Shown: positions 1 to 64,000, counted from the first letter of the stretch. The stretch is DNA of 64,000 bases from Klebsormidium nitens (GCA_000708835.1 DF237052.1:1-64000); one strand, 5' to 3'. The notes: generated from the sequence alone by a model not told the origin. Made by a program: numbers and translations.

Positions 1-987
1 CCCTATCGTTGCTCTCCACCCTAGTTGCTGATTTCCGCCATGGTGGGGGTTGGCAGGTAGGTGTGGCTTCCTAGAGAGTACAAGTTTTGCAGCCACCGTA
101 TGATGTCGTCATCGAAAGGGGACTTCCACGATTTTTCCTTGAGTCTTGTCCATACAGTTACTGCCACAGTCTGCAAGTCTGGACTCCGACTTGCAATGCA
201 GGAGAGAAGCTCTTGCCGCATCAGGAGCCTCGTGCACAATCATTTGCCTGGCTACCGTTGTTTACCATAGTAAAAAGGTTTCCAACAAGAGGAAAGCACC
301 CGTGGTGACCTGTGGTGGAAAGGTGAGTCTCCGATGACGAGCGCTCTTTGTGTGTGATTTGTGTAGCTGCTTTTTCGGGTGTCGGTGCATTAAGCTGGTC
401 GGCTCGTCGGACCCCTCTGCAAGGGTAACAGCCTACTGGACTCTGTCGGAGTTGTGTTTGTATGTTAAGCTAGACAGTAATCCTTTTTCAGCGAACGTGG
501 CCGGTACGTGTTGGTTTACAACTGCCACCTTGGTAGTCCTTAAAATTTGTCACATTGACAGTTGATGTTGTAATGCGTTTGAAGGCAATAGCCTACCGCA
601 CGCTTAGAAGAGGTGTAGTGGGCATAAGTAAGAATCAGAAAATTGTGCCAGAGGGGAAGAGGTATCAATTGTGTGAGAGCCATTGTCTTCGAGCAGAAAG
701 TTGCATGATGCTCGTTGCATGGTCACTGCTGGAGCCGCTTAGATTATCGGTCGTATGATGTGCAGTCTATCTGCCAGGAAGATTGGGTGAGGCGTCACAA
801 TATGACACTAGTTGCAGCAAAGTGGCAAAGTTACAGAACGCCTTCAATGCAGACTCATTGTCAGATTGAAGAGAGCTTCTATGCAATTCCGGTCTGGAAC
901 GCAAAAGCCTATCAACCCCATTGATTTGACTGGCAGGGTTTCGCTTTGCAGATTCCCCCCCCGATTTTGGAGCCACCTCAAAGGACC

Positions 988-2763
988 ATGGCCATGCAGG
1001 TCACACCAGCCCTGCTTGTGAGGATGCTGCTCCTGGTGACCCTGTACGGGTGCGGGCTCCTAAGCGCTGTCCACTCACTTACTATGGAGGAGATTGGCAG
1101 TCTAGTTCAGGGCCCCCTCTGGAATCAGAGTAACATCACTCTCTCCTATAAGCAACTGTCAGGTCCAATTCCCCCTGAGCTCGGCAGCCTGACCAACCTC
1201 ACCACGCTCGACCTTTCCAGAAATACATTATCAGGTCCCATTCCCAACGAGCTCAGCAGCTTGACCAACCTCACCACGCTCGACCTCTACTACAACAGCT
1301 TGTTGTCCGGCCCCATCCCCGCGTGGCTCGGCAACTTGACCAAGCTCAGCTACCTTGATCTTTCTCAAAACTATCTCTCGGGCCCCATCCCCCCCGAGCT
1401 CAGCAGGCTTTCCAACCTCAACATGCTCGACCTCTCCAGCAATAGTTTGTTGTCGGGCCCCATCCCCCCGGAGCTCAGCAACTTGATCCAGCTTACCTCC
1501 CTTGATCTTTCTTACGCTAATCTCTCGGGCCCCATTTCCCCTGAGCTTGGCAGCCTGCCCAACCTCACCACGCTTTACCTCTACGCAAACAAATTGTCCG
1601 GCTCAATCCCCCCCGGACTCAGCAACTTGACCAAGCTCACCTATCTCAGTCTTTCTACAAACGACCTCTCCGGCCCCATCCCCCCTGAGCTCGGCAGCCT
1701 GCCCAACCTCACCTACCTTGATCTCGGATCAAACAGCCTCTCTGGTTCAATACCCCCCCAGCTCGGCAGTCTGAGCAAGCTTACTTGGCTCAATCTTCGT
1801 TATAACACCCTCTCCGGCCCCATCCCCGCTGAACTGGGCAGCTTGACCAGCCTCACCGACTTATACCTCTCCAACAACAACCTCTCCAGCCGAATGCCCC
1901 CTGAACTTGGCAGCCTGACCAGCCTCACCACATTATACCTCTACGCGAACGCCCTCTCCGGCCCAATTCCTCCTGAGCTCGGCAATCTGACCAACCTCTA
2001 TTACTTAGACCTCTCCAACAACAGCCTCTCCGGCCCAATTCCTCCGGAGCTTGGTAGCCGAACCAAGCTCGTGTACTTCTTCCTCAACAACAACGCCCTC
2101 TCCGGCCCAATTCCTCATGAGCTCGGCAGACTGACCAACCTCACCTACTTACGCCTCTCCAACAACAGCCTCTCTGGCCCAATTCCTCCAGAGCTTGGCA
2201 GCCTGACCAAGCTCAAGAACTTACACCTTTGAAACAACGCCCTCTCCGGCCCAATTCTGCCTGAGCTCGGCAACATGACCAGCCTCTCCGGGTTATACCT
2301 CGACGACAACGCCCTCTCCGGCCCAATTCCTCTTGAGCTCGGCAACCTGACCCAGCTCTACTACTTACACCTTTACAACAACGCCCTCTCCGGCCCGATT
2401 CCGCCTGAGCTCGGCAACATGACCAGCCTCTCCGAGTTATACCTTGACAACAACGCCCTCTCCGGCCCAATTCCTCCTGAGCCCGGCAACCTGACCTACC
2501 TCAACTACTTAGGCCTCTACAACAACAGCCTCTCTGGCACAATCCCTCCAAGTCTCCTCAGAAGCAGATTCGGGAACAGATTCCCCAACACAAGTTTCTA
2601 CCCTGGAAACTTCGGACTCTGTTGCACAACCTGCAACGCCGAATTCAACACACAGGTTGCATCAACCTGCTCATCATCGTCTCCTTCAGTCGGACGGGCC
2701 ATTGTCGATAGAGTTATCACGGGAGCTGCTCTCGTCCTGGCCTTTGCAATTCTAGGGTACTGA
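988..2763 (+). CDS. Secreted LRR-only (receptor-like) protein, ~20 plant-specific LRRs, hydrophobic C-terminus (GPI signal or single TM); interrupted by in-frame TGA at 2230-2232
   Basis: ATG 988 is followed by a signal-peptide-like MAMQVTPALLVRMLLLVTLYGCGLLSA. There are 20 LSG(P/S/T)IP-type motifs at 24-25 aa period, a C-cap-like FYPGNFGLCC, then SSSSP and ITGAALVLAFAILGY*. ORFs 946-2232 and 2275-2763 are in the same frame. No introns. Confidence 0.9.
1150..2550 (+). repeat. 72-bp (occasionally 75-bp) coding tandem repeat of the LRR gene, with a 144-bp higher-order unit near the 3' end
   Basis: Recurring ctctccggccc(a/c)at(t/c)cc...gagctcggcaac. The segments starting at 2221 and 2365 align at exactly 144 bp offset. 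Confidence 0.95.
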
Positions 2764-4489
2764 ATCTACCGTAGAAAGAGTTGGATGTCAAACTGGTACT
2801 CCCCCCGATACCCACAGTAATCTCAGCGTTGAAGCTACTTTGTAGGTAGTCGGACCCATGGAAACCTAGTTCGGAGACAACCATCTAGGGACGGTTTGGT
2901 TAGAGTGCCAGTTCGTGTTGTGTATCATATTGGACTTTATCAAGCCTTCTTTATTTCGTGGGGTAATTTCTGTTGTTTCTTTGTTTGCATAGGGCACATC
3001 CGTCGTCTCGCCGGGTATTCTTCTGATCGCTCTTGTCTCTTGGTAATGGACAACGATTTATATACGAAAAAGTTTCTCCTAGTACTTTATTTGGTTACCG
3101 TGACAAGTAGAAAGCCAAAGATTCAATGTAGCTATGTACTCAATGTAAGCTCGCAGGCTAAACATGTGGATTTGTCTGAGAAGTTGCTAATTGTTGGAGG
3201 ATTGTTGGGCAATTTTTCTCGAGAATGGCCACCCGTATGATAGACATCGGGATCCCATATCCCATGCACACTGCTCACTGGCAACTTCCTATTTGAAGCC
3301 AGAAGTTCTAAAAGTAAAGCGCGGCCGCGCTGTGGCTGCATGCATAGTAACACGACGAGCTATAGTCACCTTAATCCATCGATTGATGATCTGCACATAC
3401 ATGCACGGTCAGGTAGCATACTAACTTAGCAATTAGACGGTGTGACTAGGGTAGATTGTCATGACAGAATTGAATGACGGAGCCGCATGCATCCGGAGGC
3501 ACGTGGCTGACGGCCCGGCTGGCCACGACTCGAGATCTGGCAACCAAAGGCTGAGGTCGAATGAAAGCTAGCGAGATTGATGTCAAACAAGATGGCTATA
3601 TGGTTTTTAGCCGGCGCCGGCTGTGTGACGTACGCAGTGCGTGGCCGCGGCCAATCCAACTTTTAGCACAACCGGAATTGGATTGTGGCTCGTCGATCGC
3701 AAGTCCAAGGCATTCTGCAACATTTGCAAAACGGTCGCAAAGTGATCCCAAAAGTGCGAATCGTGTAATACACGATAATCATTAGCATCCTAGGATTTTC
3801 CAAACAACGTGCTGATTGAATGATCGAAGCTGATCAAATGTGCTTGTAAACGGGATTGCTCAATCATTGAATGCAGCTATAATAAGTCGTCCAAAGCTTC
3901 GAGAATCTACTGTGACTACTTCATACCAACTCGCAGCCCTTGCACCGCTGCGATGCTGCTGCCCTGACTACTAAGCTGACTCTTCTGGCTACTCCACTTG
4001 GTATATACGGTACAACCGCCTAATAATCTTTTGGCGGTAGATAGATGCTCTTCCATGCGTCTCTTGAAAATAACACTAGGAAAACCGCGAGTACAAAGCT
4101 TTGCCACCTGGTGCGCCTGCAGGAAAGCCCCCGATGCGTAACCTTACCAGCTACACAAAATCGTTTCTCACCACCTAAGCAGGACCTTTGCTTGGCAGCC
4201 TCCGTTGAACCAAAAATCATTAGGTGGTTAAGCAACTGACTAGCTATTGCTTCATGAGCACGCCGGATCTGTCATCCTATTAACGAAACTCTCAACTCAA
4301 TCTGGCCTGCAGCTGGCAACCAGTCTACACCGAGCATCACCTCAGCGCTCAGTACTCATAAATGCAACTCGCCGCACCATTCGGCGTGACTGTAGCGACG
4401 AACTTTCGCCCCTCGCACAGAACCTCCGCTACAGACTCGCCGTCTATTACCAGTACCAACGTCCGTTTAACGTTTTACCCAACACGTGT

Positions 4490-7400
4490 TCAAACTGAAT
4501 CGCTAGCGTCTCGGGGCGCCTCTTTCTCGTCCCCGCCCCCTGCCTGCATCTTCTCCTGCAGCTTCAAAAACAGATTGCCCCCCCTGGCCGACTCCCGCCC
4601 TACTCTCACCCCCCGGGTCCCCCCATCCCCCGTTTCAACGTCCAACGATTTCACCTCCGTCCGGGGGGGTCCCACCGGCCGGCCGTGGTACACAAACGTT
4701 GGCCCCTGTGTTGCAAGCAGGGGGGTGTTGGTATTCGACGACGTACGCACGAGCCCTCCCCCATTCCCGAGTGGCGACGGAGCCCCCCGCGAGCCCCTTT
4801 GCGACAACCCCTCAATGTCGATAGTCAAATGACCCGGTCCTCCTCCACGATAAACACTCCCCCCGTGCACGGAACTCCCCCGCCGCGCGCCTCCCCGGTA
4901 CGAGCCCTCCCCCCGATACGAGTTTCCCCCATGGTACGACCCCCCCCGGCGGGGCGAACTTTCGGAGAGGCTCCAGAACTTGGACCCGGCCCTGAGGGAT
5001 CCCCCGCGGCGCGAATGAGGGGAAATATGGTCGAGCTCGTCGAAGGGCTTTGAGGCACTGCCCAGAATGGAAGTGATCGACACGCCGCCGTGATGCACGT
5101 GGCCGGGGCCGGAGACCGTCGTTTCGACGTCCTGTCGAGTTAAGATGGGAAGGTTTAGGTTTGGGTAGACCAAGAAGGTTACTGCCAGTTCCAGGACATA
5201 GTCCGCGAGCTTTGTACATGACAGAGCCGTAATTGAGCTGATCAAGGAAATGTTGGACGCGTGAAAACTAAAGCTCTGCGGCTGAGGTTCAATAGAGGTT
5301 TCCAGCCTAAGTACGACGAAAACGTTTTGCGACAACTAGACACCCGGAACTCGAAGGCCTTCTGAGCAATCCCCACGTCGCTAAGGAGAATCATCAGGGC
5401 AGAGATATTCAAGTCCTTGCAGATGGCCAAAAGTTCGGCCTTTGGCTACCTTTGAAAGAAGGAAACAAGAAAAACGGGACGATCCTGAAACCGCAGCCCG
5501 CTATCCGCAGGGAACGCCGAAACGACAAAACTCCGGCAAGCGAAACATGAAGCGTACCTGTTGAGATTCCATGAGCGGCGGCAATTCCCTCTCGTCCTCG
5601 TCTTTCTCGTCTTCGTCGATCTCGCCCTCCCGCCCCTCAGGCAGCGCACCGCTCGTCGTGAAGCCGTTGATCACGGGGGGATCCCTCGGGTTGCTGTTCG
5701 CGCTCGACAGCGCGTGGTCGACGAGGACGCTGGCCGGCACGTTGAACCAGAACGTGCTGCCGTGGCCGACTTCGCTCGTCACGCCGATTGTGCCCCCCTG
5801 GAAAAACACAGTTTCATGTTTTGTGTAAACTTTGTACAACTCGCGACATTGGATATGCATTCCTTCTTAAGCCAAGAGCACCTGGGAGGACACTGGATGC
5901 GTTACCTGGTGCCCCGTCTATTGGTCGAAAGGGTGAAACCAGAACGTGCTGTTGCGGCCGACCCCGCTCGTCACGCCAATGGTTACCCCCTGAACTACTG
6001 TGCGTCTGGTAAAGCTTGAAATCGAGGGCACCCGGAAAAACTTCAAGGTGAACATTTGACTGCCCCTTGAAAACTAAGCACGTATGTGGTCTGACGGCCC
6101 TTGATCGTGGTCGCCGGACTGGCCCAAAACGTCCTGCCGTTGGCCGACCTCGCAACAATGGCGCCTTCGCAAGAAAGCAACATGTTTCATCTTGATCCTC
6201 GGTCCACAATTCCTCCGAGAATCTCTCAAAGTTTGCCCTGTCGTGGGGACACTCTTGCCCAGACTTTCCACCCTCCCCAAAGAAAAAGTCGTGGGGGGCT
6301 TTACTAAAGACCAGTGTCGCTTACCTCGGACCCCCCCAGAGCAACAAGGGAACTTAGAAGTCTCCCAAAGAAAGGATGAAATCTAGAGCGCGTCTTACCA
6401 TCAGATCTGCCAGCAGCTGGCAGATGTAGGGCCCCAGCCCCGTCCGCCCTTGGCTTCAGCCTCATCGTCGTGGGTCTCGAACAGATTCCACTCCACTTTT
6501 GCACATACTCCCTGACCCCCGAAGGAAAGAAACGGAAACACAACTTCGCGCCTCACCATCAGATCCGCAAGCAGTTCGCAGATGTAAAGCCCCAGCCCCG
6601 TCCCTTCGGAAACTTGGCCTTGTCGTGTGGTGTCTCAAAAACACCAATTCCTTGTTTGTCTTATCCCCCCGCTTATCCCTATCCCTCCCCTAATAAAGAG
6701 GTGGAAATAAACCACTGTGCCTCACCATTAAGTCTGCAAGAAGCTTGCAGATATAAAGCCCCAGCCCCGTGCCCCCCTGGAAATTGGCCTTGTCGTGCGG
6801 CGTCTCGATGAAGGGCATGAACACCTTGGCGCTCGCTTCTGACGTCATCCCGATCCCGTGGTCGATGACCTCGAAGCGCAGGCCCCGGTCGTCCCACGGG
6901 AGAACGCGCACGACCACCGTGCCCTCGCGCGTGAACTTCATCGCGTTCGAGATCAGGTTTACCAGCAGCTGCAGAAAGGGTACCGGATTTGAATTCCGCG
7001 GTAAAATACTGTGACGGTGGAAGAAAGGTCACCCACAACTGCGGAAACTTAACTGGAAACGAAAGAAGGTGGTCTTGCTTCGAAGGCATTGAATATCAAA
7101 TGTCCCAGTAACTGTGGGCAGCAACTGTGGGGGAAAAGAGAGGAGCAATCTGCCTTCGAAGCTTCTTGGGGACCTCTGATCGCGTTCGAAGTTGGAAATG
7201 TTGCCGGGTGGGAGGAAATGCTCTTGCATGTCAACTTCGTCGTGTGGAGCTCATCGCATTGGAAAGGTTTCCAAAAAACAGTGCGAAACCGATACTGGGT
7301 TCGATGCATTTGCGGGTGGACTTGATGGCATGGCGACTACATCGAGTTCACCAGCGACTGCCAGGGATGCAGTGAATCAGTGACAACATATTCTTGGTGA

Positions 7401-10400
7401 ACCAAGCGAAAACTTTTATGCAAATCCGTTCTAACTCATGGAAAAGTACAACGAGAAGCCCACGAAGACGACAAACAGCAGCGTTGAAACAACTTTCCGG
7501 TGTGTCAAGTACGGTGTGACCTGAGAGTAGAGAGGGTCGGTTGCAACGTGAGACGTTTTGTCCAGGATGATACAGCCACTACATGCATTGCTGCCGCTCA
7601 GATTACCATGTCGATATCAAAACCGTGACAGATCCATTCAGCTGCAACCCAACTTCAAAAGGAGAGCACAGGTGAGGACTATCCACAGACACGCAAGCAA
7701 CGGTCAGCGCCGGGGTTTGCCTAGTCACCAAACACGCCGTCAGACTTCATCTGATGTCGAAGAGCTATTCGAAGCTTGAAAAACTTAAGAAACTGCAATT
7801 TCGACTCGACTCCGCACCTGCTCCAGTCGGTGCCGGTCCAAGTTATACCGCTTCCCCTCCACCGAGGGGTCCATTTCGCTGCGCAGGGTAACCCCCAGTT
7901 TCGGCTGCATCATGCCTGCCACGTGGCGCATGCACTCGGAGATGTCAACAGGCTTGGTGTACAGGGTAAGCATCCCCGCCTCTAGTTTGCGCATGTCAGC
8001 AATGTCGTCGATCACGGTCGCGAGGAGCCGGCAGCTGTTCAGGCTCTGCCGCAGCGTTTCCTGCAATTCCGGAAGATTTACATTGACGATCCTGAAAAGG
8101 TTGAGTTTAGAGCCAGCTTAGCGCACACAGGAGGCAACCCCCGCTTCTAGTTTAAGAATGTCTCCACGTCATCGACCACAACAAATCTGCAATAGCGTTT
8201 CCCGCACCAGAACAGGTTTCACCCTTTCAGACTCTTACATGGTCCAAATGAGCTTCAGAGAAGCGAAGGCCTGCCCGTCTATGGTGCTTATGTCCGTGGT
8301 GTCCTCGATCTTGTCACGAGCGCTTCGATGCACAATATCGAACCGAGAAAATCCTTGAAACGTCTCTGATATAGGGCCGGTCCAAAGAAGACGGGCACCT
8401 TCTTCCTTGAAATGCCAACGCCTGGCGTGCCAAGGGTTGCACAAGCGAGAAGCTTTTTAGGTTCTAGAGAGGAGCGGAAACTCGTTCGGACACGGGTTTT
8501 CCTTGTGCTCAGAACAGCTGTGAAAAGGACCTGATAATCTTCTAACTTGTCAGTTTCGTAAACCAATGCCGGTGCTAGAACGACACCACCACAACACACG
8601 CACTTGCGATTTCGCCTAGAGCAACCAATTGCTGTTCCCACGCTCCCACTCAGCTCAGCTCTATAACCAAACGACCGCAACCGAGACAGTCCCTAAAACC
8701 TCAGGTAGATGAGATTGGTGCCACGGCCACTTCTTACCATCGCTGACTTGCACGCTTCGTGCAAAGCCCCCCCCTCCGGCTTCCCGTGGATAATTGCCAT
8801 CTGCTTCAACTGGCCGAACAAGTACTTGAGGTTGCGCATCACGCTCCCCAGGGGCTCCCGCATCTCGTGGCTCACGTAGCCCACCATCAGAATTGACACG
8901 CCCCGCGCACCGGCCTCCGCTCTAGAGGGAGAAAAAAAGAAAAGTGTCAAGAGTCTGCACTGATCCATTGAGCGACAGAAGCTCCATTATCTCGTGGCTC
9001 ACGTAAGCCACCATCAGAATTGACACGCCCCGCGTGCCAGCCTCTGCCCTGGAGAGAGAGAGAAAGTCGCGTTGATGATCGTAAATTCTAGTCTGAGGTG
9101 CGGAATAACGGTCCCGCAGGACTCTCGAATATTCTATGCTGCATAACCCAGCGTCCCGCATATCGACCTGCATCTGAGGAGAGACAACGTACGATTAGTC
9201 ATGGACGGTTGCCCGTAAACTGGAGTTGGAGTTTCGCAGCACGCTCGCAAGAAATATTGTCTCTCGTGGCTGACGTACCACACCGTGGTAAGTGACACAC
9301 CGCTGGCATAAACCCCTGCGGGGGGATAAGGAATGTCACCAGCTACTTGGAAGCACTACCGCGTAACCCGTGTCACTACAGTCAAAGGTCAGATTGCGTT
9401 TGAGGTCGAGAGCTCCCAAGCGCTGCCGCTTCTTGTGGCTGACACGACCCACCAAAAGCACAGTGGCTTCCGCATTAAGATATTGGAAAGGGGAAAGGGG
9501 AAAGACGACGGATTTAAACGCTTCAGATTTCAAAAACGAGCTTGCGAGCCAGCCAGGAGTACCTCCATCTTTTGGCTGATATGACTCACCACTAGTTTTC
9601 ATGAGAGGGTTTGAAGAAAAAGGAGTCTGAAGAAAACCCTGACATGTACAACAAGGATGATTGATTCACGCTAAGCTCGTATGGAGCAGATTGAAGGGCT
9701 CCATAAGCATGCCGGCACCTCTGCGCACTCCAAACCCCAAAACAATTCCACAACAAAACATCTGCACCAAAGCCTTGTCCGAATGGATAGCAAAAACTTC
9801 GCGTCATTACTCTCAGAAGCTGAAACCAATGCTGATAGAATTAGCTTTCTAAGCTCGCAGTTCGGAGCACGTCAAAAGGCTTCGACACCAGCAGGTGGAC
9901 GCACATCACCTCTGATTTGGTTTTGTAAATATGTGGCCGTAGACTCGTTTGGAGACTCACTCTAAGCTCGCATGGAGCAGGTCGAAGCGCTCCGACACCA
10001 GCAGGTGCATGCGCATCAGCACGGGGCGAACCAGGAACACGCCCTCGAGGATCAACGTCAAAATGATGAGGGCGGCAAAGATCCACGTGATGATTAACAA
10101 CGTCCGCACGTGCTCCTCCCCCAGGTCCTGAAACCGCCCCACGATCTCGTTCATCAGCCGCAGAAACGTCTCCTCGTTCGCCGTCAAAACGTCTACGTTC
10201 GCACTGATCCCCAGCGCATTGCTTGGAGTCTCTGGCGGGACGACGCCGAGTGCGTCGAACGACGTCCCGGAAACGTCTTGGAGGATCTTCGTGCCGGCTG
10301 CGTACATCATCTGAAAATTGGGTTCTACTTGTGCGAATAACCGCCGGACGGTCTTGTCTTTCGAACCGGAGAGTTGGAGAGAACCGTCGCCGAATTGGAG

Positions 10401-11919
10401 ACCGTACTGAGCGGTATACCACTGTTGTAAGGAATACTGTAGCTGGGACTGAAAGTGCGCTGAGCTGGCGGGATCTCCGGAGCCATTGGCGCGTTCCATG
10501 GCGAGGGAGGCTTTCACAATTGCTTGGGAGAAGTAACGCTGCTTGCCTGCAAAATGGTGATTTGAGCTGGTTAGACACTGGTGCCTGCGAGGTTATTGAA
10601 GGCTTCGGTTAAGCACTCGGGTTTGTAAAACTGCGTGCCTACAGGGGCACACTTGACAATCTCTGGTTCCATGGCAAGTGAGCCTTGACAATCACTTGGA
10701 AGAAGTAGGGAGATGCGAATGTACATAGAGGAGAAGAAAGAAACGGAAGGCACATACAGTAGCTACACGACAGAAGACGACGAGATGGACACTTTGGGGG
10801 CACACATTCAGCATTTTCCAAACAGGCACTGTGGATAGAAAAGATAAGACCAATGCTTCCATGGCACGACCGAGAATCAGGCCCCACGAGTTGCGGTCTA
10901 ATATCGCACTGCGGTGATTCGGTGATTCAAAAGACTTCTCGGGCGCTAGGACTGATCGATGCTTTTCATCAGACTCAAATACTTGAGTCCCTTTCTAACA
11001 GCCATGCTGAAGAAAAAGGATAAGGAATGTTGCTCTGAAGTGGAGTAGGGTATTAGATAACTCAAAGCTGCTTCAATGCCGCAAGCATGAGTGTTCATCA
11101 ACGTCTGGAGATCCTACAATTCCTGTTCCTGACTTGGAGATGTTCCTTACAGCTTTCCCATGAGGTTCCAGATATAGTCCTCATCCATTTGAGTGAGTAC
11201 GTTAATACCACTGTTAGTCCACTGACCCTAAAGATGAGAAGCAAAGCCGCTTCAAAGCAATGCAGTGTTATCTGCAGTCACATCAGCAATGGCCAATGTG
11301 TTTACAGCATATACAAGGCAAATATATACGGGATATATCTTTGATCCTTTGCATGCTCAATGCGGCAGCAAAGTGCCCCTTTGCCAAATTCTGAGAGAAT
11401 GATATCGTGATTGAGATAAGCATACAACCACAATTCAAGCCGCCATGAGTTGACCAACCAAAAAGAAACCTCACCAAGGTGACAAGTTTCACGTCAAAAA
11501 GATGAGGGACCTGAAAGAGAAGAATGACCTTAAAAGACACCGAGGGTGTTAATAAGGCATTTGAAACTCATGGAAAAACCAGAAGTTTGCGGTTTGTTAT
11601 ACTTGCCTGCCGTGTTGACGTAGCGTCCATCCGTGTGCGTCCGGCTCTCATACACTTGGACAATGATCTGTCCCGTCAGGCAGAGCACCGCGATCAGCGC
11701 CGCCGACACAATGTAACTCAGTGCGATCTTCTTCACAAATTGCGGCCGCTCCACCTTGTCTTGCATCACGTACTTGGTGTGCATCTGGGCGTCCTTGTCA
11801 AACACGTGCCGCCGGACCCCCGTCCTCAACCGCTTGCTGATGCTGAATCCAGATCCCCCCGAGCCCTCGGGCTCAGCAAAGGACTCCACGCTCAGCGAGC
11901 GCTTCATAGCGCTCAGCAT
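4490..11919 (-). CDS. Transmembrane sensor histidine kinase (TM - NarX/PilJ-like helical sensor - TM - HisKA - HATPase_c - disordered tail), spliced
   Basis: Manual exon model (minus): ~11919-11607, 10546-9961, 8921-8738, ~8060-7818, 6968-6726, 5797-5558, 5131-4490. Motifs: NTAGKQRYFSQAIVK (P-box-like), GYVSHEMREPL (H box), QLLVNLISNAMKFT (N box), DHGIG (G1), GGTGLGLYIC (G2), SEVGHGSTFWF. The start codon and the acceptor at ~8060 are uncertain. Confidence 0.9.
6394..6645 (-). repeat. Two intronic degenerate copies of the 3' end of the kinase G2-box exon, each ending in a GT donor
   Basis: 6552-6645 (...gcggatctgatg|gtgagg) and 6394-6485 (...gcagatctgatg|gtaaga) versus the real exon end at 6726 (...gcagacttaatg|gtgagg). 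Confidence 0.85.
8986..9065 (-). repeat. Near-identical intronic copy of the 5' end of the H-box exon with its acceptor
   Basis: atctcgtggctcacgta(a/g)(g/c)ccaccatcagaattgacacgccccgcg is shared with 8862-8907; translates AEAGTRGVSILMVAYVSHE versus the real AEAGARGVSILMVGYVSHE. Confidence 0.9.
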
Positions 11920-13800
11920 TGTGGCCAACTCTATCTGCGTGCCTAGGGCCTGATTTCTGAGGTGGTTCTGGCCTGCTTCTGTCGGCGATTTTAGTGCCAA
12001 TGCTAGCACTCAATGCAACTGCTCAGCTTTGGTAAGTGTCTTCTGAATCCGGATTGGTCCCATCAATCTGGTTGTGGACGCAGCATTTGTCTTGCCACTG
12101 TATGTGGAAACAAGGCTGCTCTAGAAGACAGGCATTGCTTGGCAGATTTTCCTGTCTGCCACCCTACAATCATCCGGTAGAAGACTTGTGTAAAGTGCTG
12201 GTGATCAAGAGTCACCTGTACATCAAAAGAAGGCTTTTAGCATGATTGAACAACTAGACTGCATCCGCACTTTCCTTGATCCTTTAGCTTGGTATAAGTG
12301 AAAGAGCTTCGCAGATAATCGCGCAGCTATCGATCGGCAAAAATCCCCTTTAAAACCAGGATTGGACAGTTACCCAGACATCTTGTGACACCTGTCCGTA
12401 AATAAAGCAGAGTGCTTGATCTTGGTGAAGTAATGCTGAAACCAGAGCACCACCAAGTAATCTCCTGATTGCCACAAGGGGCCCATCAAACCTAATGGAA
12501 CAGAAATTTGCACTGAGCAGAGCAAGCAACATTTCTTGGAGATGTTGGCACGCGACACAGACAATTCAGAAAGAAGTGTTTCCCTTACCACTACAGAGTC
12601 GTCACTGCTTGAAGGAGCTGTCACTTTGCATCAAAAATGGTCCATCCTTGAAAGCTCAAGATTTCAGAGCTGCAATAAATGTCCAAAGTATCAATATTCG
12701 CCAGCGGCAAAACGTCCAGCAGCACTAGGAGACCAGGAGACTGGAACCTCCTTCTTCCGACCCTGAGAAACTTGGTGCAACGCAGAAAAGCCAGAGAAAA
12801 GGCTGTGATACCACTTTCGGTCCTGGCTGCTGAAAAGGGTGGTGCATATGCATTCTGACATGCCGCCGCAGACGTGCAGGAAGCCCCAGTTACCGCTTGC
12901 AAGAAGCGCTAGCAACAGAAAGACTGAACGCGGTATCGACTCATGGAAATGCAGGTGTGATGCAGCACAAGATCCCTTCCAACCACTTGTCAAAATGTCT
13001 CTGGCTTGCAGACATCCTCCACATCCGGAAAAGTGACTCAGAAGAGGCGTGCTACCGGTCACGACCGGCCGGGTGTCATCACCAGCAGTGAGCTACCGGG
13101 GGTGGGGATGACCAGAGATATGAGGATCTTTTACTGTCCAAAAGTGCCTGTCCGCAGCAACACTCGGACCTACCTAGCTGGTGATTCTACTGTAGACTCC
13201 AAACGTGATCTCTTGGTGAGTACCGGCCTGTCCGTAGATGGTCCATCGTTCAGAGGCTGGCGTCCGCACAAGTCTCGTTACCACGTGGTTTACTCGAAGT
13301 CGAGACTTCCCACCCCACTCCCGAGCCCTCGGAAACTTCGGTAGGCATTGACGTCAGCCGGGGCGGTAGGCAAAGCCGCCGCAGCCGCGCTCACAGTGCA
13401 TTCTTGCCAAGTTGTGAATCTGCACAAAATCGATTCATGCGCTTACCGGGAAGGAATTGTCCCAAGCAAAACCACTGTATGAAGGGCGCCACTCCGGAAA
13501 TGCGAAAAGCCGTCCGTACACAAAAAGCTGACTGCATAATTGGTTGGTCAACCTCGTTGAGAATGCGTCTCTACCAAGCTCCGAAACAGTCCGCCAAGCA
13601 CTGAAAAGGCACAGGTCTGATTCTACCAGAAACGAATCCAATTTGCTACGTCATCGAATCATTACCATCCGGCCGAGGCTACACCATTACCGCCTGGAGC
13701 CTGGCTGGTTAGGCCAGTATACCGTACGGGCCACGGCGTATACGACCGGTTGCCACAAGCTTAGAGTGCGTGGTAATGGTGGCTAGAGAGGAAGCCTGAC

Positions 13801-14474
13801 NNNNNNNNNNNNNNNNNNNNNNNNNNNNNNNNNNNNNNNNNNNNNNNNNNNNNNNNNNNNNNNNNNNNNNNNNNNNNNNNNNNNNNNNNNNNNNNNNNNN
13901 NNNNNNNNNNNNNNNNNNNNNNNNNNNNNNNNNNNNNNNNNNNNNNNNNNNNNNNNNNNNNNNNNNNNNNNNNNNNNNNNNNNNNNNNNNNNNNNNNNNN
14001 NNNNNNNNNNNNNNNNNNNNNNNNNNNNNNNNNNNNNNNNNNNNNNNNNNNNNNNNNNNNNNNNNNNNNNNNNNNNNNNNNNNNNNNNNNNNNNNNNNNN
14101 NNNNNNNNNNNNNNNNNNNNNNNNNNNNNNNNNNNNNNNNNNNNNNNNNNNNNNNNNNNNNNNNNNNNNNNNNNNNNNNNNNNNNNNNNNNNNNNNNNNN
14201 NNNNNNNNNNNNNNNNNNNNNNNNNNNNNNNNNNNNNNNNNNNNNNNNNNNNNNNNNNNNNNNNNNNNNNNNNNNNNNNNNNNNNNNNNNNNNNNNNNNN
14301 NNNNNNNNNNNNNNNNNNNNNNNNNNNNNNNNNNNNNNNNNNNNNNNNNNNNNNNNNNNNNNNNNNNNNNNNNNNNNNNNNNNNNNNNNNNNNNNNNNNN
14401 NNNNNNNNNNNNNNNNNNNNNNNNNNNNNNNNNNNNNNNNNNNNNNNNNNNNNNNNNNNNNNNNNNNNNNNNNN
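13801..14474. other. Assembly gap (N run)
   Basis: Run of n between the head-to-head histidine kinase and NOP14 genes. Confidence 1.
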
Positions 14475-14659
14475 TGAGCAGTGAGCAGGCTGAGAGTCAA
14501 GAGCCTAGAGGTGCCTCTAGACGCCGGAGCCGGAGGGGAAAGGCCGGCTTGCAGACAATTGCTGGAATCCCCCTCCGCATTGCAGCCCTTTTGCAGGCAA
14601 GCAAGAGGACGGCTTCGTGCATTGTTCCAAAAAGCAGGACACTTTGAGAAATTGAAAAT

Positions 14660-17600
14660 ATGGCAAAAAAGAAGCCGCCCAGGGGATCTACGATGGCAGC
14701 GAGCAAAAGGAATGCTCAGAATGGTAAAGGTGCTCTCAAAGGTGGCACACCAAACCAGCGATCAAAAGGAGATACCGCGGTCTCTGGGCAGAAAGCGAAT
14801 CCTTTTGAGCGCATGTGGAATCGGCGGAAGTTCGACGTTCTGGGAAAGAAAACCAAGGGCGAGCAGAGGAAAGTTGGCCAGTCTAGGAGCCGGGCTGTGG
14901 AGATGGTATGTCAGTTTTCTTGGTTGTGCGCTTGATTTGGTGCCTGCTTTTACAGGCATGCATTAGGGAAGGCAGCATTGCCGAGCTTGAATACGGCGCT
15001 GGTCTGGAGGGAAATACACATTATTTGCGGCTGTAAAGAACGGCACTCGCTGCATGTCATTGCTTTGAGGGGGTGCTCAATGCGATCATGTGTTCGGCGC
15101 TGCTTTCTCGCTCTGAACTTTATTCAGGGTCAATTCTCATTATTTCCACTTGCACCACCCTACGGCATCTTAAGAAAACTGCCTCATGGTTGTTGACTGG
15201 CACCTGTTTCTTATGTAGCTTAACTTCCTGAATTCCACCATTCGAATTGTGCCCAGAGTATGTCAGCTTGTATGACACCAATAGCATCATCCTGAATGAA
15301 GGTCGGTCTCTCCTTGTACCGCCACTCGGAAGCTGGAACGTGTTGTGTCAAAGTTGAAGACTTTCAATCTCAATCGACGTGTGTACTATCTGACCATGCA
15401 TTGGTTTCTAGCCACTTCCTGAGAACAGTATTATTGCAGTTGTACCACCTTTGCATCGCCTGGTGTACTGAAATTCTCGATTCAAAAGTACTGTGAGTTT
15501 TATTAGTGACTATAGCAGCACAATTTGTCCATACAACAGCAGTAACAAGAAAGTCAAGCGGTCTTCAAGCTTGGCGGGGGTATTCTATACACCCAGATAG
15601 AGTTTGAAAAGACTGCTGTACTGTCTGCTGTATCTTGAAGCTCTGCAGATGCCCTCTTTCTTTTGCAGATGACATAAATACTTTTCTACTCTACTAGAGT
15701 AAAAGTTTCACATGTGCATCACTCTAGAGAAGTTTAGCTGTAGAATGCACATCAAGTTGCTGGTAATGTAGATCAAATTCACAACAGTATATTGGGGTTA
15801 GCTTCTCATGCTTGTGTACACTAAAAGAGGTGATTACAACTGGTTCCAGTTCATTCTCTCGTCGTGTTGCTTCTTTGAAAGACTTTCTTTTGGCTGCTTT
15901 ATCCCCCTGCAGCGAAAGGCAATGCGTCTCCAGAGGTATGATCAGCCCCCATCAAAATGAATCGTGGTTGATTCACGTTATTGGCCTCCAGCAATCCTTG
16001 GACGATTGCAAACCAGTTTTCCAACCCCTCTCCTGCAGAGAAGGGACACGCCCCCTTCCTGAAGTTAAAGGACATGACTCTCCAGGAGTATGGACAGCCC
16101 CATCTGGAATGAATCCTGAGTGGTTCACTTTATGATTTTTAGCATTCCTCAGATGCTCGCTTATCAATCCTACAACCCCTTTCCTGCAGAGAAAAGACAC
16201 GCTCCTCCACGAGTACCGCCAGTCCAAGAAGGCGAACGCGTTCATCGACCGCCGCTTCGGCGAGTCGGACGCCAGCCTGGCAGAGGACGACAAAGCGATC
16301 ATGCGGTACCAAAAGGAGCGCCTGGCGCAGCTCAACAAGCGCTCGCGCTTCAACCTGAAGGACGATGATGTCAGCGACGGGGAGGAGGACCTGCTGATGC
16401 ACAGGGGGGTGGCGGCGGGGGTGGACGATTTTGACGAGGGGGACGTGCCGGGCGAGGAGGATGAAAACAATCCTGAGCGTAAGTCACAGGAGTTGATTAT
16501 CGATTGAATCCCGGTGGCTCGCCCCTTTCAATCTCAAAGGGCTGCGCCCGGAATCTCCTATGCCGCCACGATCGGAAACCGACGCTTTTTCTGAGGGTTG
16601 CCAGCACCTGTTCATGCTTTGCGTTTCAGTCCCTTCGTTCAGCCCCGGTTACAAAGAAAAGTCCTCCGAAAGCTCCTGATCCTCTTCAAGTATACATAGA
16701 CCACCCACTGTCGCAGATACAGTGCTGGTCTGCGTGCTGGTCTGCAATTCCAACAATGAAGTGCATGTACCGAATTTGCCGATCTGTTTTGGGAGCTGGA
16801 GGCTTCTCCAGGCATGATTGGAGCGTCATTGAAAGGAAGTTCTCCAAACATCGTCATTGGGTGGTGTGCGATCCAGTTACTTGCAAAGATCATTCTCACC
16901 AAACGAAGAAGCCAGATTAAGTAAAGGGTTGATCAGTGGGTTACAATTTTTCCCCGCTTGCTTCTTCTGCAGTTGACGCAGAGATCGTGGACAAGCTGCA
17001 TTTCGGAGGCTTTGAGCGCGCATCCGGAGGGGAGTCCCTGGACATTGTGAGACTTGCTCTTTCATTTTTCGCTTTAGATTCAGACGATTGTTCTATCAGT
17101 GTCCAATGGTGTCCATCTATTGGTGGAAGTCGACCTCTTGGCAACGTGTGAGAAGGCAGTCGCGTTTTCAGTTCCTGGTGGCGATCGATTGGCATGTCGG
17201 TGTCCGCTTTTACAAGTACTCTGGAACGAGTTGTCTAATACAGGGTAGCAGTGACACTGTGCCTTACTGGCTACACTTTCAAACCCTGGCAGGTGCTGCA
17301 ATTCTCGACCGGTTGAATCTTCATTCGAAAGACACGTCAACCATTCTTTTGCTAGTAGAGAATCCAGAACGTTCGGAGTCTCGTTAAAATACTCTCGGAT
17401 GATAGTCTCCTCGACTTCGTCCGTGTGTAAGCTGGACAAGCCCAAGGTATGATCAAAGAGCTTGTTGCTAGAGTCATCTCTGCAAAGGTGCAGAGTGACA
17501 AGGAAGCCGAAGAAGCTATAAATGCAAAAGACCTTCGATTTAAGCCTTAACTCTGTCGTTCACTTTTTAGGGAAAGCCAAAAACGCGGAAAGAAGTGATG

Positions 17601-20600
17601 GAGGAGCTTATCGCCAAGAGCAAGTTCTACAAGGCGCAGAAAGCCAAGGAGAAGGAAGAGGCTGACGACTTGCTGGGGACTCTGGACGAACAGTTCAGAG
17701 AGCTGACTCAGAAAGGGCTGTTGGCAAGTAAACCGTCCAAGAAGGACGACATGTCTGCGCTTATGGCCAAGTATGGGGTTGCGGCGACTGCTTCGGAGGA
17801 GAAGGGTAGAAAGGCGGACACGGCGTTGACAGGAGGGAAGCAGGATTTGGCAGGAAAGAAGAAAGAGCCGAAAGCTGAGGAAAGTGCTGGGGGTATGGAG
17901 GCGAAAAGAGCAGGGGCGAAGGACAGTGGAAAGCTCGTTCCGGGGAAGGAAGGCAAGAAGAGCGGAACAGCGGAAACGGAACCGGAGAAGGACGACTATG
18001 AAAAGTTGGCGCGTGAGATGGCGTCCGACCTGCGGGCGCGGGCGTCCGATCGGACGAAGGACCCGGAGGAGGCGGCGAAGGAGGAGCGGGAACGGCTCGA
18101 GAAGCTGGAGAAGAAGAGGCGGCAGCGGATGGAGGGTAAGCAGACCGTTGCGGTTTTTGCTCTCTATTTGGTTATGTTAAGATTTGTTTATTCCTTCGTT
18201 CGTTGCTTATGTGTCGTGAAGAAAGCTCCTCTTTGATTTCCAGAAAGATGGATCTGAACAGGCGGCAACGCACGGAGGGTGGAAGCAAGCTTTGCCGTCT
18301 CTGCTCTCTTTGTTCGGTTCCGAATGACACGTGTCTTTCCAGCTTCGTTGTCAGATTAGCTCTTGCTTCTGGCTGTCAAGAATATGGAAAAGGGAAGAAG
18401 TGGGAACGCATGGAGGTTGAGGTCAACTCTTTTGTCGTGCGCTTCTCTTTCGGGTTTCCTTTAATTGCTGGCTTCCACCCTGCTCGTAGATCCATTTGCT
18501 AACTTGAGCTTAGAGTTTCTAATCCAAGACAGAAGATACCAGATTGATTCCCGCAAATCAACCTCAAAATCCTTGGAATCGTTTACAAACCCAATCTCGG
18601 TTCTTTGAAAGTCTCATTTCCGACGATGAAGCCATAATGCAAATAAATCAAGCCACCTCCTTTCAGGTCTGGACGAGGAAACGGAGGGAGAGGAATCAGA
18701 GGACGAGACTGGAGGCCGCCGCGCACGGAAGCGGCGCAAGCGGGCTGAGACGTCGGGAGACGATCTGGGGGAGAACTTCGTGTTGGAAGGAGAGGAGTTT
18801 CAGCAGGAGGGTTGGGCGACGGACATCATGAAGCAGGGGGAGGATGAGGGTGAGTCAAACCTAGAGGAAGTTGCGATTGTTGTGGACTTGTTGAGACTGG
18901 CGGAGTTGATTTTTTTCGAGGCTTTGACCTACTAGTTGTCGGAGGAGGATTTTTAAAAGGAGGACTGGCAAGGGGCATATTGAAGCAGGGGGAAAGATGA
19001 GGGTGGATTAAAGGAAGTGGGCTGGCTTGCTCTGGATTCCTTGAGCTGGCCAAGTTAGGTTCTTCTTGTAACCTTAAGAACGATTCCTCACACGTACTAT
19101 TGATCACCTGCATATAGGGTAGGATTACCAGTGAGAAGGCTTCCAACGAGAGATACCTCGCAAGAGTAGCAGCAATCATTTGTGGTTCCAGCTGTTTACA
19201 TCGCTCGAAATGGACTGGTTCTTTTGAGCCGGCCCTGTTTGTTTTCAACGGGCTTTGGCGACAGGCCGATCTTGTGGCACGTCACTCAGGCCTCCGACCT
19301 TTTCCTTAGCGACGACCCTGGTTCCAGACAGTGTCTGAGGCTTTTTGAGGTGGAGATATACTAGGGTGTCCGAGAGGGCGACAGCTTTGGTTTTGCTAGA
19401 GCCGACCAGGAACGAAATCAAACACTTCTGCAGAAGTGCCTTCACACCTGTAACGAAAATCAAGATCGGGACCGGGCTCTTTTGCAAAAGTGATTTCATA
19501 GAAACCCTTCCTGGGAGACAACTTCGAAAATGCACTCCATGAAGACCGAATCTTGAATCTGTTTGCAGACGAGGACGATGAAGAAAGTGGGGAGGAGGAC
19601 GAGCTCGAAGGGAGTGCTGACGAGGACGACGACGTCAGCGAAGACGAGGACGATGACGTCACCGCTGACGGGGATGACGAGGGCAGCCAAGACGATGCGG
19701 ACGTCAGCGGGGGCGAGGGACCGGAGGACGACGTCAGTGGAGGAGAGGAGGAGAGCGGATCCGGCTCGGATGGTGATTTGGACGACTTTTTGGGAGCAGT
19801 GCAACGGGAGAAGGAGATGCGGGAACTAGAGAAGCGAGAAAAGGGAGGGCAGGAAGTATTGAAACGGAAAAAGAACGGGAATAGGGACGCAGCTTCGGAT
19901 GCTGCTTCTTTAGAGAAGCCAGATCCACATACCAAAACTGGGAAGGGGGGCAGAACGGCCGGGAAAGTCAAGGAGGGGGCCCGGAAAAAGGACGGCGGAA
20001 AACGCCCCAGGGGGGAGCTTCCTTATGTGATCGATGCCCCCCAGACGTTGGAGCTGTTCCGGGCGATCGTGGACGGGAGGAGCGACGCTGAGCTGGCGTT
20101 GGCGATCGAAAGAATACGCGCGTGCAACTCGGTGAAGCTGGCGGCGGACAATCGGCGCAAGATGCAGGTGAGGAGTCTGCCTGGAAGGACCTGGCTTTGA
20201 GCAGTTCAGAATGTAACGGTTCCCTTGAGGTTGCTTAGGACGTTAGGGTTGCCTTGGGGTTCTCATTCAGTAGGGGCTGCCTTGGAATTTTTGGGTTTAG
20301 AGAAGCGGATAAAGAACGGCAGCCAGATAATGCAACCTCAGACTCTACCCCACTTCGCAGCCCCGCTTGCGGGTATTTGGGAAGCATTGGTTACAGCTTG
20401 CACCCTAATCTTCCTATCCGGCACTTGCTCTAAAGAAAATACTAAATATAGGCAGAACTTCTCCTTTCCTTTTCAAGACACAGTTTTACGGGTGAAAGGC
20501 ATATCACGCTTATGGAGAGTTCCCTGACGTTGGGCAATAGCCAATCCGTGTGTTGTCCGAAGCGTTCCCACGCAACCCTATTCCAGTGGCAGCAACAACG

Positions 20601-23600
20601 TTGTTCTTTCCTTTCTCTTCATTTCCGATTTCTCTCCTTTCCATCCCCCTCATTTGGAAATTTGGAAATGCATCGGCTTTACTGCGCGATACTCTAAAAG
20701 CATTTCTTTGCAGTGCTTCGCTCAGCTAGTTTCTAGAGCCCTCACCGCCTCAAGCTGGTCTTACAACACGACACTTTCCTTCCTTTTCCGGTCCCTCTTT
20801 TCATCATTCATCTTGTTTCTGAAACCCCTTTGTCTTATTCGTGCAGATTTTCTACAGCGTTCTCGTCCAGTACTTCTCCGCTCTGGCAGGCGACTCCCCG
20901 CTGCCGCTGGGCAGAATTGATGTCCTTGTCAAGCCTCTCCTCGAGATGAGCCAGGACACGCCTCTCATTGCGGCCGTCAACGCCAGGGAGCGGATTCTCA
21001 AGATGCAACAACAGCTGAGCGCTAAGCTTAGGGACCCAGGTGAGAGTCCACAAGCGTTTGGACCATTTTGGATTTTAAGCTGAAGTGTTGCATTCGGACG
21101 GTGGCTCCCCAGGAGTAAGCAGCTCTGAAGCGAGGTGAAAAGTTGCGAAAACGTTTGTGACGTCGTTGCTGATGCACGCTATGCCTCTTACGAAACCAGA
21201 GTTTATTTATGCTTCGCTGATCGATTATTATTGGAGGGTTCTCTAGACGGGCTCTCCCAAAGTTTCAGGAAGGGTGCTTTAGACGGGCTCTTCCAAAGTT
21301 CCATATGTTGGAACAATGATTTGAGTGCTCAGCCACTGTGCGCTTTCAACGAGTTGCAAAGCCGAGATCAGCAAACCGTCCAACCGCGTCATGACGTGAG
21401 TCTCATATTTGACTGCTGTCCCCTCCTTCCTGGATGCTTTGCCTGTGTTACAATTATTTTCTCCTTTCGTCCTGAACTTTCACCTTTGATTGCAACAGAA
21501 CTAACTCCCTTGAAACGAGACGCACCACGCGTTCTCCTTTACCACTTATGAACGGCTTCCCCTCCTTTTCTGTCCATGGTCACTCGCCTTTCAATTCCGA
21601 TAAGAGCGTCTGAATTCAAACGTTTCCAAATTCACGATAATCTCAATTTAAAGACCCAAGATTTTCATGTCGTCATTTTTGAATTCCTGTCTTTTCAGAC
21701 GGCTCCTCGTGCTGCCCTCTGCTTGGACGCTCCCCCTGCTTTGCCGCTGGACGCTGTTCGGACGCTCATTGATCCGTCGAGTTTCAGATTGAACAAGGTT
21801 CAAGCCTGTTACTTTGACACTGATATAGAAACTCACTTCCTCGTTTAGACGGACTCCTCGTGCTGGCCCTCTGCCCGGACGCTGTTCGTGCTCCGCCTCT
21901 AGAAGCTTTCTGGACGCTCTTTGAATTGTCAGGTTCTACCCAATCTAATTTTGGAACCTCAAAACGCTAGACTCTAATTTAAAAAGTTTCTCTTCTTTCA
22001 GACGGCTCCTCCTGCTGGCCCTCTGCTCGGACGCTCCTCCTGCTCCGCCTCTGGACGCTCACCTTCCCGCCGTCCGACTTCCGCCACCCCGTCACGACGC
22101 CGCTCGCCATCCTAGTTGGCGAGTACCTGGCACGCTGCCACGTGGCGGGCCCTCGGGACGCCGCAGTTGGGGCCTTCCTGTCTGCGTTTGCCCTTCAGGT
22201 GCGGAAGCTGACGTCATCAATCTCTTGGGCCTCTTCTGCTGACGTCAACTGAGTGTCTTGCACGATTGAGACGTCGTAGAGTCTGCAGCGGCGTGCTTTA
22301 CTTTTTTGGCAGATGTCCGACCGATCGGCCCACGTCAGCATGGCCTAGCTGAGGCGTGACCTTTGTCTCTGTCCTTCTGTTGTAAAGCAAGAAGTGATCG
22401 TTACGTTTGTTCATGGTCGTAAAAGCCAGAAGACATTCTGGACGAGATCGATATAGATCGAGAGAGCCTGTAAGAATAAACGGCTTTCTGAGCAACAAAT
22501 GTCTTGTTCTGCGCCGCAAAACGATATCGAGGGTTTCTATCCTGAGCTTACATCCTGCTAACTCCAGCTTTTCTATCCTTACGCAGTTCCACTCACAGGC
22601 CAAGCGCTTTTGCCCCGAGGCGGTGACGTTCCTCCACGCCCTGCTTCTCACGGCCCTCCCCCCTTCCTCCCAGAAAACGCACCCCTCCCTTTGGGGGGCC
22701 GTTCCGGCCTACTTGAGAGAACAGGTCGGCAGTCAACTTTGGCTGCACGTCCCTTCAAAAACGTCCTCAAAAAAGGACTCGGAAAAGCACCCATCAGAAA
22801 CTGCCAAGAAGGCGAAGGCGAAAGCGTCGAACGGCGTGTCCGAAAACGGGGTTGGCAAAACCCACGGGGATCACACCGAAACAGCGTCCCCCAGCTCGGA
22901 GTCCGAATCCCTTGACCTGGTGTCTCTTCTTTCTGGGGGGGCAGATTTGCGAGAGTATGAGACGGATCAGTGGAAGCAGTCTTTGCTAGCGGCGGTGTTG
23001 GAAACCCTGGGCGGGTTTGTGCGGCTGTATAAGGGCCTGCCGTCGTTCTCGGAGCTCTTCCGACCACTCGGGGGGACGCTAGAGGCGCTGTTGAAGGAAG
23101 GGCTTCGGTCGGAAACGCTGCAGGTGAGAGGAAAAGCTCATCCTTTTTCTGCTTTTTCCATTTGCAGTTCCCGAACTTTCCAAGTACCCAGTAATAGAGC
23201 GAAGTAGTGGCTGTTCCCTTTGCTTGGTTCATTCGAAAAGGTCTGCCGCTGCAATTGAGGGGCGTCGGCAACTTCGTCCGACTTTCGGGCGAGAGTATCC
23301 GTTATCGTGTGTCGTCCTAAATCCGGAGTCGTCTACGGCTTTTGCGATGGCGATGAAAAGTTCTTGCAGTAGATTGATTCGACCATGCGCGCACTCCTTG
23401 CCCGACCACCTTCGTCGGTTGTCACGCTGGAAACGGAAGAAACACTTCGCCGGATACTGCCTTCGTCAAGTACAGTCCATGATGCAGTTGCTGACATCAC
23501 CTTCCGCGGCAGGCGCGATAGTTTCTAATCAATATTCACGAAAGGTGTAGTTTCACGTTATTCCGAAAGTTGAGGTTTTTGGAACTCATCCGCAAGTTTG

Positions 23601-24450
23601 TTTGTTCCACAGGCTGCGGCAGCCCGCTTGCGCGAAGACATCACGACCACCTCTGCTGACGTCATCTCGACGCGGCAGCCGGTGAGAATGCGGACCAAGC
23701 GCGCGGAGCCCATCAAGCAGTACAACCCGCGCTTCGAGGAGGACGGCTATGTGGCGGGCCGAGATTACGATCCAGATCGGGAGCGAGCCGAGAAGAAGAA
23801 GCTCAAGAAGCAGCTCAAGAAGGAGACCAAGGGGGCTGCGCGCGAGCTGCGCAAGGTGAGAAGAGGTTTGGTTTAGGCGTGGGTCTGGTTGTGCATTCAA
23901 TCTGGAAAGATAGATTGGTTACACCGGCGTTCCATTTTGAATATCCGCAGGTCAAGAGAGTGATCGGCGCAAATTTAACATCGAGTAGTCTGGAAAAGCA
24001 GTCCAGTTTCCGGTCCCAATTCTTGGAGTCCTGCTTCATGCTTTGTTTGGTGGGTGCCTTCGGTTTTGCGGCTCGGTTTGGAAGCCGAAGGAACTGTGTC
24101 TGTTCGGTAAATTCAAAAAAACTTCGTTTGCTGAATCACAGACCGCCAGTTTAAAGACCAACCTCTAAAGAGTGCAGCTTCTTTTGACTGAGGGCACGAG
24201 GGCGGTTTGCTTTTGGACACCGACCAGTCGCAGGTACTCAGTTGCTATAGTATAAGGGCTATTGCACTTTTGAACAACACAATCGATTTTGCAGGACAAC
24301 TACTTCTTGGCTGAGGAGAAGCGGCGCGACCAGTTGGTGGCCGAAGAGGAGCGCCACGACAAGTACCGCAGCGCTATGGCGTTTCTACAGCAGCAGGAGG
24401 GGGCGTTCAAGTCGGGGCAGCTGGGGGGCGGGAAACGGAAGCGGAAATAG
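14660..24450 (+). CDS. NOP14: Nucleolar protein 14 (SSU processome / 40S biogenesis factor), 11 exons
   Basis: Exons 14660-14905, 16190-16478, 16973-17046, 17571-18135, 18667-18849, 19569-20167, 20847-21039, 22002-22198, 22587-23123, 23613-23855, 24295-24450; all GT-AG with consistent phases. Recognised motifs: NPFERMWNRRKFDVLG, RKDTLLHEY...FIDRRFGE, KTRKEVMEELIAKSK, FPPSDFRHPVTTP, KRFCPEAVTFL, PIKQYNPRFEE, KGAARELRKDNYFL. Confidence 0.93.
21244..21300 (+). repeat. 36-bp-period direct repeat in NOP14 intron 7
   Basis: tagacgggctctcccaaagtt (21244) / tagacgggctcttccaaagtt (21280). Confidence 0.85.
21693..21920 (+). repeat. Two intronic degenerate copies of the 5' end of NOP14 exon 8 with acceptors
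   Basis: ttttcag|acggctcctcgtgctgccctctgc (~21693) and gtttag|acggactcctcgtgctggccctctgc (~21843) versus the real tttcag|acggctcctcctgctggccctctgc (22002). Confidence 0.9.
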
Positions 24451-25634
24451 GTGGGCTCTAAGAAGTCGGCAATTGGTGTAAAGGAGTGGGTTTCTAAAGG
24501 GTTTCCGTTAAGCGGAGATTTTGTGGGCGTGTCGCCACCGCAGACGCAGGTTGAGGCGCTCCGTAGCGAGCGCAGTGTGGAGGCTCTGTTCGGCCGATGT
24601 CTTGATGTCGTGCGAGAATTTCGTTGGAAAGATCCAATTGACGTAAGTTTTGGCGCAGACATCTGCCTTGGTTTTCCACCACTCTCATAAGCACATGATG
24701 TTATGATGGTCATGAATCGTTCTCTGACCGTGGAGTCAGGTCAGATTCCTTCTAAGCATCGGCTGCGAGCTTCTGCCGTGATGCATGAGAACGAATTTTG
24801 CTTTGGTGTGATAAAGCTTGCACGACATGTTTTCTTGTTGCGTGGCTTTACCTTTTTGATTCCAGTACGCGTGACAGTCTCTCGTCCTGATGTAAGTGAT
24901 GTGGAGTTGCTCCACTGCGTGCTGGTTCGACAGTTTTGGCCGCTCTACAGGTTTCTCCTTTGAAGAACATGGCTGTGCTGTCTGGATCGGCAGTCCGGGA
25001 GACCAGCATTTCGCTGTTCTTCTTGAGGTTCATTCTATGCCGTTTCCTTATGTAGTGGTTCCGTTGAAAGCTTCCAAGAAGCCGGGATGGCAACGTAACC
25101 GCATTCCCTTCCCCTTGCTCACGTGGAAACCAGTTCCTCTCGCCCTCGAGTTGAAAACCAGTTGCTCTTGCGAGTTCCAGTCGAGCGAGTCGGTAAAGAG
25201 TGTAGAGTTACAACAAGTAATTTCGAAATTTTCTGCTTTTCAGTTCCTTGTGGGGTCTGCCGTCTAGCTCGCCTTTCTCATTGGCTCCTTGCATGTTGAG
25301 TCCAATTTGTAGAGTCCGATGGCAATGAGGATGCTTATGTGGCCTTCAGGGTCATGGCTTGTACCCCATTGTCTGGTAACCGACGCCCGTACCTGCCTTT
25401 TTAAGTGGCTGGTCGACAATCCACGAGGAACGCATGCCAATCCCCTTTCATTTTGTCCATTCTGCGCTGATGCAAGGCGCAGTGTTTTGGCTTTATACGA
25501 CTTCGTTGAAAGTCCTCACGTTCTCACGGTCTTAGTCGAATCCGACACCCGCGCTTTGGCCGGCGGCGGTTCGTGCTGCTGACGACAGCCAGGTGGGCGT
25601 GGGCTTGCCTTGGTGCTCAAAGATTGTCAAAGTT

Positions 25635-25703
25635 GGCAGTGATGACTAGTGACTGGCCTGCCGCTGCACTGGCCAATGTACATCGAGTAAGACGACCGAT
25701 GCC
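25635..25703 (+). ncRNA. C/D-box-like unit
   Basis: GGCA-GTGATGA (perfect RUGAUGA)...CTGGCC...TGGCCA...CCGA-TGCC. Confidence 0.5.
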
Positions 25704-28009
25704 GATTTGGGACTTTCGATTCAAGACTTGGCTAGGTATTTTGGTTCGAGCCTGTCGGCGACAAAAGATGCTTGCTGAGACCGGAGCGGCAATGGTCAAT
25801 CTGGTCTGTCATTCTTCAATGGATCTCGTAAGCTTCAAATTGGCTAGGTTGTTTGGCAGGGCTTCAGAGAATCAAAGGCCGCTATTTCCTCTTTTCACCT
25901 CAGCTCTTGCGCGACCTTGGGTGATTGCTTTGTCAGCTCATAAAGAGAATGCTTCGAGCATATTCATGTTACTAATTGAGCTCTTTATGACCGCATTTCA
26001 CGAAATACGGCCCTATAAGAGGTCTGGTTTGCGTGGCCGCTAATCGAGTTCCGGGCACTCATTTCGGCCTTCTTGCTTTTGAACGACCTGTTAGTGTCAG
26101 CCTGTCAAAACAAGCAGGCACTTTCTCCAGCGTCCAAAGTACAGTTTGTTGTGCGCTTTACAGACAATGAAAATTGGTGCCCGGCCCTCCTGGGGTCAAC
26201 ACATCTTTGCGAAGGCTTGATGTCGTTACACCTTTTTTCCCTCGTTACCTGGTTCACTCTCGAGTGATGGTGAATGTAGTTTCTTGCTCTCTCACGTTCC
26301 CCCTGGCTACATGCGGCTAGGCCCCTGGTCGGTATGTCTTGCGATGCTTGATGACTGAATTTGAGACGGTTCCCGTTGCCAAGTTTAGCAGCAGTCGCGT
26401 CTGCTTTAGTTAGGTATGTACCGGTAGGCCGGTTTTGACTGCTGTCGTAAGAGATTGCTAGAACCGTCCATGACGGCGAATGCGAGGAGAATCGGCGGCC
26501 TGGTCGCGACCAGATCTGAAATCAATTGCAGATGTCAGCATTATACTCCCATTTCAGATTCGTGGCTCTCCAATTGAGCAGTTTACTTATCTCATTGGCA
26601 CCCTGGTCAAAAAACACACATTAAGGCTATGACAGAGTAATATCTGACGTAATTGTCATTGTCGGACACCTGCGCAGAAGCCGGAGTGTGACTGGAATCA
26701 CGTGCTTCCTCCTCTTCACGGGAGGAGACCACAGTTAGTTTTAGATCTTCGGGCTTGTTTGCTTGCATGGACTTCTTGTATCGATTTCCCTCTCCCGATT
26801 GAAAGTGCCACTTGACTCCTAACATCAGCTGATTGCCAGGCACGGCATCACATTGCAGGGTCCTGCAAATATTTTCCAAACTTACTCAATGAGGGAAGCG
26901 GACAGCACAACGAATCAAAGAGCGGAAGCTTGACGCAGTCGAAATTTTCAGAGGACACTGCGAAGCAATCGGCGTCACTTAAGCTCGTCCTGAGACCTAC
27001 TTGTGGGCTCTTTGAAGACCTCCCGACCATGTGACAAACTTAACTTACCGGGTCAGGAAGTTGATTATTTCATAATGGTTCGGATGCGGAGCTGAGACGG
27101 TTTAGCGAGTGATTGTAGTACGTCCGTGTTGCATCGTCATACCTCTATGCATGTACCTTCATCGAGTTTCGCCCGTGAGGTGCAACCAACTTCAATTGTT
27201 ACGGTCAGCTGGCTTAGTAACGTTCCCATGTCAAATGGAGTGACCGTACCGTCTTTGACGAATGTTGACGGTTGAGGACGTTTGCTTGTTGCGTATGTGT
27301 TTGTCGACCTATTTTCCGAGACAACAGGCGTGTATAAATTTTGTCGGACGGAGCTTGATGTGGGTGATACAGATGCTGTGTGTATAAGGGTCTGCAATCC
27401 GTTCCATGGAACAGCTAGATGTAATTGATCCAATCCCAGCTCTGAGCAGGCACTGCGATGTTGCCACGTAGATTGTAACGTCGGGTATCGCTGTGTTAGC
27501 TGAATTCAGAACAAACTTGAAAGTTCCTTGAAAAGCATATTAAGAACCCGGGAAGTTTTTCTCGAGCAGTTAGGAGGTAAGAGCTTTGCTGGCAATGACG
27601 ACTATAGGCGATCCGAACGGCGGACCCGGTGGCATTGTACCTGGAGCCAGTCACTGGCGCGATAGCGTCGGATCCTGTTTTCTTTTATTCTTCGGTCAAA
27701 TTGTTGATTGCAACGAAATAATCGCCAGAAGTGTCTGCACACTGAAGCTCTGGAGCTTTGATAGTGTCTGCTTCAAATTTTACACGGCGATGACGAGAAA
27801 AGTTGGCCCTCACGGTGGACATCAGTCAAACCGGACGCTGAAGATGCCGCAGCTGTCCATTCCTTGTTTCTTGGATGGTCCTTCCTTCCACGGACCTGAG
27901 TTTGCAGCTTTACGAACAAGGTCTACGGTGGATTCTTAGGCGTGTAATGCTTGAGACTTGTTCTAGAAGCCTGTCAGCATGCATGTGGTTTAGGCATAAT
28001 CACTAGTCC

Positions 28010-30140
28010 TTGTGCATAAGGGACGAGACTCCCGGTTGTGTGTTCTGTTTTTGCAAGGGTAATGATAGCCGATGCATGGCCTTGAACGGGTGGCCAATGG
28101 AGCCAGTTGTGTTTTTCAAAATGATGCCAGCCCCCTTTATTTCGTCACTTTTCAAAGTGATTGGGCGTTTAAGCGTCGTCGCGTCCGGTCACCAAGCTAA
28201 TCTGGTAGCAGGGAACCGAGCTGCCTCCGCTGCTAAACTTGCATGGTTTCAATAGCGTCGGGGCGGCAGCATTTACAACGCTTCGAGATCTCAGCTTTCG
28301 GCTTGGTTTGCATATCATTTCCTCCGTCGTTTGCAGCCATGCCCGTTACTAATTTTCTACTTGGCAGTGTGGACGCAGCTTTGGCCGTCATGGTCAGCCC
28401 TAAGCATTGCATGCTTACCGATGCCGTGTCTCGATCTCCTTTCTTCTGTTTACTTCGATCCGTTTGGACATCTTCGTTGTCTTCGTTGCTACCTTGTATC
28501 GTCGGAACGGACTTGTCCGCAAGAAAGTGTACCGGCCTGGTTGCGACCTTATTTGACAATCTTATGGAGGTCTGCCTCCTGCTTATGTCAGCATGCGCTC
28601 CTTTAAAGCACGATGTTTGTTGCTGAAGCTGCTGAGTCTACGAGTCAGCCTTCCGGTGCTAAGCTCGGCCTTGATTAGAGAAGACTGGCCCACTTTTGAT
28701 AACCACAGTCACGTCCTTCGGAGGTGATGTTTGAGCCGACACACGGCGGCGCTTTCTGTTTCAAGGCAAGAGCAGGTTTGTAAGCAATTGGAGGCTTCAC
28801 GCACGTTCTTAATAAGAGCTTTCAATCAGAACCATTTTTCGCTCGTTGGCTGCTTTTAGGTTGACAAGATTCTTGGTGCATCCCGCACTTACATCACGCC
28901 TCGTGCGAGCCGCTCCCATACGCTGATTTTCTGTCTCAAAGATGCCCAAGAGTATTGACCCTGCACCCTCACAATCAGACATAGTTTCATAGTTTGCCAT
29001 GTGATATTTGAGCTTTTGTTGCACTTTCCAACTGCTGGACTTTCTCTTCGTTGACGATGATCGAAGCACGCCGCCTGGCCCTCATGGTCACAGAAATGTT
29101 GAACCGATGTCAAGTGATTCTGATCAACGCTTCTGTGTTCCGTCTGCGAGTCCCGTTCATCTGACCGACGTCGCAGTAATCTGTCTCACCTTCATCACGT
29201 CCTAAGCCTCTTCCCAAAAGGTCCAGCGCTGCCGCGTCGGTCGCCGCTGCGACTTGGCCATGCTGCCCGGGGATTTCGGGAGTCGCCCGGTTTGCCGCAA
29301 CGTTGCGACGTCGCCTTCAAAGCTTGTTCTCAACCTTCCGATGTACCCTGTCGCTCTCGTTTACAGCAACTAGAGGTTCCAGTTAACGGCACCCGTTCCA
29401 AGTTTCTGATCTTCACACCAATGGCGCCTGCTGATGACAGAGGCCCGCTGAAGTTCGCACTCGGCCCAGGAGCGGCTCTTCCAACAACGAGAAGGAGGGT
29501 CTGGTTCATTACCCAGTCTTGCACGCAATTTACCTTCCTCGAAGGCTATGATAAGGAACGCCTGACCCTCATAGCGGCCGGCCACGTTTACCTAGTGCAG
29601 TTGATGCCACGCGCGAGCCAAAACTAATGAAATCCTGCCCGTGTGAGATAGCGTATCTTCATAACCCGCTGCTGCAGAATTGACAACCCCGGCGCTCAAA
29701 GCTTTGTGTGCTTCATCGCAGACTCAATGGTTCTTATAGCAGTGCACTACTTGGTGCTCGGAAGCAGCACCGCGAGATCGGTGGCCAGATCTTACGGCCT
29801 ACCTTTGGCCCGTAGTGACGATGATGTTTGTATGGCTGTAGCCGCCACCAGTATGGCACCACACTCATTTTGGTTCTGGTGCCACCCTTCGATCTTCTTC
29901 CAATCCTGGTCCTGACGTATTTACATGTTCAAACCTATCACTCACCGAGTACGTCTGGAAGGCGGTGAAAGCTTTCTCCCTTGTTTTGCGCTTAAGTGAG
30001 AACTGGTATGCATGTCATCAGATCAGATCTGTTCGCCTTTCGGCAGACACGTTCCTGTGGGTCCTTGATTGACGCTCTCGAGATTTTCCTTGGTATCGTC
30101 GGGTGCGCCTTCTTGCTTGCTCCCCACGTGTGAGCTCGAA
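28010..30140 (+). repeat. Diverged segmental duplication, copy 1
   Basis: Matches 31870-33990 at ~3.86-3.87 kb offset. Anchors: ggac(g/a)agactcccggttg (28021/31878); ttgcagccatgcccgtt (28331/32196); gacaaccccggcgctcaaagcttt (29681/33556); ggtgaaagcttt (~29963/33820); c(a/c)c(g/c)tgtgagc (~30126/33984). Confidence 0.8.
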
Positions 30141-31869
30141 CGTCCTTTGGTGCGACCATAAGCTGCGCTACGAGTTTCTCGAGCGACATCGACGTTGCGA
30201 AGCGGCAAGTCTTTTCCTATCACCTTGAAATCCGGACTATTTTCCTAACCTAGTCGTGGGATTACGCTCGCTCTGCGTTCACGTAATATTCGTCACATTG
30301 GTTGTTTGGCTTCCTCTATCATTGCAAGACACTGAACTCTTTTGAAGGCCTGGTCTTTTCACCAACTGTTTGAGTTTGACTCCCCGAGCGCAACTTTTCT
30401 AGCGTCACTTTGAATGGGCTGTCGACATTCGAAATAGTTCGAAGTGGATAAGATGTCCTCTTGCGAGGCATCACCCAGGAACGGATAACGCCAGATACAT
30501 TGATACGCGAGCCCATCTTCGCAGAACCTGTATAATAAACCACAAGTGCATAAAGAGTGTGTCAGGTCGCTTCGAAGTGCAGCGACATATTCAGTGCCAA
30601 ATCCCCTTTGCAGTCGCCGCGACCACTTTTGCTGACGCATTTTGCAGCAACAGTAAGCCCGAGAATTGAACTGTGATGTCGCAGTTTAACGTCGGGCGTT
30701 ACGGGCCACAGAGCTGACAGAGCGCCCACTTGAGCGTTTGCAGCGTGTTCATTTTCATACTTAAAGCAGCGGCGAGCCAGAAGCGAGCTTTTCCGCTGTT
30801 TAAGCCCGCATGATTCTTTTCCGCTGTGTTATCGAACACGTACTCTCGTCTCTTCCGAGTCGTTGCCGAGAATTGAGGGAAGCACCTCAAGGCCCTCACT
30901 TTTCTCCACTGTACGGTTGAGCGGCTGTCGAAAGTTGCGACTCATATGGTCGTCTTCTTCAGGAAGTCGACAGGCGCTTCAAGTTGGCCCCCATGGCCAC
31001 AGCGGCGATGTTGCTGACGCCAGCGTGACATCCAGCCTTACATCATCTACCTTTGAGGATTTCAGAAACTACCAGACGAGCTTCTAGTTCTGCCGGTTGA
31101 AGGATCGCCCAGGTACTGGAGTCACTGGTCGACTTTCAATCAGCAAGCCATGTCCAGTGGACGCTTTGTCGCATTGGTCCTGTTGTCCTTCAGCAGACTC
31201 CTTATCGTTGCATCTTTCGAGTCCGAGTCTTATGACGATTGGGACATCAAGGAGGCAACGAGGAATAGTGATGGCGGCCTGACCAAGTTGGGGCCAAGGG
31301 GTTCAGGTTCTTCCGACCGCCTCTGTTTTTTACCTGGTGCAGCGCCTGGTTGAGAATCGAAAGTCGTTGATATTAATCCTTCCTTCCTCTGTACAAGTTA
31401 AAGCCCCTCGGCGGCGAGAGCAAAACTGCCACTCGGCTCCTTACAGTAGCTTCAGAGTAAAATCCTCTGATCCGCTCTGCGTACGCAGAGTCTAGTAGAC
31501 GAGAAGCAGGAGGGAGCGGCCTCACGCCATCTGGAGCCCGAAAGTGAGGAGATTGGGGATTTCTGCTTATTTCCTCAACTGCCACGACTTGCGAGGAGCA
31601 TTTGCAAAACCGGATCTGTTGAAAGTTTTTGTTTCGTTTTCCACAGTGGCAATGACGATGAAGATCGTTGGCCCCCTCAATGGCCACTGGTGATCTCATT
31701 GCCTCGTGACGTATTGATGCCGCGACTGTCTATCATCCGGACCTTCTTTCCCATGGACAAGCATAGCAGCTTCACGAAGAATGCCCACGATGGGATCTTC
31801 ATCGTTCAAGGATTGAAATTTGTCTTCAACGCCAGTCAGCTTCTATTAAGGTAGTCACTAGCTGTTTTG

Positions 31870-33990
31870 CATTGAGGACAAGACTCCCGGTTGCTAGGAA
31901 GTTGCAAGCCAATGGTTCTCCATGCATGGCCTTGGCCGGTGGCCATTGGCGAAGATGGTATTGTGATACGATCCCATTATATTGATTCTCGTTTTTTAAT
32001 AGGAAGGTTTTGAGTAGCGATACGGAGAGCGAAAACCAGTATGCGGTCTTTCCTTGGCGGATGACAAACAACCCTACCTCTCTCGCCTACTTTCATTTAC
32101 TGCTTCGAGGGCTCAACCAACGGTATCAGCGTGGACACAGCAGCATTCAGAACGCTGTGTTCAGATTTTGCTCTTTTCGAATCGGTTCTCCGTCACTTGC
32201 AGCCATGCCCGTTTGTCAAGTCCTTCTGGCAATGTGGACGCAATTTTCGCCCGTCGTGGTCAGTACTACCACAGCATTATGATACCGATGCCATGTCTCG
32301 GTCTCCTTTTGTCCGGCGCAGTATGCTGAACAAATTCGACGCCTCCGGCGCTGTCTTGTACTGCTTTCCTTCGTCCTGGCCTCGTTGCGACCTTGCTTTC
32401 CGGATTGGCTATGGAGGGCTGCGCTCTGCTTATATCAGCATGCGCACAATTTCCCACCCCAAAGCCAGTGACCACGGGTCGACTCTAGTCGCTGTTTCTG
32501 CTCAACGGATCGGCCCATGCTTGGTGCTTTACTTTCGGTTGGCAATGAGTGAGACAAACGGGGCTTCTTTCGGTCGCCAACAATCTCTTCTGGAGGCAGC
32601 TTCAGATGCCAACACACGCCGAAGTCCTCAAAGTGCCCACAAGTATCGACTGTACATTTTGATTTCTCTGCTAGCTTTATTGACGATGACTGAAAAAGAC
32701 GGGTGGCCCTCGTGGTCACTGAATTTCCAAAAGATGTCGTTCTTTCTGCAACCCCTTCAATCTGATTGACGTCACAGTGAACTCGCCTGATGCGCTACGA
32801 CTCTTCCCTCCGGCCCCAAATGGCCTTTGCACTCGTCTGAACGCAACCTTAAAACTTTCATTCAATCGTCTCAGTTTCAGTTGTGGAGCTTAGGACGAAG
32901 CGCGCACGTGCTGACCTCAGAAGTTCTCTGCCTGACGATACTTGGACTTGGCCAAGACCGGCCGTCGGCAGCAACGAGACCGAGGTTCCAATGGGGACAC
33001 GTGTCCAGCCTCGGACCCAAGTATTCTTGTTGACGCCACCTGTTGCTCAATGGCGGTAAGGTTGGGCGATGAAACCTGCGTGGTGATTTCAAGGCAGTGG
33101 CTCAAGCGGATACGCATGGTGTCAGAACGGAAGGAAAGAGAACAAGGAATCCCGGCGGACTCTGTAGGACCCCTTCATATATAATCCCTTCGACCGACGG
33201 TGGATTTAGTGAATCTCGGTTTACCTAGAACATCGATCCTAGGGGGGTATGGCTAGGAGAGCTCTCTTACGTCCACGTTCTCCCTCCTTCCGTTCTGTCA
33301 GTCTTCAAAAAGAATTTGCGAAATAGGTTCGGGTTATGCCATCATCAGCGGTCTGATTTTGGTGCATACCATGTCTGGACCATGTCCGAATCCGGGTCCA
33401 AGATCCTCTTGATTTTCACCGATGGTTCTGATGACGAACGTCTGGCCCTCATGACGGCCACGACCTCCAAGGTGTCGCTGATGCCACGGCACGTTGGATC
33501 TGATTGAATCCTTCCCGGTGTAGAAAGCAGTCTTTAAAATATTTTGCTGCAGAATCGACAACCCCGGCGCTCAAAGCTTTGCTTCATCGTAGACTCACCG
33601 TTCCTTACAGCGGTGCACGAATCGATACGTCGGAGGTTGCACGACATTTGTGGCCAACTCTTAGGATTTAGTGGCAATGGCATTGATCGTCGTATGGCTT
33701 TGCCGGCCACAAGGTCTCAGATATCTGATTCTAATGCCACCCTTTCTTTTGCTTCTCGTCCTCGTCTTCGCTTAGTAATTAAGCAACTGAATCCTTTTAC
33801 TAGATTCGCTTCTACAGGTGGTGAAAGCTTTTTCCCCTTCTCTGCACCTACGGCAGCGAGGATTGGCCAATCCAGGTCTACTCGTCTGGTCGGCATATGC
33901 GTTCTCGTTTGGTCTTAAGCTGACAATCTCCGGGTTAGCATTACTGACAGTCTTCCATGCAGCGCCTTCATTTTTGCTACCCACCTGTGA
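31870..33990 (+). repeat. Diverged segmental duplication, copy 2
   Basis: See copy 1; same order and orientation of anchors. Confidence 0.8.
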
Positions 33991-35169
33991 GCAACGCAAT
34001 TCCTTGCAAGCTTAGACTGTACTGCCGACGAGTGCTTTGAGCCGCAAGCATCGCGAAGCGCTAACTCGCTTGCTAGGACCTTAAGAGAGAGCCCATTTCC
34101 GTTGCCATGCCCGGATTGCCGTTAGTTTGTGCAGGCGGTGCGCATTTACTAGCTTGTCATCTTGTTTGACTAGTTGCATTAGCATCCCATACTGATACAG
34201 TTGTGAATACCAGTCGATCAACCGAAATCTATTGATACACGAACCCAGTTTGAAAAATCTTGTTTAGTGAATCGTGACGGCAATGAAGACAGTTGTCTGG
34301 GGCCCCTCTGGGCCAACGTGGTACTCCTTATCCATTTTTCCCGCTGCCATACTAGCTTCGCTTTGAGTCCACAGCTTGTTTACTCCTCCATCTAATTCTT
34401 TGCTGCAGCCAGAACATTCACTCTCTTATTTCCCTCGCTGTGGCGGCTAAAACACTTCGATTCGAGAGCGTTGAAGTCGTGGGTCCGACTTTTAGGCGTC
34501 TAACGGAGCTCGTCACTGGTCATTGAGCAGCAGCGCCTCTAACAAACGCAAATCAAAGTGCCCTCCAAACTGCTGAATGGCAAGGAAGTAGAATGCCCGG
34601 CCCATGCGGGGATTGATGCGGCGAACTAATATGCTGACGCCATCCGCTTTGACGCTGCAGTTGAGCGATGACTAAAATACGTTTTCCGTGCCTTCTCGCC
34701 TCCTGCAGTCTTCACCGCAACAATCAGTCTGATGCCGCCGCTTTTGGTGCATATACGCTAAGCTCTTTCTAGCTCCACGGTGTAGTGCTCGTACGAAAAC
34801 CTTCTGAGGTCTGACGTATGCATTCCAAGATTGATTACAGCCACCGTGTCGACCTCAGCAGGGTCGCTGCGTCAAGCTCGGTACTGATTAGAACGGCCAT
34901 TGCCAGTGATGACGAGACTGGTCCTGGAAGTCCTCGATGGAGGTAAGGGCATATCGGCTTCAAAAAAGCAACCCGGATAACAGCAGGCCCTTTCGGCGAA
35001 AAGTTGCGGGGGTCTCTTCTCGGTTCCACCGACGCGCACACGTCTCTCCCTTATGTCACGGCTCTTGAGAATTATCTGAGGCTCTCGTCCTCTTAGCCAG
35101 ACCGTAGCGCTTCTCGAGCAGCTTCGCAGCGTACCGACAAAGAATCAAGATTACGGACCTGATCCTAAG

Positions 35170-35230
35170 TGGCAATGATGACAGCCGCCTGGCCATAATG
35201 GCCACGCTTAATTGTGCCGTTCTGATGCCA
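35170..35230 (+). ncRNA. Best-preserved C/D-box-like unit
   Basis: tGGCA-ATGATGA(box C)-cagccgcc-TGGCCataatGGCCA-cgcttaattgtgccgttt-CTGA(box D)-TGCCa: perfect boxes, 5-bp terminal stem, internal hairpin. Confidence 0.6.
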
Positions 35231-35945
35231 GCTTGACGTCCTTCTTGCAATATCCTGCTTAGAAAACCGAAATTTCAAAAGCTTAATGTACAGCTTGAAC
35301 TTATACTTGTGTTGCAATTTTGAAGATCTGCTAACTTGACTGGGCGCCCAAAGATTCCAATCAGAAGGTACAGAAATTCGATACTTTACGGCAAGTACTT
35401 TCATAGTCATTTTAAGTAGACCCACTAGCCGAAGAGCTTGTGGTCGGTACAACGATTGAGACAGTGGCAATGAGCAGTTATGATGCCTGACCCAAATTGG
35501 GGCCACTCGTTGAGCTGTTCTAGCTCTCCAGAGTGCCTCCATTGCTTTTCTGATTTAGTGCCTGGTGAGCGAGTCCGAAAAGTCCTTGGAATCAAATTTC
35601 ATCCTCGCAATTCGCGCCTGTAGGCGGCAAAGAGGAAGACTGCTACTCGGCGCCTTGCAGTATTAATTCGACTCTTCACTCATGATCGGCTCTCCGTATG
35701 CGGAGTCTTATTACTACCGCGGCCCTTGCTGCTAACGTCACGGCTTTCGATCAACGATGGTCCTTGGATTCTGCCCACCGCCAGTACTGAGCGCGGTAAC
35801 GACGTGAAACTTCGTCACGATGCTTTAACCGTGCCGGATTGAGGGATCAAGGGCGCGAGGATGTTCGCTTCTGACGACTGGCCATTCTGACCCACTTATC
35901 TCATTTCTTGATGGGCTGTTGCTCTTTTCCTGATTTGGCATTCGC

Positions 35946-36132
35946 TTTGCAGAAGAACATCTGTTTGGCGAACAAAAAGGGGCGCGAACACTAGCGGCTG
36001 AATAGGAAGAGGAGCGGCACGCTATGTATTGCGGTGCTTTGGCGCCAACTTGAAAGCACCGCGTTCCTGCAGCAGCAAAATGGGGCGTTCAAGCGGGGGT
36101 AGCTGGGTGCCGCGAAACCGAAGCGGATATAA
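35946..36132 (+). pseudogene. Decayed copy of the NOP14 terminal exon including its acceptor
   Basis: tttgcag|...ggcgcga...agaggagcggcacg...cagcagca...ggggcgttcaag...gaagcgga aligns to 24288-24450; contains stop codons and an insertion. Confidence 0.75.
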
Positions 36133-39100
36133 TGGACCAAAGCTAAGTGATTGGAAAGTATCTGATCGGTTTGTAGAAAAGGTGGAGCAACAGCCCAAAC
36201 CTGATGCGCGTGGGAAAAATTGGACAACGTCGGTATTTGTGGGCAGGACCTTGAAGCTGTCCCTTCAAAATTTGCCAAAACTAAGCGAACAAATGTTGGA
36301 CAGTATCTTTCTGTTCCTAGTGAGGCCCAGGGATGGTGCACTTCTCGCAGCTTTTCCGCCGCTTTGAATGAGCATGGGACGTCAAGTGGGTTACTGTGTG
36401 GTGCGTATCATGACTTGACCGTAGACTGTCAGGAAAGGCCTTCTGAGAAGCATCACGAGGCGCCCACTCGAGATTTCGTGACGGGTGCTTTTGTGAAGAA
36501 ATCCTCTTCTTTTGCTGCGCTTATCCGTTTTACAGTTTGGCCTGTGAATGCCACTCGAGCATTAGCGCGAGCGTTTCGTCCGCAATGACTCCAAGGAATC
36601 GTGGCGCTGATGGCAATCACTTTGGGGTTGATGCAGCCGAGAATGGAAGAGGGTGCCCGCTTGCTTGACCTCTGTATCCTGCTTTATTGGCGAAGTTTGG
36701 AAGTCAGTTGAGTCTGATCTAAAAAGGGATACCTTCGAAGGTGCGCTTTTGAATTTGACGAGGGATTGGGCGGACACTTGAAAGCCCACAGAAAAGCCCA
36801 CATGAAATCCAAGTTGTACATCCGAAGCCAGTCTGCCCGTCTTGCTTTACCATGATATTCCATAGCGTGTGCGGGCCGCGCGGAGTCCAGTCAAACTTGT
36901 TTCTTGTATGTGCAACTGCTGTTTGGCCATGACGAAAAATTGGGACAAGGACTCCCAATCGCCATTTCGCTTTCGAGGCTTCGCCCGACGTACGCCACCT
37001 TGTTCCCGCGCTTGACTTGCACGATCGAGAAAACTTACAGTCAAAACAACACTGTGCAATAGTCGCTTGAGCGTCCGGATGAGTCCGTCACTTTTGCGTG
37101 AGCTCGACCTGATGAAGGCACCCCAGGCCCTGCCAATGGTCTTGCTAAAATGCTAGCCCAGTCAGCAGCGCTGAGTCTTTTGTATTGTATTGTCTCCCGG
37201 ATTTCGCGCCTCTTGTTCGCTTTCCTCCTCGCGCTGCCCTTCCAAAGCTGCTTTTTTGCGCTAGCGAGGATCTCCACCGCTTATTTAGTTGTTTTGTTGC
37301 AACTCAAAGGTCGGAAGGATATCACGGCATTGCGATATTTATTACACATTGCCCTCCATAGCCTATTGTGTGAGCCGTAGCCTTTCGTGCGAGTCACAGC
37401 GTTTCGTGTGAGTCGTCGCCTTTCAAATGAGTCACAGACTTTCGTGGGTCATGCTTCATGCTCCATCGGTGCATATGGCAGTGACGAGAAATTCCCGCTC
37501 TTGGTAGCCTGTTGAGCAGCATTTTGTTCTGCCTTCGGCATGCCATTTTTCCCGCTTTGGTATTCAAAATTGACCTGAAGATCCAACTGAATCGAGATTT
37601 TTTTGAGCATCTAGGCTCTACTCGATTGCCCTGCGCCGTCTTATATTTCCTTATGAGTAGTAACGCAGGCGCAACCGCATTCTTCTCGATGCGCGCTCTT
37701 TCCTTTTAAGGATTGAGAATAATTAGGCAATGAGGACGTATGCTTCACAATTGTGATCAGCAGATCTTGTACTTCCAATGCCGCACCCGCCGTTCGTTGA
37801 CCGGCAAGTAAGATGCATGAATTCTGGCCAGTCGTCTTACTTTCTGGATTACCTTCTACTCTTCTGGGTTTGGAGGACGTTGCAGGCGATAACGACAACC
37901 GCCTGGCTCCGACGCCACTCAAAGATCACGCTGCTATCAATCATGAATCGGACGCAACGTGTTTACTTTCTCATCCTACGAACTGCTTAGCTAATCACGA
38001 TGACTTTTCATTACGGTGTGCTCCTAGCTAGAGCGCGAGCAGAGCGTCAGGCCCTTGTTCGGGTCTGATTGGCGACTACTTACTTGAGAATTTAGGGGAT
38101 AGTCCTCTTGCTGACGTCACCATCGCTTGCATCCATAGTCGGCTATCGTTGCGTCGTTAACCATAGAACGGTGGCGACACGATCGATCGGCGCCTGTTCA
38201 AAGTTGTCTCTTGCGGTAATGACGGAGTACTCTAGTCCCGGATTCCGTCTGGGAAGCGATTGTTTGCTCGATGCCATGTGCTAGGATAATGAAGTCCATT
38301 TTTGATGCTCAACTTTCCCGACGCTGTCTCTTATCCCTGTCCGAAAGAGTTGGTACCTTTGTTGTGCTCCGGGACCTTATCTCGATCCTTTCTGGGCAAC
38401 CCTGGGACTTTTCACTCGCCGGGTTACTTTACCTTATGGCTATGACAACTTTCTATTTGGTCGGATGACCATTGAAGATTACTGTCAGATTTGGACGCCA
38501 AGAGTGCTTCCGACAAATACTTAAGTAGAACCCACCAGTGAAGAGGGATGTTTGACGATATTGTAACGTAACCTTGTTCAGGTTTCTTTTTTCAGTCTCG
38601 GATGCGAGGAATCTGTGCCCCGTACTTTGCATCGGTGGTATGGATAAGTACCACCACCGCAATGATGCGAAAGCCCGGTCTTGGATGCTACTATGCACGG
38701 AATGTAGCATCTTCAGTCCTTTGATTGAGTTCTTAACGACGTTCTGACGCCAGGCCTAGTTCAGCGATCCTGGTGGGCAAGAACCGTGCACTGGCCTGGT
38801 TGCGACATTGCTCAAAGTGGTGAACAGGCCACAGTCTGCTGACGTCGTTACCTTAAGGTTTGCGAGCTGCAGCACTTGGTATGTGACGCCTTCAAGCGCG
38901 TCTCTAAGGTCATTAATATTGCAAGGCAATTGGCAATGATCAACGAGAGACTGGCCTCGTGTAAACCACGGGTTGGTCAAGCTCGTACGTGTGTACCTAT
39001 GATGCCCGGAACAAACAACCCAACTAAAATGAAAAGCTCGTTGATTCGAAGCATCGAGTCAGTTCAAAAGGGCAAAGTCGTGATCAGACTGGCAATCCTT

Positions 39101-40920
39101 CATGTGCCACTGGCACTTTGTGGTGGACCTTGGGTTTGGCGCGTCGCTCTGAAACCTCCTACATGTTGCGTCTTCGTATTTGAACTTGCCGTTTTAAGAA
39201 GGGGCCACCCGTATCAAGATTCTGAGGAGTTGTGGGTTTTGGACAACAGTTTTCGCCTTCACTCATCCGGGCTGCTAAGTTTCGTAGGACCCGGCCATAC
39301 TTGATTCAGGGTGTCTTAATGGTAATGTTGCCGCTCCGGCAAAACTCAAAAGATTTGCGAACGTCAAATCTCGTCCGAAAATTTTAGCGCACCCGCCGGC
39401 GTGAGTTGGAACAAGAGTACGAGTTTGCCGGTTGTCATCCGCAGAGCAGCCCGTGACAGGCTTGTTTTCTGCGACTGATGCCATGACACAAGCGTGATGA
39501 CACAAACGTACTGCTACTCCTTGTAAAACACATTCGGATTCACTTATACGCGTTCACTGGCAATGATTATTATACGTTTGCTAACGCAGTTGCCACTTGT
39601 AACCGAGGACATACGAAGCCAGCACGTTGACATGCGTACTTTAATTGGGAGCCTCTGCGCTCGCCTTGTACTTCGATAGAAGCCTGCAGTTGCAAATCTT
39701 TCAAAAAGCTTCTAAAGAGGCGTACGGCCTAGTAGATCCAGATCTAGGCGTACGATCTCACGACGGCTCTGTCTCTTTTCCTTTTCAAGAATAGCTGCGC
39801 TCGCACGTTCTTCTCAATCAAGCTTTTGACCATCGTCCGAGTATCACAATGGCGATGAGGACGAATTGCCTGGCCCTTGTGGTCACTTCCAGTTCAACGG
39901 TGGTCTGATGTCATGATCATTACTTGCGTGAATGTGAACTGCTAAATAGAACCGTCTCTCAACCTAGGTAATTACGTCAGCCGCTATCTCCAGTCAAGTC
40001 GATTTGTCTTGGCCGTGTGGACAAAGCCTCTTATTTGGCCCTTGTGGTCATATAGCTCATTCTCTGCTCGCCGATGCCGCTTAGTATGAATAGTGACAAC
40101 GTCTTAATGCTGCTTTGTGTTGGCTAGCGGTCTTGCTGCTCACACCTAGTTGCTTTCCTGGGCTGGTTGCGATATTGGTCAGGGCGTTGCCGGAATTTAC
40201 CGGCTGCTGACGTCAGCGCCTGTACGTCTGCCAGCGGCGATTTAACTTGCTGCTGATGCCCCAAGGTCGGAGTCTGGCTAACATCGGGTAAAGTCATTCG
40301 GCAAGGATTAATGAAAGACTGGCCGTGTTTAGCTGACCGGCCAAGCAGTAACCGTAGCGTCAGATGCGCGCCGCGACAAGACTTTACGCCAACTTGAAGC
40401 TCGAGTCCTTTCTTGCAGATAGTGCAAATTTCTGATGAGGTTGGTGAACCTTTATGGTGACATGCTTTGACTTCAACGAGGGGTCCGGCAAACCGCTAGA
40501 CACGCTCATACCATTGTTAGGGTCCACGCCTCTTCAGAACCGAGATTGCACTTTCGGAAAGCGGGCACCAGTATCAAGGATTACGAATGAGGGTTCGAAA
40601 GCTTTAGACCGCGTTAATGCTTTACTCTTCGTTCTTCAGCCGCGCTGCCGAGCGCAGGAGAACGTCTTAAGTACGTCCTATCGTCTCCACCCTCTTGTTG
40701 TCATTCCTGCAAACTTCATTCTCGCCCACGGTCCACTCGCCTGCATGACCAGGATTGTTGACACAGCGCCGACGTTCTGGCACAAAGGTGAGAAGACATT
40801 TGTTCTCCGCAGGTCACTATATGACGGATTCTTTTGCTTCCTTCTTCCGCTTCTTTGCTGCTGATGTCAGCATTTGTTCCGCTACACTTTCCGGAGACGG
40901 CCGGATCCAAGTCGCCATTA

Positions 40921-40986
40921 CTGGCAATGATGACTTGTGCTGGCGCAGTTTCGCCATCAAACGCTTTCAATGTCGTGTGAAGCCAG
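40921..40986 (+). ncRNA. C/D-box-like unit with compensatory internal hairpin
   Basis: ctggca-ATGATGA...TGGCG cagttt CGCCA...GTGA-agccag; the hairpin is a C-G to G-C swap relative to TGGCC/GGCCA. Confidence 0.5.
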
Positions 40987-41137
40987 GTCGTAGGCATCTG
41001 TGTTTTGAAGAGCTCCTGATCGCGCTCGCTTTACGCTTAGGAGGCAGCGATCTATCGGTGTGATGTCGCTACAGCTCTTTTTGGCTTTTCTCGAGCAGCG
41101 AGACTCCGAGTTTCCACATGCATTTCCACGGCCAGGA

Positions 41138-41183
41138 CCGCTTCCGAGTCCGCTTCCGCTTCCGCTTCCGTTTCCGCTCCCGC
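41138..41183 (+). repeat. Imperfect (TCCGCT)n hexamer microsatellite
   Basis: ccgcttccgagtccgcttccgcttccgcttccgtttccgctcccgc. Confidence 0.8.
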
Positions 41184-43998
41184 ATCAAACTCTTCAAGCT
41201 TTCTAGATCGATCAAGAATGGTATGAAGACGATAATTTGGCCGTTTGGCCACTGTCAGATAGGTCGGACTGGAGCCGTTCCTGCGCCCTAGCTAAATCAG
41301 CTTCGCGCGTACAACTTCGTCGGGACTGTACCAGGCAGTTCGATCCTCCCTTTCGTTTTAAGTTGATCTGGTGCTTGCTTCAAGACGTTTGGGCGGCGTC
41401 ACTAAAATTCGACCAGCAGAAAATCTCCTTTCAACTGGTTCGTCGTGGGCACTATTCAGCCTGCAAAAGGGCTCAATAATGGCCAGGTGGACACTTATTT
41501 GGGCTTTGTGGCCAGGCTCGCCTTTAAGTTTGCTCCTAGCGGCACGTCGTCCGCCTCAGTCTCATGGCACGTGCCGCACAATTGACTAATTCGCTTCTTG
41601 TAGCTGATTACTCCCAGAAGATCTGGTGAATCGACGTGCTTCGCTTTTCGTCCTTTGACTGGTCTGGATTGAGGGCGATGAGGAAGGAGACCCGATCTTC
41701 CGATCATTCAATGTAAGCTTTTCCTGATCTTTCGGAGCCATGCACTTCCACTTTGCCTCCTTTTCATATTCATCTACATTCTTCAAAGAATGAGGAATGT
41801 TAAACCTGGAAACTAGTAGTACGTACTTGGAGTCTGCACTGTCCACCTTCCGGCGGCCTGTTTTTGCCTTGAGGCGGACGGGTAGTAAGCCAACTCTTGG
41901 TGGGCGGTGTGGACCAACTCACTCAGGGGTTCAGATTGCTTTCCCTTGAAACATCCAAAGGCCATGCGGAAAGCTGCCTGGCCCTCGCAGCCAACAATCT
42001 ATATAAAGCACGTGTACGTGTCAAACAACCAATGCCAACCATATGACTGAGTCTGGGTCGCGCCGTGGCCAGACCGTCGATGTTAGTAACATAAGATGGT
42101 TATCACCGCTCAAAACAATCAATCAGGCGTTGCAAGCTTGTAGATCGTGTCTTCTATAGGTCCGTTTGTCGGTCCGCGTTTTCCGCCCAGAGATGCCGCT
42201 CACAGTATACGTAGCGGCTAAGCAATCAAACCACTTCTTTAACCGGTCTCCTGGTCACGGTAAGTTCCCGTCTCGAGGCTTAAAGTCGGCCATTTTAAGG
42301 AAGGCGCCAGACCAACTTGAATTGAGCGTTGGGATTTGGGCGGTCCGTTTTGTAACCTTATTACATCTGGTAAACAACCACGTCAAGTTTTTCGACAGAG
42401 CCGCGCTACGTAAACGAAGCTTGGCAGGCGTCAGGTCGGATAAAGTTCCATGTTCTTCAGATTTTAAGGGTGATGTTAACGTCTCTTCCGGAGCCACGTG
42501 TCAATCATGCAGCTCGTATCGATACTATTTATCCTGGGCATTGATGGCTGATGCTTGGTCCTCGTGGCCAGAGCGGTTTTCGACCTTTTAGTACGGATGT
42601 CTGCTCAAACCTGGAAAAAAGGCTTGTTCTGGATTTCCTGAGACACCGTAGTAGAGCTGTGACCAGCGTCTTTTTGACGTCGCTGCCCTGAATGCAAGCT
42701 CAGAGGGCACCGACGTATCAGTCTGCTTGGGTAGTAAAGCCGTGCCAATACAGCGCACGAGATTGCTCACGCTGACCTCCGGAGTCGTTGGACATTCCAG
42801 CGACGGCTGAAGGGAGTCGAGCATGATCTGCTGGGCTGATTACCAGATTACTTACTGGAGAGCGGCGATGACGAGCACCATAGTCCTGGCCTGCATGGTC
42901 GTGAGGCCATGTCTGATCCTGGTTCGGTACATCCGAGAAGGCCTTAACCACTCCTGTGAGGCTCGACCTGAGTTTGAAGCGTTTGAACTTTGCGTATCGG
43001 TTTATGCGTATCGCGTTTTTCGGGGCGGCGTTTGTGTTTGAATGTTCGTTGAAGTGCGGCAATGGTGACAAAAGCCTGGCTAGTACTAATGCAAAAGCGC
43101 CACGTCTATGAAGTATTACTATCATCGATACCGAGCCCAACTTAGGCAATAACTTCAGCTTTCCGCAGTGCCACTGGGCAGACTTCGCCGATAAGATGGG
43201 ACCCTTCACTTGGCTGAACTTTTACGCCATCTTTTAGAGACTTTCGAAAGACTTCGTAACTCTTTGCCACATTTCTGAGCTGCCCACTTTAATAAACATT
43301 GGGTGATGGGCGATGAAGATCTAGACGTGGCCCTTAAGTTCAGGCCACGTACTGTACCAGAAGACACTCCGCGGATGCAAGGTCTGCTTTTCCCTCTCGA
43401 TTCTAATTCACATCTGCATGCTCTGATTCCATCCGGGTTGCAGGCCGGCCGGGAGGCTAGCTGCTGTCTTGGCTCTGCTCCCAACCGCTTGAGCGTCGCG
43501 CCGAGTAAGATGGTGCCCCTGCAGCCCGCAATGTGGGTCTCTGATGTTCTTTAGCGCACTAGAAGTCGATGCTGATCAATGGGCCCCATCAGGAGATGGT
43601 GCGTCAACAGACCCGTTTTCTCTTTTGAGTAACCAGAGAGCGGCGATGACGACGATGGTCTGGCCTCATTGGCGTGCGGCCATTGGTGTAGGTTCTTCAT
43701 CAGATTGCCGCTTCTCGACGATTCGGAACGGGTTTGATGATCAGATTCCACACAAAACGATTTTTTGCGAGAAACCTGAAGGGGGCATCAATAAGCTTCT
43801 CGTAGAAGCTTGATCGCGTAAGTCGTGTGCGCGAGAAAAAACGGGCGTGAGTGCGCTTGACGTATTACATCAGAGCAACATTTCGAGAATGACTGCTGTT
43901 GGTTAACGCCGGTTTCACTCACGTCACCGCGGGCCGATCTTGTTTAAATATTGTCCTGGTGCTCAAAGGTGGCCCAGGTTAACCTTGACTTAGAAGAG

Positions 43999-44057
43999 CG
44001 GCAATGATGGTGGATAGACCACTGGCTCAAGATACGATCGATCTAGTACTGATGCCG
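43999..44057 (+). ncRNA. C/D-box-like unit
   Basis: cGGCA-ATGATGG...tagta-CTGA-TGCCg; terminal stem cggca/tgccg. Confidence 0.55.
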
Positions 44058-46879
44058 GGCGCAACGCTGTATTAGTACTGTTTTGTTGTCGGCAACTTCC
44101 AGGACGCCGCAAGCGGCCGCGCGCTTCTGCCGCTTCTGTGTCCCTGCTTCTGATCATCACGAACCGTGCCTCTCAGAATCCTGCTCAGATTCTGCCGCTC
44201 GAGTGCGCTGCTCGGCGAGGGCGAGTGTTCAAACCCTCCTTGTGACGTCAGCAACTCGGTGGTTTTGCGAGGAAACTTAGCGGCCTTCTGGGCATGCCGG
44301 TAGCAGTTTTTCTGGGAAGAAGTGGATCGCAAGACGCATCATATGCAGCTTCCAAGCAAGCACTTTGGAAGTTTAAGCGCCGCAGAGCCACGCGGCATTA
44401 AACGAAACTTTCGTGGCCGTCGCTTCCCCGTCAGTGAAGACAGCTGGCGGCCTGACCCTACTTCGTAGACTGTGGTCACAACTCCCATTTCTCAAGTCTA
44501 CTTATGCCGTACGCCTCATTTCTTCCTGCACGTATGTGTTTGGCGGCGCTGCGGGCCGCGGCGCCGCCAGCTTCTGCCGCTTGATTATCTCCCATTTCAG
44601 CGTCCCGGAAAGCTGTGTGGCAACGCCTCCGATCAAGATAGGTGCCACAGAACCTTCTTCCAAGCAGCTCGCTAAGTGATCTCTGATCACGGGCTCTTTG
44701 AATTCCGGGCCGGGTCCATATTTGCGGAGGATTCGACTAAGTTTGCTCACCGGGAATTCGTCCAACTTGTACATAACGCTGGGCCGGGGGCGGCTGCCTT
44801 ATTTGCATAACGGACTAGAGATATAAGTGAGGAGACGCTGAGACGCACTACGACGTTTTGAACCAGCAATCCGTATACTTCGTAGTAGCTTGGCAGCACG
44901 ATAAGCACGAGATCGTCGTGATCTCTTTGACTCGGAGTCTTGAACGCACGTCCCTTTTTCCCGGCTATCACCGGCCCGGAGTTTCGGGGACGCAACTCCG
45001 CAAATGTCGAGCGGTGACGTCATAATGCAGAAAGTCAAAAAAGATGCTACTAGCCGGGCAGTTTTTACGATATGGAACTCCCACCAAGTCCGTCGAGAAG
45101 CTGAGTTGCAGTAAGACACTGCAGTCAAGCTGCTTGCGTCGTTTAACCACTTCAGCCGCCGCTTGAAACTGCAATGTACGTCTGGTCTTAGTGCCGTCAG
45201 CGGTACCAAAAAATCTGATAGGACCTTTGGCTGCACCGAGCGCGTAACCTTGATTGTGGCCCTGATCAAAAAGGTAGTATTGGCTTGACGGTTCCTTTGC
45301 CAGCACGTCTGTCCTTTTCGCAATTGTTGATGAAGCCAATCGATATCAGCCCGCGCCGGAGCTGTGAATGTCTTGTCATACTAGAATCGGGCCTATCGAC
45401 GTTACCAATTCTCAATCTCAGCCTACGACGCCGTCATGCAAACGCACCTTCAGTTCAAAGCTGCAATTATCGAAGCCTGGCCCGGGGTTGCTGGTCCTAT
45501 GAACTTCCTTTTCTTTCCTCTTGAAACTCCCGCCGGTCTGTCGCAAATATATGACGACGTACATCCGTGAAGGGGCGCAGAGTTTCTGGTCCGCATTTTG
45601 GCAATGATGACTATCTGCGTGGTGGGGCGACGGCCCCGGACGTGAGGAACTCTTTCGACTCTTTCAAATGCCACAACCCAAGACTGCCAGTACGACTCAA
45701 TTAAGGCCGGAGGGCTGAACTCTGCCGCTGTGAAGCCCGGATTTTAGAACGATGTTTCCATCTTTCCACCACTCTTCGACCATCAGCCGTACTGCCTTTT
45801 CCGACCGCTGAAAAGTGCTTCGCGGCTTTGATGTACGGCATAAGATTGATTCCCGAACGGTCGGTCTCGCCGACGGCTGATGTATGATGCCGACGTCAGC
45901 CGTGGTGTTTTAGCTCACAGGCCGTAGTGCGCATAGTGCGCAGGATTCGACGTGAAGCTTGGCAGCGGCAATGATGTTGGGCGACTAGGGCATCGATTGC
46001 TGGTCAACGTGGTTAGAGAGAGAGTTTCCCTCAGATGCCGCAATATGTCCTTTTTTGTTCGATCAATTTGAATCAGTACCACTCAGGTAGCGTTGTTGAA
46101 GAACGTTGCGACCCGCCCCTAACTCGGAGGCCGCAGAAGCCGTCACTCCCAGATTGGAAAGTCGATTCATTAGGGGGCTCTTACTGAGTCTTCAGGACCC
46201 ATCCCGGCGATCTGATTGGTCGCGTGACGTAAGCTTAACGCCGTCATCGAGGTTTCAGACTCCACATGTACATTGCAGCTGGGTTAGTGTTAAGGACCGA
46301 GGCAGACCGTGATGTGGTGTCAAGGCTCCGCGCCGAGCCGCAGTCTGAATTGGTTGGCACTTCCTCCGGGTTTTCGGTGGCGATAACGCGATACTCGCAG
46401 GCAGCATTGTGAGTGGTCGCACCGATTCTAATGTTCGTGTCAATATCCCAGCACAGCAGCGTGTTATTGAAAATGAAAAATGACACTATGAGCAGCGTTC
46501 GGTGCACAAATGCAGGCCTGGAGGCCAGTTTGCCGAGCTCGCAGCCGATATTGCAACTAGTGTCAAGCAGTCAAGTTGAGCGTGCAAGTTGAGGTCGTTT
46601 GCACCAGGTTCAACAGTTTGGTGACCGATTGGAAATGTCAGTAGATGCGGGAATGTGCTTGGCCTGCTTTGTTGACACTACAAAGCATCCGGGGGCCCAA
46701 GAGCCCCCGGCACGCCTAGTTTGCAGGATATTGAAGGCAGTTTGACCCTACATATTCGTATCGACGGTCCGCGCTTGAACCTCAGCCAAAACGGTGGAGT
46801 TCGATGCGCCCGGCCCCCGGGCCTATGATTACGAAATCCGGCTAAACCATATACTAACTGTAGCAAACCGGATAGGTTT

Positions 46880-47076
46880 CGATTTCATGTTGACTAAGGG
46901 CATGTTGACATTTTATCGGGAAAGCACCCGGGGGACGGGTAGGGTTGGTATGGGCCCTGGGGGTTAGGGTGGGTATGGTGCGGAGCGGGTGTCACCTATC
47001 GGTTTAGGTTTTCAGGTTTGTTCGTACCCCCGAGCACTATCCTTATGTCAACATGCGCTTAGTCGACATGAAATCG
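46880..47076. repeat. 32-bp inverted repeat (30/32) enclosing a G-rich spacer; possible non-autonomous transposon remnant
   Basis: cgatttcatgttgactaagggcatgttgacat (46880-46911) versus atgtcaacatgcgcttagtcgacatgaaatcg (47045-47076). Confidence 0.8.
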
Positions 47077-48013
47077 AGAAGTATGCAAAACCGGACCGCC
47101 GCACGCACCGACAATAAATATTGGACACGGGGCGCGCGGTGGCTTGCCCAAATCTCCAACCAGAATGTCAGAAAATTTCATCGTGCCCGTACGGTCGACC
47201 GACTTCTACGGATAAGCCTCTACGGTCAATGTACGGTAGACTCAAATTTCGGTTGAAGTTGACTCGCGTACCTAAAGGCTATATTGCATCGCGACTCCAA
47301 GTATGTAAGATGAACATTGAGAGTACAAGAGCTCATCAGATTGTTTGTTCTCTAGCCGAAGCCCACCATCTTGGCGGGGATGCCCCTAACACAGTATGTT
47401 GCAGGGATCGCTGTCACCAGCAATAACTTCTTTGCTCTCTTGATTAGGGAAAGTCTCAGCTGAAGTTCTCACGCCCTCGACATTTCTTTTTCTCTGCAAC
47501 TAGTGGTGGCTTATTGTACCCAGTGCTTCTCACATTCTTTGCTGGCCACAAGCGCTGGTGGGCACTTTGGTTTTGCTTTGTATTGAATCCTTTTCCGAGT
47601 GAACCTTTGAAAAACACTCATGTTAAAGGTCATCTAAACAAAGGGCACTCAACAGGCTCTGACTGAGTAGTGCTGCCCAAAACGACAGATCCAAAGCTTG
47701 CATTCTTTGCTGGAGCCCTGCCTGGAAGTAACTTTGGTCTTTTAAGACAGTCATTCGAGCGCCCCTTTTTGCTGCTTCAGCTGAGCTTTTGTCCACCAGG
47801 CAATGCTCTTCCTTCAGACAGCAGTTGGGTCTTGTGGTTCTACCTCGCAGAACAAACTCTCCCTGCCTTGGTTTCTTGCTTAACTGTATAACTCCAATCC
47901 AGCTTATTTGCACTCACTTGAATTTACAAGAGCCTCTTCTGTCATTGATAGATCCTACGCACTTGTTCAGGGGCACACATCAAAGGGAGATTTACCCCCC
48001 CTTGGGAGACGGT

Positions 48014-51000
48014 ATGAAAGGTGTGGCGCTGCTAATAGCCCTAGGGGCACTTGTGGCGCTGACTCAGCATTGCGCTGTTGCCACAACGTCATGGACCCCC
48101 CCCGGCATGGGAGTCAATTATGGCGGCTCCCTTCTATCCACAAAAACGATGACGCCAAATGCAGCGGTCAAGCTCATGACAGAAAAGCAGATTGGGATGG
48201 TCAAGGTGAGGGGAAAGAAGGATACAATTGCAAGGGAGAGTAGGTGGAGCATGCGGCTTCATTGCGGCACTGACTCTCCTTCTGCAATTGATGTGATGTA
48301 AAAGGTTTGACATAGCCTTGTGGGGGATCCCTCGAACGCCGGCTCTTCAAGAGAGTCTGAAAAAGCATTGCACGGCAGCAAATTTGATTGCGGAGACTCC
48401 AAGAGAGCGTCAAGCGAAGCATCTGTGCACCTCCCAGCACTGACTACTTTTGTGGGGAGGCCAAACATCAAGTCGCTTCCGCAGATGCAATTTGAGGTAG
48501 AGAATCTCCCTGAGACTTAGTGCACTTGTAGTGACTGACTGTCTCACTCTGACTTTGCAGATGTTTGACGCTGACTCCACCATCCTGAAAGCGTTGTTTG
48601 GGTCAGAAATCGAGGTCGCTGTAGCTGTTCCCAACGACGTAAGTGCCCTTTATTTCTGCTCTCCATGTCGTTGCAGCAGGTTCTCAAGGCATGACTCAGG
48701 CACAACTTGAGACCTCCGCTTTCCCCTTGACACGAAGGAGCCAAGTTTTGCTTGAGTGATCAGAGATCGACGACCTGTTTGACTGCAGGCAGCGAAAGAC
48801 TAAAGGGTCTCGTCATGTGTTTGTATAAGAGGTCTTCGCAGAAGTGCGGTGTGAGAGTGTGGAGCAAAGTGCTGTCCCTATGCATTGCAGAGCGAAAATC
48901 AAACAGTCCCTGACTTGGCCATCGATCCGTTGTCTCGGGTTAGAAACGAGAAGTCCAATAGTGGAGCTCCTCACCTGCCATTATTTCTTATACAGCATTA
49001 CGCATTTTTATCGTCGTAGTTGCTCTCCACGNNNNNNNNNNNNNNNNNNNNNNNNNNNNNNNNNNNNNNNNNNNNNNNNNNNNNNNNNNNNNNNNNNNNN
49101 NNNNNNNNNNNNNNNNNNNNNNNNNNNNNNNNNNNNNNNNNNNNNNNNNNNNNNNNNNNNNNNNNNNNNNNNNNNNNNNNNNNNNNNNNNNNNNNNNNNN
49201 NNNNNNNNNNNNNNNNNNNNNNNNNNNNNNNNNNNNNNNNNNNNNNNNNNNNNNNNNNNNNNNNNNNNNNNNNNNNNNNNNNNNNNNNNNNNNNNNNNNN
49301 NNNNNNNNNNNNNNNNNNNNNNNNNNNNNNNNNNNNNNNNNNNNNNNNNNNNNNNNNNNNNNNNNNNNNNNNNNNNNNNNNNNNNNNNNNNNNNNNNNNN
49401 NNNNNNNNNNNNNNNNNNNNNNNNNNNNNNNNNNNNNNNNNNNNNNNNNNNNNNNNNNNNNNNNNNNNNNNNNNNNNNNNNNNNNNNNNNNNNNNNNNNN
49501 NNNNNNNNNNNNNNNNNNNNNNNNNNNNNNNNNNNNNNNNNNNNNNNNNNNNNNNNNNNNNNNNNNNNNNNNNNNNNNNNNNNNNNNNNNNNNNNNNNNN
49601 NNNNNNNNNNNNNNNNNNNNNNNNNNNNNNNNNNNNNNNNNNNNNNNNNNNNNNNNNNNNNNNNNNNNNNNNNNNNNNNNNNNNNNNNNNNNNNNNNNNN
49701 NNNNNNNNNNNNNNNNNNNNNNNNNNNNNNNNNNNNNNNNNNNNNNNNNNNNNNNNNNNNNNNNNNNNNNNNNNNNNNNNNNNNNNNNNNNNNNNNNNAG
49801 AAGACAGCGGACGACTGGGTGACCAACAACGTGAAGCGCTACTTGTTCCCTGGCGGAGTAAAGATCCGATGGATATGTGTGGGCAACGAAGTGTTTGGCA
49901 CGTGGCAGATGGTGAGTGCACCAATTTCATTCCGCTGGGTATAAGGCTGCACTTATGGTCCTACTTGACAGCTCGCTTGTGGGCGCAGTAATAGCCTCTG
50001 CTTGCTTGATTGCGATGAGTCTGTCTTTGGAGAAACAACGTAAAATCGGAGGATTTGCTTCTGAACTCCCAATGCTTCTGCTTCATGTCCCTCTTCTCAA
50101 AAGCAAACAGTCACATCGTCCAGGCATCTCCATACGCCCAAGTTTCCTCGGAATAGGTTGCGAATCCTCCTCTCCCTCCACTTTTGCCTGCTTTGCAGGA
50201 TGCGTACAAGCCGTGGCTGTATCCAGCGATGCTGAAGGTCCTCATCGCGCTCCAAGCTCAGAAGATTGACAACGTGGTCAAGATTACCACACCGGTACGT
50301 GGGCCTCAAAGTCTCTAGCGCTAGCTTGAACCTGCTCCTTTTTCGGATGCTACAGGCGCTCCAGATGGTTCTTTCCCAGAAGTTGCTTATGTTGTGTTTA
50401 GAACGGGAGGACAAGTGATGCAAAGCTTGGAAAGGCTGAGCGATTGCCAAGCCCCGTGCATATTCAGATGGGTGCTGTGACCTGGGCGGCTAAGACCTGC
50501 GTCTCTTTTCTTGAACGGCCTTTCCACAGTTTGAAAGAGCTTCCTGCCTATTTCAAGGACAATACGAGAGACTCAACGGCTCACACTTGCCCTCCCCTGT
50601 AGCTTCTTTGACACTTGTTATGCAGAGGAGAAAAAGCACGTCGACGCCTCTGCTTTTCAGGTCAATACTGGAGACTTGGGCGGCTCAGACCCCCCCTCTT
50701 CCGGTTTCTTCAAGCCCGAGCTAGTGACCCTGTACCGCCAGATCCTGAGCTTGCTGAAGGCCACGGGGTCCCGCTTCATGGTCAACGTGTATCCCTTCCT
50801 GGTAGCTGAGCAGAACGTGAGCCCCTTTTGCCTTCTCTTTAGTCGGAGTATATATACCAGCAAGTGCTTCTAGAAACCTTTCTTTCCTATTTTTGTTGAG
50901 TGGACGAAGCAACCAAGAGCGACGCGCTGCATTCTGCTTTTGTTCTCTGGCATCAGTCACTGCACCATCTGGTGATAGGCCCTGCCGTTTTTCGCTCAAC

Positions 51001-53864
51001 GCAACTTATCAGACTAGCTGTCCCCTATTCCCTTGCAGGCGTACGACATCGATTTCTTTCCATGAGCTTCCACATGTCTTCCTGCGCTTGTGCAACAAGC
51101 CCCTCTTTCAAGACTTCAGGGGCCTGCAAAGTACGTTCATTGCTCCCCTTTCAGAGAAACAAACCCTCTACTGTTTGCAGGACTCTCCTGCGCTTGCCCA
51201 ACAAGCCCAGTTCCGTGACAACCTGGGCACTTACGATCCAGTTTCAGGCGTGTTCTACACCAACCTCTTTGACAAAACTGTGGACGCTACTTACGCAGCA
51301 CTCAACAAGACTGGCTACCCGGACGTCGATCTGCTGATTGGGGAGGTGAGACACGCTTGCTTCGCTTCAGAACACTCAGTTCTGCCAGCAAAGTGCAGGT
51401 TGGTCAAACTGCGCCTTTCAAGGAGAGTAGACGCAGTGCTGGGATGGAGCGAACCCATCTACTCGCTGGAAGGAAATTCCACCTCCCGAAAACACGTGTC
51501 AGAAAGCACTGTTGCTATTCTTACGCAGCGTTCAACAACTTCGGTTGAGCACGCTTACCCTGGAAGAACACTCGCTAGCGTCTTAATGTCCGTTGAAACG
51601 TAGGCAGTGCGGGTGGCCACGTGTTGCCAGCATAGCAACAGCGCAGTACGTGGTCCGAGATCCTCTATGTTCATGTTTCCGCCGTCTTTATCTGGCCGAC
51701 TTTTGCCAGTGAGGTATCTGCGCTTCAGTACGGCTGCGGGCAGCACTTATGCCAGCATCAGGACGGCAGTGGTTTGAAGTTTTCCAACCTGCTTCCTCTT
51801 GTCATCGGAGGTTTGCTTGCTCCTTGTTTCTCCAACCTAATTCCTGTCGTCATTGGAGGTTTGCTTGCTCTCATTTTCATGGCATCTTTGTTCCCAACGC
51901 AGTGCGGCTGGCCGACAGCTGGCAGCACTTACGCCAGCATTGCCACGGCCCGGCAGTTCAATTCGGACTTCACGAAGCGGTGCCTCAGCGGACAGGGCAC
52001 GCCCGGACACTCCAACCGGACGCTGGGCTGTTTCCTCTTTGAGCTGCTGGACGAGGACCTGAAAGAGACGGGGCCCGGGCCGTTTGAAACGTCGTGGGGT
52101 GTCTTCAACGCAACAGTAAGGCTTGTGCTCTTATTGCAGTTTCCTTTGGATTGGGTGCTAGCTGGAAAAAAAAGCTGAGAAGAGGGACCAAGGGCGTTGA
52201 AGTCTCACCGAACCCTCTGGTTGGGATCGTTAGTCCCGTTTTCAGTGCTTAATCAAGAGCTCGGAGACACAATCCGGCCCGCTTGAAGCGTCCTGAGGCG
52301 TCGAAAGCAGAACGATACGGACTTCGCTTGCGATGAGCTTTCTGCTAGTTCATTGGAGATGTCGGACAAGGACAGGCTTACGGACGTTTGAGTCGTCCTC
52401 GATCACTACGGCTTCGCTTTCCCTTCTTCAGAGTGTCAGCAGATGGTGGGTTGCTCTTTCCAAACAAGGGCTTGTATCTTCGTTCTGACGAGATCCGGTT
52501 ATCAAAGGCCGCCAAAGCAAGCGATCAGCACGTTCCCTCCGTGCACGTTGCCTTCGGCTGCTTTTACCAGTAGGTGGACTACTATGTACTGGGAGACCCC
52601 AGACATATTTTACAATGTTTTCATGCGTCTTATTGTTGGGAGAAAGCGGATCGTAACAACCGGAAGTTGCTGACAGAACCTTCCATAAGTGCTGCAGGGC
52701 TATCCCATGTACGACATCGATTTCACCAACACCACTTTCTTTCAAGCGGACGGTCTGCCGAAGCGGTGGTGCGTGGCAGGGAACATCCAGAACGAGGCGC
52801 TGCTACAGTGAGACTCTCTCGCCTCTTCTTCTCAATGACAGTCTACGGCGGTGCAGAAGCATGCCTCAGAATGGGACGGCGTTCAGCCAAGGCCTCTCAT
52901 CGTTGCCTGTATCAAAGCTGGCTCTCCGGTTGATGCTTCCGGGCGGGAGGGCTTTTTGGCGCTTGGGTCCGGGCAAAACTGCAACCTTTTGGTAGGAAGA
53001 ATGCAGCCTAAGCACGCCGCGGACTGGAGAAACGCCTTCCTCTTGCTCTCCACTTGCATTCCCACTCAGTCCGACTGCGTGCTTCCAAACGTGCGGGGCA
53101 ATAGGAGGCGCCCAACGGTTTCCAGTCCGGTTGTCATGTCTGATCTCCCGTGCGCAATCCCCGTGCAGGAGTGTGGTCTCCTCGGTGTGTGGCTTCAACA
53201 GCACGGAGTGCTTGGACATTGCCCCCGGGGGGGCTTGCTTCTCGCCCCCCTCCAATATGACGACGACGCAGCTGCATGCTTCTTATGCACTCAATCGGCA
53301 GTACCAGCTGAACAAGCAGGTGACGTTCTTGCATGCCCCTATTGACCCTTTTGGGGTTTTTGTTTAGAAAAGCTCTTTTACGGGAATCAATGACAATCCC
53401 ATTTTCACAGAGCCCGTCCTTTGTGATTCGTTGAAAAGTGCCTTGTTAAGAATTGGGTGATGATGCAAGCCAACATGACAGACTTTGCTTTCTGGCCTAC
53501 GTACTAATCCTGAGACCCGGACTTTGCTCAGATGCGAAGAGGTGTCTTGTTCAAAGGCCTCGAAGGACGGGTCCAGATCTTCGACAACAAATGAAGACCT
53601 CAAAACAGTTGTCACATCACAAGGCGTCCAAATACGTTTCTCGGCTTCTAATGTTTTCTTCGACTCTCTTCGCAGAACCCTCAAAGTTGCAACGGGGTCG
53701 TTGTTACCACAGACCCCTCATTCAGCTACTGCAAGTTCGAGATTGGTACCAAGGTCACTCCAATCATGGGCCCTCCAAACGCAATAAGTCCCGCTATCGT
53801 AAGCAGACCGCTTACAGGGTTGACGGTGTTCGTTCTCATCGGCATGCTGTTATTCACCTTTTAG
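48014..53864 (+). CDS. Glucan endo-1,3-beta-glucosidase (GH17) with C-terminal X8 (CBM43) domain and GPI-anchor-type tail
   Basis: Exons 48014-48205, 48561-48638, (part in gap)-49911, 50199-50294, 50661-50816, 51181-51345, 51903-52115, 52698-52807, 53169-53319, 53676-53864. Signal peptide then GVNYG; VGNEV (acid/base Glu); FMVNVYPF; YTNLFD; IGE|CGWPT (nucleophile Glu); FELLDEDLK. X8: WCVA...C...C..IAPGGACF...HASYALN...DPSFSYC. Hydrophobic C-terminus LTGLTVFVLIGMLLFTF*. Confidence 0.92.
49032..49798. other. Assembly gap (N run) inside the GH17 gene
   Basis: Run of n. It probably hides a few codons between ...VPND and KTADDWV. Confidence 1.
51783..51872 (+). repeat. 48-bp two-copy tandem repeat in a GH17 intron
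   Basis: tccaacct...gtcat(c/t)ggaggtttgcttgctc at 51783 and 51831. Confidence 0.85.
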
Positions 53865-54134
53865 ATGAATGCGGAACAGCGTCTATCACTAGAGGTTCGT
53901 AGTCGAAGGGGTTTGCTAGGCAAGATCAGTCTCACTATAAGAAGGCGTGTGGGGCTTTGAGCGGGTTTGGCCCGTTAGAGCGTCGATCTGTCTGTCCTAA
54001 GTTATTGACAACAAGAGAGCCGCCTGCGCAGCGGAGATTCTGGTGGAGTCATGACCGTAAAATCTGTACCGATTGTACAATAGCCAGAAGAAAGCGTAGT
54101 GTTTCAATGTAGTATTTAGGCTGATGCTAGAGAC

Positions 54135-54198
54135 GGCACTGAAGACGAGGCCTGGCACGTAGGCCACAAACTTACGGTGAACCAATTCTACTGATGCC
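54135..54198 (+). ncRNA. C/D-box-like unit
   Basis: GGCA-CTGAAGA...CTGGC acgta GGCCA...CTGA-TGCC. Confidence 0.45.
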
Positions 54199-57100
54199 AT
54201 CTGAAAACTTGGCTTCGTGTCTTAGTGCTCCACGTGCCACTTAGGTGGCACTGTTTAGGTCAGGCCGCCCGTTTGAGAGTCACACAGTATGTCCGTTCGT
54301 CCTAGCGCAGCTCGTGATCTTTTTGCCAATGGTAGCTATATGATCAAGATGCACAATCTTCTGGCTTGAATCTGGTATGCGTCAACGCTCGAAGACTCCG
54401 AAATGCTTCGTAGATTGCCGCCGCAAGTGGAAACTGTTTGTTTGGTCGTTTGGGTGATGGGCGATGATGTAGAGCGTACGTGGCCATTGCGGCCAGTACA
54501 AGTCAAGTCAGCTTGCCGCAGATCGATGCCCTCGCTGCTTTCTCCCCTCTCATTTTAAAGAGAGTTCGGCTCTTCCCTGACTCAGTAATATGGTGGCCTG
54601 TACGCAATTCTAATGCTCCTGGCTGCACGTCTGAAAGAATCTGTACTCACCAAGCTGCTTGCGATCGTTTCTTTATTGTTATTCTTCCCCAACAGCGCAA
54701 CTTGCTTCGAGTGTTATGTGTGGACATATCCTCTGACCTAAAAGTGGACCCCAGAGAGGCGTTGAGAGCATGCTTGTAACTGAACGAGGGCGACCGGCCG
54801 GGCGCTCTAAATTCGTGCCCCCAGGTCTGCCCGCGCGCGCGCCACCACCGCGCTCGCTTGACAGTGTAGCGCCCGCTCGTGTCACGTGTAGCGCGCGCGC
54901 ACGCTCGCCTCGAACAAAGTGTTGGCGGTCTCACTCAATGCTAGGCCCAGCAGCGCACACTGGCAAGGCCGTTCAACCGTGCCGACTCGCACGCGTGCGC
55001 ATAGTGTTGGCCCTCCGAGTGCGCTAATTGCCCGGTGGCTTTCGCGCGGCCGTGTGGCCTTGCGCTTGCGCGCGCGTTGCCCATACGAGCGCTGCGTTCG
55101 AGTAGCTGTGGAATAGTTACGTGCCGGCCATGACCCGCAAAATCTGTTGGGTTGCGAGCTCAAGCGTTGAGTTTAGGAAGCGAATGACGGCCGAAAATCC
55201 TGTTCTTCAGATTACATGATAGAATTCCTTCCACTTTGCCTTACCGTGGTGAAATCCGATCAAAAGGATCCTCGAATCTCGTCTGATTTCCCACGTTACC
55301 TCAGCTGCCTTTGCATTTGAGTATGTCGGCTCAGAGGATGGGCTTTTTCGGCAGCGCGCGGTTGTCCTCACGAACGGCGGGGATTGTTCCATCCTTAATT
55401 TAGCTGGCTTTCCATTTCAGCCATTAAGCTAGCAGTGCGCAAGAGAACGTCTCGTGATCTGCTTGGTGATCAGTGGCCTTCGTTTCTGGTCATGATCAGT
55501 TGGCAATGAATTCGGCGATCTGATTCGACCTCGCGGTCAAGGAGCGCAATCGCTAGCGCAGTCTCGTTTGGATGCCCACTCTGCCGCATGCTGCAAGCGC
55601 GCCAGATCGAACACACGCTTCCGCTTAAACGGCCGCGGATCGCTTCCTCGGAACGCGTCAAATGACTGTTAGAAGACAATCTTACGGGCTCAGATGACTA
55701 TCGGTCGGGTCTTGCAGCCTTTTGAACAGTCAACTTTTTGAATACCGCATTTACCGGAGATCGCAAGGTTCTAGTGCATCTCAGGGTTGCAAATTTTCTT
55801 GGTGCGTTGCCACTTTATCACAGCAGCTCAGTAGCGGCACGCAGGTACAACCATATCGCCGGATTTAAAAACGGAAGGGCCAGCGGCGATGCGGACGTCC
55901 GAAGTCTGGTTCCCGACGTGGCAAAGAGCCAAATAAATGACGGCGTCAACCTCTCGAAGCCGCGCCCAGTATAGCCCACCGTCTACTTTTGCAATTTACG
56001 AACTTCCATGCTCCTCCTTTCAGACGAGGCCATGGTCCTACTGGGGCTTATTTGGACGGACGCTGACGTACTTAGAGTATTTTAAATTTTACGAAAGTGG
56101 GTCAGGTCATTATTCGGACGGCCGCACGGCTGCGCCGTACTTCACACATCTTTTCCTCAAGACAGACCACGGGGCCTTTAATCTGCAGTCGTGCTTGGTC
56201 AAAGGGGATCGTCATTTCGCCCGACGAAGTGTTACGCTCTGACACCTGTCAGCTCCGCTAAAGTTCGGAACAGCTCTTCCGTTTGCTGAAATCAGCAGCA
56301 GGGCCGGCCGTGCCTGCGCTTCATAACCTGGTTGCCAAACGAGGTCGAATCAACTCTGCAAGTATGATCAAAGCTAACGAGTACCTGATCTTCACGCAGG
56401 AAGCACATGAGAGTCCTACGCAATTTTTTTTTCAGAGGATTTTTACAAATTCGTTGAAACAGGTCCCTACGCACTAGTGCTAATATTTGATTCGTTTTCG
56501 CTTGTCTGCCCACTTGGTATATTTGCTTGCTTTAAAAAAGGACGATTGACGTTGGGCTATGACAAAGCACGCGCCTGGCCTTCCGGAGGCTACGCACCGT
56601 CGTGTAATTGATCAGCTTGTCGGCTGTGACTAGATGCTCCGTCCGTCAGGCGCCCTTGCGCCGCGTTGCAGGTGACCGCTCTTTTATGCGTCGAAGTACC
56701 TTTCGACGCATACATTAATGCGTTTGCTCGCGGGTTAGCCGAGTCGGATCGTATTCAGATAATTTGTACCAACTCCTTCAAGAGCCCGGCTCAGTCAGCG
56801 TACCGCCTGCCGCTTTCGCTATGAGCCTTCGCATGCAGCAGTACGCACGCTTCGGTTAGCGGCAAAGTAGCCAGCTCTGACGTCAACCTTTTTGAGGCTG
56901 CTTCGAGGGACTTTCAAACCGAGCAGCATATCTCTGCTTATTATGGAGTGGCCTGGCCATGATCACAAATCGTAAAGCTGACCCGGGGCCTGGCGGTTCC
57001 TTTGTCAGGGATGTTTTTCATCTCTTTTGTGAAGCCGCTCAAAGGCCGTGGTCTTCGTCTCAGCGCCCGCTGGGAAGGTCGTTGTCGCCGGTCTTCGCGT

Positions 57101-60100
57101 CCGTGCTTTTCCGCACAACAGCTGCTCGCGCGCGTCCGACCACCTTTGCTCTTGAATGGCGCGCTGCCAATTTCTTACCCGGCGCGCTCGTGCGCCGTTC
57201 TGCTAAGCGTGTTGTACCATGCACCCAATAGCCGGACTTGGTTTAACACAGTCGTAGAGATGGTTCTAGTCTTCGAGCGGTTCAAGGTGAAGGATGCGAG
57301 ACTGCTGACATATCTTTCAAACGCGATCCAATGGGCTCGATAAGTCAAGAGCGGAACGTTTGAAGTTGGCCATGAGTAACAACTTTGAAGAGCCATGGCG
57401 GTCCCTCTGCCAGTAGAAGAGCTAGATGTTGAAGCCAATAAGGGGCCGTGCATTGGAGCAGATTCCAACGTCTGATTCAGCGTCTCCGAGAAGGTCACGT
57501 CTTGCGGTCGCTGCGGCCACACGTCACCGCAGGCCGCGCTCGCGCACACCTGTGCTCTTCCGTTCGGGCGCGCGCGCGCCGAAGTACCCCTGCACAATGG
57601 CGCTCGGTCCCGCGCGCACGGCGCGCTATTTCCGGGCAAGCGGGCGTTGCATGATCTACCTTAGCCGGGCAGTACAAATTAGCTTCGGCTCATGACACAG
57701 GGCTTTCTAGAAAGGAACCGTACGAGACCAACGGCAATGAGAACATATTAATGGCTCTGCAAGCCATTTGAAGTGCTCTCATTGATGGCCGTCTGTAGCC
57801 AAGGGCAATCGGGACTTTCCAGAGGCTTCAAATTCCTTTTGCCCTTGCGGAGCTCAAAGCATTTATCTTTTCTGCAGGGAACCGAAGGCAGCAGCAATAC
57901 CAGTTCTTAGAAAGCCTTGAATCGTGCACCTGCCGTGATTGAAAACCATAAGGAAGTGTCCCCTTTACGCCCTCTCTACCGCTCCCTTTCTGAAAAGGAG
58001 TTCTTCGAGAAGATGCTGACTCCCCGTCACTGCTGGAAGCAAATGGAAACTCTGCCGCTTGAGAGATACATATGTCTGGCCTGACGCCGACGTCGCACAT
58101 AGGAGCTCTGCCAGAAAGCACTTCCCCTTTTTAGGTACCTCAAAACTCAGACGTTCGGAAGTCGAAAATTTCAGTCCCCTCAACCGAGTCACTTAGGTGT
58201 AGTTAAATCTGGATTTGACTCGCTGGATTGCACGGCGGCCGGCATTTTGCTTTGAGATTTAGCCGCTTCTAAGCGTTCAATTGATCCCGAGATCTTTGTT
58301 ACGGTTTCTTTGATCAGCTCAGCACGTATGCCAAGAACGGACTGGAGCGGCCGTGATATGGTTTTGGATGTATGCTCCGCTTCGCTTCTGAAGTGGCTAT
58401 TTCAATCTGGGCAATGACGGAGAACACCTGGCCTGATTACGAAGCCAAGCCTTCTTCACGACAGATGCCTAGCCTCGCGTCAGTCATTCAGTCATGTTTA
58501 GCTTCGCGCCTGCGCACACCTCTTTGATTAGTGTAGATCCACGGTCACCCGAATGTTTGTTACTTCTGCCTAGCTACTTCCTGCTTTCTGGCCTCAATAA
58601 GCCGCGGCCGGCTCTGTCTCGGCTTCCGACCAATCAGCTTCCTGCAGAGCGTGTTTGAAAGGCAATCCCAAGATGCGCGCGCGCACAAAAAAGAAGCAAG
58701 GTGACTCACGGGGGGGCCCCGCACGGGGACCCAGCACGCGCGCAGTCGATCGCGGTAATTTACCAATGAAAGTGCGCGTCTTACAATCCGACAAACTCAG
58801 AGTACGTGTGCAGCCTAGCTGATGCAAATTCTCGCGGCCTGTTCGCATGGACATAGTTTTTGAGTGCTCTGACATTTACACTACCTGAAATCTCGGAGTG
58901 CCTGATCTAGAAGAGGTCAGCGCCCATAGGACACAAGATCAAACAGGACGTTTGCATGCTCATCTATACATGCTGCTGAAATTACCAGTCATGCGGCTTG
59001 TCAATGGAATTGAACAAGCACTCTCAAAGCTTTTGCTGGAGAGCAACGGTTATGACGAACTTAGCGGCTGGTATCCTGGCCGTTCGTTGCCGCTTTGCCG
59101 AATTCGAGTCCGTTTTTCCTGGCCCTTGGCTAATCAAATACAAACATTGATTGGCTTCAGTTGAAAGGAGGCCGGTCTACCACAACTCGTTAGAAACGGG
59201 CCTCTTTGCGACAGACGCTTGTATACCTTGGCCGCGGGTTTGCAGAGCAGCGCCCGGCCCTGTGACGTCGTTGGGAAGCTTCAATACTCCCTTCACAAGC
59301 TCCACATTTCACCGTTGAAGGAATCTCCCTAGAGTCTTGAGTCGCCTGCTCAAAGTCGTCAGGCTCTGGCAGCAAAGAACAGCAACAATTGAATCTTGTG
59401 ACGCACTTGCTTACGACGACGTTCGCAAAAGCTGCCCACGAGCACTAGCCGACCCAGTATACACCTAAATTTTGGGAACGGCTGGGGCATTAGTACATTT
59501 TTCAGGCAATGGGAAAGGACGTCACGAGACCTCATGGTAAGAGCAGTAGAGAAACGCGAGAACTGATTTTAAAGCGTGCCCTGAAGCCGCCTCCGTTAAG
59601 TTGTTTGTTTTCTTGCTGGCTGGCCCCAGCAGTGGGCTCATCGTGATCTTCGGATCTGTGTTTGATGCCACGTGCTTGGTAATATTGTCTGACCAGACTA
59701 GTTTCCAAGTCCGCTAGATTGAGCCGTTGTTGAAAACGTTGGTGCAGAATGAAAATGGAGGTGACGCTCCAAATTTGGTTGTTAAGATGACGGGCCCGGC
59801 CGCGATGGGCATGGGCTCAGAGCTCTGCTCCGCAAAGCAAAAGCGGAACAAGAGTCAATCCCACCCGCGACTCCGCTAGGTTGCATTCGACTATCCATCC
59901 CAGACGCGGCCGCGGTCGCGGCCGCCTCCAGCATCGCACAGACGCACCTATTCTGTCCGGCCTCTTTGGCGGCTGCGTCAAACGTGCGCGGCCGCGCTGC
60001 GCTCGCCTTGTTGTTGGCAACCGCTTTCGGTTCAAAGCAGATAAATCACCTAAAGGGCTCGCATATGACAGGCAAACTTCGCCCACTACATCATGAAAGA

Positions 60101-61960
60101 CGTTCCCGTTCCCGCTACTTCGTGAAAGAAAATTAATTTGTTCCGTCATGTTTGTCGAGCGCCCAGCCGCGCCCTACCGGGCCCAAAGTTCATTGAGGGT
60201 GGTCACCAAACTGGTAGGGCGGTTTCAAACCAATCCTCTTTGCTGCCGAAGTTGCTTCCTCGTCCCTAGGGACAACCATCATGAACGGTTGCATTCAAAT
60301 GCCTTTGAGAATTCTTGCAGAAAGTCAGTACGTATGACTTGATTGTCGGCGACTCCGATTGGGTGCATAATAAAGGTTGACAGGTTTGGACGTGGCAATG
60401 GACTCGAAACCTGGACCTCCTATCGGAGAGGTAATTCCCCATCGTGGCCCGTGATTGCCCAGTACACCGATGCCGTTCCAAGTTTCCCCTCGCCGCTCCT
60501 GCAACCATGCAAATACTGGGCCCTGAACACTTTGATTTAATCAATCTACGAACAGTCTGCAGTACTTTCTGCCTGCGGTGATCCATCAAATTGCAATGAG
60601 TTCGTTGAGAAGGTCTAGCCGTTTGATTCACTCTAAGGCGACAGTCGACTGGCGCTTTTTTTTACAACATTTTGGATATAATGCCCATATGAGCAACTTC
60701 AGTTTTTCAATTCGGCCATGATCTTCCAGCATATTTTCCTTTTCAACTTGACGCCTCCTGTGACGTCACATACGAGCTCTACCCGCTTTGATGGGCCCCA
60801 TACGCAAAAGGCGCATTATGCTGGATCAATCATCGTATATGAGAGCAATGACGATTAGAGTCTGGCACCTCTGGCCAGTAGTGAACTCGCTCTGCACGCG
60901 TAGCTAGCAATCGGCATGTTTGCGACATCTAACTCCACTCGGATCAAAGCGGCTCAAACTCGGCTAAGTCGATTCGGATATAATCCGCATCCAGTGTCCA
61001 GTTCTGAATGATTACTTTCTTTCACTTTCTTCGAGGTGTATAACCTCGTTTCGCAGTCAACCTTTTTAACACGAAAACTAGGCAATCTGGCAGGGCGAGT
61101 GGATGCAGAGCTCCTTGCTGCGTTTCCAGAGAGGTCGATCATTCACTCTTTCGTCTAGCTAGTGCCGCTCAGTGCGCTCCCGCGCGCATCGACATATCGG
61201 GGCGATCTGCGTATACGCAATCGACCCTGAGTGATATTGTCGGCGGCAGCCTGGGTGCCGCGGTCTCGCGCATTTGATGCCTACGTACATCAGCCGCGGC
61301 GTATATTGGGCACACGGTTATTATCCTTTGACAAGCAACAGAGTTACCGGTGACTCTTGTGTGCCCTAAAGTCACCAGAGTGCAATAAAGTCCTTATCTG
61401 GCCCTATCAAGCGAGGTTAATGTCAAGTGGTTTACCTCGTCCCACTGTCGTTGAACTTTCATTTGCCGTAAAAGGTGATGTATGAAAATAGTTTTCGAAA
61501 GATGTCAAGCTGTCCACCTTTCAGATAAGTGGAGTCATTCTGCTCCGCTCATAGACGGATTGTAGCCCTGGCTCTGAACCGTGAACGGCCTGATCTCACT
61601 TTTCGTCCGCACAACCAAGAAGGTGGCTCTCGAGCGGCGCGTAGATCGCGCAGATTTGCGCCAACCGCGCGCCGCGCCCAGTTCCCCCGCGCCCCTCGTC
61701 CGCCCGCGCGCGTTCCTCGGCGCGCCGCGCGCGCCCTTCTATTCTCGCCGGGCCGCAGGCGCGCGTTTACGGCGCGTCAGCTGAGCGGACGCAAATTGTG
61801 CCGGAGTGTTGATTGCTCTGCCTAAAGCACATTCTCCAATCATCAGCCCGATTGAGCATGCGAGTATGCCTCTCGTGTCATTGAATGGCAATGAATTGCC
61901 GCGTGCGTGTGCTCATGGCTAGCTGCCGTTCCGGCAAAGGTCACCACCATGTTCGGATGC
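54135..61960 (+). ncRNA. Array 2 of the same box C/D-like elements (+ strand)
   Basis: Units at 54135-54198, 54460-54530, 55502-55576, 58410-58469, 60394-60474; weaker starts at 57733 and 61887. Confidence 0.45.
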
Positions 61961-64000
61961 TATTTGATGTTTCCGAAATACTAAGTTACTGGTTTTTCTA
62001 ATCTCTCACTACATGCGCTCGGTCTGGACAATTCCAGCTGGTCTTCGATCCACCGTCCGCATGATTAGCAGAAAGAAAGCATTCCTAACACCGCCTGAAA
62101 AACGTACTGCGCGACAGAGAACCTGTGAACCTTTTCCGATGTGGCAGGTTGGGCGAATGATCCATCTATGCGTCTACCCTTCACGCCGACTGAGGTCCTT
62201 TTTCATGCGCGCGCTTGCACCATCTTCGATACTGTTGATCGATTACATATTTCAATCTTTCAGACTTCAGGTTGATCCTTCAAAGCTATTACCCAGGCAG
62301 TGAGGAAGCCCATCTGACTTTTTGAAGTCAGGCTCGCTTCTGGATAGGCACAGCCGATGCCTGTCAAGCTATTCTCCTTTTCTGTGGTGCAGCAGATTCT
62401 CAAATTGGGTCTCTGTTCTCTCTCGCTTGATCACCTCCGGGTTCCCGCTTTCGTAGAATTTGCAAATCACGTTGGAATCGAAACTCTGCGTGTGTACCCT
62501 GTTCGTTTAGCTCTCGAAGCCCCGAATCTGGTGATGCGGGCGTTCTGACGCCCTCCATCTGCATATGGAGAGTTGGCCCTGCAACATACTAGCCAACAGC
62601 CAGCTTGATTCTGCGCGTCTGCTGCTAAAGTCAGCGTTTACGCCCACCCTGGCGGCGGTACCTTTCGCTGAGATTCTCAGCCTTTTGACCAAAAAGAACT
62701 GATAAAGAACGGCATAAAGAACGGATGCCATGTGCACGCAAGGGGAGAATTCAATCGTCCAAATGGCAGGAAGCTTTGATAGTGTACACGTGGTCGTGCT
62801 GATGAGGTAATGGCTTTTTGGACCTAGTGCGCCAATTGTTGCACCTGAAGTACCTCTGTGAAGCCAGTTGGATTATCGGCAAATTGCCCACGTTCCCTCG
62901 TTTAACAATGACGTTGTCGTTTGATCGAAGTCGCCGTCGGATTTTGCTACAACCATTTGTAAGTGCTATTCGCCCTGGCAGAACAGACCCAACTGCTCTC
63001 CGCAGTCAGACCCGTCTTTCCATTGCCGCGCGCATGCGTTATCCTTTATCGGTCCGCTGAATCATCTATCTCCACGTATGCACCTCCTACTCAGATCACC
63101 CACACGGCTCATCATCATTTCAACTTCTGGCCTCCGCGATCGCTTGCAACTTTGAATTCTCAGAGCCTTATCGTCTAGCTTCCCCCCAACCAGACGTCTG
63201 CGCGGCGCAAGGGGGTGGTTTACTCATTGTGACTCCAGCTGGACGGTGGCTCGCTTCTTCGCACAGCATTTGCGGCCGCGCTGCCGCGTTCTAACTAGCT
63301 GTTTTTTGTCAGAAGGGTTCCAAATTGGGATTTGTACACACGTTTTCCTACATTCTTTTCGGCTCAACTACTGACCGGATATTGCTCCGACCCTGCCGGT
63401 GACAGACGTAGACTTACCGGATGCTGGCAATTCAAGCGTCCGACCAATGCTGCTGGCATTTCCAAGCGGTTTTAAGGCACGAAGTTGCGTCGCGTTGGGG
63501 GTGCAGCTCGTTTTCAGAGCACACGCGTGCCGTTTCGCCGTCAAAGCTAGAAGTTGACATCGTCGGCTTTGGCGCCTGCGCTAAGGACCCGGATCCGCTC
63601 TGAGCGCACGCAACTTGATACCTGCTAGTCGCAGAGTCACTTCAGCCAAATCTTGAAGAACCGGCAGTGCCGGCTTACAGCGTTCTAAGCCCACTTTGAA
63701 ACTTGCCATCACTTAGTAGCAACTCGTGAACATCCTAGGATTTTGTCTTGCTTGTCTGGTGCCCAGTAGCGCCCGCCCTTGATCATCCTTCGGGGCAAAG
63801 CGAGACGTCGATGGCTTTTTCACGATGGTTTTCTTCACGATGGTTCCTTCACGATCGACTTGAGAGATCACTGCCCGGCTGTCAGCGGCGGTTGAAAGAC
63901 GGTGCGATAACTGATACTCTTCGGCAAGCATAGACTTATGTTTAAACCGAATAACAAATCTGAGGGGTCGTCAAATCCGGCGAGCCTGGATTTGGCTTCG

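Follow-up and report, generated by a model that had tools for sequence, protein, structure and literature searches.

In the literature searched, orphan box C/D snoRNAs in large tandem arrays are known from mammalian imprinted loci, where what they do is still debated. In SNORD116/115 (Prader-Willi) and in SNORD113/114, tens of same-strand C/D units have been tandemly amplified; the copies are near-identical over their full length, each occupies a separate intron of a non-coding exon-intron unit that is itself repeated, and the arrays have evolved by birth and death (PMC4063771). Plants and green algae carry snoRNA genes in polycistronic and intronic clusters (see the summaries in PMC7671301 and PMC2875012), where between a few and some ten distinct snoRNAs, mostly with rRNA or snRNA targets, occupy 1-2 kb; Ostreococcus, with 49 snoRNAs in 12 clusters, has only 17 orphans overall (PMC7671301, PMC2875012). 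Analysis of a 64,000-nt stretch of DNA from the streptophyte alga Klebsormidium nitens (GCA_000708835.1, DF237052.1:1-64000; hereafter the window) revealed an array (Table 1) that we regard as probably a box C/D snoRNA-like family, apparently orphan and amplified in tandem, whose putative small RNAs would derive from NOP14 transcripts by processing. The initial annotation of this DNA aptly compared the repeats with SNORD115/116 and missed NOP14; the linkage to a host gene, the expression and the cross-species conservation of the array are new here.

Table 1. Coordinates of features in the window (1-64000), counted from its first nucleotide.
Feature	Position	Strand	Remarks
NOP14 gene (host)	14661-24451	+	~10 exons; ATG 14661, stop codon 24449-24451
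NOP14 exons, approximate	14661-14905, 16190-16444, 17571-18135, 18667-18849, 19569-20167	+	tblastn, splice-site model
NOP14 exons, approximate	20847-21039, 22002-22198, 22587-23123, 23613-23855, 24296-24451	+	tblastn, splice-site model
Array part 1	25321-35540	+	17 model matches + ~5 degenerate; between NOP14 stop and echo exon
Part 1 matches	25321-25387, 25635-25703, 26163-26224, 26625-26682, 27786-27848, 28363-28425	+	R2 E<0.1, motif pairing
Part 1 matches	29053-29111, 29544-29608, 31648-31721, 32228-32292, 32541-32610, 32682-32738	+	R2 E<0.1
Part 1 matches	33424-33485, 33673-33738, 34279-34348, 34579-34641, 35171-35229	+	R2 E<0.1
Part 1 weaker	26475-26536, 28058-28128, 31254-31321, 34664-34736, 35466-35540	+	
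Best single unit	35171-35229	+	59 nt; highest-scoring match under each model, at 50.4 and 47.6 bits
Old segmental tandem duplication	27752-30226 vs 31612-34082 (27752-34082)	+	period ~3.86 kb
Candidate exon, spliced host form	34408-34659	+	one 252-nt X4 contig spans exactly; ctgcag/ and /gttgag bounds
Echo exon: decayed copy of NOP14 last intron end + last exon	35850-36131	+	source 24191-24449
End zone of X1/X2/X3 long contigs	36290-36461		160-330 nt 3' of echo exon; depth 17-92 before it, 2-5 past it
Array part 2	37477-46039	+	13 model matches + ~8 degenerate; R2 scan, motif pairing
Part 2 matches	37726-37782, 37885-37916 (partial), 38932-39006, 39851-39912, 40011-40078, 40923-40984, 41674-41739	+	
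Part 2 matches	41960-42036, 42537-42601, 43642-43709, 44000-44056, 45600-45672, 45967-46039	+	
Part 2 weaker	37477-37544, 38215-38275, 39559-39620, 40183-40260, 41220-41276, 43058-43137, 43309-43379, 44430-44508	+	
GH17 glucanase gene	~47.8-52.2 kb		between array parts 2 and 3
Array part 3	54135-62361	+	7 model matches; 3' of GH17 gene; R2 scan, motif pairing
Part 3 matches	54135-54198, 54460-54530, 55502-55576, 57733-57789, 58410-58469, 60394-60474, 62296-62361	+	
Part 3 weaker	55885-55961, 57368-57436, 59505-59580, 61887-61961	+	

The exact 8-mer GGCAATGA was recovered at all 18 plus-strand positions first listed for it, once on the minus strand (31696-31703) and nowhere in 1-25 kb, against a mean of 2.43 and a maximum of 7 on both strands in dinucleotide shuffles, while GGCGATGA adds nine further plus-strand occurrences and none on the minus strand. 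The 3' motif GATGCC (34 plus versus 9 minus) is, like GGCAATGA, restricted to 24-64 kb. Pairing of the motifs (GGC[AG][AG]TGA and, 40-115 nt further 3', GATGCC, with no more than one mismatch overall) gave 32 distinct units on the plus strand and two on the minus strand. Plain MAFFT alignment misaligned the unit interiors, because of which RNAalifold found no structure in it, and covariance modelling was then based on a hand-given structure. Run with filters off, models R1 and R2 returned 32 matches at E≤0.15 and 37 at E<0.1, respectively, all on the plus strand and all within 25321-62361; the best minus-strand match in these scans had E=0.2-0.28, so that the strand lock initially proposed holds at the reported thresholds. 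A generic C/D scan (boxes plus any 4-bp stem) was unspecific, with 10 plus- versus 6 minus-strand candidates, and was set aside. The family, of some 40-50 units, comprises 37 by R2 and about 50 with degenerate copies included, spread over 37 kb at a spacing of ~0.45 kb. Between 25.3 and 46.0 kb there are about 30 model matches (39 with degenerate copies) instead of the ~23 elements first counted, and the array continues beyond its former limit at 46041, with further units at 54.1-62.4 kb, past the GH17 glucanase gene.

Units are 57-81 nt long and consist, in order, of a GGC(A) stem, box C (AUGAnGA), a short spacer, a covarying hairpin, 15-30 variable nucleotides, box D and a (U)GCC stem. The 5' side has the consensus G1 G2 C3 A4 A5 U6 G7 A8 n G10 A11 and the 3' side C n G A U G C C; a box C (RUGAUGA) lies close to the 5' terminus and a box D (CUGA) close to the 3' terminus. 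Across 50 units, box C retains A5 in 39, U6 in 48, G7 in 48, A8 in 40, G10 in 31 and A11 in 33, and box D retains C in 29, followed by n, G in 42 and A in 43; G10 pairs with C1 of box D in 26. Positions 1-8 and the last six are 80-98% conserved in these 50 units; mean column identity among units is 38%. The terminal GGC/GCC stem is paired in 94-96% of cells and is kept by compensatory change, the G2-C pair being A-U in three units and G-U in two or three, with GAC...GUC variants among the units. The interior hairpin (4-10 bp, 8-10 nt past box C, consensus cUGGCC-loop-GGuCA) was found in most units and covaries. Overall, double changes affect six of the eight modelled pairs, and 92.5% of the modelled cells are paired, versus 18-45% with the partners slid; the covariation score was matched in 0 of 500 shuffles, and covariation persists with units of a relative (described below) included (18 double-change cells). 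The covariance check therefore supports both the central hairpin and the closure of the box C and box D ends by a stem, as the initial annotation had suggested. In the best single unit, a GGCA stem is followed by AUGAUGA (box C), the spacer CAGCCGCC, a UGGCCA-UAA-UGGCCA hairpin (constrained fold), 17 variable nucleotides, CUGA (box D) and a UGCC stem. The variable interiors and decayed copies described at the outset were both seen, the latter for example at 31911, which has lost box C, at 37885, a partial copy, and at 34279, whose box D has GC. No C'/D' boxes were found inside the units: CUGA occurs at that place in only ~6 of 50, with no UGAUGA-like box after it. Degenerate C'/D' boxes are common in eukaryotic C/D RNAs. 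The Rfam search suggested earlier yielded no curated snoRNA family, with no match in the whole window at the gathering score of Rfam 15 and a chance miRNA as the sole match at E≤5 over 24-64 kb. SECIS elements (AUGA...GA quartet) and hammerheads (CUGAUGA) were also considered and dropped, since neither a long helix nor a GAAA core follows the motifs.

The U4 5' stem-loop and the canonical C/D K-turn, which are bound by Snu13/15.5K/L7Ae, have in common with the array units a stem-AAU-GA on the 5' strand and a GA-stem on the 3' strand, and the AAU bulge with tandem G.A signature of the units is identical to that of U4 and SNORD115. The units differ from both in an extra nucleotide, U or, in one subfamily, A, that separates the GA of box D from the GCC stem. 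In particular, the register is GGC-A-AU-GA on the 5' strand and GA-U-GCC on the 3' strand, with one surplus nucleotide on the 3' strand relative to canonical C/D RNAs, in which the bulge has 3 nt (N-R-U) and the stem adjoins box D; equivalently, GGCA directly adjoins AUGA, and pairing of A4 with U would leave a bulge of only 2 nt. The motif pair GGCAAUGA/GAUGCC itself carries the extra U, positions 4 and -4 do not covary, and the off-by-one register is also kept in the relative's units. Of the C/D K-turn with tandem G-A pairs that had been proposed, the boxes are present and the register is one nucleotide off the canonical one; the K-turn fold of the units is putative.

Three ORFs of the window match Pfam Nop14 (PF04147; E 9e-26 to 4e-14), and the exons of this gene were mapped by tblastn of plant and algal NOP14 proteins. 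The first array unit lies 870 nt past the NOP14 stop codon, and beyond part 1 lies a decayed echo of the last NOP14 exon, which keeps a TTTGCAG acceptor, has indels and a premature TAG, and is 62.6% identical to its source over 286 nt (blastn), with a 71-nt core at 82%. Expression was examined in X1, X2 and X3, three runs of one study that were guessed to be RNA and whose contigs are without strand. These contained fractions of 1.00, 1.00 and 0.98, respectively, of the sampled words of 24460-34190, versus 0.09 in a fourth run of the same study, at most 0.16 in other studies and 0.09-0.16 in the P2-study runs. The 11.8 kb from 24.46 to 36.3 kb are present unspliced in X1-X3 contigs of up to 15.3 kb; three contigs, 15338, 15394 and 6068 nt long, run colinearly and jointlessly from 34200 to 36290, 36343 and 36461, at depths of 92, 88 and 17 up to the end zone versus 2-5 beyond it. 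The X1 and X2 contigs both extend 13247 nt upstream of 34200, that is, 9750 nt of array plus 3497 nt, and this remainder fits spliced NOP14 (CDS ~3.17 kb plus 5' UTR), a continuity obtained by length arithmetic, as the long contigs were viewed over their last 2.1 kb only; a fully colinear reading would put the contig start at 20953, in mid-exon. No splice joints were found in contigs over 34.2-40.1 kb, and part 2 is represented, in the runs examined, by patchy contigs only (depth 2-5, over 36.4-40.1 kb). A contig of run X4, from a different study than X1-X3, delimits a candidate exon of a spliced host transcript. The polycistronic cluster initially envisaged is accordingly borne out for at least the first 17 units, which lie in one long unspliced RNA, while parts 2 and 3 lie outside the RNA seen. 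The region described as gene-free is indeed without recognisable protein-coding sequence, but the NOP14 transcription unit takes in its first 11.8 kb.

The same family occurs, in sense orientation, in a 10.8-kb NOP14 intron of a Klebsormidium-like relative known from metagenomes (contigs Ga0590115_0001888 and Ga0590114_0003329), whose NOP14 exons have 78-89% DNA identity to the window. Eleven model matches (13 by motif), hence at least 11 units in a single intron, all lie on the sense strand of intron 4, between exon 4 (8506-8694) and exon 5 (19571-20061; L122 coordinates), with no units outside this interval on the relative's contigs. The unit ends and architecture are the same although the introns are otherwise unalignable, and both species share the linkage to NOP14, with the units at different places in the gene. 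The proximity of the array to the NOP14 stop codon, the long unspliced RNA and the intronic copy in the relative together identify NOP14 as the host gene, so that the units lie in sense orientation within an intron or precursor of a Pol II host, without promoters of their own.

Under the favoured reading, the terminal GGC(A)/(U)GCC stem would join box C (AUGAnGA) and box D (CnGA) in a K-turn-like motif, with the short hairpin occupying the usual C'/D' place and a single, freely varying segment of 15-30 nt directly upstream of box D. Units would be transcribed within long Pol II NOP14 transcripts, without promoters or terminators of their own; in K. nitens the precursor would be an 11.8-kb unspliced extension that begins at the stop codon and reaches as far as the poly(A) region belonging to the decayed former last exon, and in the relative the 10.8-kb intron. 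RNP assembly, trimming to small RNAs and any function are what we infer for these units: Snu13, Nop58, Nop56 and fibrillarin would assemble on the K-turn, and exonucleases would trim the precursor to the stems, leaving RNPs of ~60-80 nt, by a route like that of plant polycistronic and intronic snoRNA clusters. The array would have grown by unequal tandem duplication, of which the 3.86-kb one, still visible at 60-63% identity across 0.7-0.9 kb (blastn), carries several units and shows such growth. Copy birth-and-death turnover is evident in the array, and in a comparison of 24.4-36.1 with 36.1-47.8 kb for large-scale paralogy nothing but the echo exon aligns. In a global alignment of the duplicated paralogs, the 5' halves of units are 66% identical, box D with its stem 65%, the spacer 44% and the variable parts 36%; selection would keep the ends and the 5' half, whereas the 'guide' segment drifts. 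The variable segments are conserved neither between these paralogs nor between K. nitens and the relative, and because the 'guide' drifts freely, most units appear to be orphans without a recognisable rRNA target. Since ends and hairpin are conserved while the guide differs in every copy and between species, the pattern argues that an RNP scaffold, and not an antisense element, is probably under selection.

The same pattern would fit units that act in cis, as K-turn/hairpin modules through which the NOP14 pre-mRNA or long RNA would bind proteins, in place of trans-acting small RNA genes. Such modules might recruit Snu13/L7Ae-type and snoRNP core proteins, coupling NOP14 processing or output to protein supply, or might cap fragments of the long RNA and keep them stable in a sno-lncRNA-like manner; cis roles of snoRNAs in their host loci have been reviewed (PMC11028025). 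Conservation that extends no further than the 5' half, the hairpin and the protein-binding ends, a 'guide' that drifts as fast as the spacer or faster and matches no rRNA, a NOP14 linkage kept in two species despite a shifted position in the gene, and a long RNA that is unspliced at high contig depth all agree with this proposal, which we nevertheless consider unlikely, as the NOP14 RNA seen does not take in array parts 2 and 3.

Quite unlikely, in our estimation, are ordinary rRNA or snRNA 2'-O-methylation guides whose targets were missed, the alga's own rRNA and snRNAs being outside the test set. The C/D architecture and a host gene of ribosome biogenesis are classic features of such guides, and the 8-mers of nine units match conserved rRNA (shuffle mean 3.4), part of a slight excess of 8-9-mers. 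At conserved rRNA sites, however, only 8-10-mers matched, and in a D-anchored comparison with 15 full, heterologous eukaryotic rDNA units taken from metagenomes, run with no positive control, the lengths of complementary runs equalled those of antisense and shuffled controls. No anchored duplex of at least 11 bp with rDNA exceeded controls; the complementarity upstream of box D that the initial annotation had looked to was thus not above shuffles in heterologous rDNA. The best conserved match, of unit 43642 with GAUGAAGAAC in 5.8S, does not place the plant Am47 of 5.8S (PMC8583080) at D+5, opposite the fifth nucleotide upstream of box D. No complementarity to the window itself was found in the variable parts. 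Moreover, in contrast to real methylation guides, none of these guides recurs in a paralog or in the other species, and no Rfam snoRNA family is matched.

Neutral duplicates of one ancestral snoRNA gene, decaying as functionless relics in DNA that is transcribed yet unconstrained, would account for the many degenerate copies and for the birth-and-death turnover, but we hold this very unlikely: spacers of old paralogs are saturated at ~44% identity, yet positions 1-8 and the last six remain 80-98% conserved, compensatory changes keep both helices, and the same ends and architecture recur in a second species. A mobile element, be it a MITE, a SINE or retroposed copies of a snoRNA, for which short units with conserved, partly complementary ends might speak, is scarcely credible given a 37:0 orientation in the window, no target-site duplications of the MITE kind first envisaged (flanking direct repeats average 4.2 nt versus 4.21 in controls), no A-tails, T-runs or Pol III terminators at the units, ends that are not inverted repeats past 3-4 nt and a 3.86-kb duplication that moved several units together. 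Unit flanks are not conserved and hold no per-unit promoters or terminators. Short non-canonical introns or introners were ruled out, the units having no GT-AG ends and being retained in RNA contigs.

The apparently orphan C/D snoRNA-like family that we favour resembles the SNORD arrays in its tens of tandemly amplified same-strand C/D units inside a long Pol II transcript, in its apparent lack of rRNA complementarity and in its birth-and-death turnover. Whereas SNORD copies are near-identical throughout, here only the ends and the 5' half are conserved and the guide differs in each copy; repeated exons, which separate SNORD copies, are only hinted at (34408-34659); and the host is a protein-coding ribosome-biogenesis gene of a streptophyte alga, as opposed to the non-coding host units of mammals. 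With plant and algal clusters the array shares promoterless units from one precursor, introns of (often ribosome-biogenesis) hosts and local tandem duplication giving rise to isoforms, but it consists of one family of 37-50 apparently orphan units over 37 kb. The sno-lncRNAs and SPA lncRNAs of the Prader-Willi region are long RNAs with C/D modules that could protect ends from exonucleases; the NOP14-linked RNA is likewise long, unspliced and studded with C/D modules, and end-capping here is putative. More tentatively, and with considerable doubt, the array might be a guide-independent K-turn RNP array residing in NOP14 since before the two algal lineages split, with selection keeping the hairpin and the protein-binding ends alone and no role in guiding methylation, or else a fast-evolving library of non-rRNA guides, and so an independent plant-lineage counterpart of the mammalian orphan arrays. 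If guide-independent, it could act as a sensor or buffer that makes the output of an SSU-processome factor depend on how much snoRNP core protein is supplied or, alternatively, as a source of snoRNP-capped long RNAs. The NOP14 link in two species makes the array experimentally tractable, and a streptophyte alga with an independently built array of dozens of units would offer, beside the imprinted mammalian loci, a second and genetically simpler system in which to ask what such arrays are for.

All 18 + strand positions at which the initial annotation had placed the octamer GGCAATGA were borne out, as was its single − strand copy (31696), against an expectation from dinucleotide shuffles of 2.43 on average (maximum 7) for both strands summed. 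GGCGATGA occurs nine times on + and never on −, and the 3' motif GATGCC, restricted to the same 24-64 kb, 34 times on + versus nine on −. Motif pairing (5' GGC[AG][AG]TGA followed after 40-115 nt by GATGCC, with no more than one mismatch over both motifs) yielded 32 distinct units on + versus two on −. For a first covariance model, the structure (terminal stem and hairpin) was specified by hand on 11 clean units, and a second (R2), rebuilt from 32 matches of the first, was scanned with filters off and returned 37 matches at E<0.1, all 37 on + and within 25321-62361, the best − strand match having E=0.2. Including degenerate copies, there are about 50 units of 57-81 nt with a median spacing of ~430 nt, 39 in 25.3-46.0 kb and 11 in 54.1-62.4 kb. 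The array, previously described as some 23 elements ending at 46 kb, is therefore real but larger, reaching 62.4 kb, and a glycoside hydrolase family 17 (GH17) gene divides it into two blocks. As annotated, 25-46 kb contains no recognisable protein gene, its ORFs of at least 150 aa having no Pfam match. Pfam Nop14 matches fall in three ORFs upstream, and the NOP14 stop codon precedes the first unit by 870 nt; the NOP14 promoter and 5' UTR are unreadable because an assembly gap (13801-14474) lies directly upstream of the ATG.

Coordinates of features in the window and at the NOP14 locus of a Klebsormidium-like relative (L122, metagenome)
Feature	Coordinates	Strand	Remarks
Leucine-rich-repeat gene	946-2763	+	~19 tandem 72-bp (24-aa) repeats
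NOP14	ATG 14661, stop 24449-24451		ten exons; tblastn with plant and algal NOP14 proteins, splice-site model
Decayed copy of NOP14 last-intron end and last exon (echo)	35850-36131		source 24191-24449; 11.7 kb downstream of live copy
Tandem repeat inside array	37368-37446		38 nt, 2.1 copies
Inverted repeat between array and GH17 gene	46879-46911 / 47045-47077		33 nt, 94%
GH17 gene (beta-1,3-glucanase)	47789-52178 (~47.8-52.2 kb)	+	interrupted by assembly gap 49032-49798
Relative NOP14 exons 1-4	L122 3022-8694
Relative NOP14 exon 5	L122 19571-20061

The unit consensus consists of GGCAAUGAnGAcG, ~6 nt, a hairpin (cCUGGCC-loop-GGuCA), 15-30 variable nt and CnGAUGCC. Homology is recognisable across copies in the 5' 40 nt, and the segment from hairpin to box D is unalignable among them. 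Compensatory change supports both helices, as the proposed covariance check had anticipated, with double changes in six of the eight modelled pairs; in an alignment that had been fitted to the model, 92.5% of cells in modelled helices are paired versus 18-45% with partners slid, and the observed covariation was reached by none of 500 shuffles. GAC...GUC stem variants are found in three units. Box C G10 stands opposite box D C1 as G-C or G-U in 26 of 50 units, resembling stem II of C/D RNAs. Unlike canonical C/D RNAs, the units lack C'/D' boxes and carry the hairpin in that place, and their register is off by one, which can be described either as GGCA abutting AUGA (2-nt bulge) or as an unpaired U between box D and the GCC stem. 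An Rfam search had no matches at gathering score and no relevant ones at E≤5.

A 187-aa NOP14 fragment from a representative search sits on a 68.7-kb JGI metagenome contig, with a near-identical 54.3-kb contig in a second sample, and its exons share 78-89% DNA identity with those of the window, indicating a Klebsormidium-like relative as the source. The 10.8-kb intron between exons 4 and 5 of this gene holds 11 units by R2 (E<0.1) and 13 by motif, all on the NOP14 strand, with none elsewhere in 36 kb. These units share the ends GGCAGUGAUGA...CUGAUGCC (e.g. L122 18260-18321) and the register, and their hairpins are of different but complementary sequence (GUCGCC/GGCGAC, GGUGUGG/CACACC); with them added, the covariation signal persists (18 double-change cells, reached by 0 of 500 shuffles). 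The variable segments are not common to the two species, the best match (11/16 positions) equalling shuffles. The counterpart intron 4 of K. nitens (18850-19568), 719 nt in length, has no units; hence what is conserved is the family and its place in the NOP14 transcription unit, not where in the gene it lies. Short diverged duplicates of exon edges also occur in NOP14 introns of the window (15906-16205, 21694-22059) and of the relative (L122 5757-6165, exon 3 start three times).

Sampled words of 24460-34190 were contained at 1.00, 1.00 and 0.98 in three runs of one study (X1, X2 and X3, respectively; kept as assembled contigs, their kind guessed as RNA), compared with 0.09 in a fourth run of that study, 0.09-0.16 in another study and ≤0.03 in all other runs. 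Over 34200-40100, X1 and X2 provided one contig each (15338 nt, mean depth 92, and 15394 nt, depth 88), colinear without joints or differences to 36290 and 36343, and X3 a 6068-nt contig (depth 17) reaching 36461; beyond these ends, just 150-450-nt contigs of depth 2-5 were found. The sharp drop in depth and total contig sizes of ~42 Mb exclude a DNA library, and NOP14 exons cannot account for the X3 depth, since that contig lies entirely inside the array. Upstream of 34200, both long contigs have exactly 13247 nt. A colinear reading would place their start at 20953, mid NOP14 exon 6; read as spliced mRNA, they leave 3497 nt upstream of the stop codon, which fits the NOP14 CDS (~3.17 kb) together with 0.2-0.3 kb of 5' UTR entering the assembly gap. 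This contig-length arithmetic suggests that the long array RNA is continuous with spliced NOP14. The RNA ends 160-330 nt past the echo exon, which is 62.6% identical to its source and keeps the acceptor TTTGCAG, with indels and a premature TAG. The echo may be a former terminal exon of NOP14; such an end would be expected if it had carried a poly(A) site and the array had once been the last intron. One 252-nt contig of a different study (X4) spans exactly 34408-34659, with borders AG and GT, and hints at spliced host-transcript forms with small exons. Around this candidate exon, unit 34279-34348 ends 59 nt before the acceptor and unit 34664 begins 5 nt after the donor.

We consider it probable, and the best-supported reading, that the units form a box C/D snoRNA-like family which arose by tandem amplification, is processed from NOP14 transcripts and appears to be orphan. 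That the units instead act in cis, as a K-turn platform never released from the long RNA, appears unlikely. Ordinary guides whose targets were missed would be a still less likely explanation. Targets were sought in 15 eukaryotic metagenome rDNA loci, fetched via the 3' end of 18S (two Rfam-checked), which should contain 18S, 5.8S and 25S. The suggested complementarity to rRNA failed to emerge: the longest pairing runs with an anchor 1-3 nt away from box D were distributed as for the antisense strand and shuffled guides, in a comparison made with heterologous rDNA rather than the alga's own rRNA, without snRNAs or a positive control. Among words conserved in at least 8 of the 15 rDNAs, 8-mers were in slight excess (nine units versus 3.4 on average), and a single 10-mer match remained, between unit 43642 and 5.8S GAUGAAGAAC, which, on what we take to be the plant 5.8S numbering, does not place Am47 at the D+5 position. 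Am47 is a plant 5.8S site (PMC8583080). The variable segments showed no complementarity to the window. In one target rDNA unit (L041), the 18S and 25S genes together contain three group I introns (1444-1754, 5850-6178, 7756-8064).

Neutral relics are the least probable of these alternatives, with only a slim chance of being correct. A diverged 3.86-kb tandem duplication (27.75-30.2 versus 31.6-34.1 kb) carried several units together, and between its copies unit 5' halves (66% identity) and box D with stem (65%) are kept better than spacer (44%), unlike the variable segment (36%). Conservation within the duplication peaks (97% over 37 nt) in a ~60-nt block that is no C/D-like unit (29670-29728 / 33545-33600), with CAG| and |GT flanking its first copy in the manner of a small exon; no convincing structure for it emerged from RNAalifold. 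A mobile element can in practice be ruled out: the flanks are unconserved, direct repeats are absent (4.2 nt versus 4.21 in controls), and no A-tails or T-runs were found. The units are therefore neither mobile nor genes transcribed on their own.

No publication describing arrays of this kind in Klebsormidium turned up in our literature search. The closest known systems to this C/D-like family are the SNORD115/116-type arrays of mammals (PMC4063771) and, in plants and green algae, polycistronic and intronic clusters (PMC7671301, PMC2875012).
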